Part shown: positions 1-64,000 of the stretch, one piece after another
Layout of the letters: every line of letters starts with the position of its first letter
Position numbering within the stretch: position 1 is the first letter of the stretch
Virus record (IMG/VR): IMGVR_UViG_2540341072_000002
DNA length: 64,000 bases
DNA from: an uncultured virus (IMG/VR IMGVR_UViG_2540341072_000002)
Lineage: Duplodnaviria; Heunggongvirae; Uroviricota; Caudoviricetes
Direction: 5' to 3' (one strand)
Notes under the pieces: generated by a model
Told to the model about the DNA's origin: nothing
Database searches by the model: none
Seen by the model: only the letters and a program-made list of their open reading frames with translations
Position numbers and translations under genes: made by a program

Positions 1-134
1 TCTAACATATTATGTATTTTAGAAGCTTCATGGAGGTCGCTAGATGTCAAATAACCACTCTCATCTAATTTAAATGCTTTAAAGTATTCCTTGTTTTCAA
101 ACTGCAGTACATAAAAATAATCAATCAAAGGCAT
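1..134 (-). CDS. yopF: Small hypothetical phage protein, 5' part (runs off the window)
   Basis: ATG at 134 reads MPLIDYFYVLQFENKEYFK... and stays open to the window edge; AGAGG RBS overlaps the yopE end; name from synteny. Confidence 0.7.
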   Translation of the reverse strand, partial: MPLIDYFYVLQFENKEYFKAFKLDESGYLTSSDLHEASKIHNML

Positions 135-137
135 AAA

Positions 138-389
138 TCAACCTCTTTTAAATAATTTTGTAATCCTCATTGCCAATGGCAGTAAACCAATTAACATAAA
201 AAAAGCAATCACATTAAGCTTATTTTTGAAAAACAGGCTGGCCAAATTCCTTTCCATGCCCGCTGCTGTTTCTTTATCCATGAGTTCTTTAAACTCTTCA
301 TCATAGACCTGATCAACAAAAATAAACTTAATGCCAGTCAATAATCCAACTCCAAGCCAAATAATTAAAAAATAAGCTAATCCAATCAT
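138..389 (-). CDS. yopE: Small membrane protein, 83 aa
   Basis: Two hydrophobic segments, GGGAGG RBS, synteny. Confidence 0.8.
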   Translation of the reverse strand: MIGLAYFLIIWLGVGLLTGIKFIFVDQVYDEEFKELMDKETAAGMERNLASLFFKNKLNVIAFFMLIGLLPLAMRITKLFKRG

Positions 390-459
390 TTGTTCCCTCC
401 CTATATCGAACGAAATTTGGTATTCTTGAGTATGTTGAATAAATTATGTAGGTGATCTT

Positions 460-639
460 GTGGAAGAGAAATACGAAACAAACGGATATGACACTTCAAT
501 CGTATATGATTACAAAGAATATCCTGATGTAAAATACGGCCGCTGCGACAATTGTGATTACACTTTGTTTAAAAGCTCTGTGAAGAGTGGAATATTTTTA
601 CGTGAATGCAGAAGGTGTGGCATGAAAAAGAGCATTTAG
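460..639 (+). CDS. yoyH: 59-aa zinc-ribbon protein (CDNC...CRRC)
   Basis: GTG at 460 after AGGTGA, TAG at 637-639, two CxxC pairs; below the ORF-track cutoff and translated by hand. Confidence 0.75.
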   Translation: MEEKYETNGYDTSIVYDYKEYPDVKYGRCDNCDYTLFKSSVKSGIFLRECRRCGMKKSI

Positions 640-654
640 TGTAATGCTCTTTTT
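625..654. terminator. Intrinsic terminator after yoyH
   Basis: AAAAAGAGCATT-TAGTGT-AATGCTCTTTTT inverted repeat with T tract. Confidence 0.7.
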
Positions 655-740
655 GTTTAAAACACTTCTTTTATCTTGATTCTTTATGCTCTCGGATTAA
701 GACGCGTAATCGTGTTAAGGTTAGCATAAGGAGTGATACC

Positions 741-971
741 TTGCTAAAAGTTGCAAAAATTTCGGTTTCTTGCATTGTATTAGTCTTGTGCATATACTCA
801 TTGTTCAATCAAAATGAATTATTGTTGATTGTTGTGCAATTATTTGTTGCCGCCCTTTTATCATTAGTCGGAGTTGAAGCGATATTAAGCAAACAAAAAC
901 TGTCCGAATATTTACTGTTTGGATCAGCAGCCTTCTTACTTGTTGTAAACGGTGTGAAATTCATAATTTAA
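741..971 (+). CDS. yoyI: Small three-helix membrane protein, 76 aa
   Basis: TTG start after AAGGAG, strongly hydrophobic. Confidence 0.75.
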   Translation: MLKVAKISVSCIVLVLCIYSLFNQNELLLIVVQLFVAALLSLVGVEAILSKQKLSEYLLFGSAAFLLVVNGVKFII

Positions 972-975
972 TATG

Positions 976-1371
976 TTAATTTCGTAGGAATATCGAATCC
1001 CAAAACCAATAAATAAACGCAGCTACAATACTCATAATGTAATACTCAAAGCTTCTGAACATGGTAAGAGCATTTGGCGGATAATCAACAAACCAGAACA
1101 AAAACACAGCTGAAAAGGCCACTGCAATATAAATTAAAAAATTGATCAAACTGAATTTTCTGCGCCTTCTTCTTAGCCACACTTGCAAAGGGGCAGCAAA
1201 CACCAAGTAAGTGATTAAAGCGTAAAATGCAATGATGGCAATTGTGACTAATGCTATTGCCATAAATCCAGAGTAAACAAACAGATACAGACCAAAAATT
1301 AGACCAAATGACAAACTTGAAAACGCCAGAGTATAAACATAACTGTTTAACGCTTTTTGATTGAGGCTCAA
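976..1371 (-). CDS. yopD: Integral membrane protein, 131 aa
   Basis: About four hydrophobic segments, GGAGG RBS, synteny. Confidence 0.8.
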   Translation of the reverse strand: MSLNQKALNSYVYTLAFSSLSFGLIFGLYLFVYSGFMAIALVTIAIIAFYALITYLVFAAPLQVWLRRRRRKFSLINFLIYIAVAFSAVFLFWFVDYPPNALTMFRSFEYYIMSIVAAFIYWFWDSIFLRN

Positions 1372-1428
1372 ATCAGCACCTCCGCTTGTTTCACATTTCC
1401 CTTTAAAATCGTAGTTTTTAGATTTCAG

Positions 1429-2757
1429 TTACAGTTGGTCTTTAACAACTGATCTATATCTAATTAAAAAGGCCTCTAGTCTCCCCAACTCTGTTTTATG
1501 GTAATCATGATGAGTCCCTTCGGTTTCTGGAAATAATGGATTTTTGATAGGAAGCGATTCTGGTGAGTCCTTATGACTTTGGAACGTTTCCCAAGCTACG
1601 GGGTCAGATATTTGGAATGTCTCGCCCAATAACGAACAATGTCCACTGTCTTTTCTTTGCCTAACAGGAATAGCATAATTCTTATATAGCTTGTAATTTT
1701 CAATTGTTTGTCTGTTAATCTTAGAAGACAAATAACAGATTCCCCAGTATTCCGAAGACTCTGTCTGTTTAACCCATTCAAGCAAAAATTGAGGAATGAT
1801 ATATTCTGGTTTAAAAATGTCTTTTTGTTTTTTTACTCTAATTAGGCATGCAGATATTAAAATCCATGTCATAAAGTATGCATTAAATTTATATATTTTT
1901 CTTCTAAATGTTATTTCAAAAAATTTCTTTAGATTATCTGCCAGTTCCGTAGGTGAAACACTTAAATCCAGAATTTTTATATCTTCATCCTCAAGGTGAA
2001 AAACCGAAGTGTAGGTAGTATTTAAGTCAGGCCTTCCTAGTTCTTCCCAACAAACAAGTGATGAACTTCCAAGGTAAAGACATGGAAATCCTGGTATACT
2101 AAAACGATTTGTGCGTATTATTCCTCTCTTCTCAAATGGTATATGAAACATATCATCTTTAGAAAAAACCTCTGTGTTACTGGTTCTCATTCTAAAGAAT
2201 TTACAAGGAATACGAATACTATCAATGTTATATAAGAGCAGCTCTTCAATGTTAACCTCTTCAGAAAAGATATTCATTCCTTTATCAAATTCAGCATATG
2301 CTAAATGCACATAACCATCTAAGTAAAGTTCAATTGTTTTAGTAATTTGTTGCGCAAAAGATTCTATCTTTGTGATTTTTGATGAATCGAATGATTTTCT
2401 ATTTGGTAGCTTATGCAATTCTTCTATATATTCTGTATAAACATTCTCCATAAAAGCATCTAAATCATCCCCACCCGTTCTTTCTATTGGAATATCGCAT
2501 TTATCAATAATAAAACTTAATATTGGATCTATTTCAATAGTCCATTCAATTAAAATGTCTAACCTTTCTTTATTTGAAAAGGTGCTGGTGTTAATTTTTT
2601 CCTCCCCAATAACATCATTGGTGTTTTTGTCTATAAATTCAGGTTTTACTGTTAACTCTTTAAAAATATCAAATGCAAGCTCTTTCAAAGAATCATTAAT
2701 TTCCTCATGTTTCGATAATTCTTTTTTTAGCCTTTTAGCTTTTCTATACAAATCCAT
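1429..2757 (-). CDS. yopC: RES-domain protein, 442 aa
   Basis: FRMR...NRFSIPGFPCLYLG...E...EYIIPQFL...GICYLSSK...NYAIP is the pattern typical of RES domains. Confidence 0.8.
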   Translation of the reverse strand: MDLYRKAKRLKKELSKHEEINDSLKELAFDIFKELTVKPEFIDKNTNDVIGEEKINTSTFSNKERLDILIEWTIEIDPILSFIIDKCDIPIERTGGDDLDAFMENVYTEYIEELHKLPNRKSFDSSKITKIESFAQQITKTIELYLDGYVHLAYAEFDKGMNIFSEEVNIEELLLYNIDSIRIPCKFFRMRTSNTEVFSKDDMFHIPFEKRGIIRTNRFSIPGFPCLYLGSSSLVCWEELGRPDLNTTYTSVFHLEDEDIKILDLSVSPTELADNLKKFFEITFRRKIYKFNAYFMTWILISACLIRVKKQKDIFKPEYIIPQFLLEWVKQTESSEYWGICYLSSKINRQTIENYKLYKNYAIPVRQRKDSGHCSLLGETFQISDPVAWETFQSHKDSPESLPIKNPLFPETEGTHHDYHKTELGRLEAFLIRYRSVVKDQL

Positions 2758-2864
2758 TTATGTTCTCCTTATTAATTTTTCACCTTTTCCATATAAGTAC
2801 GATTTTATGTAGACCTGGAAAACTTGTAATTCCTTCCTATGCTTGTAACTTTAGTATACCATTT

Positions 2865-3092
2865 TCATCCTGAGTGATCGATATGGTTATGGCTTTTTTC
2901 GAATATCAGCAATTCCTGCAGCTCGATGTTTAGGTATGTACAGACTTTATCTAACAGATCTCTTGGATACCGCTCCATTTCGTCATTATAAAGCTTTCTG
3001 ACAGTTGGATACTCATGATCAATATCTCTAGATAGCTTCCGGATACTGATCTTTCTTTCGTCTATTATGGACTTTAAATTTGATCTAATCAT
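2865..3092 (-). CDS. yopB: Cro/C1-type HTH regulator, 75 aa
   Basis: [35 protein letters not shown] signature. Confidence 0.85.
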
Positions 3093-3352
3093 AATTCCAC
3101 TCTTTTCATTTGTCTTTTATTGATACCTTATAGTAATCAACTGATACATAAAAAAGACCAAGATAAGACTTGGTCAATAATGCATAAATCTAAGTTCGTT
3201 TTATCGTTCTTATTCGTGATCTAAATCGAAAACCGTTTAAACCTTTTTAACTTCTTACAACATAGATACTTAGTCAAAAGCAAATGTTTTTTGTATGGCA
3301 ACTCTGAGAAATTTTTATCGCCAACTGACTGTAAATCCTTATAAAGACATTT

Positions 3353-4669
3353 TTAATTGTCTCTTGTTTTCCAAGGGACAAATTCATATACTCCTTCTAT
3401 TATAGGTACCTTTAAACGGTTTACATAACTTCCTTCATATCCCAATATTCCAAGTGTTAGTAATTCAAGATACCAAACACCAAGATAAAGTACATGGAGC
3501 TTATCTATCGGATTGTCAAAATCAAGTTCCCTTGTAGGATGGACTATCTTATTCCTAAATACAGTAAAAAGGTGTGGGCCATCGTCATAATTATCCTTAA
3601 TGTCAATAAAGAGTTTTGGTATTGATAAGTCAATTGAAAATCTAGATAATATTTCTCTAAATTTCTCTGCTGCATTCATATACTTATATTTCGATTTACT
3701 AATATTGGATTTTCTGTCTACAATAAGATACACCCACGCCAAAGTTTCCAATGCAACCTGAACAGATACCACCTTGTTTTCTACTATACTTGATGAATGT
3801 GCTTGGGAGTACCAACTCAACACTTCCCATAAAACTTTATTCCAAAAAGGATCTTCTTGCTTCTCAATCACCTTTGGAAATAAATGTTCTAAGGATGGAG
3901 ATTTTTGTTTTGGAAACCAAGTAATATTATTAGTCCAGCCATCTATTAATGGAACTTGGTATTTACTCCATATTACCTCCTCGTTGTGGTATCCTTCCAA
4001 TGTAGGGATAGCAACATGTCTACCTGCTGAAAAGGATAATAACCAATAAAGCCCTGAAATAAGTGGTTCTACTTCTTTAGTATCAAATAATTTATCATCC
4101 ACTCTTTTTAAATATCCCACATGTGTTATTAAGTATCCACCCGAATTTTTTAATCTATCAAAGATTTTTTTGTTTGAATAGTCATATCGCTTATCCAAAA
4201 TTATTTCCCAATCTTTATATTTTAATTTTGTTCTCCCTGAAAATTTAAACCTTCCATGCACAATCCTTCTACCTAAATCATTCACGAAGTTAACCACCGT
4301 GAATTCCATTCTATTCACTTTAGTTTCAGCTGAGGTTAAAATAGATCGTTTTAGTATCCCTGATACTTTGTTCCCTTTACTTCCGTCTGTTATACCTGAA
4401 ATAAGAACTTCAGATTTCATAAATCCAGGTACATTAATCATCATATTATTACTTTTCATTGCCTTTTCAAATTCGAAAAGCTTGCTAAGATTGCCTGAAA
4501 TGGCTCCTTCAAATATTAGTCTAGCTTTTGGTAAAAATGCAATTTTAACTTCTCCCAAGATTTCAAAAAAATCATCAGCAACTTCAATTGTAAAGTGGCC
4601 GGTATAGATTTTAATCGGTTCATTAATATCGTACTCTAAAAAGGAGGATTCAAGAGCTATATTTTCCAA
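3353..4669 (-). CDS. yopA: Hypothetical protein with C-terminal HEPN-like RxxxxH motif (ApeA-like), about 438 aa
   Basis: Long ORF; TTG start at 4669 after AGGTG; FRNKIVHP motif. Confidence 0.75.
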   Translation of the reverse strand: MENIALESSFLEYDINEPIKIYTGHFTIEVADDFFEILGEVKIAFLPKARLIFEGAISGNLSKLFEFEKAMKSNNMMINVPGFMKSEVLISGITDGSKGNKVSGILKRSILTSAETKVNRMEFTVVNFVNDLGRRIVHGRFKFSGRTKLKYKDWEIILDKRYDYSNKKIFDRLKNSGGYLITHVGYLKRVDDKLFDTKEVEPLISGLYWLLSFSAGRHVAIPTLEGYHNEEVIWSKYQVPLIDGWTNNITWFPKQKSPSLEHLFPKVIEKQEDPFWNKVLWEVLSWYSQAHSSSIVENKVVSVQVALETLAWVYLIVDRKSNISKSKYKYMNAAEKFREILSRFSIDLSIPKLFIDIKDNYDDGPHLFTVFRNKIVHPTRELDFDNPIDKLHVLYLGVWYLELLTLGILGYEGSYVNRLKVPIIEGVYEFVPWKTRDN

Positions 4670-5025
4670 ATTTATCACCTAATTATTTTCTCAAATTTTA
4701 AAGTCTATTATTTAAGTTCTTCATTACTTTTGCAATTCCTTCACTAAGGAGGTCATTCCCCATAGAGTTCCAAACCTGCTTCTTTTCTTTTAATTCTCTG
4801 TCCCTAATTCTATGCGATTATTTAATGAACCTGTCTTCTTGAAGATCAATCATGACCATCTCCAATTTTGTTCTGTACAGCTTTCACTATCCATATTCTA
4901 TTTAAAATATGCATTTTATTTTGATATATATCTGAAGCTAAACATTCTTTATTCAAGAAAAGAATCGCTGCTTTGAACTATTGTGACTCATTTAAAACGG
5001 TATAATCACTTGTTAAAGCTAATTC

Positions 5026-5532
5026 CTATCCTTCCCAGGTAATAATATAATTGAGTGGTTCTAACCCCTTTTCTAAACAAAGAACCGTGTACTCAAATTC
5101 TAAATCAAGGATTTCTCCTTCCCATGCCTCATCGAAATTCCCTGACCCTCTTTCTTTTCGATCAATGAAATAGTCCCTCTTCATCTCAATGATTTGTTTT
5201 TCAAGATCTTCAAATCCCGTAGAATAATCTTGATCAGTATTATGAATTTCTTCATCAATTTTATCGAGTGCAGCGTAAACTTCTTCGTCAGACATGCAAT
5301 CAACTTGTGAATGCGTGTATCCCAGATTAAGCAGGTCATTTCGGCAGTTATTTGAAATGCTTCCTTGTAATCTATTTGTAAGACTAGACTCAAATTTTTC
5401 AAGCTGTGATTCCAGCTCAATACGATTGGATTTAAGAGCATCAAGATTAGTATCTAACTCACAGTATTGTGTATTAATTTCATTTTCCAATTCATCAAGT
5501 CTAGACTCCAGATTAAAAAGTTGCGCATTCAT
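5026..5532 (-). CDS. yonX: Acidic coiled-coil hypothetical protein, 168 aa
   Basis: AGGAGG RBS, own sigma-A promoter, synteny. Confidence 0.8.
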   Translation of the reverse strand: MNAQLFNLESRLDELENEINTQYCELDTNLDALKSNRIELESQLEKFESSLTNRLQGSISNNCRNDLLNLGYTHSQVDCMSDEEVYAALDKIDEEIHNTDQDYSTGFEDLEKQIIEMKRDYFIDRKERGSGNFDEAWEGEILDLEFEYTVLCLEKGLEPLNYIITWEG

Positions 5533-5551
5533 TTTAACTACCTCCTGTTTT

Positions 5552-5636
5552 TATACATATTATTTGTATTTGTTATTTATATTATAACTTGATAATCTAT
5601 AATAATCAATAATTAAATACATATTTTTTGTATTTG
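5552..5636 (-). promoter_or_regulatory. sigma-A promoter of yonX flanked by two ATACA-N7-TGTAT operators (probably SPbeta repeated element/MrpR sites)
   Basis: Minus strand TTGATT (5609-5604), 17 bp, TATAAT (5586-5581); operators at 5553-5569 and 5617-5633. Confidence 0.75.
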
Positions 5637-5859
5637 ATATAGCGTTAATATTAATTGCTCATGAGGGGGTTTGGGGGTGGTGTGAGCAAAAATTGTTCAG
5701 GTGAGGAACGAACCGTTTTGAACAATTAGCAGCACCCCCATTCTCTTATTTTATTATTTAATTTATTTACTTCTTTTCTTCTACGAGAGACCCCTATAAA
5801 ACCCTTATGTACCAAGGGTTTCAAAAACGATTTATTGCTTTTTTTTTCATACGCTATTC

Positions 5860-7092
5860 TTATCTCTGGTTCTCTAACCAATCCATTAACAGCTTTCTCA
5901 TTCGTGATGATGGGACATATATATTAATATCCTGTCCATTTCTTATAGCTGATCTCCAAATCCATTGAATCATCTCAGATAAAGCAAAATTGTCCTCGTT
6001 TATGATTATTCCCTTGGATCTAAAATAATCATCAATTGCAGGATTAACGAATCTGTTTATTGAATAAACCAAAGATCTTTTGTGACTGTATTCGTTCGTT
6101 GCTTTGATGTTACAGGCTAAAAAGCCTTTCGTATAACCTTTCCCACTTAGTTTACTTTTATGTGATTTAAAAGTTGTCCAAAGATTACCCTTAGACTTTG
6201 ATTTAAGTATATTCTGGTAGTAATTCAGAATATTATTCTTAAGCCGTTTATGTAACACTGAACGTTTTTCAAACCAGTTTTTTGATAATGCATAATAATC
6301 ATCACCAATTTTATTCAAGTCACCTTCATATATTTTAATTTTATGTCTTAGGACATCCTTCTTTGCTTTATCAAATTGCCTACTGTGCTGCATTAATTTA
6401 TAACTGTCATTGTCTTTGACTACTGCATAAAGTTCATATTCTATTCCGTTAATGTCATAATAATATTTCTGAATCTGAGCATCAAACAAATATGTAAGAT
6501 TATAGACCTGTTTAAATTGGGCAAAGATGTCTGCAGGAAACTGCCAAAACAATACAGACTCATTATGCAAAATTAAGTTTTTACTCTTGGCCAAATGTTT
6601 AAGTGTTTGGAACTCTCCTTTATATTCCCTATTAAGATTTCTTTCTTGTTCATCATTCCAAATGATTGTGCCATTATTGTTCTTAATCCATTCATTTTGG
6701 AACAGCATATCCAGATCATCCTTGGATATATTTAATTTCTTAACCACTTCCATAGTTTCATCCAGGATAAGAGTATAATTGCCTGAGTAAATCAATTCTT
6801 TAGTTGTTTCATTAGCCATACTGAATAAAGCATGAGTTGTTACAATGTCATTGTTATCTGCTAAATGTTTATGTAATGAATCCAGTTTATAGAGCGTTTC
6901 CCCTTCCTCACTATGTATTTTTGGTTCGTAAAACTTTCTATTCGTACATGACCTCTTTATTCTTGTTACCTCATCAAGATATGGTGTGATAAAGATAAAA
7001 TGCTCATTCTTTGGTGCCTCATTCATCATCTTAATAATGTAAGTTGTTTTACCAGATCCCATAATAGAATCGATAACTTTAACTCTTTCCAT
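5860..7092 (-). CDS. yonV: Superfamily-2 helicase-like P-loop protein, 410 aa
   Basis: Walker A MGSGKTT, Walker B LILDE, C-terminal QWIWRSAIR motif VI-like. Confidence 0.8.
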   Translation of the reverse strand: MERVKVIDSIMGSGKTTYIIKMMNEAPKNEHFIFITPYLDEVTRIKRSCTNRKFYEPKIHSEEGETLYKLDSLHKHLADNNDIVTTHALFSMANETTKELIYSGNYTLILDETMEVVKKLNISKDDLDMLFQNEWIKNNNGTIIWNDEQERNLNREYKGEFQTLKHLAKSKNLILHNESVLFWQFPADIFAQFKQVYNLTYLFDAQIQKYYYDINGIEYELYAVVKDNDSYKLMQHSRQFDKAKKDVLRHKIKIYEGDLNKIGDDYYALSKNWFEKRSVLHKRLKNNILNYYQNILKSKSKGNLWTTFKSHKSKLSGKGYTKGFLACNIKATNEYSHKRSLVYSINRFVNPAIDDYFRSKGIIINEDNFALSEMIQWIWRSAIRNGQDINIYVPSSRMRKLLMDWLENQR

Positions 7093-7173
7093 ATATCCTC
7101 CTTATATTTTAATTTTGTATCGAAAAATAAGGAACGATAATTGCCTTACCGCTCCCTTATTTATAACGCATAT

Positions 7174-7362
7174 TTAATTATCCTTGTGTTGCTGCATGAT
7201 TAATACTGAATCATCTTGTTTTACTTTGCTTATCTCTTCTCTGTACTCTAAAAGGTCTTTATCAATTCTGACAGTTGCTTCTTTGATGGAGTCAATATCT
7301 TTCTTGAGCATTTCCAATTCCTTTGTTAGCTGCTGAATAGCATCCAGGAATTTTTTCTCCAA
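7174..7362 (-). CDS. yonU: Small coiled-coil protein, 62 aa
   Basis: GAGGTG RBS, synteny. Confidence 0.75.
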   Translation of the reverse strand: MEKKFLDAIQQLTKELEMLKKDIDSIKEATVRIDKDLLEYREEISKVKQDDSVLIMQQHKDN

Positions 7363-7406
7363 TCATCTCACCTCAATGATTTAATTATACCATGAGGCCT
7401 ATATGA

Positions 7407-7658
7407 TTAGTGTGACTTGTTTCTTAGTTTAAGGAATACACAATAGATGATCCATAACAATATGGCAATGATACATGTGACAACAAAAATTGTGTTGATT
7501 AGCGCCTGTCCTTCGCTGCTGAAGTAATCTTTGATGAGTTGAAACATTAAGAATAAGCCAATGAATGTGATATGGGTAAACCATAATGAGAATCGTTTCA
7601 TGTTTGCAATGTGCTTGATCATGTTATAATATGGGTAGGAACTAAAGGAGAAGTTCAT
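7407..7658 (-). CDS. yoyJ: Small membrane protein of the yonT-yoyJ/SR6 toxin-antitoxin locus
   Basis: 83-aa ORF with two hydrophobic helices directly downstream of yonT. Confidence 0.8.
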   Translation of the reverse strand: MNFSFSSYPYYNMIKHIANMKRFSLWFTHITFIGLFLMFQLIKDYFSSEGQALINTIFVVTCIIAILLWIIYCVFLKLRNKSH

Positions 7659-7741
7659 TCCCCTTTAGCTTAGCTCTCATCGGCGTATACGTTGGCGTTG
7701 TCTCTTTGGTCGGAGCCGCTTGCGTATACGCTTTTTCTTTT
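7637..7741 (+). ncRNA. Antisense antitoxin RNA SR6 (ends approximate)
   Basis: Extended -10 TGtTATAAT at 7622-7630; ends at a GCGTATACG-containing stem plus T run near 7740; complementary to the yonT 3' end and the yoyJ start region; known locus. Confidence 0.7.
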
Positions 7742-7853
7742 TGCTTGTCCCATTCTTTAGGTTTCTTACCTTCTCAACTATTGTTAGACTGTTGATTGTA
7801 AGAACCGTTAAAGATATGAGGAAAGCAACTACGATACCCATTTTCTCAAGCAC
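7677..7853 (-). CDS. yonT: Type I toxin YonT, 58 aa
   Basis: GTG after AGGAGGTG; hydrophobic N-terminus and very basic tail (KKKKRIRKRLRPKRQRQRIRR). Confidence 0.9.
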   Translation of the reverse strand: MLEKMGIVVAFLISLTVLTINSLTIVEKVRNLKNGTSKKKKRIRKRLRPKRQRQRIRR

Positions 7854-8204
7854 TATGTACACCTCCTTTCCTATGACTCTATTATAACATAATTCATGAT
7901 TTTTATATACATATTTTTTATATTTGTGGTAAGTTATTTGTGTGTTGATGGATGGTATTAAGATGCCTTGTGTGCTGTTTGAATGAACAAGAATACAATT
8001 GGATTGGGAATTGATTAAGGATGCTTAGAGAGGTGTTATATTGGCTCTGAGAGCGTGTTAATGTATGAGTGTGATTAGGTGGAATGTATGATGGGATCCG
8101 GTGTAAATTTTTCGTCTTCTTTCCTCAAGAAGTGAAATATGATACAAGGTAAAGCCTCCTACCAACAAAATAAAAACTTATGTTCGACTTTATTTTCTAA
8201 AGAA

Positions 8205-8228
8205 AAGCCCCAAAATAGGGCTTGTTTT
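8205..8228. terminator. Terminator after yonS
   Basis: AAGCCCC-AAAATA-GGGGCTT stem with A/T tracts on both sides. Confidence 0.65.
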
Positions 8229-8839
8229 TAATGCTCTAAGTTAATTTTTAAGTCTAGCTTGTCCCCTAAATTCTTTAAGTCCTCATTAAATGGAGAAGAG
8301 ATTCTCAGCCGAATTGATTCTAAATCTTTTATATCCTCTTCGTTATCAAAAACATATATGATGGATCCACTATCATTTACTTTTCCTACGTACTCGTCGA
8401 GAAGCCTGTCACTTTCCAACAATGATGGCTCATCGATTTGTACCCCAGTGCTTGTTGCTAATTGTGCTAGACTTGGTCTGAAACGAACTACTTCATCAGA
8501 TGTATTTTCTGATTCAATTTGAACATCAATAAAAGGTAGTTGTTCGTTGGCAACAGCGGCAATTACTTTTTTTACAGTAAATTGGATCGGGCCAGTTTTC
8601 ACAGTGGTTTCTTTATTGCTGATGGCCATTACTTTAGCTGTACCACCATCAATTTCATAAACATCCCCAACTTTTTCAGGACCATTAACTGAGATGTCTT
8701 GGCTTTCTGATGTGTTGGTATCAGTTGCATTGTTTGTGTCTTCTGATGATGAAGAAGACTCTTCACTATTTTTGCAAGCTGCGAGCAATATCAGTGAAGT
8801 GATTAATAGTAAAATCCCCAATTTTTTAAACAATTTCAT
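8228..8839 (-). CDS. yonS: Lipoprotein, 203 aa
   Basis: Signal peptide with LLAAC lipobox and Ser/Thr-rich linker. Confidence 0.85.
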   Translation of the reverse strand: MKLFKKLGILLLITSLILLAACKNSEESSSSSEDTNNATDTNTSESQDISVNGPEKVGDVYEIDGGTAKVMAISNKETTVKTGPIQFTVKKVIAAVANEQLPFIDVQIESENTSDEVVRFRPSLAQLATSTGVQIDEPSLLESDRLLDEYVGKVNDSGSIIYVFDNEEDIKDLESIRLRISSPFNEDLKNLGDKLDLKINLEH

Positions 8840-8953
8840 TTCCCCTTTTTACTCCAGTTATTTTTTCTTTTCTTTCATTTAACTTAATGGTGTTAAACAG
8901 TTTGTTTTCTTTTTATTAAACAAATGTTTTACCAGAAGAATTAAGAATAGCTA

Positions 8954-9280
8954 CTAATGTTCTTCGAACTCTTTTTTTAAAAGATAATACAGTAACTCTT
9001 TAGCTTGCTCTTCCGAGATCATTCCATTATATCCAGCAATTAAAGTCTCTGGATCATTTAATATCTCATCGAGATCAAATTGTGCATGTGTGCCTTTTAG
9101 AAGAAAGTCAGTAGATACTCCTAATATATTGCTTAATTTAGTAAGGGTTTTTAAATCAGGTTCAGCCTTACCAATTTCATATTTCCCATATCCCTGTCTC
9201 GTAATTCCTAAGAAATCCGCCATCCGTTGCTGGCTATATCCTTTGGAGGTACGGCATTTTTTTAAACGTTCTCCAAACAT
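8954..9280 (-). CDS. yonR: Xre-family HTH regulator, 108 aa
   Basis: MFGERLKKCRTSKGYSQQRMADFLGITRQGYGKYEIG; ATG at 9280 after GTGAGG. Confidence 0.9.
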   Translation of the reverse strand: MFGERLKKCRTSKGYSQQRMADFLGITRQGYGKYEIGKAEPDLKTLTKLSNILGVSTDFLLKGTHAQFDLDEILNDPETLIAGYNGMISEEQAKELLYYLLKKEFEEH

Positions 9281-10177
9281 AGTAGGTTCCTCACTTTGAC
9301 AATTATTATATAAGCAAATAGTTTCGTAAACAAAAAGAAGCAAAAAGTTTCATAAAATATATCGGGAGAAACTAAAGGTTTCTTTAATTGTTAACAGTGT
9401 AGAAACAAACTGTTTACAGAAGGAGATGTTGATTTGAAAAAGAGAACCTTAGTTAAAGACAAGTTGCTGACTACCTTTCAAGGCTGAGATGGTCAGTAAA
9501 TACAAGGGTTATATATGAAGATATGATATAGTAATGTAAGTGGATAAGAATAAATTATGTCTTCGATTCCCTCGGATTCGTTATAAATACGATTATTTTT
9601 AATGAATGGTTATTCATTTTTAAATTGAAAAACAATTTATTTTTTAAAAATTAATTCTTGTGTTTGACCTGGAATTATGATAGCATTGGTGCAGACCTGC
9701 CCAAGTCATTAAATGCACGTATAATGTTCCTTATACACGCATTACAATACCAATATATGGGGGTATATTTACATCTAATGGTAAAATTAAGGGAACAGAT
9801 GTACCCATAGCACTTCCATTTCCACACCCTATCCAAATTTTCATTTTCCTAATTCCACCTCAAAATCACCCTTTTTCACATCGTAATCGCTATCGTAAAA
9901 GCCTTAAATATCAACATTTTCCCCTCTTCAAATTTACTCGATTTCTTCAATATTTAGATAAAGCAACCACTTTCCCCTACTCTCACTTATGTTTTACGAT
10001 CGTTTATCCCCTAATCACCATTCGATACAGCAAATCTCCTTATGTTTACTGGCTTTTTAAACTCTTTAATATTTTTTACGATAAGCATGTTTTTAGATTA
10101 CGATAATCCCCCCTTCTCTAAATGCTTCAGAATTCACCTCTTAACCTGGAGCTATTAACACACTAGCGAAAAAACAA

Positions 10178-10206
10178 TAGACAAATACAAATAATATGTA
10201 TATAAT
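10178..10206 (+). promoter_or_regulatory. sigma-A promoter of yonP-yonO with an ATACA-N7-TGTAT operator in the spacer
   Basis: TAGACA (10178-10183), 17 bp, TATAAT (10201-10206); operator at 10185-10201. Confidence 0.8.
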
Positions 10207-10232
10207 AAATCCATAAGTGAGGAGGTGAGATA

Positions 10233-10427
10233 ATGCAAAAGGATTCAGAGAAAGTAACGTACATGTTTAGTAATTTAATTGGATTTTTAGAGACTGCTAT
10301 TATTGAAGGAACTGCTTCACAAGAAGAAAACACTCTTTATGAGGACTATAAACTATTTGGAACAATCGATAAAAAGAGCTATACATATAAAAATCTTGTA
10401 CATAAGTATCTAAAAAGCGATTATTAA
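10233..10427 (+). CDS. yonP: Hypothetical protein, 64 aa
   Basis: GAGGAGGTG RBS, synteny. Confidence 0.8.
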   Translation: MQKDSEKVTYMFSNLIGFLETAIIEGTASQEENTLYEDYKLFGTIDKKSYTYKNLVHKYLKSDY

Positions 10428-10466
10428 ATCAAAAAATATGCATAAAAGTAATAAGGGGAGAATTTA

Positions 10467-12986
10467 TTGAAAGGAAAAAAAGACGGCCTAAATAAACAAG
10501 TACATATTTACAGTATTGACACTTCTGCTTTTTATAATGATCAAGAAAACAAATTACATAACAAGATTTTAAAATCATATAGGTACAGAGATCATCTCAG
10601 AAAACTTGAACATGTTGATAAAAAACATAAGAAGTACATAACGCAAAGGATTATTTCCTTAAAAGAAAAGCTTTATAACGCCTTTAACGATCATAATCAA
10701 ATAAGAACACTTAGAACAGATTCTCTGAAAGATAATAATGTGATTTCATTATTTGATTCAGTCTTAACTCGAACGCTGGGAATCAAAGAAAACTCTCTCT
10801 CTGAAGAGATCATGGTTGTCCAAACTTATCACTTTCAAATTTTAAGGGACATTATTGATAAAGGATTCATACATAACAATGAGAAATACGTTTATTTCAC
10901 TAGCAGTGCCGGTCAAATAAGAACAAAAAAATCTTGTTTTATCAAACAAAGCACCTTAGATAAGTATCAAAATGCTTTAACTTGTGGTCTTAGTGTGGAG
11001 CATATCAATGCTCAAGGTGGAAGCAGCATAAACAAATGGAATAGCTACATGGCCTTATCGAATAGCGCCAGCAGTTCATGGGAAATTGATATTGATAAAG
11101 CAATTGTCGTAAATGACTTAGAAACAAATGTTTCCAGCCTAGTTGATTATATTGACCGGGATACATATGAAATCACACGTAAGATTATGGATATTCCTAT
11201 AGAACATACAGATGGTTGTGGAATGATGCTCCCTAGTTTGAGTCAGAAAAGCTTTATGGTCAGATTACCTTGGGTTAAGGGTCTACTTGTTCCATTTGAC
11301 TTTAGAAAGTTTGCTGAAAAACACAGTTCATTTATAGTTAAAGACGTCTACGGTAAAGAATGGGACATTATTAAAGATGATATCCAAATAATTTTTACGA
11401 AAAGCCAGTTTAAGATGTGGAAGTACTATGATTCTTGGGATGATTATCGCTATAAATTTAAAAAGTATGGATGTTTAGGAGCTAAATTAAATGAAGAAGA
11501 TCCATCTGTTGAGGGAAAACTGACTTACCAGATGCTACAAACACTCACGGATATCACAGATGAGGAATTGAAACAAATCAGCTCAAAGACTGTTAGTGAG
11601 ATTACTCAATTAGGCACTGATAAAGAAACAATGATGAAAGTTTTAGGGGCTACCGAGAAAAATAAACATAAGACAAGCCTTCAAGAAGCTCTACTAATAT
11701 ATCCTGAGCTGCTAAATGATGATCACACCAAAGAAATCATTAAGAATAAGAAGAAGAGTATGATTAAGGACGCCAAATCAGGAAAATTACTTGTCAGTGA
11801 CGCCCGGTATACATATTTATGTCCTGACCTATATGCTTTTTGTGAAAGATTGTTTCTTGGAATTGAGAGTCCAAAAGGACTACTTTCAGGAAGCGATGTC
11901 CATTGTTCTTTATATGATGAAGGGTATATTGATATCCTCCGCTCCCCTCACCTATTCAGAGAGCATGGTGTTAGGTGGAACAAGAAAAATGAGGAATATG
12001 AAAAGTGGTTCATTACCCCAGGTGTTTATACCAGCATTCATGATCCGATATCCAAGCTGCTGCAGTTTGACAATGACGGGGATAAGGCCTTAATTATTTC
12101 TGATGAGCTAATCGTCAATATTGCCAAGCGTAATATGGCGGACATCGTTCCTTTGTATTATGAAATGTCTGTAGCCCAGAAACAAGAGATTAATAGCAGA
12201 AACATCTATGAAGCACTAACTCTTGCTTATGGAATCAATATCGGGGAGTACAGTAACAACATCACTAAGATATGGAACAGTGACAATATAAACCTGGACG
12301 TGATCAAATGGTTATGCATGGAGAATAACTTTACTATCGATTTTGCAAAAACCTTATTCATGCCCACCCGCCCTGATCACGTTGATGAGAAAATCAAAGA
12401 TTACATAAAAAATAAAGTGCCCCACTTCTTCATCAATGCAAAGGATAAAGAAGAACATAGCGTAGAATCGATTAATGAAAGTACAGTAAATAAGTTAGAC
12501 TCCATTATCCCTTCTGACCGAATCAACTTTGCTGCAGTTGCAGGAAAATTTGATTACCGCTTCTTACTCAAAAACAAAGAGATTAAACTTAATGAAGCCG
12601 TAATAAATGAATATAAACGTCTTGATCGAAATAAAAAATGGCTTATGAATGATGAAGAAGCTAAACCAGGACAAAAACTTTATGTCTATAAGATTATCAA
12701 ACAAAAACTATTGGAAATACATAATGATGACGGATTTATTACAGATGTATTGGTAAAACATCTATATAAGAAAAAAAGTAAATACAAATCGACACTGTGG
12801 GAGTGCTTTGGCGATATTGTACTGGAGAACATTAAGCATAATTTAAAGACCTTTAAAGGATGCTGTATTTGTGGAAAAGCTTTTAAGCCAACATCTAACA
12901 AAGCGAAGTACTGTCAGTCTTGTGGAAAGAAAAAAGAACGTGACAAATACAAAAAATATAACAAAAAGAGAATTAACCACCGTTAG
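10467..12986 (+). CDS. yonO: Single-subunit DNA-dependent RNA polymerase YonO (late-gene transcription)
   Basis: 839 aa; catalytic DNDGD (DxDGD) motif, TDGCG and RSPH motifs, C-terminal zinc ribbon. Confidence 0.95.
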
Positions 12987-13229
12987 AAAGTGCCTTGAGC
13001 CTTACTCCCCCAAGGTGTACAGCGATTTTACCGAAAAAAACTTCAACAAAAAAGTGTCTTTATCCCTTGGTGCTACTGGGTTGAGAGCACTTTTGGAGAT
13101 AATCGTCATAAGGGAGACAGAAAGCTAATTTCCACATAAAAGGGCTAGTACGTTTCCCCCGTCTATATAAAAGACAATCTTTATTGTTCATTTAGAATAA
13201 ATTTAATAATACTTAGGAGGAAATTGATT

Positions 13230-13508
13230 ATGAATAAAACAGAACTAATCGCTAAAGTGGCAGAAAAACAAGGGGTATCTAAAAAAGAAGGAGCTCCCAG
13301 TGTCGAAAAAGTCTTTGACACTATTTCAGAGGCATTAAAAAGTGGAGAAAAAGTAAGTATTCCTGGTTTCGGAACATTTGAAGTTCGTGAACGCGCAGCT
13401 CGTAAAGGGAGAAATCCCCAGACAGGAGAGGAAATTGATATTCCGGCTACAAAAGCACCTGCATTTAAGCCAGCAAAAGCACTTAAAGACGCAGTCAAAG
13501 CTAAATAA
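13230..13508 (+). CDS. yonN: HU-family DNA-binding protein, 92 aa
   Basis: [13 protein letters not shown]...[26 protein letters not shown] signature. Confidence 0.95.
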
Positions 13509-13514
13509 TCAGTT

Positions 13515-15155
13515 AATGAGGACGACAGGAAAGGCTACCTGCACGCTTTGTCACAAAGAGCTTATGCTCCTAAAAGTGGCAGAGTTGGAAGTTATGGAGG
13601 AAATTGTCGACCTCCCCTCTTTTCGCTTTTCATCTTCAACTCCGGGTTAATTAATTATAGTTATTTATTTATGGCATGGGGGTGCCGTCAATAATTAGTT
13701 GATTACTGATATTTGGGATATCAGTTCTCGACTAATGTTCATTTATGAAGGTAAAGACTAATCTAAATGAATATTAGTGGAGATTCCTCTCCAGTGTGAA
13801 CTAGCTTTTCTCGATTAAACAATATCTACTCCCTTCTTTTCTGTATCATTCTGACACAAAACTGCGGCTGGTCATTGCAGTTAGTCGGATAATAGTCATT
13901 TATGAGGGTGCGAGGTTAACTCGGATGTCTGTATCTTCAGGAGACAGATAAATGGCTATTATCGGGCTAAACATGTCGGTAAGACCTTTGCTACTCAAGT
14001 TTTTTATGTAGGGTGAATCCCATCACAGTCTTACTATGGGTGACATGTATCCCTGAATATTAATTGCGGTGTACTGCTTCGGCTTACACTTAGGGAATGT
14101 AGATGCGTCTCCCTTCCCTTTAAATAATGCCCTTGTAAGCTTCGATGCTTATTATGCGGTCAACAAAATTTTTCCGGGTAAACGAGGCTTTGAAATTACA
14201 TACCCTCGTAAAATAAGTGATATGGTTTTGGGCGCTTGATCACCGCTGTCATTTCACAGAAAAGGATTATTTTCGGTCTTGCCTTTTCCTTTCACTTAGT
14301 AACATATTCGCTACTTTTCCTTCAAGAAACTTACCTTTCCCATGCACATACCTCCTTACACGGGTCAGAGAAAACTGTGCAAAATAAATGGCGAGAGTTT
14401 GAGACGCTTTGTTTCTCAATAAGGCGTGTAACCTGACAAGAGAGACTGAAAACGCCATTGAGAAGGCTTATAATGGGTCTTTCCTTCTCATTATTGGTGT
14501 TTCGCCACCATAATGTGTCGAGGTTTAGAGTTAGTATTTCATTGTCTGATCGAGAGTAGCCGATTAATCCCGCGTGGGGGACACTAAAGATACCGCGATA
14601 CGTCCAGCTTTGGGATTCCTTCCATTGCCGCTACTAATCAAGGCTTCACTGTGAATTCAGAGATTTTACACAGTTCTTAAATGAATTAGCTCATCTGCCA
14701 TGTGCAGAAGGAGAATCAGTTTTCGCACAGCGATTACCGGTTTATATGCTCATGTACCATGATGTACAAGGAGTTCCTGAAGACGTTATTTTGGCGTCTT
14801 TTGATATTTCGACTTACTTATAGTTTGTCAACTGCAAAGGTTTCAGTCGCTGAACCCGTAATCAGCGTAATCCCTGTCGATCTGAAGGCTTGCGTCCCAA
14901 CGTGAGCTAATGACGTAGGTGAAACGGGGTTAGAATGTAATCAGAACAAGGTCATCTAAATCGTTAGAAGGCCTTTTTGTGCTTGCGTTTTACTGATCAG
15001 CCGGAATGTGTTTACGAGCCTTCCGGTACGCAAGTTATCAATAATCTCCTTCGGGCGTTTCCCCAACGCCTATCCGACTTATCTTTCATCTCCTTTATAT
15101 CCCCTTCTCGGACGTTACCGATGCTTCGGATCATCGGGCTTCCGAAGGAGCTTAT
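13515..15155 (+). ncRNA. Putative long structured non-coding RNA region (strand and ends inferred)
   Basis: No credible ORF; more than 20 consecutive stem-loops, several with G-U pairs that work on the + strand, and UUCG-containing loops; see findings. Confidence 0.55.
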
Positions 15156-15189
15156 TGTACGTAAATAGAAAATTATTGGAGGAATTTAA

Positions 15190-15381
15190 ATGGCAAGCAA
15201 AAAAGTACATCAAATTAATGTTAAAGGCTTTTTTGATATGGACGTAATGGAAGTTACTGAACAAACTAAAGAAGCTGAATACACATATGATTTCAAAGAA
15301 ATTCTTTCAGAGTTTAATGGAAAAAATGTTTCAATTACTGTAAAAGAAGAAAATGAACTTCCTGTTAAAGGCGTTGAGTAA
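15190..15381 (+). CDS. yonK: Small conserved phage protein YonK, 63 aa
   Basis: GGAGG RBS, synteny. Confidence 0.85.
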   Translation: MASKKVHQINVKGFFDMDVMEVTEQTKEAEYTYDFKEILSEFNGKNVSITVKEENELPVKGVE

Positions 15382-15397
15382 GGAGATGACTGACTGA

Positions 15398-16615
15398 ATG
15401 ATCGATCCTGTTCAAACTAAGCGTCACTCAGATGAAAACCTTAAAGAATGGAAAATAAGAATCTGCTCTAATAAAGACATTTATAATCTAAACTGGGAAG
15501 AAATCAAAGAGTTAATCAACAAGGAAACTGGTGAATCTAAAGGTGAATCAGCTTATAGAAAATGGTTCAACAACTTCATTGAAGGAGTTGAATACCAACG
15601 AGAAAGGTCAGATGAATCAAATAATTCTCTCCTTGAATTGGAACTGAAAAAGGTTGAAATCATGGAAGAGAGAAAAAAGCTTCAAGCTGTAAAGCATGAA
15701 ATACATAAAAACACACGCGTCAAAGGCCGAACAGAGCTGCTATATGAAAATGTAACTGAAGCAATTGAGAAAGTAGGTACTCTCCCTCCCCCTTCCTTCT
15801 ATCCATTAAATAAGAACGAAAGAAAAAGAGCTGCTGTTCTAGGGTTTGGAGATGAACACTTCGGGAAGCAATTTAAAAGCAACAACAATGAATACAACGA
15901 ACAGATTTATTTGCAGCGTATGAATCAGATTCTTTCTGAAACTGTTGAGTACATTCAAAAAGAAAATTTAGATGAGCTGGTCGTGTTAAATGGTGCTGAC
16001 AGTGTTGAAGGTATGGCATTGCGCGTATCGCAATTAACTGCCCTTCAGTACGGGTTTATTGACCAAGTGATAAAATACTCTAGGTACAAAGCTGAATGGC
16101 TTTTAGAACTTTCTAAGCACGTCAAAATTAAGTACATACATATCCCTTCTGCAAATCATACTGAACTAAGATTACATAATACAAATCGCTCGGAAATGCC
16201 TAAAGAAGATGTAGAGCGTATTATAGCTACTTATATCCATGACGTACTCAAAGACAATGAGCGAATTGAAGTTCCTTTATACGACGAAGGAATTGTGGAT
16301 TTTAAATTACTTGAATTTGAAATTGTCGCATGTCACGGACACCAGATTAAAAACAAAAAGAATGCCATTCGTGACATCTCACAGATGAAACGAAAATTCT
16401 ACGATTACATGTACATCTCCCACTTCCACCACGGAAACATGCTCACTGTAGGTGAAGCAGCCACTCATAATATCCAAGTTATACAACTCCCTTCTGTAAT
16501 GGGTTCCGATGAATACAGTGACAGCTTAATGACAGGTGCCAAAGCTGGAGCAAACCTTTCAATTTATGAGTCCGGTAAAGGTCGGATTATTCAATACGAT
16601 TACATATTAAATTAA
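15398..16615 (+). CDS. yonJ: Calcineurin-like metallophosphoesterase with N-terminal helical/HTH region, 405 aa
   Basis: GDEHFG, GADSVEG, ANH, HGH and SHFH metal-binding motifs. Confidence 0.85.
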   Translation: MIDPVQTKRHSDENLKEWKIRICSNKDIYNLNWEEIKELINKETGESKGESAYRKWFNNFIEGVEYQRERSDESNNSLLELELKKVEIMEERKKLQAVKHEIHKNTRVKGRTELLYENVTEAIEKVGTLPPPSFYPLNKNERKRAAVLGFGDEHFGKQFKSNNNEYNEQIYLQRMNQILSETVEYIQKENLDELVVLNGADSVEGMALRVSQLTALQYGFIDQVIKYSRYKAEWLLELSKHVKIKYIHIPSANHTELRLHNTNRSEMPKEDVERIIATYIHDVLKDNERIEVPLYDEGIVDFKLLEFEIVACHGHQIKNKKNAIRDISQMKRKFYDYMYISHFHHGNMLTVGEAATHNIQVIQLPSVMGSDEYSDSLMTGAKAGANLSIYESGKGRIIQYDYILN

Positions 16616-16640
16616 AGAAGGCTCCTATTAGGCCTTCTTT
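16614..16640. terminator. Bidirectional terminator between yonJ and yonI
   Basis: AAAGAAGGC-TCCTATTAG-GCCTTCTTT between convergent genes. Confidence 0.7.
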
Positions 16641-16648
16641 AATTAGGT

Positions 16649-17059
16649 TTATCTTGTAAATCCCTCTAAGTCTTTAACGTGAGTAGATACATCTTTTATA
16701 AAGTCAATTGTTTCAGGCGAATCATTCAAGTAATCAACTGTCAATAATTCCTTTTCTTTAATCTCACTGATGAGATTTCTAATAACATTTTGAAGCTCAG
16801 TTTTTTTATCTGTAATGAAATAATACTTAACTCGATTACCCTCACGTGAAATTCCTAATCGATCAACTGGCTGTGTAGATAATTTATTTAATACACCTCG
16901 AAGAACTCCATTTCTATATTCACCATTCTTAACAAGTTCAGGTATCTTTTTTGCTAGTTCTTCAAGCAGCTCTTTTTCTGTAAGAGGGTGTTTTGAACCC
17001 TTTAAAATCACTGGTATATTTTTACGTACAAGATCTGATAATGTAACTTTGTTTTCCAT
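16649..17059 (-). CDS. yonI: Hypothetical, possibly winged-helix protein, 136 aa
   Basis: Opposite strand to the late operon; own promoter (minus strand TTGACA 17126-17121, TACACT 17102-17097). Confidence 0.75.
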   Translation of the reverse strand: MENKVTLSDLVRKNIPVILKGSKHPLTEKELLEELAKKIPELVKNGEYRNGVLRGVLNKLSTQPVDRLGISREGNRVKYYFITDKKTELQNVIRNLISEIKEKELLTVDYLNDSPETIDFIKDVSTHVKDLEGFTR

Positions 17060-17277
17060 AACGTGATCTCCCCTTTAGATATCGTAATACATAAATAGTG
17101 TAATCCACTTTTTTATCAGATGTCAACATCCAATAGTGGATTTTTAAACCTAAAGTTAAACTATTAATCTTTTTTTGATAAAACTTTAATTTTATTTAGA
17201 TTGGAGTCGCATTAATGGTTGACTGCAAAAAGGTTTATTAAAGTAATACAAAAAAACGATTGAGGATGAAGAAGAAA

Positions 17278-17778
17278 ATGACGAATGAAGACTTTAAATA
17301 TCTGAATAAGCACTTAGAAACACTTGCCCAACTCAAGCAGTCTGGATACAAATGTGATAAAGAGATATCTACTGTTATTAGTAAATTACATAAACTAATG
17401 GGACTTGCATCAAAATCAAAAGTTAATTTTTACACTTTAGGTAGCAATGTTGAAAACGAAAACATTGCTGATTATAAAATAGGCGTAGATTCTCCAAAAG
17501 GAAATAGGTTGTTAATCGTTGATCCCCGGACAGATTGTACAACAGTTTTACTTGTTAATGTTAAAGACTCCAAATTTGAAAATATTAAAAGAAGAATAGC
17601 TTCTCAGACATTCGGATATCAAGCAGACCTATTGGTTCAGATTTTAAAAGAAAAACGCCCTGACAAACTGTTGATTGATACATGTGGAATTGGTAAAGGG
17701 TTAATGGACATGGTGATTGAAAAGTTAAAAACACAAGATATCGAAATGTCTCCCAGTGGTGATTTGACCTATAGTTAA
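17278..17778 (+). CDS. yonH: Terminase nuclease-domain-like protein, 166 aa
   Basis: IGVD...[14 protein letters not shown] resembles the YonF segment [14 protein letters not shown]; start could be 17266. Confidence 0.7.
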
Positions 17779-17880
17779 GCACCTTTTTAGAACGCCCAGC
17801 GAAGATTGCGGTACTCCCCTTCCGCTCTATTGCTGGGCGTTTCGTAAAATGTGTTTACATAAACTTTATGGAGGTGAAAT

Positions 17881-18801
17881 ATGTCTGCTGAAAAAATAAA
17901 ATGCTCATGCTGCGGCAAAGAACAAAATGCCAATCAATATTATATATCGGAATCTCCTTTCAATTCTGCAACAGGCAAACTGTCAGTATGTAAGAGCTGT
18001 CTCCAAAATGAATTCCAAAAAGACAAAGATAACTTAAAGAATGTTCAAAACATCTTAAGAATGATTGACCGTCCTTTTGTTTACGACTTGTGGGTTTCCG
18101 CTGTTAATGAATCAGAGTCCAAGAAAAAATCAGCTGGAAATGTGTTAGGTACTTATATGAAAAATATCGGAATGAAAGATTACAAGTCAAAAACTTGGGC
18201 AGACAGTGAGTTTGACTTTGAAGAAGAACAAGAATATACAACACAATTGTTACTAGCTAAAAGTACAGAAGATATATCTAAGGAAGACATAGATGAATTA
18301 ATGCAATTCTGGGGTCGTGGTCTTGATGTTGAAGATTATATTTGGCTTCAGAATGAGTACATTGACTTCACGAATAGGTATGAATGCGACTCTAAGGGAA
18401 TGGAACTTCTTATAAATGAAATATGTTTGACTCGGCTAGATATACGCAAACGGCGTGAAAATGGTGAAAAAGTCGATCAGCAGCAAAAAACTCTTCAAGA
18501 TTTACTTGGGTCAAGTAATTTAAAACCCGTTCAAGAAACTGGAGCAAGTGGAGTTGAACAAGAGTCTTTTGGCACTCTGATCAAAAAATATGAGAATGAG
18601 AGACCTATTCCTGAGCCAGAGCCTAGATGGAAAGATCCTGATAAAATCGGGAAATACATTAAGGTATTTTTCCTTGGGCATCTGTCTCGAATGCTTGGTT
18701 TGAAAAATCAATATTCAGAGGAATATTGGGAAGAAATGAATAAGCATACTGTTGAAGAACCTGTTGCAGAAGAAGAGGATCGAGAAAATGACCTCACATA
18801 A
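17881..18801 (+). CDS. yonG: Zinc-finger protein, probable terminase small subunit, 306 aa
   Basis: CSCC...CKSC N-terminal zinc motif; overlaps the terminase large subunit gene. Confidence 0.7.
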
Positions 18802-20557
18802 AAATTTTACAACAGATCGCAACAAGCACAGTCGAGGAATCAATATTTTTAAAAAGGGAAACAACTTTAAAAAGAAATCAAAATCTGAAAGATTAATGGA
18901 TGGTATCGGCGCATGGACTTCTTTCTATAGAGCAAACCCACATCGTTTTGTAAAAGAATACTTGGGTATTACACTTAAATTGTTTCAATGTATTTTAATT
19001 TACATGATGGTACATAACCATTATTTTATGTACCTGGCCAGTCGTGGGCAGGGTAAAACTTGGCTAACCTCTGTATACTGCTGTGTGCAAGCCATACTCT
19101 TCCCAGGTACTAAAATAGTTATCGCATCGGGCACAAAGGGACAAGCTCGTGAAGTCATAGAGAAAATTGATGACTTACGCAAAGAATCACCTAATTTAAG
19201 GCGAGAAATTGAAGATTTAAAAACCTCAACAAATGATGCTAAAGTGGAGTTTCATAATGGCAGCTGGATTAAAATCGTAGCCTCAAATGATGGCGCCCGC
19301 TCCAAGCGTGCAAACCTCCTTATTGTAGATGAATTCAGAATGGTTGATTTTGAAATCATCAGTAAAGTACTTCGAAAATTCCTGACAGCTCCCCGTTCTC
19401 CTAAATATCTCGAAAAAGAAGAATACGCTCACTTAAAAGAACGAAACAAAGAAATTTACTTGTCTTCCTGCTGGTACAAGGTTCATTGGTCATTTAACAG
19501 ATTCATAACTTACTACAATGCCATGATGAAAGGATCAAAATATTTTGTGTGTGGTCTCCCTTATCAGATCGCAATTAAAGAAGGTCTTTTGGATAAAGAT
19601 CAGGTTAGAGATGAAATGGCCGAAGAAGACTTTGATCCTATCGGTTGGTCTATGGAAATGGAAGCTCTCTGGTTTGGTGAATCTGAAAAAGCCTATTTTA
19701 AATTCGAAGACATTGAAAAGAACCGCAAGCTTGCTTCTCCCCTCTTCCCTCCTGACTATTACAGTCTAATCAAGGATTCCAACTTCAAATATGAAGGCAA
19801 GAAACCAGGAGAAATTAGACTGGTAAGCAATGATATCGCTGGAATGGCCGGTAAGGATAATGATGCCAGTGTTTACACTGTATTCAGACTGATTCCAAAC
19901 TCCAATGGATATGATCGTCATATTGTATACATGGAGAGCATCGTAGGTGGTCACACAGGAACTCAAGCAACAAGAATTAGACAAATATACGAAGATTATG
20001 ATTGCGATTATATTGTATTAGATACTCAAAGTATCGGACTTGGTGTGTATGATGCATTATGCCAGCCTTTATATGATAAAGAACGTGCAAAAGAATATGA
20101 GCCATTTTCATGTATTAACGATGAAAGAATGGCTGCGCGTTGTACTTATCAAAATGCTGAAAAAGTAATTTATAGCATTAAAGGTAATGCACAATTGAAC
20201 AGCGAAATTGCGGTATTACTAAAAGATGGATTCAAACGAGGAAAAATCAAAATTCCTATCAACGAAAATGAAGGAAAAGAATACCTGAAAAGATTTAAAG
20301 GCTATGAAGGGCTATCTCCTGAAGTTAAAGGAAAATTCCTTTCAAGCTATGCTCAGATTACCCTTCTAATAAATGAAATGATCAACTTAGAAGCTGAATA
20401 TAGCGATAACGGACAAGTTAAGCTTAAAGAGCCAAAGAGTAAACGAAAAGACAGATATAGCTCAGTGGCTTATGGCAACTATATTGCTACTGTATTAGAA
20501 AGACAGTTAAACAAACAAACTGAATATGACGTTGAAGATGAATTAGTCTATTTTTAA
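18788..20557 (+). CDS. yonF: Terminase large subunit, 589 aa
   Basis: Walker A SRGQGKT, Walker B LLIVDE, C-terminal nuclease region with KDRYSS. Confidence 0.92.
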
Positions 20558-20574
20558 AAGAAATGAGGTGAAAC

Positions 20575-22095
20575 ATGGTAACCTTAAATAAAGTTGACAT
20601 TGAGTCTGAAGAGTATAAGCAAATGCTGAATGACTATTCAACTTATACTTCTACATTTGCTTCCGGCTTTATCTCAAATATGTTTTCCAATGGCATTGTT
20701 ACGGAAATTGAGGCCGAACAATTAAAGAATTACTTTTCTAACCCCGATGAATTTCAAGAAGAAATTGAAGATCTTGCTCAGTATTTTTACATTTCGACTG
20801 CTGAGATTCACCAATTGTTTGAATTGATTGAAGCCCTCCCTACCCTCAACTATAAAATTGACTCCTTTAATAAAGTTAAGTCTTCAGATAAGCATATTTC
20901 CCTTTTGAATAAATCCTTACATAAGGTTAAGCACAAAAGACTTACTAGGGATCTGTTAAAACAGGTAGCTACAGCTGGTACTCTTGTTGGTATATGGCTT
21001 GGGGATGCTAAGAGCCCGTATCCGTTTATTTTTGATGAAATTAAATATGTATTCCCCTCCTTTAGAAGAAACGGAGACTGGGTATGTGTAGTTGACATGG
21101 AGCTGTTCACTAAGTATAAAGATGATCAAAGAAACGAATTGTTAAAAAGCCTCTCCCCTTATATTAAACAAAGCGATTATGAAAACTTCATGAAAGATCG
21201 AGAGAAATATCGGTTTAAGGAATTGCCACAAGAAAGAACTTTTCCACTACGCACAGGGACGCTAAAAAGAAATCAAGGATTGGGAACATCTTGGGTTACA
21301 CCAGGTCTATATGACGTTCTCCATAAAAAGAAACTTAAAGATGTTGAAAGATCGATTGCAAATAAAATTATTAACGCTGTTGCAGTTCTAACGATTGGAA
21401 CAGATAAAGGTAATGGCGAATACACAAACATGAAGCTGCCTAAAGCAGTTAAACAAAAAATTCATGGTGGCGTTAAAACGGCTTTGGAAAAAAACCAAAA
21501 AGATGGAGTGACTGTAGTATCAATCCCTGACTTTGCTGATATCAATTTTCCAGATGTTAAAGCAGATGGATTAGATGGAGCAAAATTTGATCATATCAAT
21601 AGCGACATTCAATCTGCTTACGGATTATCCGGCTCTCTTTTAAATGGTGATGGCGGTAACTACGCAACTTCGTCATTAAACTTGGATACATTTTATAAGC
21701 GTATTGGCGTTTTAATGGAGGATATTGAACAAGAGGTTTATCAAAAGTTATTCAACCTTGTTTTGCCTGCTGCCCAAAAAGACAATTACTATATGAATTA
21801 CGATAAAGACAAGCCGCTCACTCTTAAAGAAAAAATGGACATCTTAATTAAATTAAACGATAAGGGCTGGTCTATTAAGCACGTAGTTGACAATTTGGCA
21901 GGAGTGTCTTGGGAAAGTTACCTTGAACAAACTCTATATGAAACTGAAGAGCTGAAACTCCAAGAAAAAATTAGACCTTATCAAACTTCATATACCTTCA
22001 CTGGGAATGAAGTTGGCCGCCCAAATGAAGGTAATAAAAACAACGACAACACAGTGAAGTCAGCTACATCCAACGGTAATGACAATCCTATTTAA
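20575..22095 (+). CDS. yonE: Portal protein, 506 aa
   Basis: Size and position directly after the terminase; known assignment in SPbeta. Confidence 0.85.
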   Translation: MVTLNKVDIESEEYKQMLNDYSTYTSTFASGFISNMFSNGIVTEIEAEQLKNYFSNPDEFQEEIEDLAQYFYISTAEIHQLFELIEALPTLNYKIDSFNKVKSSDKHISLLNKSLHKVKHKRLTRDLLKQVATAGTLVGIWLGDAKSPYPFIFDEIKYVFPSFRRNGDWVCVVDMELFTKYKDDQRNELLKSLSPYIKQSDYENFMKDREKYRFKELPQERTFPLRTGTLKRNQGLGTSWVTPGLYDVLHKKKLKDVERSIANKIINAVAVLTIGTDKGNGEYTNMKLPKAVKQKIHGGVKTALEKNQKDGVTVVSIPDFADINFPDVKADGLDGAKFDHINSDIQSAYGLSGSLLNGDGGNYATSSLNLDTFYKRIGVLMEDIEQEVYQKLFNLVLPAAQKDNYYMNYDKDKPLTLKEKMDILIKLNDKGWSIKHVVDNLAGVSWESYLEQTLYETEELKLQEKIRPYQTSYTFTGNEVGRPNEGNKNNDNTVKSATSNGNDNPI

Positions 22096-22125
22096 AACTT
22101 CACTTTTGAAGGGAGGTGAAATTAT

Positions 22126-23562
22126 TTGACAAAGAAGCAAAAGAAAAAACTATGCCAACTTCAATTGAATGAGATTAAAACATCAGATGACCCAACAAAG
22201 TTGTCATGTAGCTTTGTCATTTTTGATTTCGATGTCTCTCACAATAATACAGTAATTTCTAAGGATGTTGCTCTTGAAGCTGCTTCAACAATTATTAATA
22301 AACCGATTGTTGCAAAATATTACGAGGTTGATGAATTAAATACTTCTACAGATGCATTGGGAACTCATGAAGCTTATCTAGACACAGATAAGCACGGAGA
22401 ACTTGAAGTAAAAAGAGATACTGCCCCAATCGGTGTCTTTACATCCGAGGGATACATAACTGAAATTGAAACCCCAGATGGCAAAAAAGAAGTATTGGCA
22501 GCAGATGCAATACTTTGGAGCTCTCGATTTAAAGATGCATGTGAACTTTTACTTGAATGGTATGGTAGAGGCATCAACATTAATACAAGTTGTGAGATCC
22601 TTTATTCAAATTACACTGTGCAAGATGGTATCGAACACCTACAGTCCCCCATCTATTTCGAAGGTCATGCAATTTTAAATTCAGAGAAACGTGGAGAGCA
22701 TGACATTGTCCTCCCCGCCTATGATTCTTCCAAACTTCTAAGCTTTAATGAACTTCAACGATTTGAAAGATTAGTGGCTCAAGCAGCTACAAGACAAAAT
22801 AATGAGGAAGGTGAAAAAATGAATAAGTTTAGAAAAGTGTTTGAATTGTCTCACTCTGACGTTCGGACGCTTCTATATAGCCAATTAGATCCAACCCTTG
22901 ATAAAGAATCAGATTCATTTATTGCAGATGTATATGATACGTATTTCATCGTAAACGTGTATAGCTGGTCAGATGAAAATAGCTATGACAAATACTTTAA
23001 GTTCAATTACACAAGAACAGGCGATACTGTTTCAATTGATTTTGACAGTAAAACTGAGGTATTCATGACGCGCAACTGGGAGGAAGTTGTTCCTGAGCCT
23101 ATTCAATCACAACTTAACCAGAAAGATGAACAAATTAAAGATTTAACGAAACAAGTAAATCAAATCAATAAGGATAAGGTAGGAATTGAACAGCAATTCA
23201 ACACTGCCAGTGAAAAGCTTGTGCAATTAAATTCTGAAGTGGAACAATTGAAGCCTTATAAAGAAAAACACGAGAAAACTTTATTAGAGCAAAAACTAAG
23301 TGAGAAAAATGAATTCTATAAAGCGAAATTTGAAGCTTTAAATGCTGAGGAAAAATTCAGTACAGAAGAAGTACAAAACCTTATCCATGCTTCGGTTAAA
23401 CAAGATGAAGAAGGAGAAAAAGCTGTATTACAACTTAACACAATGTTAGTTGATTTAGTTAGTGTTCCTACTGAAACAAATACAACCATTAGAGAATTTT
23501 CAAGTAAACGGGAAAATTTAATCCCTAACGATGACTCTTTTGAATCACGCTTTTCACAATAA
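22126..23562 (+). CDS. yonD: Prohead protease/scaffold protein, 478 aa
   Basis: Between portal and capsid genes; globular N-terminus and coiled-coil C-terminus. Confidence 0.75.
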   Translation: MTKKQKKKLCQLQLNEIKTSDDPTKLSCSFVIFDFDVSHNNTVISKDVALEAASTIINKPIVAKYYEVDELNTSTDALGTHEAYLDTDKHGELEVKRDTAPIGVFTSEGYITEIETPDGKKEVLAADAILWSSRFKDACELLLEWYGRGININTSCEILYSNYTVQDGIEHLQSPIYFEGHAILNSEKRGEHDIVLPAYDSSKLLSFNELQRFERLVAQAATRQNNEEGEKMNKFRKVFELSHSDVRTLLYSQLDPTLDKESDSFIADVYDTYFIVNVYSWSDENSYDKYFKFNYTRTGDTVSIDFDSKTEVFMTRNWEEVVPEPIQSQLNQKDEQIKDLTKQVNQINKDKVGIEQQFNTASEKLVQLNSEVEQLKPYKEKHEKTLLEQKLSEKNEFYKAKFEALNAEEKFSTEEVQNLIHASVKQDEEGEKAVLQLNTMLVDLVSVPTETNTTIREFSSKRENLIPNDDSFESRFSQ

Positions 23563-23586
23563 ATTTTAAACTTGGAGGAATAAAAT

Positions 23587-24123
23587 ATGGCTACAAGATT
23601 ACAAAAAGCCCTTACTGAAGTAGGTAATCATACTACTGGAAACTTGAATTCTTTAAAAATCAAAACAGTTGCTCACGGTGCAAAAGTGACTGGTTCAGAC
23701 ATTGATAACTTTATGCTTGTTGAACTTGGTTTTGATGCTGAGGGGAACCGTACAGCTTCGAAACTATCAGATAAAACAAAAAAAGCATATTTAATTGCAT
23801 CTCCTGAAGCACGCTACCTTGGTGAATCAATGAGAGATTTTTATAACGGTGTAGGAGAACATGCTCGAATTGTTATCCTTGAGCCAGCTTATACTCGTTT
23901 TGATGTTTCTGCATTTTCATTTAATACAGGAGTGACTGAGGTTAAACAAGGTCAAGTGGCTCACTTTGATATTGCTACTCAAAAGTATATTCTTAGTGAT
24001 CCTACTTCACCTCATGAGGATTATGCTGATTCTTCTGCTAAGTTCCTAGTTGTAAATAATGAAGATGACCTTGTTTACACAATGGGACAAAAACTTGTTC
24101 GCCTTGAAGTAATCGAGGCCTAA
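23587..24123 (+). CDS. yonC: Head protein, probable decoration protein, 178 aa
   Basis: Position before the major capsid gene; function inferred. Confidence 0.65.
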   Translation: MATRLQKALTEVGNHTTGNLNSLKIKTVAHGAKVTGSDIDNFMLVELGFDAEGNRTASKLSDKTKKAYLIASPEARYLGESMRDFYNGVGEHARIVILEPAYTRFDVSAFSFNTGVTEVKQGQVAHFDIATQKYILSDPTSPHEDYADSSAKFLVVNNEDDLVYTMGQKLVRLEVIEA

Positions 24124-24161
24124 TACATAACAAATAAATTTCAATAAAAGGAGTATTTTAA

Positions 24162-25178
24162 ATGAAATTAGATACTGTGAAAATCAAAGGCTTGTTTAGC
24201 CGTGTATTAAATAACAAAATGGACGGTACAGACAAAGCTGATATCCAAACTTACATTAAGAAAGTGTTTGGTGATGGCGGTACTACACCTGACCCTTCCA
24301 TGCTCCATCAATTTAATAACCTTGTCGTTGAACAAGCTGATGAAATTGCGAAACCAAAAGTAACACAGCTCCTCTCCCTTCTGGCCAATGTCCAACAAGA
24401 AAAACGAGGCAATATTAAAGAAATTAAAATTCCAAAAAAGAATAAAGCAAAAGTCATTTGGTCTGCTACAGGCTCTGGTGTTGATTTAGTTCGTGTTGAA
24501 GGACAAGAAACAGTTCCTGCTGTTCCGAAAACTATGTCAACAGGTTTCTATTATGAACCCCTAGATCTCGTAACAGATTCAATTGTTTACTTCAATAAAT
24601 TGGTGAATGATATCGCAGATGCTAAAGTCCGTTTGTACCTCGATAAAATTCATCAATTAACTGCAAGCGCAATTACAGCTGGTAAAATCCCTGCAAAAAA
24701 TGTTCAAACAGGCTCAAACCTTACTCTTCAACAATACAACAAAGTAGCTTCCGTGCTTCAACGTTATGGTGGAAAACCAATCTTCGTCGCTGACACTCTT
24801 CTCATTGACTACTTCGCATTCCAACAAGGAACAGACTCTACGTTTAAGAACTTCTTAACAGAAGAAGTAAAAGGAGAGCTCCTTACTGCTCTAAATCCAA
24901 CAACTATCGGAAGAACAACTGCTGTTAACCTCACTAACCCATTTACAGATGATACAAATAGTAAAGTCGAACTTCCTGTCAACAAAGGTTATATGTTTGC
25001 CGGCGGCGTTTCTCAAAAACCATTTTCTGTTGTTGAGTATGGCGGACTGCGTCAATTGACAGAACAAGATATCGAAGATGAAAGAATCAAAATGAAAATT
25101 GTTCAAGATGCTTCTGTTAACCTTCTTTTTGGAGAAGCAATCGGAATTATTGAAGAACAAGCTGCAGTATCTATCTAA
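24162..25178 (+). CDS. yonB: Major capsid protein, 338 aa
   Basis: Size and position in the head module. Confidence 0.8.
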   Translation: MKLDTVKIKGLFSRVLNNKMDGTDKADIQTYIKKVFGDGGTTPDPSMLHQFNNLVVEQADEIAKPKVTQLLSLLANVQQEKRGNIKEIKIPKKNKAKVIWSATGSGVDLVRVEGQETVPAVPKTMSTGFYYEPLDLVTDSIVYFNKLVNDIADAKVRLYLDKIHQLTASAITAGKIPAKNVQTGSNLTLQQYNKVASVLQRYGGKPIFVADTLLIDYFAFQQGTDSTFKNFLTEEVKGELLTALNPTTIGRTTAVNLTNPFTDDTNSKVELPVNKGYMFAGGVSQKPFSVVEYGGLRQLTEQDIEDERIKMKIVQDASVNLLFGEAIGIIEEQAAVSI

Positions 25179-25213
25179 ATCAAAATATGAGGATTTTTTA
25201 GGAGGATGTAAAT

Positions 25214-25684
25214 TTGACTGAAAAAATTAAGTTAGCACGATACAGAAGTACGTCTTATTTTGTTGGGTATACCGGCGATGGTGGACATAAACAATACACT
25301 TGGTCTGGTAGTAAAAATGGGAAGGCTGATATTAAAGAAGTTCCAAAAGAAGTTGTTGAATGGCTCACAATGAACAGCGTTTGTTTCGATAAAGGTGAAT
25401 TAGTTATTGTTGAAGATAACGAGACAACCAAAGAGATTAAAGATTCTATTGTTGAGTCGGAGGCTTATGAAAATAACATTCATACCAAAGAAGAAATTGA
25501 AAAGATGATTAAATCGGGAAATATTGCTCAACTAAAAAATAAGCTCGATAAAATCACAGTGGATTCTGAGAAGCAATTTATTATTGACGTTGCTTCAGAA
25601 TTTAGTGATGACATTGCTGCAGGCAAATTAAAAGTTTTGGCTGATTGGATGGGAGTCGCTGATCCTTCCCTTCTCTTTGACTAA
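25214..25684 (+). CDS. yonA: Virion morphogenesis protein, 156 aa
   Basis: TTG after GGAGG, synteny. Confidence 0.7.
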
Positions 25685-25698
25685 GAGGAGGGATTTTT

Positions 25699-26094
25699 AT
25701 GACATCTTATGATCAAATATGGGAAACCTTTTTAAACAACTGCGAGACGTCCGATTTTGATGTTCCTCAACAAGAAGAGGACATTTATAAATCAATTCGA
25801 AATGCAATCCTTCATTTCAATAACCGGCTTAGAGACAATTTAAAAGCTGATAATTCAACTGAAACTGTTAATCGAGAATTATCTGAGGATGATCTTCTTA
25901 TTCTTGCACACTTCTTGAGATACATCTTTTTGTTAAATAAAAAGACCTTGTTTGAGAATACGTGGCAGCCCTTCACGAATGACGTGGGGATCAAGAACTT
26001 TGGTACGCAACTCAATTCACTTAAACAAAGTGTAATGGATCAGAAAGACGAAATTGAGCGCTTGATATTGAACGCTGCGGTGGATTATCTATGA
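25699..26094 (+). CDS. yomZ: Probable head-tail adaptor, 131 aa
   Basis: Helical protein in the head-tail joining position. Confidence 0.6.
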   Translation: MTSYDQIWETFLNNCETSDFDVPQQEEDIYKSIRNAILHFNNRLRDNLKADNSTETVNRELSEDDLLILAHFLRYIFLLNKKTLFENTWQPFTNDVGIKNFGTQLNSLKQSVMDQKDEIERLILNAAVDYL

Positions 26095-26345
26095 GTACAA
26101 TTAAAGTTAAATCGGCACATAAAGATGGACAAATAAAGCTTGAGGACTTAGATGTTGTTTGCAATAAACTGTGTAAAAGAAACAATTCAGTCCTCTTCAA
26201 ATTGGAGAAATACCTTAATAAAAAGCTGCTAAGTGATCCTGAACTCACAGAAATCAGGGACACTATTTTAACAGTAAGTGGTGAATTAAGCAGACTTAGG
26301 GATAACTTAGTAACAGACGGTGATTCGAATGAAGGACTACAGTAA
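26091..26345 (+). CDS. yomY: Hypothetical protein, 84 aa
   Basis: ATGA overlap with yomZ. Confidence 0.7.
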   Translation: MSTIKVKSAHKDGQIKLEDLDVVCNKLCKRNNSVLFKLEKYLNKKLLSDPELTEIRDTILTVSGELSRLRDNLVTDGDSNEGLQ

Positions 26346-26979
26346 TTACCACAAGGTTAACATTAATAATAAACTTCTTCATGATGGTAAGCTTATTTTC
26401 CAACAAGGCCTTAAGGGGTTTGAATCTGAAAAAGTCACAATTGATGGAATCGAAAAAACAGTAATGATCACTTCTAAGTACTCTAGTGGCGATGGTTCTG
26501 CAAGATATATATTAGGTGAAATTGCTGACATTTATCGTGGCGGAGTTGTTAAGTTTAATGATGAAACATGGCTCATCACCTCCCACCCTCTCAGTAATAA
26601 GATTTACAAAAAGGCTGAGATAAAAATATGTGGAACATCATTTTTTCTTACTTCAGAAGACAAGCTAATCGATACTGGCAAAATTAACGAAATCACTGGT
26701 AAGCCAATTTATGAAAAAGTACCTGGCGAAAAAACTGAAGTCCCCTGCATATTCGAAAGGACAACTTCAATAAATGGCACTGAATTGGCGGTAAATCTTC
26801 CTGATGGTCAAGCAAACATTACAATTCCTTATCTTGTTCATGAAAAATTGAAAATCGGACTTACCCTCACCTTCTTTGGCGAAGATTATCAAGTCGATGA
26901 TATAGACTATTCTAAAGTTTATGGAGACCACGGAACAATAAAATTGGTTGCCAAAAAGAAAGTTGGTGAAAAGACATGA
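26329..26979 (+). CDS. yomX: Probable head closure/neck protein, 216 aa
   Basis: Beta-rich sequence; position. Confidence 0.6.
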   Translation: MKDYSNYHKVNINNKLLHDGKLIFQQGLKGFESEKVTIDGIEKTVMITSKYSSGDGSARYILGEIADIYRGGVVKFNDETWLITSHPLSNKIYKKAEIKICGTSFFLTSEDKLIDTGKINEITGKPIYEKVPGEKTEVPCIFERTTSINGTELAVNLPDGQANITIPYLVHEKLKIGLTLTFFGEDYQVDDIDYSKVYGDHGTIKLVAKKKVGEKT

Positions 26980-27482
26980 GCATGACTGTTGAACAGATGA
27001 CAAAAGTCTTCAGATTAGTTATGGATGATGTTGAACTGAATCGGCTCTTGTATTACAAAACTGATCCTCTCTCCCCTTCTCATCCAGATGTTCAATCACT
27101 CGAAAATTATTATGACTCCACAAATGACTCTCCCGCTATAATCAATACCATATTCAAGCGAGCACCTAAAACAGATGATCTATCGGATTCACCATTATGT
27201 AGGATGTGTATTTATTTAGGGAATGCATTGCCTAAGCCGACAAACCAAAGCTTTATGTTGTTAAATCAAGAATTGATGATCGATGTATACACACACATTA
27301 ATACATTTGAGATATCTGAGTATCGAAGTTTGAAAATCATCGACAGGGTTTCAAAATTATTTTTCAATAAAAATATTGCTGGTTTTGGTGTAACAGTAGA
27401 TTATAAACGTTTGCTTATTAGTAATCCCCCTGACGGATATTTGGGCTACAAGATGATCTTTACTTTTGGAGCAAGTAAATGA
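26976..27482 (+). CDS. yomW: Probable tail terminator protein, 168 aa
   Basis: Position before the tail tube gene; coupled overlap. Confidence 0.6.
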   Translation: MSMTVEQMTKVFRLVMDDVELNRLLYYKTDPLSPSHPDVQSLENYYDSTNDSPAIINTIFKRAPKTDDLSDSPLCRMCIYLGNALPKPTNQSFMLLNQELMIDVYTHINTFEISEYRSLKIIDRVSKLFFNKNIAGFGVTVDYKRLLISNPPDGYLGYKMIFTFGASK

Positions 27483-28189
27483 ATGAGTTAAAGGATTTCT
27501 TTTTCTTAGGAAAACCGATCCAGACTGAAATAGGAGAGATTGATTTCATCCGCTTAAAAGATTATCCTCTCTACACCAAAGAACTAAGCATGTTGAGGAT
27601 GAATAAGAAAAGTCTTATTAAAGAATATTCAAGGTTTAATGAGGATGGCTCGCTTGACCCATTTATTATTGAAATGAAAAAGAGAGATCTTTATGAAATT
27701 GTACATTCGGTACTCCCTGATTTTCACGAGGCTTATTTCAAAGTTTTTTCAAAAGTATTGATAAACAAGGATTCCCTATCGTTGATTGGAAAACATAATT
27801 TTCCCCGTCTCCGAAAACTAATACTAGACATGCATTGTATCACTGAAGACAAGGTCGTTGACAATGATGAACTTCAGGAGTTCCATGATATAAGTAAATC
27901 ACTCAAGCAACAAGATTCTCAAAGTGATTTAAAGGATATAGTAAGCTGTGTTGCTGCATTTAACGGATACACGTATGAAGAAATATCTGAAATGACGATG
28001 TATCAACTATATTTGTCGTTCTACAGGATGGCTGAAGTTATGAATTATAACACAACCACACTTTTTGCTACCGTCTCTCCTGATGTCAAAGTAAGTGATT
28101 GGAGTAGTCACATTAATCTTTACAAGGAAGAGTCTTATCACCTGAGCACTAAAGATGCTAAAAATATCGAGCAATTATTTGGAGGCTAA
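27479..28189 (+). CDS. yomV: Tail morphogenesis protein, 236 aa
   Basis: Coupled overlap, synteny. Confidence 0.65.
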   Translation: MNELKDFFFLGKPIQTEIGEIDFIRLKDYPLYTKELSMLRMNKKSLIKEYSRFNEDGSLDPFIIEMKKRDLYEIVHSVLPDFHEAYFKVFSKVLINKDSLSLIGKHNFPRLRKLILDMHCITEDKVVDNDELQEFHDISKSLKQQDSQSDLKDIVSCVAAFNGYTYEEISEMTMYQLYLSFYRMAEVMNYNTTTLFATVSPDVKVSDWSSHINLYKEESYHLSTKDAKNIEQLFGG

Positions 28190-28231
28190 TTAACTTTAGT
28201 CTCTTTTTATTTTTATTTAGGAGGAAACAAT

Positions 28232-29029
28232 TTGGCAAAACAAACAGTAATCCATGAAGTTGGAAAAATTACAGCTAAACGTCTGAGCGATAATAAGGTT
28301 ATTGCTTCAGGTGTTACACAAATGACTCAGTTTTCCCAACAAGTTCAACAAGACTTTTTAAAAGGCGGATGGGGTAACCGAGACCTGTATGTTATTAATT
28401 CAAGTAAAGAAGTATCGGGTAATGTCCGAAATGCTTTCTTTGATCTTGATTTCATGGCAATGCAGCAAGGTGTAAAAATTGAAAACGAAACAATTTCTGT
28501 GTGGGAAGATGAAAGCTTAACAGTTAGTGATACTGGTACGGTTATCCTTTCATATCTCCCATTGTCTAAAGTTTCATTAACTAACGAAGATGGAGATCAA
28601 ATTGAAGTTGACGCTGCATCTAAAACAGTTACTGTGCCTGATACCTTTGCAACCAAGGGTGAAGCTTTAGCAGTTCATTATCAAATTGAAGTTGAAGCCG
28701 AGACTGTTGAAATTAACGGTGAAAAATTCTCTGAGAATTACTACTTTGAAATTCACACAATTGAATACGATCCTAAGACTTCAAAAATCTACAGTGACCT
28801 TTATATTCAGCTCCCTAAAGTAAACTTCTCTGGTGAAGCAGATATGTCGTTTGAAGCAGGAAATGCATACACTCCGGAAATCGGCTATCGAGCCCTTGCT
28901 GATAATAACGGAAAAATCGGTAACTTTGCTCGTGTAAAACGTAAAGCTGATGGGACAAAGGGCGTTGTCACTAGTGATGAAGGAACTGGCTCATCTCAAA
29001 GCTCAGATCTTGGCGGAACAACTGAATAA
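28232..29029 (+). CDS. yomU: Probable major tail (tube) protein, 265 aa
   Basis: Strong AGGAGG RBS, beta-rich sequence, position. Confidence 0.7.
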   Translation: MAKQTVIHEVGKITAKRLSDNKVIASGVTQMTQFSQQVQQDFLKGGWGNRDLYVINSSKEVSGNVRNAFFDLDFMAMQQGVKIENETISVWEDESLTVSDTGTVILSYLPLSKVSLTNEDGDQIEVDAASKTVTVPDTFATKGEALAVHYQIEVEAETVEINGEKFSENYYFEIHTIEYDPKTSKIYSDLYIQLPKVNFSGEADMSFEAGNAYTPEIGYRALADNNGKIGNFARVKRKADGTKGVVTSDEGTGSSQSSDLGGTTE

Positions 29030-29046
29030 TTAAGGAGGCGTTTATT

Positions 29047-29658
29047 ATTGCTTTTTTAAACCAGGACGGTGATAAATACACCTCTGCAAAAGATGATGGG
29101 ACAGGTAATCCCATAACAGCTGTATCAATTGAACGTTCCACTGTCCCCTTGGAGGTTGGTCTCAATAATGACCAGCCTCTTAATGTTAATGTGGCCAACA
29201 CTGCACTTGATGTAAATATAACTAATACGGCTTCTGTCCCTGTTTTGGTTAAAAACACTGCAGCAATTAAAACCCAAGTTCAAAAATCCTATTCTGAATT
29301 TGTTGTTACTGATGCTGATACCGTAGCTACAGGTGCAACTAAGTCTTATACAGTTGATCTAATCGATTCACTTGGTGTTTTCAGAACTTACGGTGTTGCT
29401 ATGTACACAACTCAAACAGACAGCTCAAACAGCAAAGTTTTAGCAAGTATTTATTCCGTACCGAAAAACATCCCATTTTATTCTGCAACTACATCAGGTA
29501 ATGATAATTCTGTTCTATTCAACAGCATTGTTTTTGTTCAGAATTACCCTTTACAAAAACAATTAACTTTCACTGCTCCAAAAATACATCTGACAGTTAA
29601 AGCAGCCGGTACAGTTGATCTAACTGGGTTAAAAATCGTTGTTTGGGGGATGGAATAA
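29047..29658 (+). CDS. youA: Virion-associated beta-rich protein, about 203 aa, probable ATT start
   Basis: AAGGAGG at 29032-29038 then in-frame ATT at 29047, open into the 29149 ORF. Confidence 0.65.
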   Translation: MAFLNQDGDKYTSAKDDGTGNPITAVSIERSTVPLEVGLNNDQPLNVNVANTALDVNITNTASVPVLVKNTAAIKTQVQKSYSEFVVTDADTVATGATKSYTVDLIDSLGVFRTYGVAMYTTQTDSSNSKVLASIYSVPKNIPFYSATTSGNDNSVLFNSIVFVQNYPLQKQLTFTAPKIHLTVKAAGTVDLTGLKIVVWGME

Positions 29659-29885
29659 TGACATTTGATGAAGTATGTGGTCTGTTCAAACAATTTGATG
29701 GTTTGGAACAAAAATTCCTATTACTATCAGATGGATCCTATATCAGTGTTGATGATTTCAAGCAACGCTTTGAAGGCGACTTCAATGAGTACGAACCTTT
29801 AAGTTCGCTTCAGTCATCCCCTTCCTCTACCCCAGCTTGGGAAGGTATATGGAATAAGCTACAAGAGGATGGGCTTTTTGAATAA
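29658..29885 (+). CDS. yomT: Hypothetical protein, 75 aa
   Basis: ATG overlaps the previous stop codon. Confidence 0.7.
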   Translation: MTFDEVCGLFKQFDGLEQKFLLLSDGSYISVDDFKQRFEGDFNEYEPLSSLQSSPSSTPAWEGIWNKLQEDGLFE

Positions 29886-29948
29886 GTCCTCCCCTCTTGT
29901 TTTTCTAGATAAAAGACAGTTTTTATTCAAATTAAGGAGGTGGAGTTG

Positions 29949-30305
29949 TTGACAGAAACGACTGAAAATGTCGTAATCACGATTCCAGACAAAACTTCAT
30001 TTACATTTCACGAAGCCGCAACTTCCCCATCTGAAGGTGAAGAATTTGTAGTGGGTCATTTTCGGGAACTTACTGTTAAGATCTCTGGTTCCTCAACTTC
30101 ACGAGAAATAAAGTTTTATGCAGTTGATGAAAATGGCGAAAAAACTGCACTTAGTGGCACCAATAAAACAGACTTCCAACTTGGGAGCAGTACTTTAAAT
30201 ACTAATGAGTATTGGGACTTCGACATTGCTGGATTGTTTAAAGTTATGTTCGAAGTAGTTTCTGTTACTGGTGATGTAACTGTTAAAGGGATTGTGGTGA
30301 GTTAA
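29949..30305 (+). CDS. yomS: Hypothetical virion protein, 118 aa
   Basis: AAGGAGGTG RBS, TTG start. Confidence 0.7.
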   Translation: MTETTENVVITIPDKTSFTFHEAATSPSEGEEFVVGHFRELTVKISGSSTSREIKFYAVDENGEKTALSGTNKTDFQLGSSTLNTNEYWDFDIAGLFKVMFEVVSVTGDVTVKGIVVS

Positions 30306-30306
30306 G

Positions 30307-31524
30307 ATGAGCAGCAGTAAATACGTCGGTCAACTCAAACAAAACAATATTCAGATCAATTCATTAAGAGGATCCAATGACAGAGCTGAAAAACATATGC
30401 TTGAGCATGAACAAGCATTAACAGAAAAAACAAATTTGTTTATGGAATATCAACAGAATGAGCTCAAGAAACATACTGATGATAAGTCTAATCCTCATTT
30501 AGTCACCAAAGAGCAGGTTGGTTTGGGCAATGTTTTAAATAATGTCCAAGCAACTAAAGAGGAATTTGACGAACATCTAAACGATACTCTCAATCCCCAT
30601 TCAGTAACTAAAAGCCAAGTTGGTTTAGCAAATGTCCTGAATGAAAAACAAGCAACTAAAACTGAATTTGATCAACATGCTCAAGATACAATTATTCATA
30701 TTACAGCTTCAGAGAGAACTACTTGGAATGCCGCGGAAAGCAATTCTAAAAAGTATACTGACGCACATTCTCAGAACACAAACAATCCTCATAAAGTAAC
30801 TGCAATTCAGGTCGGGTTAGGAAACCTTACGAATGATAAACAAGCGACAAAATTAGAATTTGATGCTCACATAAAAGATAATGAGCGTCATATCACTAGC
30901 ACTGAAAGAAGTAAATGGAATTCTGCTCAATTAACTAAAATATCAAGCGATGATGGTCAACCACTAGTTTCTATAACAAGCGACTTTCATTCTGAACTTT
31001 TGAATTCTCCTACTTTAACATATTTCGGATATGATAAGGCTGCCTTAGAAGCACCTCCAAGTAACGGGCGGGGATTTTGGACATGTAGTGCTGATAAACT
31101 TTATGGTCAAGCTATTGTTCTGACTAATGATAATAAGACTTACAGAAAATCATTGATAAACGGAGCATGGTCAAGTTGGGAACGATTGATAAGTAGCAGT
31201 GAAATTGATAACGTGCCTTGGTTAAGCGTTACATATAAAAATGGCGCAAAGACAGGCTCAAGGCCACTTCAATATCGTAAAGTAGCTGGGACTTTGCAGC
31301 TTAGTGGGCACGTTGTAACAAACCGAGATGTAGTATTTGCTTCTATTCCAACTGAATTTTCTCCAACACAAGGTGCTGTTAAGTCTGTTGAAGTGAGTGG
31401 AACTTTCGGCAGAAGTAAATTATTTGTAAACTCTAATGGTGACCTTCAGCTAAGTGGGGTATCAGCTGACAACAGTGCTGCAATAACGGGTTACTACATA
31501 GATGTAGTTGTTCCGTTGAATTAG
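30307..31524 (+). CDS. yomR: Tail fibre-like protein with NPH-VTK-QVGL repeats, 405 aa
   Basis: Three H..NPH.VT..QVGL.N..N..QATK.EFD.H repeats and a C-terminal receptor-binding-like beta domain. Confidence 0.75.
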   Translation: MSSSKYVGQLKQNNIQINSLRGSNDRAEKHMLEHEQALTEKTNLFMEYQQNELKKHTDDKSNPHLVTKEQVGLGNVLNNVQATKEEFDEHLNDTLNPHSVTKSQVGLANVLNEKQATKTEFDQHAQDTIIHITASERTTWNAAESNSKKYTDAHSQNTNNPHKVTAIQVGLGNLTNDKQATKLEFDAHIKDNERHITSTERSKWNSAQLTKISSDDGQPLVSITSDFHSELLNSPTLTYFGYDKAALEAPPSNGRGFWTCSADKLYGQAIVLTNDNKTYRKSLINGAWSSWERLISSSEIDNVPWLSVTYKNGAKTGSRPLQYRKVAGTLQLSGHVVTNRDVVFASIPTEFSPTQGAVKSVEVSGTFGRSKLFVNSNGDLQLSGVSADNSAAITGYYIDVVVPLN

Positions 31525-31534
31525 GAGGTAAGTC

Positions 31535-31885
31535 GTGATACAAGTCTATAAATATGACGAAAATTTTATGTTCGTTGAACCCCTAGTTGTAACTGAAATC
31601 GATGAAAAGGGAGATTATATTTTTCCCGATAATTGCACTTCTGTTCCATTACCTGACTCTCCCTCCTATTACCTTCCACGATTTGATTTATCAAAACAAG
31701 TTTGGATAGAAACAGCCTCTCAAGAATATATAGACAGCCTCTCACCGCCCCCTGAAGAACCTTCTGATGTGGAATTACTTGGACAATCACTAGCTGAAGC
31801 CAGAATTTTAATTTTAAAACAAAATCGCATAATCTTAAATTTACAAAATGAAGTTAAAAACTTGAAAGATGGGACAACAGCATGA
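31535..31885 (+). CDS. yomQ: Tail fibre assembly-type protein, 116 aa
   Basis: Follows the fibre gene; C-terminal coiled coil. Confidence 0.65.
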   Translation: MIQVYKYDENFMFVEPLVVTEIDEKGDYIFPDNCTSVPLPDSPSYYLPRFDLSKQVWIETASQEYIDSLSPPPEEPSDVELLGQSLAEARILILKQNRIILNLQNEVKNLKDGTTA

Positions 31886-32073
31886 GCAATTTTTGGGTTA
31901 TAGCCCTAAACAAAAACTGGGCAACTCTTGATCAGGTTAAAGAAGCTTATTATTACGATGATGTAACTAAGGAAGAACTCAAAGAAGGAGTAGACAATAA
32001 CTTAATTACTCCTGAACAATATCAAGAAATTGTTGGGGAAGCCTATACTTCAGTTACCTTATCTACAGAATAA
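31882..32073 (+). CDS. yomP: XkdX-family protein, 63 aa
   Basis: ITPEQYQEIVG motif. Confidence 0.8.
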   Translation: MSNFWVIALNKNWATLDQVKEAYYYDDVTKEELKEGVDNNLITPEQYQEIVGEAYTSVTLSTE

Positions 32074-32122
32074 ACACGTTATCATTGTTTGCTCAAAATG
32101 AGGATATTAAGGAGGATATTAA

Positions 32123-32623
32123 ATGGCATCAAAAAAATTGAATTTAAGTTTAATTGAGGAAAGTGTCAATAAGTATGACAAGAAAGAAAAAGTCCAATTA
32201 ACCGATGATGTACATGTATTCATCTACCCATACTTTTCTCCTTCTCGGTTAACAAAAATGCTAACTGAAATGATCTCTGATCAACAAAAAGCTGAAGATA
32301 AAGGTATTGATTTTAGTAAAATCAACACTGTTCAATGGGTATTCTTTTCAATTGTCAAAGAATTTTCAGATTTGGGGATTCCGAATGACATCAAAAATAA
32401 AGTTAAATGGTACCTTAAGCTTGTAGATTCCGAATTCTTCCCTATGATTATTAACAGTTTTCCAAAAGAAAGTATGAAGAAGCTTAAGGATGCAACAAAA
32501 GCTTTAGAAAAAATCACTGAAGACTTGTTAACTATGAGCCACCAGGAAATCAACAAGCTTATTCTAGAAAAGGTAGAAGAAATAGAGACTGGTTCTGGTG
32601 AAGTTAGTGGCGAAAACAATTAA
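32123..32623 (+). CDS. yomO: Probable tail assembly chaperone, 166 aa
   Basis: AAGGAGG RBS; function inferred from position. Confidence 0.6.
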   Translation: MASKKLNLSLIEESVNKYDKKEKVQLTDDVHVFIYPYFSPSRLTKMLTEMISDQQKAEDKGIDFSKINTVQWVFFSIVKEFSDLGIPNDIKNKVKWYLKLVDSEFFPMIINSFPKESMKKLKDATKALEKITEDLLTMSHQEINKLILEKVEEIETGSGEVSGENN

Positions 32624-33026
32624 AGATATCAAAGCTATGGTTGAACAAGCTGCAATTCAATCAATTCATAAGTCTTCCTCTAATGTGAAACAAATTATGG
32701 TAAAAACAGGACAAGAGCATATTGTTGAAGATGTTTACGGTGCATATGATCCCCTACTTTATGAACGCACAGGACAAGTTAAAGATGCCTTTATAACCAC
32801 CAACGAAAGCAACGGGGTGTCATTGGACAATATTAGAGAAGATGATGGAAAAGACATTGCTACAGTTATTGAAACCGGGCAGGGGTATACATACCCTGAT
32901 TCATATGGATATGGATACGGTAACCCTCGTCCTTTTATGAAGAATACCTCTGAGACCTTAAGAGATGGACGATTAACCGCAGCGCTAAAAAAAGATTTAA
33001 AAGCAGATGGTATTAAAACAGACTAA
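32607..33026 (+). CDS. yomN: Tail completion-like protein, about 139 aa
   Basis: YERTGQ...IETGQG...PRPFMKNT resembles HK97 gp10-like neck proteins; start uncertain (32598 or 32607). Confidence 0.6.
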   Translation: MAKTIKDIKAMVEQAAIQSIHKSSSNVKQIMVKTGQEHIVEDVYGAYDPLLYERTGQVKDAFITTNESNGVSLDNIREDDGKDIATVIETGQGYTYPDSYGYGYGNPRPFMKNTSETLRDGRLTAALKKDLKADGIKTD

Positions 33027-33039
33027 TGGTGGTGAATTA

Positions 33040-34041
33040 ATGACCAAACCAATTGAAAAGAATATGCTCAGATCTCGAGCAATAAAACTCCCCGAGGTCA
33101 CGGAATCAATGTGGGAGCAAGTAGATGAAGAGCACAGAAACTTGGTTCAAGAGTTTTTAGATGCTCATTCATTTAGAGATAAAACACGAAAGCAGTATTA
33201 CTCCTCCCTTCGCCAATTCTTTTGGTGGGTACATACCTCTCTTAACGGGAAAAAACTTTATAAGATCTCAAAGCGTGATTTCATTAGGTATCAAAGTTTC
33301 TTAAAGAATCGTGGGATGTCTTCAAGTGGGATTGCTTTAAAAAAAGCCGGTGTATCATCGTTAAATAATTATATCGAAAATGTTGTTGCAGAAGATGATC
33401 ATAATTATGAGAAATTCAGAAATTTCACCCGCGGGCTTCCAGCTATTCCTAAAACCACTACCTATGAAAAAGTTAAAGTTACATATGATGATTATAAACT
33501 GATGATGGACGCCCTAAAAGAGGACGAAAATTATTTGGGGATGGCATGGCTTGCTACTGCCTTTAATGTTGGCGGGCGAAGAGCAGAACTCATACAGTTA
33601 AAAACAGAAATATTAGATTACCCTGTTCCAGAGGGTCAGTCATACGTGATGAGTCATAAGGTATTTGGAAAAGGTAAAGGTGAAGGAAAACCTCTTGAGT
33701 ACATGATTAACACAGAAGCACTGGAGTATCTTCGCTTATGGCATGAAAAACGTGGCTATGATCATGAATACCTCTTCACTACTCAGTATGGCGGAGAGCC
33801 TAAACAGATGTCAGAGTCTTGGGCTGATTATTTTTGCTCTGATGTGTTATCAGACATCCTTGGTCGACGTATAAACCCCCACCTCTTTAAAGCTTCGTGC
33901 ATCACTTATCTCCTAGAAGTTAAGAAAGTCAAAATTGAATTGATAAGCAAATATGTAGCTCATCATGAAGATGTCTCAACAACAATCAAACATTATGATT
34001 TACGGGATTTTGAAGAAGAAAAAAATCAAATATTTGTTTAG
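33040..34041 (+). CDS. yomM: Tyrosine recombinase (XerC/D-like), 333 aa
   Basis: N-terminal core-binding domain; GGRRAEL (R), KGKG (K), HLFK (HxxK), AHH (H), KHY (Y). Confidence 0.9.
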   Translation: MTKPIEKNMLRSRAIKLPEVTESMWEQVDEEHRNLVQEFLDAHSFRDKTRKQYYSSLRQFFWWVHTSLNGKKLYKISKRDFIRYQSFLKNRGMSSSGIALKKAGVSSLNNYIENVVAEDDHNYEKFRNFTRGLPAIPKTTTYEKVKVTYDDYKLMMDALKEDENYLGMAWLATAFNVGGRRAELIQLKTEILDYPVPEGQSYVMSHKVFGKGKGEGKPLEYMINTEALEYLRLWHEKRGYDHEYLFTTQYGGEPKQMSESWADYFCSDVLSDILGRRINPHLFKASCITYLLEVKKVKIELISKYVAHHEDVSTTIKHYDLRDFEEEKNQIFV

Positions 34042-34043
34042 TT

Positions 34044-34373
34044 TTAAGCACCACAAATACATCCTGTTGAATCTCCAGTACTCCACCTTTTACAAAATCT
34101 ATTTCCGGTACAATCTCCAAAACAACCATTGTCCCCCATCGTTCCACAATGAACTAAGTTTAAATCAACTTCACTCGGTGAAATCCCTAAATATTTTGCA
34201 ACAATATGTATATATTCTTCCTCCTCCATCGGGGCCCAATAGTTCTTACCATCTATTTCGATAATTTTCCACCCGAATTTAGAATACATGTATTCTGGAA
34301 TGGATGGCATTTCAGTTTCAAAAAAGACTTTTTCTCCTTTTTCATATACTCTGATTCCATGGATTACTTTCAC
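34044..34373 (-). CDS. yozP: Hypothetical protein with six-Cys C-terminus, 109 aa
   Basis: GTG at 34373 after GGAGGAG. Confidence 0.75.
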   Translation of the reverse strand: MKVIHGIRVYEKGEKVFFETEMPSIPEYMYSKFGWKIIEIDGKNYWAPMEEEEYIHIVAKYLGISPSEVDLNLVHCGTMGDNGCFGDCTGNRFCKRWSTGDSTGCICGA

Positions 34374-34548
34374 GATATCTCCTCCAATTGATAATTTGAG
34401 CTTAGTGTTAACCATTAGAGAAATTCTATTCAATTCAGCATAAAATCCCTCTTTTATTCAGAATCAAGATTCCTCGTTTGAGGGATTTTGCTTATGTATA
34501 AAACAAAGAATCACTTTGTCCCCCGATAAAGACAAAGTGATTTTAAAA

Positions 34549-35235
34549 TTAGCTATTAGGTAAATCTACTTTTGCAGGAGTACTAGTCCACGGTTTGCCC
34601 ATTTTCTTTTTATGGGCTTTATCTTCAAAAAATTGAACTGTAGCATACTGATACCAACTATCAGTCATTGCTCCTTTTTCGTATAAATCATATTTATAAT
34701 ACGCATCAGGGATTTGTTCTTTTGCCCAATAAGAGAATAAAATAGTGGCAGCCTTACTCCCCCATCCCAAGCCAGGGACAATACCGACTAATGACATTGT
34801 AACTGATAACGCATTTTTAGCTGCTTTTGTATGCCCAGATAAAGTCCCCACATAATGGTATCCCTTTTTAGGTTTTGCAGCCTGTGTTGTGAATTCATTT
34901 GATTTCAAATTATTGTTTTCATAATTTGTTCTGTTAGCAGCATTTTCATCATACTCAAAGTTTAAGCCTTTTTGTTCTATGCCATCGACTTTTACAGTAT
35001 GATCATTTCCGTTCATCTGAACTTTGTGAGTTTCATTTCCACTCACATACTCAATTTCAACTAATTTCCCGTTCGATGAAATCTTTTCACTTTTCATTTT
35101 GTAATGTAGAGCTAGTTCTTCGTAAGAAGGGGTTGTCTTAGAGTCCTCCTTTGCAGTAGCGTAACCTGCAGGTAAAAGTGAGCCTAAAGTCAATGATGCA
35201 GCCATAACACAAGTAATAACTCTTTTCTTTCTCAA
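34549..35235 (-). CDS. yomL: Secreted protein, 228 aa
   Basis: Sec signal peptide ending ATA; AAGGAGG RBS. Confidence 0.85.
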   Translation of the reverse strand: MRKKRVITCVMAASLTLGSLLPAGYATAKEDSKTTPSYEELALHYKMKSEKISSNGKLVEIEYVSGNETHKVQMNGNDHTVKVDGIEQKGLNFEYDENAANRTNYENNNLKSNEFTTQAAKPKKGYHYVGTLSGHTKAAKNALSVTMSLVGIVPGLGWGSKAATILFSYWAKEQIPDAYYKYDLYEKGAMTDSWYQYATVQFFEDKAHKKKMGKPWTSTPAKVDLPNS

Positions 35236-35259
35236 TTGAAATCCTCCTTGTGTTACACC

Positions 35260-35436
35260 TTAAGAATCTGAATTACTAAATACTTGCTTAATTTTATAAG
35301 CAATTACAGCGAGGTATAAAATTGCAACAAACACTAAAACTCCAGTGCCATAATCAGTTTTTGCAACTAGAAAAAGACTTAACACACCGAAAATAATGTA
35401 CATTACAATATCAAAGATATTTTTCTTGTTGTTCAT
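35260..35436 (-). CDS. youB: Two-helix membrane peptide, 58 aa
   Basis: Hand translation MNNKKNIFDIVMYIIFGVLSLFLVAKTDYGTGVLVFVAILYLAVIAYKIKQVFSNSDS; GGGGGAG RBS. Confidence 0.75.
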   Translation of the reverse strand: MNNKKNIFDIVMYIIFGVLSLFLVAKTDYGTGVLVFVAILYLAVIAYKIKQVFSNSDS

Positions 35437-35781
35437 TTAAACTCCCCCGTTTAGCAATTGATTCCAGGTGCATATTTGATTGCAGCCCCAGTGTATTAAA
35501 TACTTACAATTTTGTCCAACCCGAACTCTCTGGCAATATTACTTTAATCATATTGCAAAATAATTTTTTGAATTATTTCAGCACACCTACTCTAACATGA
35601 TTCTTTTTTGATTTACATAAAAAATCGAAAAATTGAGTCATTTTTCCTTGGAGAATGACTGTGTATAAATCTTAAAAAGGACTATTCATTCATTTTGAAA
35701 ATTAGAGAAACGTACTCTCAGAAACCTAATTTCCATTAAAATCCTTTGCGTATTTGTCGATAATATGGAGAGGTGATGAAA

Positions 35782-36228
35782 ATGTTCAATAAAAAAGTAT
35801 TAAAGCACAATCTGGCTGAAATGAATCCTAAAGAATTAATAAAGTTTATCAAGCATGAATTTCCTATTAATGGACAAGATTATCATACACATGCAAGGAA
35901 AGTCCAAATAATAAAATCTTTAAGCCCGTCTGAATTATCATCTGCCATTGCAAGGATGGAAGGAATAAAATCGCAATATGATCCATCTAAAACTTGGGGG
36001 ATTGGAAGTTTGATTTTGGGAACATCGTTTATAGGATTTCAAGTATTATTTGGTGTGAATATATCAAAAATTACTGAGGGAAACCGATTGAATGCATTAA
36101 TTTACGTATTAATCACAATCATAATTTGCTTATGGACACTTCGTAATATTATAAAAGATAAAGAAAATGCTACAACTGCAGATTATCTCAAAGAACTGCT
36201 CATTCAGATAAAATCAGAAAAGAACTAA
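35782..36228 (+). CDS. yomK: Membrane protein, 148 aa
   Basis: Two hydrophobic helices, GAGGTG RBS. Confidence 0.8.
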   Translation: MFNKKVLKHNLAEMNPKELIKFIKHEFPINGQDYHTHARKVQIIKSLSPSELSSAIARMEGIKSQYDPSKTWGIGSLILGTSFIGFQVLFGVNISKITEGNRLNALIYVLITIIICLWTLRNIIKDKENATTADYLKELLIQIKSEKN

Positions 36229-36309
36229 TGATTTCACTTTCCATTTATACAGTTCTCCATGACTGGAAACAATGGTATAATGTAGGAAAATGATACCGGC
36301 GGTGGTTGA

Positions 36310-36993
36310 ATGGGATATAAGTTTATGGCTTATGGTGGCTATTTTTTATTCTGTCTTTTCTTTTTGCTAATGGACGGCTGGAGAGGCATGGGAATTTGCT
36401 TAATAATTGTAGGTTTAGCCCTATTAGCACTTGAGCCCTATAAAATTAAAGCCCAAAAAAATATAGATAAACTAAAAGAAAATGCGGAAACACTTAAGCA
36501 CTTCGACGGTGGTTTTAATCCAGACAATTTCTTTAATACTTACAAAACTAAAATTGCATTTAAGGAATCTGATTCCCTTGTGAAAATATATCAGCTTAAT
36601 AAAGATGAACATATTGAAGAATACACAATCCCTTTTTCCAATGTTATAGAATCCGAAATTGCTTTAGACAATCAAATAATTTCTAAAGTATCAAAATCAG
36701 GAATCGTAGCTGGTGGCCTGTTAGCTGGAGGAATTGGAGCTGCAATTGGAGGGTTGTCTGCCTCTTCAATACAAAATGAAATGGTCAAATCTGTCACGCT
36801 AAAGATTACTGTTGAAGACCTCGGTAAGCCTATCCATTATATCGATTTTCTCCCCACACAAGAAGTTGAAGGGTATAATATTCAGGGGTATAAAAAAGAT
36901 AGCAATGTCATTCAACAAGCACTTACGAATGCAGAATATTGGCATGGTGTTATGGATGTAATTATTAAGAAAGCAAACAAAGTCGCTCAATAA
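36310..36993 (+). CDS. yomJ: Membrane-anchored protein, 227 aa (recalled as linked to SPbeta superinfection immunity)
   Basis: N-terminal TM helices, glycine zipper [14 protein letters not shown], own extended -10 promoter and terminator. Confidence 0.8.
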
Positions 36994-37046
36994 CTGAGTG
37001 GCTTTTTTCTTTGTCCTCTCCCCTACTGAAAGGAAGTGATTCTTAC

Positions 37047-40000
37047 TTGAGTCAAAACCTCAAAATTATACTAACCCCGCAAGCTGATACCTCATCCAAA
37101 ACTGTCGAACAGTTAAATCAGCAAATTAAATCCCTGGAAAAGAAACTCAACTCCCTCAAGCTCAATACAAACATTGATTCTACAACCTTAAAAGCTCTGC
37201 AAGAATTCTCCTCTGCTATCGACACATATCAGAAAAACCTAAAATCCTATAATCAAACAGTTAAAGAAACCTCAACAGTAATTAAGAATGCTGACGGATC
37301 AGTTGAAAAGCTCACCCAGCAGTATAAGAAAAATGGTGAGATACTTCAACGTGAAACAAAAATAATCAACAATCGTAATACAGCATTAAAGCAAGAAACT
37401 CAAGAGGTTAACAAGCTAACACAGGCCACTGAGAAACTAGGACAGGTTCAAAAAAAGACTGTGCAGAGAAATCTGCAAGGACAGCCAACAAAGGTAGTGC
37501 AGAAAAACCGCCACGGGTTCGATGATATTGTTTATACAACTGATCCTAAAACTAATTCGACCTCCTCAAAAACTACAACTAATTATGACCAACAAAGGAG
37601 AGCAATTGAGCAGCTTAAGCAAGATTTAGAGAAGCTTAGACAGCAAGGTATTGTTACTGATACGACCATCTCATCTCTTGGCCGAAAAATAAACACAGCT
37701 CAATCCGCTCAACAAATTGAAGCACTGCAAAATAGGATAAGGATGTTAGATGATAAATCTGCGGCAGTTGCGAAGAACAATGAATTAAAGAAAACCATTG
37801 AATTATATCAGCGACAGGCACAAGTAAATGTTCAAAACCTAAATACACGGTATGGCAGTTCTATGGGCTCTAGTAATAGACAAGCTGTTCAAGATTATTT
37901 GAATGCAGTAAATAGTCTTAATGTAAGCACTGGAAGCAATAATATCAGATCACAAATTCAAAGCTTGAATATGCAATTTAGAGAATTAGCCTCCAACGCT
38001 CAAACAGCTGCTAATCAAGCCTCTTCTTTTGGAGCAGAACTAACCCAAACCTTCAAAAGCATGTCCACCTATTTAATCTCCGGTTCTTTATTCTACGGAG
38101 CTATCTCTGGACTTAAAGAAATGGTATCCCAGGCAATAGAAATTGATACTCTCATGACAAATATTCGCCGTGTTATGAATGAGCCGGATTATAAATATAA
38201 TGAACTTCTCCAAGAATCTATTGACTTAGGTGATACACTTTCAAATAAAATCACAGATATTCTTCAAATGACAGGCGATTTTGGGAGAATGGGTTTCGAT
38301 GAAAGTGAGCTCTCCACGTTAACGAAAACTGCCCAAGTTCTTCAAAATGTCTCTGATTTAACTCCCGATGATACAGTTAACACTCTAACGGCAGCAATGC
38401 TCAACTTTAATATTGCAGCAAATGATTCAATATCAATTGCAGATAAATTAAATGAGGTTGATAATAACTATGCTGTTACAACTCTAGATCTGGCCAATTC
38501 TATCCGTAAAGCTGGTTCAACTGCTTCTACATTCGGGGTAGAGCTAAATGATCTTATTGGTTATACAACTGCAATTGCTAGTACAACACGTGAATCAGGG
38601 AATATCGTCGGGAACTCCTTAAAGACAATTTTCGCGCGGATTGGGAATAATCAAAGCTCAATTAAAGCGTTAGAACAGATTGGTATCTCAGTTAAAACAG
38701 CTGGTGGTGAAGCTAAATCAGCAAGTGATTTAATTAGTGAAGTTGCTGGTAAGTGGGATACGCTTTCTGATGCTCAGAAACAAAATACTTCAATTGGAGT
38801 AGCTGGTATTTATCAATTATCCCGTTTTAATGCAATGATGAACAACTTCTCTATTGCTCAGAATGCGGCTAAAACTGCGGCTAACTCAACAGGAAGTGCT
38901 TGGAGTGAGCAGCAAAAGTATGCAGATAGTCTACAAGCTAGGGTAAATAAGCTTCAAAATAACTTCACTGAATTTGCTATTGCAGCTTCTGATGCTTTTA
39001 TTAGCGACGGATTAATTGAATTTACTCAAGCCGCAGGTTCTTTGCTTAACGCTTCTACAGGAGTAATCAAATCAGTTGGGTTCCTACCTCCCCTTTTAGC
39101 TGCAGTAAGCACTGCAACCCTTTTGCTCAGTAAGAATACCCGCACATTAGCCAGCAGCCTAATTTTGGGCACACGTGCAATGGGGCAAGAAACTTTAGCG
39201 ACTGCTGGGCTAGAAGCTGGTATGACTCGTGCAGCAGTCGCCTCAAGAGTTCTAAAAACTGCTCTTCGAGGGTTGCTTGTTTCAACTTTAGTTGGCGGTG
39301 CATTTGCTGCTTTGGGATGGGCGCTAGAATCATTAATTTCTTCTTTTGCAGAAGCTAAAAAAGCTAAAGATGATTTTGAGCAGAGCCAGCAAACCAATGT
39401 CGAAGCAATTACGACCAATAAAGACTCCACTGATAAACTAATACAGCAATATAAAGAGCTTCAAAAAGTTAAAGAGTCAAGATCTTTAACTTCAGATGAA
39501 GAGCAAGAATACCTTCAAGTCACTCAGCAATTAGCACAAACTTTCCCTGCATTAGTTAAAGGCTATGATTCTCAAGGAAATGCAATTCTTAAGACAAATA
39601 AAGAGCTTGAAAAAGCGATTGAGAATACTAAAGAGTATTTGGCTTTAAAGAAACAAGAAACAAGAGACAGCGCAAAGAAAACATTCGAAGACGCTTCTAA
39701 GGAAATTAAAAAGTCTAAGGATGAATTAAAGCAGTACAAACAAATAGCTGACTACAACGATAAAGGTAGACCTAAATGGGATCTCATTGCAGATGACGAT
39801 GACTATAAGGTTGCAGCTGATAAAGCTAAACAAAGTATGCTCAAAGCTCAATCTGACATTGAGAGTGGAAATGCTAAAGTTAAAGATAGCGTCCTTTCAA
39901 TTGCAAATGCTTATAGTTCAATTGATATCAGTAATACTTTAAAGACGAGTATTAGTGATGTTGTCAACAAACTTAACTTAAAAGATGATTTAGATCCTGA

Positions 40001-43000
40001 AGAATTAGAAAAATTCTCCTCTTCTTTAGGAAAGCTTCAAGAAAAAATGCAAAAAGCTTTAGATTCAGGCGATGAAAAAGCTTTCGATAACGCAAAAAAA
40101 GATCTTCAAAGTCTCTTGGAAACATACTCCAAATCCGATTCTTCTATTGATGTTTTTAAAATGAGCTTCGACAAAGCACAGAAGAACATAAAAGATGGAG
40201 ATAAGAGCTTATCTTCCGTCAAATCTGAAGTTGGTGATTTAGGTGAGACGCTGGCAGAAGCAGGTAACGAGGCAGAAGATTTTGGTAAGAAGCTAAAAGA
40301 AGCTCTGGATGCAAATAGTGTTGATGATATTAAGGCAGCTATTAAAGAAATGTCAGATGCTATGCAGTTCGATTCCGTTCAAGATGTCTTAAATGGGGAT
40401 ATTTTTAATAACACCAAAGATCAAGTAGCTCCTCTCAATGATCTTCTGGAAAAAATGGCTGAAGGTAAAAGTATTTCTGCAAATGAAGCTAATACCCTTA
40501 TTCAAAAAGATAAGGAACTTGCCCAGGCTATTAGCATCGAAAATGGCGTTGTGAAAATTAACCGTGATGAAGTTATCAAACAAAGAAAAGTTAAACTTGA
40601 TGCTTATAACGACATGGTTACCTACAGCAATAAATTGATGAAAACAGAAGTTAACAACGCTATCAAAACTTTAAACGCTGATACCTTACGGATTGACAGC
40701 CTGAAAAAGCTACGAAAAGAACGAAAGCTTGATATGTCTGAGGCCGAACTGTCAGACCTAGAAGTTAAGTCAATTAATAATGTTGCAGATGCAAAAAAAG
40801 AACTTAAAAAGCTTGAAGAGAAAATGCTTCAACCTGGTGGATACTCCAATAGTCAAATTGAAGCAATGCAAAGCGTTAAATCAGCTTTAGAATCTTATAT
40901 TTCTGCATCTGAAGAAGCCACCAGTACACAAGAAATGAATAAACAGGCACTTGTTGAAGCTGGAACATCATTGGAGAATTGGACAGATCAACAAGAAAAA
41001 GCCAATGAAGAAACCAAGACTTCCATGTATGTTGTTGATAAATACAAGGAAGCATTAGAAAAAGTTAATGCTGAGATTGACAAGTACAACAAGCAGGTCA
41101 ATGATTATCCTAAATACTCTCAGAAATATCGAGATGCAATCAAGAAAGAAATTAAAGCACTTCAGCAAAAGAAAAAGCTTATGCAGGAACAAGCTAAGCT
41201 GCTTAAAGATCAAATTAAATCCGGTAACATTACTCAATACGGTATTGTAACCTCTACAACTTCTTCTGGTGGAACCCCCTCCTCAACTGGTGGATCATAT
41301 TCAGGCAAGTATTCAAGCTACATAAATTCAGCAGCTAGTAAATACAATGTTGACCCTGCCCTTATTGCAGCTGTAATTCAGCAAGAATCAGGGTTTAATG
41401 CTAAAGCACGATCTGGTGTAGGTGCCATGGGATTAATGCAACTGATGCCAGCAACAGCAAAAAGCTTAGGAGTAAATAACGCTTACGATCCTTATCAAAA
41501 TGTTATGGGTGGAACAAAGTACCTCGCCCAACAACTTGAAAAGTTTGGCGGTAATGTTGAAAAAGCATTGGCTGCATATAATGCTGGGCCTGGTAACGTA
41601 ATTAAATATGGTGGTATCCCTCCTTTTAAAGAAACACAGAATTACGTCAAGAAGATCATGGCCAACTATAGCAAATCGCTCTCATCTGCCACTTCTTCAA
41701 TCGCCAGCTATTATACAAATAATAGCGCTTTTAGGGTAAGCTCCAAATATGGACAACAGGAATCTGGTCTCCGCTCCTCCCCACACAAAGGAACTGATTT
41801 TGCTGCAAAAGCAGGTACAGCAATTAAATCTCTTCAAAGTGGTAAAGTCCAAATTGCTGGCTACAGTAAAACTGCAGGTAACTGGGTTGTTATTAAACAG
41901 GATGATGGAACAGTTGCCAAGTACATGCACATGCTTAACACTCCTTCTGTAAAAGCAGGTCAATCAGTTAAAGCCGGTCAAACTATTGGTAAAGTTGGTA
42001 GTACAGGGAACTCGACTGGGAACCACCTTCATTTACAGATCGAACAAAATGGAAAAACAATCGATCCTGAAAAGTACATGCAAGGTATTGGAACTTCTAT
42101 TTCAGATGCGTCACAAGCTGAGGCAGAACGACAACAAGGGATAGCTCAGGCTAAATCTGATCTTCTCTCCCTCCAAGGAGATATCAGTTCAGTCAATGAT
42201 CAGATTCAAGAACTTCAGTATGAACTAGTTCAATCTAAACTCGATGAGTTTGATAAAAGAATTGGAGATTTTGATGTTCGGATAGCAAAAGATGAGTCAA
42301 TGGCTAACAGATACACTTCTGACAGCAAGGAATTCCGAAAATACACCTCTGATCAGAAAAAAGCTGTGGCAGAGCAAGCTAAAATCCAACAACAAAAAGT
42401 TAATTGGATTCAAAAAGAAATTAAAACAAATAAAGCATTGAACTCCGCTCAACGTGCACAGCTTCAAGAAGAGCTTAAACAGGCCAAGCTAGATTTAATT
42501 TCTGTTCAAGACCAGGTTCGTGAGCTACAGAAACAACTTGTTCAATCTAAAGTTGATGAGACACTTAAGTCAATTGAAAAGTCATCTTCTAAAACCCAAG
42601 GGAAAATTAAAGATGTCGATAACAAAATTTCAATGACTGAAGAAGATGAAGACAAGGTTAAATACTATAGCAAGCAAATAAAGCTCATTCAACAACAACA
42701 AAAGGAAGCGAAGAAATACATTAAGCAGCTTGAAGAACAAAAGAAAGCTGCGAAAGGTTTCCCTGACATCCAGGAACAGATCACTGAAGAAATCGAAAAC
42801 TGGAAAGATAAACAGAAAGATTTTAACCTTGAGCTTTATAACACCAAGAAGTCGATCAAGGATATCTATAAATCATTGGCTGATGAAGTTGTATCCATCT
42901 ACAAAGAGATGTACGAAAAAATGCGTGATATTGAGTTAGAAGCGCATCAGAAAGCGACTCAAGACTTGATCGATGAGATAGACAAGACTGATGACGAGGC

Positions 43001-43904
43001 TAAATTTCAAAAAGAATTAAAAGAAAGACAAGACAGTATTCAAAAGTTGACTGACCAAATTAATCAATACTCTCTTGATGATTCTGAATTCGGAAAGTCA
43101 AAAGTCAAAGAACTAACTGAACAGCTTCAAAAAGAGCAGTTAGACCTTGATGATTTTCTAAAGGATCGCGAAAGTAACAAACGGAAAGAAGCGCTCCAAG
43201 ATCAGCTCGAAAAAGATGAGGAGTCAATCAACAATAAATACGATAATCTTGTAAATGATGAACGAGCCTTTAAAAAGCTTGAGGATAAGATTATGAATGG
43301 AAAAATCACCGATATCGCTAAGCAGCTTAATGAGTTTTCTAAGTTTATTAATACCAATATGGAGTCCATTGGAAAAAGTATTTCAAACAACCTGATTGAT
43401 AAACTCAAAGAAGCATCTAATGCACTGAATACTGCTGTCAAAGGCAACACGACAGGTAAAAAAGTATCCTCTTTCGCTTCTGGAGGGTACACTGGAACAG
43501 GATTAGGTGCTGGTAAACTTGCATTCCTACATGACAAAGAACTGATCTTAAATAAAACTGACACAGCCAACATCCTTGATACGGTAAAAGCTGTTCGTGA
43601 AACCGCTGTGGACGATTCCCCAAAATGGGGCCAAGGAGTAAAATTAGCAGACCTTATTAAAAAAGGAATTACTTCTATTCCTTCATTAGTTCCTAACGTT
43701 AATCAATCAATGTTAACAAACAGTTTAATTCCAAATTTAAAGAAGATTGAGATCCCCTCAAAAACAATTGCTTCTTCTGGAGATAAAACAATTAATTTAA
43801 CGAATACTTTCCACATTGATAAGCTAATAGGAGGAGAATCGGGAGCGAGATCGATGTTTGAAAGCATTAAAAACGAAGTTGTAAAACTAAATGGTAGCAT
43901 GTAA
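37047..43904 (+). CDS. cwlP: Tape measure protein with lytic transglycosylase and M23 peptidase domains (CwlP/YomI), 2285 aa
   Basis: Tape-measure core, SLT motifs QESGFN...GLMQLM...AAYNAG, M23 motifs HKGTD...HLH; TTG start at 37047. Confidence 0.95.
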
Positions 43905-43930
43905 GAGTCTGCAAAAGCAGACTCTTTATT
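43903..43930 (+). terminator. Terminator after cwlP
   Basis: AAGAGTCTGC-AAAA-GCAGACTCTT followed by TATTT. Confidence 0.75.
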
Positions 43931-43954
43931 TAACTTAACTTGAGGTGGAAACTC

Positions 43955-44713
43955 ATGATTAGAGAAAGTCAATACTTTATGTTCAATAATATCCCTTCTT
44001 ATGAATTAGGAGCCGTAAATGTAAATACAGAAGGAGGACTTTTAGAGGAGTCGTTTATTGCAAATAGAACAGTAAATGAAACATACACTAGGCTATCTTC
44101 AGAACCATATGTAGACAATGTCAAACTTGAGCCATATGAGATCCCATTGAATTTTTACATAGAAAATCATCTAGATGAAAAAAATGTTCGAAGAGTTGCT
44201 CGTTGGTTAAATGTAGATGATTATAAACCTCTCTCCTTTAGTAGAAATTTAGACATAATTTATTTTGCCTTGCCAATAAACGCTACAGATTTAGTTCATA
44301 ACTGTTCTAACGATGGATATGTGAAGCTCACAATGAAGGTATTCCCCTATAAATATGGACAAGAAACAACAACTCATTGGTTTGATGTCACATCAGGTGT
44401 TAAGAATATTGAAATTGAAAACATAGGAGATGTGGACATTCCGTTATCTCTTGAATTTAAGAAGATAGGCGACGGTGACATAACTGTTGAGAACTTAACT
44501 TTATATAGAACACCTCTGAAGTTTACGGGAATAAAACATCATGAAGTTATCAATGTTGATTCCAATAAAAAATTGATCACTTCAAGTATTTCGGGTTATG
44601 AATGTTATGACCAAGTAAATGAAGAGTATGTGATTTTAACAAGAGGTAAAAACAGAATTAAAATAAATGGTGAGTGCTATATTCGATTAAAATACCGATA
44701 CAAATATTTATAG
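43955..44713 (+). CDS. yomH: Distal tail (Dit-like) protein, 252 aa
   Basis: Follows the tape measure gene; C-terminal LTRGKNRI motif typical of siphophage tail components. Confidence 0.8.
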   Translation: MIRESQYFMFNNIPSYELGAVNVNTEGGLLEESFIANRTVNETYTRLSSEPYVDNVKLEPYEIPLNFYIENHLDEKNVRRVARWLNVDDYKPLSFSRNLDIIYFALPINATDLVHNCSNDGYVKLTMKVFPYKYGQETTTHWFDVTSGVKNIEIENIGDVDIPLSLEFKKIGDGDITVENLTLYRTPLKFTGIKHHEVINVDSNKKLITSSISGYECYDQVNEEYVILTRGKNRIKINGECYIRLKYRYKYL

Positions 44714-44724
44714 GAGGATGTATT

Positions 44725-47352
44725 TTGTTAAATAAGTTTAAACCAGGCGAAATCCTCCTTTCTTTAGCAAAACCAAATAAAAAGAAAATCGCTAATATTG
44801 CGGATTTCTCAAATGTATCTCTTAATCTAAGCTTTGCTGATTTAAATGATCTATCTTTTAATATTCCACTCAAAGCCAGGTATAATTTTTTGATGAAGCC
44901 AAACCATGTGGCAAAACTAATGCGTGAGTGGTATCTTATCAAGGCAGAATTCTTAAACAGAGTTGAATGGTTTGTGATAACCGGTTTAACAAAATCAGAA
45001 AATGAGGAGCAAACAATACAAGTTAGATGTCAAGGACTACCGTACATCCTTCATAAAAACAAAATAAGGTCATATCAAGGAGTTTCAAAGAATCTACAGG
45101 AAGTGGCCACTGATTGTCTTAAAGGCACAAGACTCAATATCGGTTATATTGATCCTTCATTTAATGAAAAAAGACGATCATTTGATGTCACTTCAACAAG
45201 ATATGAGTTTTTAAAAACGATATGGGAAACTTTTGAGGCAGTCCCAGTCTTCGACACTGTAAAGAACACTGTCTCTTTTTATAAGAAAGACACAGTATCC
45301 AAGTACAAAGGTGTCCAATTCTCCCCTGAACGATTTATGATTGATATGGAAGATACCATTGATATTGATGAAGTCGTAACACGTTTAAACATCACAGGTA
45401 AAGACGGAATTGTGATTAATTCGGTAAACCCTACTGGACAGAGTTACTTGGACGATTTTTCTTATTTTCTATATCCTTTTAAACGTGATAAAAACAGAAA
45501 TGTAATAACACACAGTGATTACATGGATGATGATTTATGTCATGCGATTTTGGATTATAATGAACTTGTCAATAAAGAAGGCTCTTCTTTCCACCTCCTT
45601 TTAAACCAAAAAAGGGATTTAGAAACCCAAAAAACGACTCAAGAAAATAAACTCTTCACTCTTGAAAACATTGAGCTACAGCAAATTTTAGATAAGATAA
45701 CCGTAGCGAAAAAAGCCGGTGACGACACAAAAGATCTTATTAAACAAAGAGATGCAAAACTATTAGAAGTTACCGCCAAAAAAGCTGAAATATCCAGAAT
45801 AAACTCGCAAATCACAAACATTTCTCAGGAAATAGAAAAACTAAAAGACCGTTTATCGATGGACAAGTTTCTTGGTGAGGAGCTTAAGAAACAACTGTCT
45901 TATTTTATTTTTGAAGATGATTGGACTAATGATAATATTTTTGATGAGACAGAGCTTTACGAAAAAGGGTTAGAGGAACTGAGCAATAGAAACGCTCCCC
46001 CTGTTGATATCAGAACGAACATCGTAAACCTATTTAATGTTAATAGCGAAAAGGCATTTTGGGATAGAATATATCTCGGAGATATAATCAGGGTAGTTAA
46101 TAAGAATTTCAGAACCGATGTCAAAGCAACCCTTTCAGGGATGACTTTCGATTTTGATCAACAGAGTATACAGGTTACACTCTCAAACGGGAAAAGAGCC
46201 AGGTCATTGGAACAGGAATTTGCTAATACTTTGTATACAACTAAGAAAGCATCCACAGAGTATAATAAGAAAAAAATTGATTATGATACACTTCTTGTTA
46301 ATTACAATGCACGTAATGATCGTATCTCATCTCCTGTGGCAAACCCAACTATTCTTAATAACGGAACTGCAATAACACATGTTGTCAACGATAATGGATC
46401 GGTTGATATCTCCATTGAATGGCAGTTCCCAAATTCTAAAGAGGATAAGTACAATATTGACGGATTCCTTGTCCACTGTTACTCAGATACATCTTCAGAC
46501 ACCTATATATTTGGATCAAAGATGTCATCTGAACAGTATCTATCGGTTAGCTATGATAAGAGAATCGCAACCCTTACAGGCCAGGTTTCAAATAAGTATT
46601 ATACGTTTGGAATTCAAGCCTACCGGACTGTTGAAGCGTCTATTGATAGCAGCGGACGTATACTTTCCGACATTATTCAACCCCAATTTCCTTCAGAGAA
46701 CCCCTACCTCCCCTCTAATTCGGTTGAAGTTAAAGGAAGTCTTAGTGGAAGAGTTAATGGCCTCTATACAATCTCCACGGAAGCTAAGCCAGAAGATCCG
46801 GAAAAAGGGACAATCTGGATCAATCCAAAGAACAATAAACAAGAACTATTTAACGGAGAAGAATGGGTTGTCTCATCTGCAGGTTCAGCAGACTCCTTGA
46901 ATGGTTTTACAGCTTCAACAACGACTTCTCCAAACTCTATACCAGTGCGTAATGAATCAGGGATCATTAGTGGTTCAATAGACGGTAATGCAGAGATGCT
47001 AGGTGGACGAGCAGCATCTGATTATGCATTAGCTGAAAACATCCCCATTCCTCCCAAGTTTGCAAAAGGTATTTATACAGGAGACGGCACTCTCAGTAAG
47101 CAAATCCCCCTTACCTTTACTCCTGATTTAGTCAAAATAACTCCGATTTCACCTGAAGACAGTCAACTAGTAATTGAAAGCCAATTGGGGGGCTATGCCT
47201 ATCAAGTTACTTCAACTGGACTTTCCCTTATTGGAGGAGATTTAGGATACGGTGCTTTGGGAAACAATCTATTTGTCACAGGCTCAGATAGTAACTGCAG
47301 AGGAAATAAATTAAACGTTAAATATATCTGGGAAGCCTACCAACAAAATTAA
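44725..47352 (+). CDS. yomG: Tail tip/baseplate hub (Tal-like) protein, 875 aa
   Basis: VVTRL...G and IYLGDIIRV prophage-tail motifs; TTG after AGGAGG. Confidence 0.8.
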   Translation: MLNKFKPGEILLSLAKPNKKKIANIADFSNVSLNLSFADLNDLSFNIPLKARYNFLMKPNHVAKLMREWYLIKAEFLNRVEWFVITGLTKSENEEQTIQVRCQGLPYILHKNKIRSYQGVSKNLQEVATDCLKGTRLNIGYIDPSFNEKRRSFDVTSTRYEFLKTIWETFEAVPVFDTVKNTVSFYKKDTVSKYKGVQFSPERFMIDMEDTIDIDEVVTRLNITGKDGIVINSVNPTGQSYLDDFSYFLYPFKRDKNRNVITHSDYMDDDLCHAILDYNELVNKEGSSFHLLLNQKRDLETQKTTQENKLFTLENIELQQILDKITVAKKAGDDTKDLIKQRDAKLLEVTAKKAEISRINSQITNISQEIEKLKDRLSMDKFLGEELKKQLSYFIFEDDWTNDNIFDETELYEKGLEELSNRNAPPVDIRTNIVNLFNVNSEKAFWDRIYLGDIIRVVNKNFRTDVKATLSGMTFDFDQQSIQVTLSNGKRARSLEQEFANTLYTTKKASTEYNKKKIDYDTLLVNYNARNDRISSPVANPTILNNGTAITHVVNDNGSVDISIEWQFPNSKEDKYNIDGFLVHCYSDTSSDTYIFGSKMSSEQYLSVSYDKRIATLTGQVSNKYYTFGIQAYRTVEASIDSSGRILSDIIQPQFPSENPYLPSNSVEVKGSLSGRVNGLYTISTEAKPEDPEKGTIWINPKNNKQELFNGEEWVVSSAGSADSLNGFTASTTTSPNSIPVRNESGIISGSIDGNAEMLGGRAASDYALAENIPIPPKFAKGIYTGDGTLSKQIPLTFTPDLVKITPISPEDSQLVIESQLGGYAYQVTSTGLSLIGGDLGYGALGNNLFVTGSDSNCRGNKLNVKYIWEAYQQN

Positions 47353-47367
47353 CGGAGGTGAACTAAA

Positions 47368-48189
47368 CTGGCTGATTTTGCTAAATTATATAATGATCCA
47401 ATATTAAGTAAAAAGAGAATAGGTTCTGTTGAAGACCCCTATCTAACTTACAATGAAACATTGACAATATTTAATGGAAGAGCACTCCTAACTGAGATTC
47501 CGAACAGAGAATTTCGTGTTGAAGTTACTGGGGACAACAAGGAATGGCGAGAGATTGAAGATGGAGAACTTGACGACAACTATTTTAAGGTTGATTACCT
47601 TATGGGAGTTGTCTTTTTTAATGCTTCAAATGAAGGAAAATCGCTAACCTTTAATTATAGTGGTGAAGGAGCTTCCTTCTTCCCTGCCTCTCGAATTTGG
47701 ATAAAACGACAAGGGAATATGGTTATTGAAACTCTTCAAGGACTTATCGATGAAGCTGAAGATACAATAATTCGAATGAATGAACGTATAGCTGAATGTG
47801 AACGAGTTACAAAACGATGCCAAGAAGTGACAGCCTGGTGTAGACAGGCTACATCAAATTATGAAGAAGTTGTAGAAAACACAAGAAAAATTTATAAACC
47901 ATCTGTCTATACCTATTCAGATATTTTCACCTATTACCCAACCCCACAGATTGGTTGGACGGTGACTGTTAAAGAAACAAAAATCGTTTATCGATGGGAT
48001 GGATTTGAGTGGGTAGATATTGGAACTTCCGAAGTATATGAAGGTTTTAATATACTCCTAAGCGCAACAGAACCATTTAATGCAAATTATATCTGGTATA
48101 AGGATGCCTCTTTTTCACCTGAGAAAAAACGAGTTGTTGTTTCAGATACAGCACCAGATTCAGGACAAGTATGGTACAAAACTGACTAA
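47368..48189 (+). CDS. yomF: Baseplate/tail protein, 273 aa, CTG start
   Basis: GGAGGTG at 47354-47360 then in-frame CTG at 47368, open into the 47461 ORF. Confidence 0.7.
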   Translation: MADFAKLYNDPILSKKRIGSVEDPYLTYNETLTIFNGRALLTEIPNREFRVEVTGDNKEWREIEDGELDDNYFKVDYLMGVVFFNASNEGKSLTFNYSGEGASFFPASRIWIKRQGNMVIETLQGLIDEAEDTIIRMNERIAECERVTKRCQEVTAWCRQATSNYEEVVENTRKIYKPSVYTYSDIFTYYPTPQIGWTVTVKETKIVYRWDGFEWVDIGTSEVYEGFNILLSATEPFNANYIWYKDASFSPEKKRVVVSDTAPDSGQVWYKTD

Positions 48190-48225
48190 GATCCCCTCCG
48201 GGATCTTTTTTATTGGAGGAAAGTT

Positions 48226-50160
48226 ATGGCTGGTTTTTATAGATATGATCAAAATTTAGATAAATATGTTCCGATGCCTGTTGAACTACTAGCTTCAGAA
48301 GGAGAAGAATACACCGCTCCTAAGATTACTCAGAAGTTTAATGAAGTAGAAACGAAAACAACAGAAATTTTAAACAAGGTATTAACTGATGACAGATATT
48401 TTACAGTAACAAGTTCTTTTAAACAGGATGCCACACTTGGTATTGAGTACTATGTTACAAAGGTTACTCCTAAAACAACCGAAGCTAAAAAAAGTATGGT
48501 GCAAAAAACGTTTGCATATGACTTTGAAAAATCCATTGATCCCACATCTTCTTATTTTGGTACAACAAATCGTGAAACAGTTTTAAGTATGGCAAAACGA
48601 AAAAGATCTGTTGTTGCAATAAACGCTAGTGGTTGGCGATCAAATGGTGAAGTCATGGGGCTTCAAATTAAAGACGGAGTTCTCTACAAAGATTATGACG
48701 CTGCTGGATACACAGGCGCTGAGGCTTGTGTATTTTTTGATGATGGAACTATGAAGGTTTACGGAAACAGAGAAGTTGATGCCGACATCCTAATTTCTAA
48801 AGGCGCACGAAACTCTTTTGCTTTTGGCATTTGGCTAGTTAAAGATTCTAAGCCAAGAACGGCTCAAATGACTACATGGGCAGATTTAAATGTTAAGCAT
48901 CCTCGACAAGCCATTGGGCAAAGATCTGATGGTACACTAGTTATCATTACTGTAGATGGCCGCTCACTTCGATCCAGTGGTATTACAGCTTATGATATGC
49001 CATCTTTATTTTTATCTGAAGGCTGTATTAATGCATTTCTTTTAGATGGTGGTGGAAGCTCTCAAACTGCTGTTGAAGGAAAATATATTAATAACATTAG
49101 TGATGGCATTGAACGTGCAGTGGTCGATACCTTAACAATTTCATATCCTGATGACGATACAGATAGCAGATTTTTTGAAGTTCAAGAAGGAAGAGGTTTG
49201 GCAACAAGTCTAAACAGACGTGTAGAGTTTATTGAATCCAAGCCTACTTGGAATGTATTAGATTTAGGCTTCTCACCAGATGGCTTAATCGATAATACAG
49301 CTAAGTTTAAAAAAGCCCTTAGTGATTTATCTGAAAAAGGTGGAGGGAAACTACATTTTCCGAAAGGTACATATTTAATCGGTAAGCAGAATACAACTAG
49401 CGCTAGTGAAAAAATTGAACTCCCTTCAAATGTCTCAATTGTTGGTGAAAGACGATCCTACACTAAACTCCTTCGAAATCCAAATCACTCACTTGATGAA
49501 TTGTTGCGAATCACAGATCACAATTATATAGAAGGCATTGAAATTGATGGCAATAGCAGTGTAAATAAGAGTAGCTGCCGATTGATCGCAGGTGGAAATA
49601 TAAAATCATTTAAAATGAAAGACTGCAGCTTGGTTAATGCTACAGACCGAGGAGTGAGTATTCACGGGATCGGCAAGTCTATAACGATTGAAGGAATGTA
49701 TATTTCCAATATAGCCAACGAGTGCATCAACGTTGCTGAAGGAGAAATTATTAAACTAATTGACTCTGAGATCACATTTAGCGGTACTGCCCTTTGGGTG
49801 GGTAATGCTGCAAATATCTTCACTAAGAATAACCTCGCAAAATCCTTAAAAACCTTCGTCCGGTACAAAAACTCTCAAAATGCAATTTGTTCAGGAAACA
49901 TTATCACTAATAATATTGATCGCGCAATTTGGGGATCTGTAAGAGAAGCTGTTTTCTCTGATAATGTTTTCAAGCAATGCCACTCTGATTATCACCTTTA
50001 CTTTATTCAAGAAGACACTGGAACAAACGATTTAATTGTAACTGGAAACTCAGTTTATAGTGATGTTGAAGGAACAGCTTTCATTAGAACTCCATCAGAT
50101 ATAGACAGAAGACGAGTGTCGGGTAACGTAGGTAATATACCTAGCTTGAACTTGGATTAA
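48226..50160 (+). CDS. yomE: Tail spike: phosphodiester glycosidase (NAGPA-like) domain plus right-handed beta-helix, 644 aa
   Basis: AINASG, HPRQAIG, TVDGR and LDGGGSS motifs, then NVLDLGFSPDG..DNT..GGGKLHFPKGTY pectate-lyase-3 start. Confidence 0.85.
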   Translation: MAGFYRYDQNLDKYVPMPVELLASEGEEYTAPKITQKFNEVETKTTEILNKVLTDDRYFTVTSSFKQDATLGIEYYVTKVTPKTTEAKKSMVQKTFAYDFEKSIDPTSSYFGTTNRETVLSMAKRKRSVVAINASGWRSNGEVMGLQIKDGVLYKDYDAAGYTGAEACVFFDDGTMKVYGNREVDADILISKGARNSFAFGIWLVKDSKPRTAQMTTWADLNVKHPRQAIGQRSDGTLVIITVDGRSLRSSGITAYDMPSLFLSEGCINAFLLDGGGSSQTAVEGKYINNISDGIERAVVDTLTISYPDDDTDSRFFEVQEGRGLATSLNRRVEFIESKPTWNVLDLGFSPDGLIDNTAKFKKALSDLSEKGGGKLHFPKGTYLIGKQNTTSASEKIELPSNVSIVGERRSYTKLLRNPNHSLDELLRITDHNYIEGIEIDGNSSVNKSSCRLIAGGNIKSFKMKDCSLVNATDRGVSIHGIGKSITIEGMYISNIANECINVAEGEIIKLIDSEITFSGTALWVGNAANIFTKNNLAKSLKTFVRYKNSQNAICSGNIITNNIDRAIWGSVREAVFSDNVFKQCHSDYHLYFIQEDTGTNDLIVTGNSVYSDVEGTAFIRTPSDIDRRRVSGNVGNIPSLNLD

Positions 50161-50329
50161 GAATAAAGGAACAATAAAGGTGGTGGTTACGTTCTAGATA
50201 AAATATAGATTTTATTCAAAATACATACTTGAAAAACAGAGATAACAAGAGCATACGTGAGATAAAGAGAGATTGGGTTTAGTCCCCTTCTCTCTTTTTT
50301 GTGCTCAAATTTAATTATTAGGTGGATAG

Positions 50330-51362
50330 ATGGCAAGAAAGATATCAGATTATCATTTAAAAAAACGTGAAGAAACTCAAAAGAAATTTATTGATTTATT
50401 AGCTCAGAATAACTACATTCACATTTCTGGAGACATGGTAAATTCGAAAACAAAGGTGAAAGTCAGATGTCGACATAATCACACATGGCAAGTAAACTAC
50501 GAACACTTTAAAAAAGGTACTCGTTGTCCAGAATGCAGGATAATTGAAGGCTCCCTTAAAAAAAGGCTTAACATAAGTACTGTGAAAAGTAGATATGCCC
50601 TTAAAGGCTATGAGATTTTAAGCACCTATAAAAACTGTCATTCTAAACTAAAAGCTAAGTGCCCTGAAGGACATATATGGGAGCACCTTCCCAGCAACTT
50701 CTTTAAAGGTGAAGAGTGTTTTCAATGTAAAGGTGCTAAAAAATACACTGTTGAATGTGCACAAGCAGCTTTTTCTGATCGTGGGTTTATCCCTTTATTC
50801 GATACATACCATCACAATAAAGAAAATCTCCCTTTTCTATGCAAGGAACATATAGACTTAGGAGTTCAATACGCTCCACTTCATAACATGGTAAGAGGTT
50901 TAGCAAACTGCAGAAAGTGTTATTTACTTCTTTTCACAGGCGAAAATAGCTCTAGATGGAAAGGCGGTATTTCTTCGTTAAATAAAACTTTAAGAGAAGC
51001 TGTTTATGAAGTTTGGACGAAGCCCTCATTAGAGAAATATTCATTTAAATGTGCAATAACAAACTCTACAAAAGACCTTCATGTGCACCACTATAAAAAG
51101 AATTTTAGCGAGATTGTTAAAGAAGCACTGAGCAATTTAAGTTTTGAACTCTAAAATTGGCGACTTTACTGTCAATGAGCTTGAGCAAATTAAAAATGAA
51201 TGTGTAAGACTTCATTTAAATTATGGACTCGGAATCCCTCTAACTAAGAAAATCCACAATCTTTTCCATGAAATTTATGGAACATCCAACAATAATGAGA
51301 TTCAATTCAACGAGTTTCGAAATCGCTATGAAAATGGTGAATTCGAGGCTCTTTTTAATTAG
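50330..51362 (+). pseudogene. yomD: Zinc-ribbon repeat HNH endonuclease split into two frames (yomD 50330-51154 plus 51144-51362)
   Basis: First ORF has three Cys/His zinc modules and ends after CAIT...LHVHH; the overlapping ORF supplies GIPLTKKIHNLFH. Confidence 0.65.
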
Positions 51363-51381
51363 AAATTAAGGAGATGTTTTT

Positions 51382-52485
51382 ATGTCAGTTTTCACTAATA
51401 GCTACATTCCAGTCAATAAGTATACTAGACCAGGTTTGAAATTACAGGGTGTGAAAAAATGCGTCCTACACTATACAGCCAATCCGGGTGCAGGTGCAGA
51501 CAATCATCGAAGATACTTCAGTAATGCACAAGTTTATGCATCAGCTCACATTTTCGTAGATAAGGCTGAAGCAATTTGTATCATTCCATTAAATGAAGTA
51601 GCTTACCATGCAAATGATATTCAGCAAAGAGATAGTGCCGGAAATCCTTATCGAGGAGTTGCTGCGCTGAAACCTAACGCTAACTTTCTTTCTATTGGAG
51701 TTGAAATGTGCCTTGAAAAAGACGGTTCATTCCATTCAGATACAGTTGAAAGAACTGAGGATGTGTTCGTTGAATTATGTAATAAGTTTGGTTTAGATCC
51801 TATTGATGATATTGTTCGTCATTATGACATCACCCATAAGAATTGCCCTGCACCATGGGTATCTAACAGCCAAAAATTTGTAGACTTTAAAAATCGAGTA
51901 AAGGCAAAAATGTCAGGCAAATCTGTTTCAAAAGCTTCTCCAACTAAACCAACAACCTCCTCCCCTTCCTCTTCATCAGCAGTAAGTGGTTCACTAAAAT
52001 CAAAAGTTGACGGACTTCGCTTCTATTCAAAACCATCTTGGGAAGATAAAGATGTTGTCGGCACAGTAAATAAAGGCATCGGATTTCCTACAGTTGTAGA
52101 GAAAGTTAAAGTTGGATCTGCCTATCAATACAAAGTTAAGAACTCAAAAGGCACTACATATTACATCACTGCTTCTGACAAATATGTTGATGTTACAGGA
52201 TCAGTTAAAACCTCTTCCTCTGCCCCAAAAACAACATCAACTTCTTCAAGTTCCTCATCTATTAAATCCGTAGGAAAAATCAAAATTGTCGGTGTATCAA
52301 GCGCTGCAATCGTAATGGACAAGCCTGATCGAAATAGTTCTAAAAATATTGGCACAGTTAAGCTTGGAAGCACTATTTCAATTTCTGGTTCAGTTAAAGG
52401 TAAAAACAATTCCAATGGCTACTGGGAAGTTATTTATAAAGGTAAACGTGGATATATCTCGGGACAGTTTGGATCAACAATCTAA
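51382..52485 (+). CDS. blyA: Endolysin, N-acetylmuramoyl-L-alanine amidase, 367 aa
   Basis: Amidase_2 motifs VLHYT, SAH, AYHA, SIGVE, RHYD..KNCP; SH3-like cell wall binding tail. Confidence 0.95.
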   Translation: MSVFTNSYIPVNKYTRPGLKLQGVKKCVLHYTANPGAGADNHRRYFSNAQVYASAHIFVDKAEAICIIPLNEVAYHANDIQQRDSAGNPYRGVAALKPNANFLSIGVEMCLEKDGSFHSDTVERTEDVFVELCNKFGLDPIDDIVRHYDITHKNCPAPWVSNSQKFVDFKNRVKAKMSGKSVSKASPTKPTTSSPSSSSAVSGSLKSKVDGLRFYSKPSWEDKDVVGTVNKGIGFPTVVEKVKVGSAYQYKVKNSKGTTYYITASDKYVDVTGSVKTSSSAPKTTSTSSSSSSIKSVGKIKIVGVSSAAIVMDKPDRNSSKNIGTVKLGSTISISGSVKGKNNSNGYWEVIYKGKRGYISGQFGSTI

Positions 52486-52572
52486 TTATATTCAATTTTC
52501 TCGGAGGATGTTTATTGATCAATATGTTTCAGTAAATATCCTTTTCTATGGTACTAAGGTGGTGAACATTTT

Positions 52573-52785
52573 ATGGAAATGGATATAACACAATATTTAA
52601 GTACCCAGGGGCCATTTGCTGTTTTATTTTGTTGGCTACTTTTCTACGTAATGAAAACTAGTAAGGAAAGAGAGTCGAAACTTTATAATCAAATCGATTC
52701 TCAAAACGAAGTACTGGGTAAATTCAGTGAAAAGTACGATGTTGTAATTGAAAAGCTAGATAAAATCGAACAAAATTTTAAGTAG
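52573..52785 (+). CDS. bhlA: Holin-like protein BhlA
   Basis: QGPFAVLFCWLLFYVMK...RE motif. Confidence 0.95.
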   Translation: MEMDITQYLSTQGPFAVLFCWLLFYVMKTSKERESKLYNQIDSQNEVLGKFSEKYDVVIEKLDKIEQNFK

Positions 52786-52795
52786 GAGGAATTCA

Positions 52796-53062
52796 ATGTT
52801 TGAGAATATTGATAAAGGCACAATTGTTAGGACTCTTTTGCTCGCAATAGCTTTACTCAATCAAATAATGGTGATGCTGGGTAAAGCAGCATTCATCATT
52901 AACGAAGAGGACATAAATCATTTATATGATTGTTTATATACAATTTTCACTATCGTCTTCACAACCAGTACTACTACCGCAGCATGGTTCAAAAACAATT
53001 ACATAACTGCAAAAGGAAAAAAACAAAAACAAGTTCTAAAAAAAGAGAACTTGTTTAAATAG
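52796..53062 (+). CDS. bhlB: SPP1-family holin BhlB
   Basis: GTIVRT...NQ...AWFKNNYIT motif. Confidence 0.95.
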   Translation: MFENIDKGTIVRTLLLAIALLNQIMVMLGKAAFIINEEDINHLYDCLYTIFTIVFTTSTTTAAWFKNNYITAKGKKQKQVLKKENLFK

Positions 53063-53117
53063 CTTTTTTCGGATTACCTGTGTAACCCTCCCTCTTACAA
53101 GGCGGGTTACTTCTTAT

Positions 53118-53564
53118 TCAATTATATACATGTTGATTTTGTTTTAATTTCTTGCTTTTGATAATTAATTTCAGTCCTATACCAAATATCAATGCAAAAC
53201 ATACTGAACTCATTAAGGGTAATGTAATAAAGCCTAGATACTCTACTTCAATTTTTGCGCAGCTGTTGGTTCCAATTTCACATACGACACTTTTGCTTTG
53301 TGTAAGTTGGATAATATAATGATAAAACGCAATAATCAATCCAATTGATGAAAGGAAAACAACATAAAATATCGAATTAAGATCTTTTTTTAATAAGCCT
53401 ATTAGTAAGATAATAGGTATAGGATATAGAAATATTCTTTGATACCAACATAGAACACATGGTTTGAAATGCATGATCTCACTGTAGAATAAACTAGCCA
53501 TTGTGCCAAAGAAAGAGAGAAAAAACAGTAATAAAAAAAATGATTTTACATATCTTGTATTCAT
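53118..53564 (-). CDS. bdbB: Thiol-disulfide oxidoreductase BdbB (DsbB family)
   Basis: PCVLCWYQR motif, four TM helices. Confidence 0.95.
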
Positions 53565-54829
53565 ACTTCAATTCCTTTCAGGACGTGTTCAATATTGTGG
53601 AGTGAGTTGGCAAGATATTGTTTAATTTCTTTTTTCATATTATCATTTTTAATTTCCCCTGATATTTCTTTTACTCTTTCCCAATTTTCGAGTTGAATAT
53701 TAAGGCTTATTAAAATTCTTTTAAAGTGATCTTTTGTTGTATTTATAGCACTGTATCTCTCGTCTGTAAGAGCTTCATCAATCATATTGCTTAAAGAAGT
53801 AAGTTTATTTTGCATATCTACTAACAAAATTGCAGATCTAAAGTAATCAACATCAACACATCTTGGATATTCAGTTTCCAATATATCCAAATATAAAGTT
53901 AAGTCAACATAATTATTTCTCTGCAATAATAAAGTACATAATAGCACTAAAGCATCTATAAAATGTCTTTGATCATTAAATTTTTTATAGTTGTTTATTG
54001 ATTTTTTCAGATAATCAATTGCTTCTTCATCTTTATCAAGTAAATGTAGTTCTCTGCCGAAAAAGAATAACCATTTTGGGTTTTCGGGCTCCAATCTTAA
54101 CATTTCTTCTGTGAGATTTATATTCCTTCGTGTTTTTGATTTTATATTATTCTCTGAAGGATTATATCCATTATGGTAAACCTTAAGGTTCACAATGAAA
54201 TTAAAAGGTAGACTATGATTATAATTCATAGGTTCTTCATGCACTTTCCCATGAAATTTAACTTTACCATTGAGCCGAAACATTCTTCGTGTATCAGAAT
54301 ATAGATGTCCAGTATATTCTTCTATATATGGACTAACTACACAATCAATAGAAAAAAACTCTAAAACTCTAGCTACTTTAGCTATTTTCCCTTTGTTTTC
54401 TTTAGAGTATAAATTATCTGCATCAATAAAATAAATCCATTCGGAAGTAGCATACTCTATAATTTTATTTCTAGCATAGGAAAAATCATTCTTCCACTTT
54501 TCATATTTAATTTCAACATCAGGAAAATCACATTTAATAATATCAACGGTATCATCAGTGGAGTATGAATCTAGAACAATAATCTCGTTAAAATCATCTT
54601 TAACACTATTTAAACACTTTTTAATTCTCTTGCTTTCGTTATAAACTATAATACCGCATGTTATTGTAGGAGTATCTGATTTTTCATAACCTGCAACCAA
54701 AGATTGAATTGACATCACATCAATATCTTTTTCATATTCCATTATATTAACCAACAATGACAAATCTGAATACAATAAAGAATCGGCATAGCCTTTCTTT
54801 AATTCCAAATAAATATCACTCAGTTTCAT
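53561..54829 (-). CDS. sunS: Sublancin S-glycosyltransferase
   Basis: GT2 fold motifs DSYSTD, DAD, VHE. Confidence 0.95.
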
Positions 54830-55242
54830 TATCTATCACCATTTTTATCAAAGAACTTTTCTATTTGGCTTGCACTTCTATAGCCCTCTAACCGATCTTT
54901 TTCTTTGCCATCTTTGTAATAGAGAATCGTTGGAGTTTTATTCAAATTATATTTATCTAAAAATTCAGTGTTATAATTTTCCTTTTCTTCAATATTTAAA
55001 GCCTGTACTTTTAACTTTTCTTTTTTAATTACTTCATTTAACTCAGGTTTTATTTCTTGACAAGGAGGACAACTTGTCTCATAAACATAAATAAATTTAG
55101 GTTTTTTAGAGTCTACTTCTTTTTGATATTGAGTTAAATTTATATCATTATAAAAAGGTTTTTCGCTACCTGTAGAAACATAAACGAAAATACTAATGGC
55201 TGCTGCTATTAAAACAAGAAATAAAACAATCCACTTTTTCAT
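54829..55242 (-). CDS. bdbA: Thioredoxin-like oxidoreductase BdbA
   Basis: CPPC motif, N-terminal anchor. Confidence 0.95.
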   Translation of the reverse strand: MKKWIVLFLVLIAAAISIFVYVSTGSEKPFYNDINLTQYQKEVDSKKPKFIYVYETSCPPCQEIKPELNEVIKKEKLKVQALNIEEKENYNTEFLDKYNLNKTPTILYYKDGKEKDRLEGYRSASQIEKFFDKNGDR

Positions 55243-57356
55243 ATAGAATACTCCTTATTTTCCGAGTAGCTCGACTCTATAATCCTATTGTTTCTGAATA
55301 CTAATTTTTTATTGTATTTGAAGTTACTTGGGTCATTATGAGTTATAAGAATAATTAAACAATCCATCCTGTGTAAGGTTTCATAAATCAATTTTGTGTT
55401 ATCCGGATCAATGTTAGATAATGACTCATCTAAAATTAATACTTGTGGTTGATGTAAAATTGCTCTTGCTAATGCTAACCGTTGTTTTTGTCCTGTAGAT
55501 AGATTGGAACCGTTTTCAGACAATTTATAACTGTACTGCTTGTCCAAGTTACAAATGAATTCATGGCATTGGGACATTATACACGCGTTTTCAATTTCGT
55601 TCTGATCAAAAATCTCTCCCATGCAAAGATTCTCTTTAATGGTTCCCTTAAAAAGAAAAGGATTTTCGTCAATATATACAATCCTTTTTCTTATTGATAA
55701 ATGATCGTATCGATTAATATCTAATCCATTTAAATAAATTGACTTATCGGGTACTTTATACAATTTAGACAAACTTTTTGCAAACGTACTTTTTCCAGTA
55801 CCACTTTCTCCAATAATAAGGACTTTATCCTTTCTGTCTAATATTAAATTAATATCTTCAACTATATAACGCATTGGGTCTGCCCCAATATTAAGATTAA
55901 CTGTTTTGATATTCTGAATAAAATCAAGTTCAGTTAAATTCTCATTGCTATCTTGCTGAACTGGATAGTTTACTACGTCAAAAAATCTTATGGAAGCAAC
56001 ATGTGCCTGCTGAAGATCTGATTGCATACTCAATATACGATCTAGTGAACTTAGCAAAAAGGCTGCTAATGTGTTTATAAATAGCAGTGTACCCAAACTC
56101 ATTGAATCATTTAGAACTTGTCTTGTCCCAACCCATAGGATAATTATTGTAAAAGAGTTTTGAATTAATCCTTTTAGTATTTCATTGCTAATAACTGCCT
56201 TTGCTACACTAAAGGTTGAATTTAATTGTTTATCATATGTAAGATGAAATTTTTCTAAAAAAAACGAGGTTTTATTTAAAGAATAAACAGTTGTCATATT
56301 CTTCAGAAAATTAATTAAAAGAGAGGTAGATTTAGCCTTATCCTCCATCAGTTTTTGATTTTTCTTTTTAAGATGATCAAAAAACAAAATCGCTAGACAT
56401 GAAAGTAGCAAAATCGGGAGAATAATTGTTAAGAAAAGAATGTTATTTGTTCTATATAAAATAACTCCTAATCCCAGTATTAAAATTATATCAATTATTG
56501 CAGTAACAAAGTTAGCACTAAAAAAGTCTTTAATATATATACCATCATTGAATCGAGAAATTACCTCTCCATCTTCTCTGTTTTCAAAAAAATTAATAGG
56601 TAATTTTGTTACTTTATTAAAATAAACATTTGACATCTCTTTATCAACTTTGTAAGACAATTTTATTATCAAATATGATCTTACAAAATCGAAGATGCAC
56701 CTTATTAAGACCATACTTATGAATATTAAAGTGATTGTGATTAAAGATTCTCTTAAGCTTCTTGGGATAATTAGGTCAACTAGAAACTTTATATAAAACG
56801 ACCCAGCTACAGCAAGACCCACAACGAACAAGGAAGTCAATAAAATCACAAAAACGATCAATTTATTTCTAAAAAGTATGTCCTTAAAAAAGTAAGAATG
56901 TTTTTTTTGATCTTTTTCTTTTTCAGGAATTGACTCTTTGTCAATTTCTAATATAAAGTTTGTGAATTTACTTTCAAAATCCTCTTTTTTTATTTTAGTT
57001 ATTTTGTCTTTATCAGGATCACTAACAAGTAAATAGTTATTTCTAATTTCGTATATTGTTATGTAATGTCCATATTCCTCCCCTTCTAACAAAGCTATAC
57101 AAGGGAGCTTTATTTGTTTTAGGGCTTCGAATGTCTTATTTTCTTGCAATTCAAGTGGCCTAGTTTTTATCCCCATCTTCTTAAAAATAACAATTAAGTC
57201 TCTTAAACTATAGCCTTCCTTATCCCCAATTAGGTCTAGTAAGAAATCAATTCCATAGTTAAGGTTATGAAACTTTAAAATTGACGAGATACAAGCTAGT
57301 CCACAATCATGACTATTAAACTGTTTAGTATGAACATATTTCTTTTTCTTATTCAA
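55239..57356 (-). CDS. sunT: Peptidase-containing ABC exporter SunT, 705 aa
   Basis: C39 peptidase QFNSHDCG, TM domain, GESGTGKS and LSTGQ. Confidence 0.95.
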   Translation of the reverse strand: MNKKKKYVHTKQFNSHDCGLACISSILKFHNLNYGIDFLLDLIGDKEGYSLRDLIVIFKKMGIKTRPLELQENKTFEALKQIKLPCIALLEGEEYGHYITIYEIRNNYLLVSDPDKDKITKIKKEDFESKFTNFILEIDKESIPEKEKDQKKHSYFFKDILFRNKLIVFVILLTSLFVVGLAVAGSFYIKFLVDLIIPRSLRESLITITLIFISMVLIRCIFDFVRSYLIIKLSYKVDKEMSNVYFNKVTKLPINFFENREDGEVISRFNDGIYIKDFFSANFVTAIIDIILILGLGVILYRTNNILFLTIILPILLLSCLAILFFDHLKKKNQKLMEDKAKSTSLLINFLKNMTTVYSLNKTSFFLEKFHLTYDKQLNSTFSVAKAVISNEILKGLIQNSFTIIILWVGTRQVLNDSMSLGTLLFINTLAAFLLSSLDRILSMQSDLQQAHVASIRFFDVVNYPVQQDSNENLTELDFIQNIKTVNLNIGADPMRYIVEDINLILDRKDKVLIIGESGTGKSTFAKSLSKLYKVPDKSIYLNGLDINRYDHLSIRKRIVYIDENPFLFKGTIKENLCMGEIFDQNEIENACIMSQCHEFICNLDKQYSYKLSENGSNLSTGQKQRLALARAILHQPQVLILDESLSNIDPDNTKLIYETLHRMDCLIILITHNDPSNFKYNKKLVFRNNRIIESSYSENKEYSI

Positions 57357-57413
57357 TTTCAATCCCCGCTTTAAATATGAGGGAATATTTAAAATATTCC
57401 CTCTACAAATGTT

Positions 57414-57584
57414 TTATCTGCAGAATTGACGATAGTTTTGACAAGCAACAGCTCCGCCACCACAACCAATTGTACCGCCACTAGCACATTGTAGCCACAA
57501 CGCAGCACACTGAGCTTTTCCTAATCCACTACCTTTTTGGTTTTCGAGTTCCTCTAGTTTAACTTCTTTAAATAGCTTTTCCAT
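57414..57584 (-). CDS. sunA: Sublancin 168 precursor, 56 aa
   Basis: [19 protein letters not shown] leader, then [37 protein letters not shown]. Confidence 0.98.
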
Positions 57585-57840
57585 TTGTAAAACCTCCCCA
57601 TTTGTTTGCAATCCGGATTACATTTTTTAATATAAAGGAAGATAAATCTAAATTCAACCATATTTTTTATTTTTTTTTGAAAATTATAAGGAAACTTGTT
57701 CATAAATCATAGAAAAAAAACTTTATTACCTATCAATAAACAGAATTGGTTGTAATACACTAAATAAAATTGACTATTATGGATTTATTTTGAATTAATA
57801 ATGATAAAAATTTAGGTAAATTTTTAATAATTATAGATAC

Positions 57841-57876
57841 AAAAAAGTACCTTCTATTGTAAGAAGGTACTTTTTT
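57841..57876. terminator. Terminator after sunI
   Basis: AAAAAAGTACCTTCT-ATTGTA-AGAAGGTACTTTTTT. Confidence 0.8.
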
Positions 57877-57880
57877 ATGT

Positions 57881-58198
57881 TCAAACACTAACCCTTTTAT
57901 ACTTTTGAATAAATTGTTGAGCTCCATTTAAAAAAACTAGAAAACGCTTATTTGTAGTTTCAATAACAATTCTATCTGGTTGAGCATATGGCATACCAAT
58001 TTTATAATCGATATTATCTGCAACTCCATACTTGTCTGACTCTTTAATACTAACTATTTGATTAATTGGAATTTCTGTTTTAGATAAACCAAATTTTAAG
58101 ACTAAGCATTTTTCATCAAAACTATAACGTGTATTTAGGAAAACAGTAAAAATAAAGAAAAGTGCTAATAAAATGATTATCATAACTACATATTCCAT
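57881..58198 (-). CDS. sunI: Sublancin immunity protein, 105 aa
   Basis: N-terminal TM helix, PH-like domain, position upstream of sunA. Confidence 0.92.
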
Positions 58199-58299
58199 AT
58201 AATCACTCTTTCTTATGTTTTTATATAATTTTACCATGTTTTTTAAGTTTTTAAAACAAAAAAACTTTAAGCGATGTGTTATATAAGTTTAAATTTATC

Positions 58300-59550
58300 T
58301 TAACTCTTATGCCCACCTGTTAATCCAGCTCGTTGAAGTGCAGTTCCTGCTGGTGTATAAGAAACTGCTCTCAGAATCGCTTTAGAGCCGTATTTACTTC
58401 TAATCCCATCCATTACAAAACCGAGTTTCCTTCTCTTTTCATTATCCACTTCAAATAAACTCAGCTGCTGATTAACATCATCCTCAATATTCGATAACGT
58501 GACTGAGACACTTCTCACAGTCTTACCCGAGTAAAACTTATTAAAAAGCATCAAGCAGCATCTATAAATATCCATCGTGATACTTGTAGGAAGATCAATT
58601 GTTTTGGAACGATGAAAACCACCACCAAGCTCATCCTTACTGTACCCAATTCCCAGACTGATTGTTCGACCAACTTTATTATGTGTACGTGCCCTTCTTG
58701 CGACTTCTTCACAAATCTCCAGAAGAACCGCCTTAATCTCTTCACTCCTTGTGTAATCCCTCAGTAAAATCTGACTCTTACCGAAACTAATCTGACCTTG
58801 CATCAACGGAGCACCTATTTCTGATAAATCAATTCCGTGAGCATGGTAGTACAACTGGTTTCCCATTATTCCGAACTTCTTTTCAAGCAGCTCTAAAGGA
58901 AATTTGGCTAACTGACCTATAGTCGATATTCCCATCCGATTTAGGTTTCTTTCCATCCTCCCTCCTATCCCCCACATTTTAGACAAAGGGCGAACCTTCC
59001 AGAGTTTATTTGGTACATCTTCATATCTCCAACGTGCAATGCCACTCTTTGTTTTCTTACTCTCCAGGTCAAGTGCAAGCTTACTGAGTAGCATATTGTC
59101 TCCAATACCAACTGTGCACATCAAACCAAATTCTCTCCACATGCTGCTTTGGATTGCTTTGGCCATTTCTTCAGGATCTTCTTTTCCTGCATCTAAAAAA
59201 GATTCATCAATTGAATACGTATGGACACATTTCTCAGGAACAAATCTGTAAAACAGCTTTGTAATTTCAGTTGAAACTCTGATGAAAAGCTTCATTTGTG
59301 GATTTACAATGTGTATCCTTGGATCTTCAGGTATCTCAAATAGTCTCGATCCTGTTTTGATTCCAAAATCTTTTTTAAGTGCAGGAGATGCAGCTAATAC
59401 TACACTTCCCTGTCTCTCCGTATTCCCTACAACAGCAAGATAGCATGTTAAAGGGTTAAGCCCCATTGTTACAGCCGATACAGAAGCATAAAAGGATTTC
59501 ATATCGACACAAAGTATATTCTTACGTGGAAATTGTGAGTAATCAATCAT
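58300..59550 (-). CDS. uvrX: Y-family translesion DNA polymerase UvrX
   Basis: CVDMKSFYASV and YSIDE motifs. Confidence 0.95.
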   Translation of the reverse strand: MIDYSQFPRKNILCVDMKSFYASVSAVTMGLNPLTCYLAVVGNTERQGSVVLAASPALKKDFGIKTGSRLFEIPEDPRIHIVNPQMKLFIRVSTEITKLFYRFVPEKCVHTYSIDESFLDAGKEDPEEMAKAIQSSMWREFGLMCTVGIGDNMLLSKLALDLESKKTKSGIARWRYEDVPNKLWKVRPLSKMWGIGGRMERNLNRMGISTIGQLAKFPLELLEKKFGIMGNQLYYHAHGIDLSEIGAPLMQGQISFGKSQILLRDYTRSEEIKAVLLEICEEVARRARTHNKVGRTISLGIGYSKDELGGGFHRSKTIDLPTSITMDIYRCCLMLFNKFYSGKTVRSVSVTLSNIEDDVNQQLSLFEVDNEKRRKLGFVMDGIRSKYGSKAILRAVSYTPAGTALQRAGLTGGHKS

Positions 59551-59875
59551 TGTATGTAACTCCTATGATGTTATTCATGTTGATATAAACTGTATTGTCA
59601 TTCTGGTCTTTTACGTGAAGCTTTTGTTGTTCAAAATTTATGTAATGGACTCTGCCGGTGACATTTTCAACGAATCCATTGTGAAAAAGTTTAAATTGCA
59701 ACTCTTTGTTAAATTCAAGTGCCTCAGAGACGAGAATATCCATCTCTTCAATTTGTTGATCATCTAAGGATGGCTTTTCAATTTTTGATACATCAATCAA
59801 ATCTTGTTTAAGCTGTGTCAAATGTTCTGGAAGCATCATTGATGTCCATTTGATTGTTCCTCGATCTCTAAGCAT
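59543..59875 (-). CDS. yolD: YolD-family accessory protein, 110 aa
   Basis: MLRDRGTIKWTSMMLPEH motif. Confidence 0.92.
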   Translation of the reverse strand: MLRDRGTIKWTSMMLPEHLTQLKQDLIDVSKIEKPSLDDQQIEEMDILVSEALEFNKELQFKLFHNGFVENVTGRVHYINFEQQKLHVKDQNDNTVYINMNNIIGVTYND

Positions 59876-59908
59876 ATCGCCCCACTCCTTTATTGATCTA
59901 ATATTAAC

Positions 59909-59952
59909 AGAACAAACGTTCTTCATTCAAGATAAACCAGAACAAAAGTTCG
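59909..59952. promoter_or_regulatory. Two LexA (DinR) SOS boxes between yolD and yolC
   Basis: AGAAC-AAAC-GTTCT (59909-59922) and AGAAC-AAAA-GTTCG (59939-59952) match GAAC-N4-GTTC. Confidence 0.85.
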
Positions 59953-60048
59953 ATGTAAATGTTGGTAATAAAATATAAAGGTCAATGATGATTTGCGTAG
60001 TATTAATAAAGGAGGGATTCTTTTCCATGAAGGAGAGTGTAATGGTTA

Positions 60049-60384
60049 ATGAAGAAGAGGCTAATCGGATTTTTGGTCTTAGTTCCTGCTTTGATTATGT
60101 CAGGTATTACTTTAATCGAAGCAAATAAAAAGTCCCCTTTGGAAGTAATTGATAATATTCGGGATGAATTTGGTATATTCAGTGTGCAAATTGGTCAAAC
60201 AGATCCGGCAATTACAATTGGCATGGATCAAACCAAAAGTGAAGCAAAGCTCCGTGAGTATTTAAAAGATAATCTGTCTAGAGAAGCAAAGGAAAAATAT
60301 AAGATCTATATATTAAAAGATGATATTAATAAATTGGAGAAAGAACATCGAGAGTATTTGAAAGCAAATAACCCCAATAAGTAA
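60049..60384 (+). CDS. yolC: Exported or membrane-anchored protein, 111 aa
   Basis: Signal-like N-terminus, synteny. Confidence 0.8.
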   Translation: MKKRLIGFLVLVPALIMSGITLIEANKKSPLEVIDNIRDEFGIFSVQIGQTDPAITIGMDQTKSEAKLREYLKDNLSREAKEKYKIYILKDDINKLEKEHREYLKANNPNK

Positions 60385-60415
60385 AATGCCCAGCTCTTTA
60401 TTTAAGCTGGGCATT
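60385..60415. terminator. Bidirectional terminator between yolC and yolB
   Basis: AATGCCCAGCT-CTTTATTTA-AGCTGGGCATT. Confidence 0.75.
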
Positions 60416-60426
60416 GTTTTCATTAT

Positions 60427-60792
60427 TTAAATAGAATTTCTATAAGCATTAATTGCTTCATTTCGTAATAGCATATTATCTTTATTAACCATGCCTAAGT
60501 TATAAGCTTTTTTGATAACATCTAATACCTGCGAATCCATTGTAGAAAGGTTTCCGCCTGCAGTAAATCTCAATTTCCAGTCTTCTAAAGACTTATTCAA
60601 ATCAAGCGTGCTTTTTTTATTCTCGGGTTTAACGATCGCATTTTTCTCAAGTTTTTCGCAAAACTCGTTAAAACCTATTGAAGATTGCTGAGTATTGTTC
60701 TGTCCATACCCTTCTGTTGCTAAGCTACAAAAAGCTAAGAATTTTGGATCTTTAGTTACATCATAATTAGAAGTACTAATCACCTGGTTCAC
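60427..60792 (-). CDS. yolB: Hypothetical protein, about 118-121 aa
   Basis: GTGA overlap with yolA; start could be 60783. Confidence 0.75.
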
Positions 60793-61256
60793 TCTCTTTC
60801 AAAATCAATTTTTTGACTGTAAACAAAAGTGGTGCCTGAGCTCAATGCTTTAATCTGTATAGAGTTATCTTGAAGTGCGTCCATGGGAATCTCAAAATAT
60901 TTATCCCAGCCTATTACCACCTTATTTTGACCAAGGATAGCATCAGATTTAAACATTTTAGCTGTACCGTTATACAACAGATTCTTACCGTCTTTGCCTG
61001 TGATAACTGTTAACTTGGTATAACCCATAAAACGAGCTTTCACATATAGTTTATTCCCCTTCAAAACGTTTGGCGCCTTGGTTTGACTAGAAGTGAGGTT
61101 ATCCCAAGCAAAATCGTTTCCGTCTGATGTAATCCCTGTAATTTGTAGATAGTAGAGTGGTAATGCTTCTGCCGCTTTTGCTTTTGATGAATCAGTGAAA
61201 GCGAAAGCAACAACTGCTAGAAGAGCAAGCAGTGAATATGTAATTCTCTTCTTCAT
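60789..61256 (-). CDS. yolA: Secreted protein, 155 aa
   Basis: Sec signal peptide ending AKA; AAGGAGG RBS. Confidence 0.85.
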
Positions 61257-61486
61257 TTCCTAAATCCTCCTTGGTACAAGTTTACATGTTAAATATCGTC
61301 ATTTGAAGGGAATTGTTTAATATTTGAAATAAAAAAAGAACCTGCATTAAGCAAGTTCTTTTCATATTGTCAATTTATTGTGAATTTTTAACGACAAGGA
61401 CATTTATGTATAGTATAATATTTCCTGTACATAAAGTTTGCTCACTCAAGGGAGTCTTGCTCATCCCCTATGAAAGGGGTGGGAAA

Positions 61487-61603
61487 ATGACTGTTTACGA
61501 ATCATTAATGATAATGATCAATTTTGGCGGATTGATATTAAATACCGTCTTGTTGATCTTCAATATAATGATGATTGTAACGTCAAGCCAAAAGAAAAAA
61601 TAG
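61487..61603 (+). CDS. bsrG: Type I toxin BsrG, 38 aa
   Basis: MTVYESLMIMINFGGLILNTVLLIFNIMMIVTSSQKKK; RBS held in a CCCCT/AGGGG stem; terminator at 61693-61722. Confidence 0.93.
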   Translation: MTVYESLMIMINFGGLILNTVLLIFNIMMIVTSSQKKK

Positions 61604-61777
61604 ACCTTCCCTTGAGTTTGGACACCTGAAGGGTTAGGCCTACGCAGATTTGACAACGAGCAAGCCCTTTGATGGGCAGCTTTTGTACAGAGCCAGGGTG
61701 CTACCAACACCCTGGTCTTTTTATTTTATGCATTTAATTAAACAAAATGCAAAAAATAATTATATAATTGTATCATT
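61597..61777 (-). ncRNA. Antitoxin RNA SR4 (ends approximate)
   Basis: Minus strand TTGCAA (61813-61808) and TATAAT (61789-61784); overlaps the bsrG 3' UTR; known locus. Confidence 0.75.
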
Positions 61778-61881
61778 ACCCTAATTATAACCATATAAAA
61801 ATGGTATTTGCAATACTATTGCTTGGTGAATAAAACCATTATTTTATTGGAACCCAGTACTTTATCGATGCACAAGTGATA

Positions 61882-62415
61882 TTATCCATGATTCAGTTCA
61901 AATTCTTCTCTTGTCATCCCAAAGCAAATACCATCATAATAGGCACCTTTAGTGAAAATGATCTTTCTTAGTTGTCCCTCTTTCATGAAACCTAATTTTT
62001 CATGTAATCGTATGGATGGATTATTAAAAGAATAAACAGTTGTATTTACTTTTTGATAAGCAAGTTCCAAAAAGAAAAAGCGAAGAACCATCAAGATCAT
62101 TTCTTTGGCAAATCCTTTGCCCCTATATGGCTCGAATACAGCCAAATAATAACCGAAGGTACCATTTTTCCTATCACAGTCAAAGGTTTCAATCATACCT
62201 ACTATATTATTATCACTTTCAACTGCAATAAAACGGAATTCATCTTTTTCTAATTGTTCTTCTACCCATTCTCTCATGTTATTAGCTGAACGAGGAAAAT
62301 GTAGCGAGTCCATATTTCGCAGAATTTCATCATCTAACGAATCAAATATAACGATATCTTCAGGTTGAATTGCTCGCAGTGTAAGATTCTCCCCTGTCCA
62401 ATAAGTAACTGCCAT
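61882..62415 (-). CDS. yokL: GNAT (RimJ/RimL-like) acetyltransferase, 177 aa
   Basis: YRGKGFAKE and NNPSIRLHEKLGF motifs. Confidence 0.9.
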   Translation of the reverse strand: MAVTYWTGENLTLRAIQPEDIVIFDSLDDEILRNMDSLHFPRSANNMREWVEEQLEKDEFRFIAVESDNNIVGMIETFDCDRKNGTFGYYLAVFEPYRGKGFAKEMILMVLRFFFLELAYQKVNTTVYSFNNPSIRLHEKLGFMKEGQLRKIIFTKGAYYDGICFGMTREEFELNHG

Positions 62416-62450
62416 TTTAACTTTCCCTCCAGTTATTTCCATACGATTTC

Positions 62451-63029
62451 TTAACTGCTTAGTAAGTCATCATCTAATTCAATATACAGAATTCCATCAT
62501 CTTCTTTATCAGCTTCAATTGGTTCATCAACTAAACTGAAGACAAACTCCTCAAACGAATTGGCAATTAAGAAAAAGTCTTTGTCGGGATGACTTAATTC
62601 ATGATCCCAAAACAATATCTTTCCATTATCGATATCCATGCATATTTCATTCCCGCCTGCAGAGCTTGCGATAGGAATAATATTTCTAGGAAAGCGATCA
62701 GAATATGTATCGATTGCTTTCTGAAGACTGTTATGATCATTCGCTAAACCATAAAAACCTTCTAACAATTGTGTATCATCGCCCTTGCCCATCCATGGAT
62801 CTTTCTCTAAAGGTTTATAGCAAACGTCATACTCAATCTCATCTGTTGTTTTTTTACTTTCTAAATAACATCCTCCATATTTCTTCAAAAAGTCCTTATA
62901 ATCTGAAGGTAATTGATTGCCTATGTTCATTTCAAGCTCTTTGAGTTGTTCATTTGTATTAATGCTAGGATATCTGCCAGCATCAATCGTAAACTCTTTC
63001 AACTTTTGTTCGATCTTAGTGAAGCTCAT
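62451..63029 (-). CDS. yokK: SMI1/KNR4 (SUKH) immunity protein, 192 aa
   Basis: LPSDYKDFLKKYGG...IPIASSAGGNEICMD...IANSFEEF. Confidence 0.9.
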   Translation of the reverse strand: MSFTKIEQKLKEFTIDAGRYPSINTNEQLKELEMNIGNQLPSDYKDFLKKYGGCYLESKKTTDEIEYDVCYKPLEKDPWMGKGDDTQLLEGFYGLANDHNSLQKAIDTYSDRFPRNIIPIASSAGGNEICMDIDNGKILFWDHELSHPDKDFFLIANSFEEFVFSLVDEPIEADKEDDGILYIELDDDLLSS

Positions 63030-63092
63030 TTTAATACCCTCCGCATTGCACATCTTTAGCAATGAACAATTGCAATACTTTTGTTTAATAGA

Positions 63093-63590
63093 TTATTCAA
63101 TTTCTATGCCATCATATGCATCGCCTAGTGATACATAATCATCCCTTAACCAATACCAATGTTTACCCTTATTTTCAAGCAGTCGCTGTATTAAATCTGT
63201 AAATGAACTTGCTATCACCTGTGTTTCGCCGACTATTCCATGTCGATCAAAAAAACTGTCATAGCATTTTCCTTTTCGCTGATCGTTTAAGTCAATTGTT
63301 AGGTATTCTCCTTTTCCATCCGTGCAAACAATATACCACTCGGATGAAATGTCTTCTTCACAGAGCTCCCCAACAATAATGGGATTAGCTAATTCAAACT
63401 CAGCTGGTCGTACTATGTATATTGGATAATCCGCATTTTCATATAAAACTGCTCCACCACATTGTTCATAAAATTCACTAATATCTTTTGGTAGTTGATG
63501 CTTCTCGTCTATTACTGGGAGACCATCAGCTTCAAACAGCCGACAGTCTGATGTAGAAGCAATCTTCTTGATTAACATGTCAATGCTCAA
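63093..63590 (-). CDS. yokJ: SMI1/KNR4 immunity protein (antitoxin of YokI), 165 aa
   Basis: LPKDISEFYEQCGG...IASSFTDL; directly after the toxin. Confidence 0.9.
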   Translation of the reverse strand: MSIDMLIKKIASTSDCRLFEADGLPVIDEKHQLPKDISEFYEQCGGAVLYENADYPIYIVRPAEFELANPIIVGELCEEDISSEWYIVCTDGKGEYLTIDLNDQRKGKCYDSFFDRHGIVGETQVIASSFTDLIQRLLENKGKHWYWLRDDYVSLGDAYDGIEIE

Positions 63591-63598
63591 GTCCGCAC

Positions 63599-64000
63599 CT
63601 ACTTTCTAAAGTTGTATTGATTAAATGCGTTATAATATTGCTGTCTAGCTTCTTTAGGAACATTAGCAGCATCAAACATCTTCTCAGTAAGTTCTTGTAT
63701 TTCTCTGGGGGATACTTCTTTCCAGTTTACTTTGCCGCCAACTTTCTTCCCTGTTTTTTCGAACAACCATTCTCTATATACTTTCTTGGTAGCGTTGTGT
63801 TGTTCCTTAGTTAAAGCTACTGTTGGTGTGTTACTCCCTCTACTCACATAATTCGGAACATTGTGTTTAGCCCATACGTCCATTACACCGTGATGATTCT
63901 CTAAAGGACTGTTACTTGGTCTATAATCAACGACATCGAAAGGTTTTACTTCTTTATCTGACCCTTTAGCAAAACTCATTAGCTGATTTTTTAAGTTTTC
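63599..64000 (-). CDS. yokI: C-terminal HNH-type nuclease domain of the polymorphic (LXG) toxin YokI, 5' part outside the window
   Basis: ENHH...W...TPTVALTKEQHNAT Tox-SHH-like motif; frame open to the window edge; followed by SUKH genes. Confidence 0.85.
   Translation of the reverse strand, partial: ENLKNQLMSFAKGSDKEVKPFDVVDYRPSNSPLENHHGVMDVWAKHNVPNYVSRGSNTPTVALTKEQHNATKKVYREWLFEKTGKKVGGKVNWKEVSPREIQELTEKMFDAANVPKEARQQYYNAFNQYNFRK

Follow-up and report, generated by a model that had tools for sequence, protein, structure and literature searches.

Short palindromes recur between the genes of the Bacillus phage SPbeta, and the question they raise is whether the phage recombines at them. A 64,000-nucleotide stretch of the SPbeta prophage of B. 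subtilis 168 (the window) was proposed to carry dif-like sites with two inverted 11-bp arms, used in the manner of an integron or a pdif array to gain, lose or swap morons, possibly by the protein YomM. The element is the strict 16-base palindrome TAAAA-N6-TTTTA, which is intergenic in SPbeta and its relatives. We found no paper describing this dyad.

Core, spacing and arms

The seven exact TAAAA-N6-TTTTAT cores of the original prediction are confirmed, at 658, 4903, 17179, 29910, 34441, 50199 and 61831. Counting both strands, the window contains 13 matches to this sequence, compared to 0.68 ± 1.01 after shuffling (100 shuffles, maximum 5, none reaching 13). The shorter core TAAAA-N6-TTTTA gives nine sites, adding those at 24145 and 4532, and with this core each other spacer from N0 to N15 gives 0–3 matches. 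Eight of the nine sites touch intergenic DNA, which makes up 15% of the window. The predicted excesses of N6 over N5 and N7 spacers, and of intergenic over coding sites, are thus both found. The whole host genome has 65 N6 sites: 34 are in the 134-kb prophage and 31 in the other 4.08 Mb, where N6 is not enriched. Spacers other than N6 occur 0–3 times each in the prophage in this genome-wide count, and never more than 0–4 times over all SPbeta counts.

Similarity over 11-bp arms is real as a consensus (T-Y-T-R-N-W-TAAAA ... TTTTA-W-N-Y-A-R-A), although the extension is far weaker than the core. The strongly conserved part of each arm is only 5–6 bp, which is short for a recombinase arm. The near matches that had been listed with the exact cores do not hold up as a class: N6 is not in excess among the single-mismatch cores of SPbeta (41, compared to 34–60 at N3–N9), and the one at 1404 is actually an N7 match. 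The near matches at 2792 and 13168 are taken up individually below.

Sites in the window

SPbeta was compared with four relatives; phi3T, SPR, SPbetaL1 and BUCT082 are those named at individual sites, which are given without strand. The gene boundaries first assigned to the sites match NC_001884, apart from yoyH/yoyI, yozP and bsrG/SR4, which are absent from that annotation.

The dyad at 652–679 (core 658–673), between yopD and yopE, has the centre CACTTC on the window + strand. An annotated terminator stem-loop is 4 bp away, the TAA of the core terminates a 45-codon upstream ORF in the record orientation, and homology is lost at the edge of the dyad in phi3T and BUCT082. The dyad at 4897–4924 (core 4903–4918), between yopA and yonX, has the centre TATGCA (TGCATA in the record orientation), and phi3T, SPR and BUCT082 have no homology to either flank. 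There are 11 instances of this centre, in five phages and six prophage loci of four other species, with six types of left flank and ten of right flank: some 32 nt around the centre form a conserved island while both flanks vary.

At 17173–17200 (core 17179–17194, centre CTTTAA), in the divergent yonI|yonH region, the homology of SPR and BUCT082 is lost at the core edge, and neither flank is homologous in SPbetaL1. The dyad at 34435–34462 (core 34441–34456, centre TCCCTC) follows yomM by about 400 bp, with an annotated stem-loop 9 bp away. Homology to BUCT082 stops at its final core base; in SPbetaL1 the arm is one base shorter and the following 397 bp are missing. One flank of the dyad at 50193–50220 (core 50199–50214, centre TATAGA), between yomE and yomD, is replaced in SPR. 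At 61825–61852 (core 61831–61846, centre CCATTA), between yokL and yolA, the homology of SPR and BUCT082 begins 2–3 nt ahead of the core, with an unrelated flank on the other side. No exchange is seen at 29904–29931 (core 29910–29925, centre GACAGT), between yomT and yomS and 20 nt ahead of the yomS start, where both flanks are homologous in all four relatives.

The other candidates are as follows. The site at 2786–2813, between yopC and yopB, is decayed, its core (2792–2807, TATAA-N6-TTTTA) having one mismatch; SPR and BUCT082 have an exact core in the equivalent position, and their homology to SPbeta begins there. The near match TAAAA-N6-CTTTA at 13168 (13162–13189), upstream of yonN, is possibly another decayed site; in phi3T, SPR and SPbetaL1 homology runs out about 9 nt short of it. 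The exact core TAAAA-GGAGTA-TTTTA at 24145–24160 is of uncertain membership: its centre is the ribosome-binding site of yonB, whose ATG is 1 nt past the core, and among the four relatives the same core is present only in phi3T and decayed in SPbetaL1. The exact core at 4532–4547, inside the yopA coding sequence, is probably a chance match, with no related sequence in the four relatives and a centre common to none. The near matches at 1404 and 3340 likewise have no related sequence in these relatives.

Distribution and the candidate reader YomM

In ten related large phages, Perkons, Geobacillus E3, FADO and Tsamsa among them, no dyad is stronger than this one. N6 counts are 30–37 in five SPbeta-like genomes, 17 in Perkons, 17 in a Staphylococcus SPbeta-like phage, 23 in Tsamsa and 33 in FADO, with means of about 1–3 at other spacers in each case; in Geobacillus E3, 30 of the 38 N4–N8 matches are at N6. 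All ten motif-bearing genomes encode a homologue of YomM, and the motif is absent from two YonO-type phages without one, but the motif-bearing phages are all related, so that this co-occurrence may be mere shared ancestry. Lactococcus 949, Enterococcus VPE25, BtCS33 and Ldl1 have YomM homologues (26–31% identity) and no motif enrichment.

YomM (33040–34041, + strand) is a Xer/Cre-like tyrosine recombinase homologue, encoded within a late structural gene stretch that is reported to be YonO-dependent. Pfam matches only its N-terminal domain, slightly below the cut-off, and its structure model (pLDDT 79) matches XerA, Cre and XerH. The catalytic set is near-complete, with five of six residues kept: R180, K217, H281, H308 and Y319 are conserved in the seven YomM homologues compared. 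The second catalytic arginine is a lysine (K284) in the clade of SPbeta, Perkons and the Staphylococcus phage, and an arginine in Tsamsa, FADO, 949 and VPE25; in aligned blocks, the 949 homologue appears close to the Tsamsa and FADO proteins. Identity to Perkons is 61% for YomM, 53% for YonN, 50% for YonO, 31% for YopR and 28% for YopP, and the SPbeta HTH proteins have no homologue match there. YomM is the best candidate reader of the dyads. It is a reasonable choice of enzyme, as first suggested, but its tie to the sites is only correlative.

Breakpoints and mosaicism

The mosaic breakpoints expected of recombination sites are found: 28 of the 162 unique homology breakpoints between SPbeta and the four relatives lie within 25 bp of a site centre, compared to 5.0 ± 2.2 expected (2000 trials, largest 13). 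These comparisons indicate that the sites probably mark fixed points where SPbeta-like phages swapped genes. Among early-region junctions, a breakpoint is present in 16 of the 18 with a site and in 28 of the 80 without (Fisher p = 3.6e-5). At 23 of 44 alignment ends near sites, the end is at the core edge or up to 6 nt outside; the space from stop codon to ribosome-binding site is about as wide as the dyad site, so that mapping at this scale cannot tell whether the crossover took place in the site or intact genes were selected.

Most mosaic events, 131 of 185, lack a site at all of their boundaries. Four lab-evolved phi3T-SPbeta hybrids have nine junction intervals, all in identical tracts, eight of which span 1.4–18 kb and the ninth, which has no site, 39 bp; these hybrids arose through ordinary homologous recombination.

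Centres as addresses

Within each of the five SPbeta-like genomes, the 6-bp centres are all distinct (34/34, 30/30, 35/35, 33/33 and 37/37). Each pair of genomes has 15–23 centres in common, compared to about 0.9 by chance (largest 5), and the shared centres are fully colinear in all ten pairs. The 300-bp flanks of 204 same-centre pairs are homologous on both sides in 70, on the right only in 43, on the left only in 40 and on neither in 51, counts that overstate the number of events because the five genomes are kin. Counted by address, a flank is replaced at 34 of 46 shared centres. At sites with both flanks conserved, centre divergence (1.26%) is not lower than that of the near flanks (1.3–1.6%).

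Segments between the same two centres are homologous in 24 of 55 pairs, partly homologous in 20 and unrelated in 11. Conversely, among 47 homologous segment pairs, both bounding centres are kept in 24, one in 20 and none in 3; the mismatched pairs inspected have centres one base apart or an intervening site lost or gained, and none is a homologous segment at a clearly different address. By analogy, the pattern resembles allelic cassette exchange at fixed addresses, and not an integron. Breakpoints, N6 spacing and intergenic placement thus agree with the recombination-site part of the original prediction; the picture of an array through which morons are gained, lost or moved is a poor fit.

Placement relative to genes and regulatory elements

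The TAA of the core is the stop codon of the upstream gene at 11 of 31 sites, and the next start is 19–35 nt past the core at 12 of 31; the same layout surrounds the dyads of Perkons. Most sites are transcribed, in intercistronic gaps just 5′ of ribosome-binding sites. Others are between divergent genes or outside operons, as at 17179 and 5′ of the aimR promoter. The dyads at aimR and yorE adjoin an SPBRE operator and lie upstream of the promoter.

Three known kinds of element were considered and rejected. The dyad is not the YonO promoter, since there is none at the single reported YonO start (PMC5467207), nor a hairpin: the arms show no per-site complementarity (2.71 for outer arms within a site, compared to 2.85 ± 0.17 between sites). 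Nor is it the SPBRE/MrpR operator, whose sequence differs (PMC10516654) and which lies in the window at 5555, 5619, 7909 and 10185. SPBRE (read by MrpR/YopR or SroF) is also a repeated intergenic SPbeta element with a reader of tyrosine-recombinase fold, but it is described as non-palindromic, monomer-bound and present in about ten promoter regions (PMC10516654; bioRxiv 10.1101/2025.11.27.690993). MrpR has lost the catalytic residues of which YomM keeps five.

What the dyads may be

The motif, its strict spacing, lineage specificity and placement, the breakpoint clustering, and the unique, shared and colinear centres are results of the analysis; that a protein binds, which protein it is and that strands are exchanged are inferences. 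Tentatively, and as something short of an even chance, we propose that the dyads are a lineage-wide, protein-read DNA element that serves as joints for allelic module exchange by a YomM-family recombinase. The dyads occupy the gap from the stop codon of one gene to the next ribosome-binding site, and in the mechanism we find most likely two copies of the phage tyrosine recombinase would bind the two arms. Strand exchange would take place across the 6-bp centre, between same-centre sites on two co-resident genomes. Because each site of a genome has a centre of its own, only equivalent positions would be able to exchange, and the dyads would act as fixed joints where related phages trade allelic gene modules.

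A serious, if somewhat less likely, alternative is that the dyad serves a dimeric DNA-binding protein of the phage, YonN (HU-like) or another, as operator or docking site, in a regulatory or architectural role. Exchange would then be a by-product of short homology, each site being a conserved 16–32 bp island used by general or phage recombination (e.g., Sak4-like YorG). Identical arms require a reader, not necessarily a recombinase, and any dimer could use a site of two-fold symmetry whose half-sites are 11 bp apart. Same-address islands share at least 16 identical bases and different addresses only 5+5, a difference that would be enough by itself to make exchange allelic and colinear. The island around TGCATA, the hybrids formed by homologous recombination (once on 39 bp), the YomM homologues without motif and the position beside SPBRE at aimR and yorE all agree with it. 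The PeSLs (promoter-early stem-loops) of T4-type phages offer a precedent: they are short repeats between small non-essential early genes, where relatives differ by insertions, deletions and replacements, and are described as carrying sigma-70-type promoters and terminator hairpins and recombining by homology (Arbiol et al. 2010, PMC2839356). The SPbeta dyad differs from them in having position-specific centres and neither promoter hexamers nor hairpin covariation. Against an operator, no -35/-10 consensus or terminator hairpin is found at a fixed distance from the dyads, and the many dyads in operons, 19–35 nt before the next start, are too close to it for a promoter to fit. In the account of PMC10516654, the ChAP-seq peaks of MrpR belong to SPBRE and not to the dyad. 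The Perkons comparison (YonN 53% identical, HTH regulators without homologue) and the lack of N6 excess among one-mismatch cores, where a regulatory site should tolerate mismatches, also count against an operator.

It is unlikely that the dyad is purely an expression or genome-organisation signal, kept by purifying selection in the gap between genes, with joints that coincide through selection for intact genes. In its favour, the neutral gap is about as wide as the site, many events have no site, and unexchanged centres are conserved no better than near flanks. Against this, early-region breakpoints favour dyad junctions over dyad-free ones, and the centre is kept exactly in 51 pairs with unrelated flanks, where about nine same-centre pairs are expected by chance.

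Action at the RNA level, with the element forming a small AU hairpin or a processing site of polycistronic transcripts, would suit the intercistronic sites but is very improbable: compensatory pairing is absent beyond the fixed core, a six-base loop closed by five or six A-U pairs would presumably be marginally stable at best, some sites are between divergent genes or outside operons, and the palindrome has the typical look of a duplex-DNA dimer site.

Likeness to known recombination systems

Allelic exchange by a YomM-family recombinase would resemble heterospecific lox/FRT sites (Cre, Flp), which have identical inverted arms and a short centre varying by site. Only same-centre partners recombine, giving ordered swaps in place, which matches the colinear centres and unrelated interiors of SPbeta. 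Lox/FRT cassette exchange is an engineered system with 13-bp arms and an 8-bp centre, whereas SPbeta has arms strongly conserved over 5–6 bp, a 6-bp centre, about 30 sites per genome and a candidate enzyme only.

Integrons also divide gene-sized units by recombination-type sites. Their attC sites are folded single strands with paired arms, and cassettes enter one attI; in SPbeta the arms do not covary, a shared point of entry is absent and no segment is clearly at a new position. The Xer/dif and pdif sites (the latter in Acinetobacter plasmids) share the 11-6-11 geometry, the flanking of accessory genes and, through XerA and XerH, the fold of the YomM model. The pdif sites are described as resembling host dif, as thought to use host XerC/D and as bounding modules in many plasmids (PMC6449649); the SPbeta dyads differ in not being enriched in the host, in having a phage-encoded candidate enzyme and in showing no segment clearly at a changed address.

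If the dyads are such joints, SPbeta-like phages would keep their gene order while the content between two addresses is swapped.

Distribution and anatomy of the dyad

The window corresponds to the reverse strand of nucleotides 10342–74341 of Bacillus phage SPbeta (NC_001884.1), apart from 3 mismatches, and to positions 2212108–2276107 of the host genome; a window coordinate x converts to the record coordinate 74342 − x. The seven TAAAA-N6-TTTTAT cores of the original prediction, at 658, 4903, 17179, 29910, 34441, 50199 and 61831, are all present. Over both strands, the window contains 13 matches to this sequence, when 0.68 ± 1.01 are expected, and none of 100 shuffles reached 13. The TAAAA-Nk-TTTTA counts in the window for k = 0–15 are 0, 1, 0, 1, 1, 0, 9, 3, 0, 2, 1, 0, 2, 1, 1 and 0. 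The form with six free bases, a 16-bp core, is hereafter called the dyad, and the six free bases its center. The window is 15% intergenic, and eight of its nine dyads touch intergenic DNA; the predicted intergenic preference is therefore real.

The host genome contains 65 dyads, 34 of which are inside the 134-kb prophage. Spacers other than N6 occur 0–3 times in the prophage and 20–40 times across the whole genome, a range that includes the 31 dyads located outside the prophage, where N6 is thus not in excess. Since the excess is confined to the prophage, the element is the phage's and not the host's, and a site for a host factor is ruled out.

The six-base spacer is likewise favored, as had been anticipated, in the related phages: there are 34 dyads in SPbeta, 30 in phi3T, 35 in SPR, 33 in SPbetaL1, 37 in BUCT082 and 17 in the more distant Psychrobacillus phage Perkons, compared to 0–4 for the other spacers. 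The reversed arrangement, TTTTA-N-TAAAA, gives no spacer peak in the same genomes. A blind dyad search, which covered all 5-mers and spacers of 2–10, ranked TAAAA-N6 first in these six genomes and in the Staphylococcus SPbeta-like phage, Tsamsa and FADO, and did not rank it first in Lactococcus 949 or Enterococcus VPE25. In Geobacillus E3, 30 of the 38 N4–N8 matches are at N6. Near matches to the core had also been counted as sites. As a class they do not hold, because one-mismatch cores show no N6 excess in SPbeta, but those at 2792 and 13168 are individually supported by the comparison with the relatives. Perkons has a second dyad, TGAAA-N6-TTTCA (10 copies, vs 1.5 at other spacers), possibly a form of this same element whose altered arms are tolerated. 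The YonO-type Enterocloster phage PMBT24 has no N6 dyad; 10 of its 17 TAAAA-N(4–8)-TTTTA matches have the N5 spacer and almost identical centers, and these repeats are a different element.

When read along the genes, the sites follow the consensus T-Y-T-R-N-W-TAAAA, six free bases and TTTTA-W-N-Y-A-R-A, and the gene-proximal arm is more conserved than the other. The dyad has the two inverted arms around a 6–8 bp center that characterize tyrosine-recombinase core sites, with a strict N6; the consensus of the predicted 11-bp arms is weak. At 11 of 31 sites, the upstream gene terminates on the TAA that opens the core; the next start codon is 19–35 nt beyond the core in 12 of 31, and the dyads of Perkons have the same layout relative to genes. 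At aimR and yorE, the dyad is followed downstream by an SPBRE, the operator of MrpR (YopR), and then by a promoter. Some SPbeta dyads are directly followed by a direct repeat, TAAAA-N1-TAAAA (record 113682–113700 and 132765–132785, outside the window). This repeat corresponds to the core of the repressor box published for phi3T, which binds a monomer (bioRxiv 10.1101/2025.11.27.690993, section 5), and occurs, in whole genomes, 34 times in phi3T and 31 in BUCT082 vs 17 in SPbeta and 11–15 in SPR and SPbetaL1.

Proposed module exchange at the dyads

SPbeta was aligned by blastn to phi3T, SPR, SPbetaL1 and BUCT082. As proposed from the sequence, the breakpoints of homology cluster at the sites: 28 of 162 unique breakpoints are no more than 25 bp away from a site center, when 5.0 ± 2.2 are expected. 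Among 44 alignment ends near sites, 23 coincide with an edge of the core or fall up to 6 nt outside, 6 are inside the core and 15 are further out. The arms are invariant, so that the crossover point cannot be placed within a site; the center is retained whichever flank is replaced.

The centers are all distinct inside each of the five SPbeta-like genomes (34/34, 30/30, 35/35, 33/33 and 37/37). Two genomes have 15–23 centers in common, compared to about 0.9 expected (5 at most), and the order of the shared centers is identical in 10 of 10 pairs; the five genomes are kin, and such pair counts exceed the number of independent events. The genome position marked by one center is called here an address. 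In 204 same-center pairs, the 300-bp flanks are homologous on both sides in 70, on the right only in 43, on the left only in 40 and on neither side in 51. Twenty of the 46 shared centers include a pair in which both flanks are unrelated, 14 have one flank replaced and 12 show no replacement. At eight addresses, the replaced flank is the left one in some comparison and the right one in another. The site at 4903 (center TGCATA in record orientation) has 11 instances, in five phages and four other species; they share a conserved island of ~32 nt, beyond which the left flank is of 6 types and the right flank of 10.

Segments between the same two centers (55 pairs) are homologous in 24 cases, partly so in 20 and unrelated, even when translated, in 11. 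Conversely, 47 homologous segment pairs keep both bounding centers in 24 cases, one in 20 and none in 3. The mismatched pairs that were inspected are one-base variants of a center or cases where an intervening site was lost or gained, and none of them clearly shows a segment at a different address. An integron-like gain, loss or swap of genes had been predicted. The cassettes of an integron relocate or enter one shared attI, and this is not what is observed: the centers are colinear, and no inspected segment clearly changed its address. At position 110920 of SPbetaL1, a single site combines the arm and center of SPbeta record 95129 with the right flank of 95563, and the yoqY segment, which lies between these two sites in SPbeta, is missing; no other junction observed resembles a deletion between two different addresses. 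No signal of selection on the center was detected at unexchanged sites.

The dyad is a DNA element, putatively read by a protein, which has universal arms and position-specific centers, and it appears to mark fixed points at which allelic modules are exchanged.

Alternative explanations

The dyad could be a regulatory or architectural element whose conserved island provides short homology for general recombination, an explanation that we find rather doubtful but that deserves attention. It is modeled on the exchange at the PeSLs of T4-type phages, as described in the accessible text of PMC2839356. A PeSL associates a sigma-70-type promoter with a terminator stem-loop; judging from the sequences, the dyads have neither hexamers conserved at a fixed distance in the oriented alignment nor hairpin covariation. 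Four lab-evolved phi3T–SPbeta hybrids were painted using parent-specific 21-mers. Each of the nine junction intervals falls in a tract identical in the two parents; eight of these tracts span 1.4–18 kb and the ninth, which has no site, 39 bp. These events resemble ordinary homologous recombination and cannot be assigned to dyads. The short one is a parental switch inside 39 identical bases, at 53994–54032 of Hyb3phi3Ts-SPbeta, where the dyad is absent, which indicates that short-homology recombination occurs in these phages.

Two regulatory identities were ruled out. The dyad is not the SPBRE, because the element common to the regions upstream of yonX, yonT and yonP is a different, non-palindromic sequence. 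This AT-rich element has two copies upstream of yonX (5555–5569 and 5619–5633, plus strand), one upstream of yonT (7909–7923, plus strand) and one upstream of yonP (10185–10199, minus strand). The four copies are presumably SPBREs and match published MrpR targets: yonX, yonT and yonP are three of the ten ChAP-seq targets named in the accessible text of PMC10516654. The dyad is not a YonO promoter either: it is absent at 13891, the one YonO start reported (upstream of yonK) in the part of PMC5467207 available to us, and dyads are found mostly among early genes, 24 of the 34 SPbeta sites lying among genes outside the late cluster of the window. The annotation "palindrome" is given to two sequences of 16 and 18 bp, one upstream of yopM and one of yopS (NC_001884.1 77856–77871 and 82394–82411, outside the window); these are unrelated to the dyad.

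It is improbable that dyads and joints coincide purely through selection for intact genes. In the all-pairs catalog, 131 of 185 mosaic events are not bounded by a site on any side, which counts against site-based exchange; among 27 indels, in a catalog that sought dyad-bounded segments, 18 have no site and the remainder mostly have one on one side only. The null used for the breakpoints matches the intergenic/coding split, and its highest value over 2000 trials is 13. In the early region (82.8–134 kb), a breakpoint is present in 16 of 18 junctions with a dyad, compared to 28 of 80 without (p = 3.6e-5).

A role at the RNA level is hardly credible. A hairpin or RNA structure formed by the dyad is ruled out by the six bases outside the arms, whose pairing within a site (2.71) does not exceed that between sites (2.85 ± 0.17; 31 intergenic sites). 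Annotated terminator stem-loops lie at most 20 bp from several dyads, on either side.

YomM as the candidate reader

The candidate reader of the dyads is YomM, a late Xer/Cre-like protein whose gene is at 33040–34041. SPbeta is a long-studied model phage, but to our knowledge yomM has no known role. YomM is 61% identical in Perkons, compared to 53% for YonN, 50% for YonO, 31% for YopR and 28% for YopP; the HTH regulators of SPbeta have no match in Perkons. Pfam recognizes in YomM only an N-terminal SAM-like domain, with 26.5 bits vs a cut-off of 27, and the sequence gives no match to solved structures. The AlphaFold model (19 sequences, pLDDT 79.3) matches XerA (5hxy), Cre and XerH with a probability of 1.0. 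With respect to the R-K-H-R-H/W-Y set, R180, K217, H281, H308 and Y319 are conserved in the seven homologs compared, and the second arginine is replaced by K284 in the clade of SPbeta, Perkons and Staphylococcus, while it is R in Tsamsa, FADO, 949 and VPE25.

A YomM homolog co-occurs with the motif in all ten motif-bearing genomes. PMBT24 and TR-TP1, which have no homolog, are also without the motif (N6 share of 0/17 and 4/14 matches). In 949, VPE25, BtCS33 and Ldl1, homologs of 26–31% identity are present and the motif is not enriched; a YomM homolog is therefore not a sufficient predictor of the motif. In the Staphylococcus SPbeta-like phage, Tsamsa, FADO and the virulent 949, the gene of the homolog follows two small genes and immediately precedes the tape-measure gene. 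This place is odd for a recombinase and is conserved in four phage groups.

It is quite conceivable, without being probable, that a YomM-type recombinase swaps strands across matching centers. Such an exchange would account for why the centers are unique and perfectly colinear and why segments are swapped between identical addresses. The late-expressed tyrosine recombinase of the YomM family would act on about 30 dispersed core sites with identical arms, whose 6-bp centers would serve as position addresses. Co-resident phages and prophages would then be able to trade accessory genes one slot at a time, keeping their gene order and deleting nothing of their own genome. We tentatively propose that SPbeta-, FADO- and Tsamsa-like phages may use a natural recombinase-mediated cassette exchange of this kind, with ~30 sites, a YomM-family enzyme and the centers as addresses.

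Relation to known systems and significance

The dyad shares its geometry, inverted arms around a short center, with the core sites of Xer/dif, lox and FRT. The attC sites of integrons have paired arms in a folded strand, whereas the arms of the dyad show no per-site complementarity beyond the consensus; the dyad system is not an integron. The pdif modules, according to the accessible text of PMC6449649, are tied to host-dif-like sites and to the host XerC/D, whereas the host genome has no N6 excess here, and we would not file the dyads in this class. No description of the dyad was found in the literature covered, which did not extend to the 1999 SPbeta genome paper or to paper supplements; the Perkons genome paper does not mention a motif, palindrome or inverted repeat.

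If the reader is a regulator, the dyads would represent a second genome-wide operator system in SPbeta, alongside SPBRE/MrpR. Should they prove to be exchange joints, the dyads would form a natural counterpart to cassette exchange with heterospecific sites. They would also provide a concrete mechanism for the gene-by-gene mosaicism of large temperate phages of Firmicutes, and explain how the gene order remains fixed despite the turnover of gene content.
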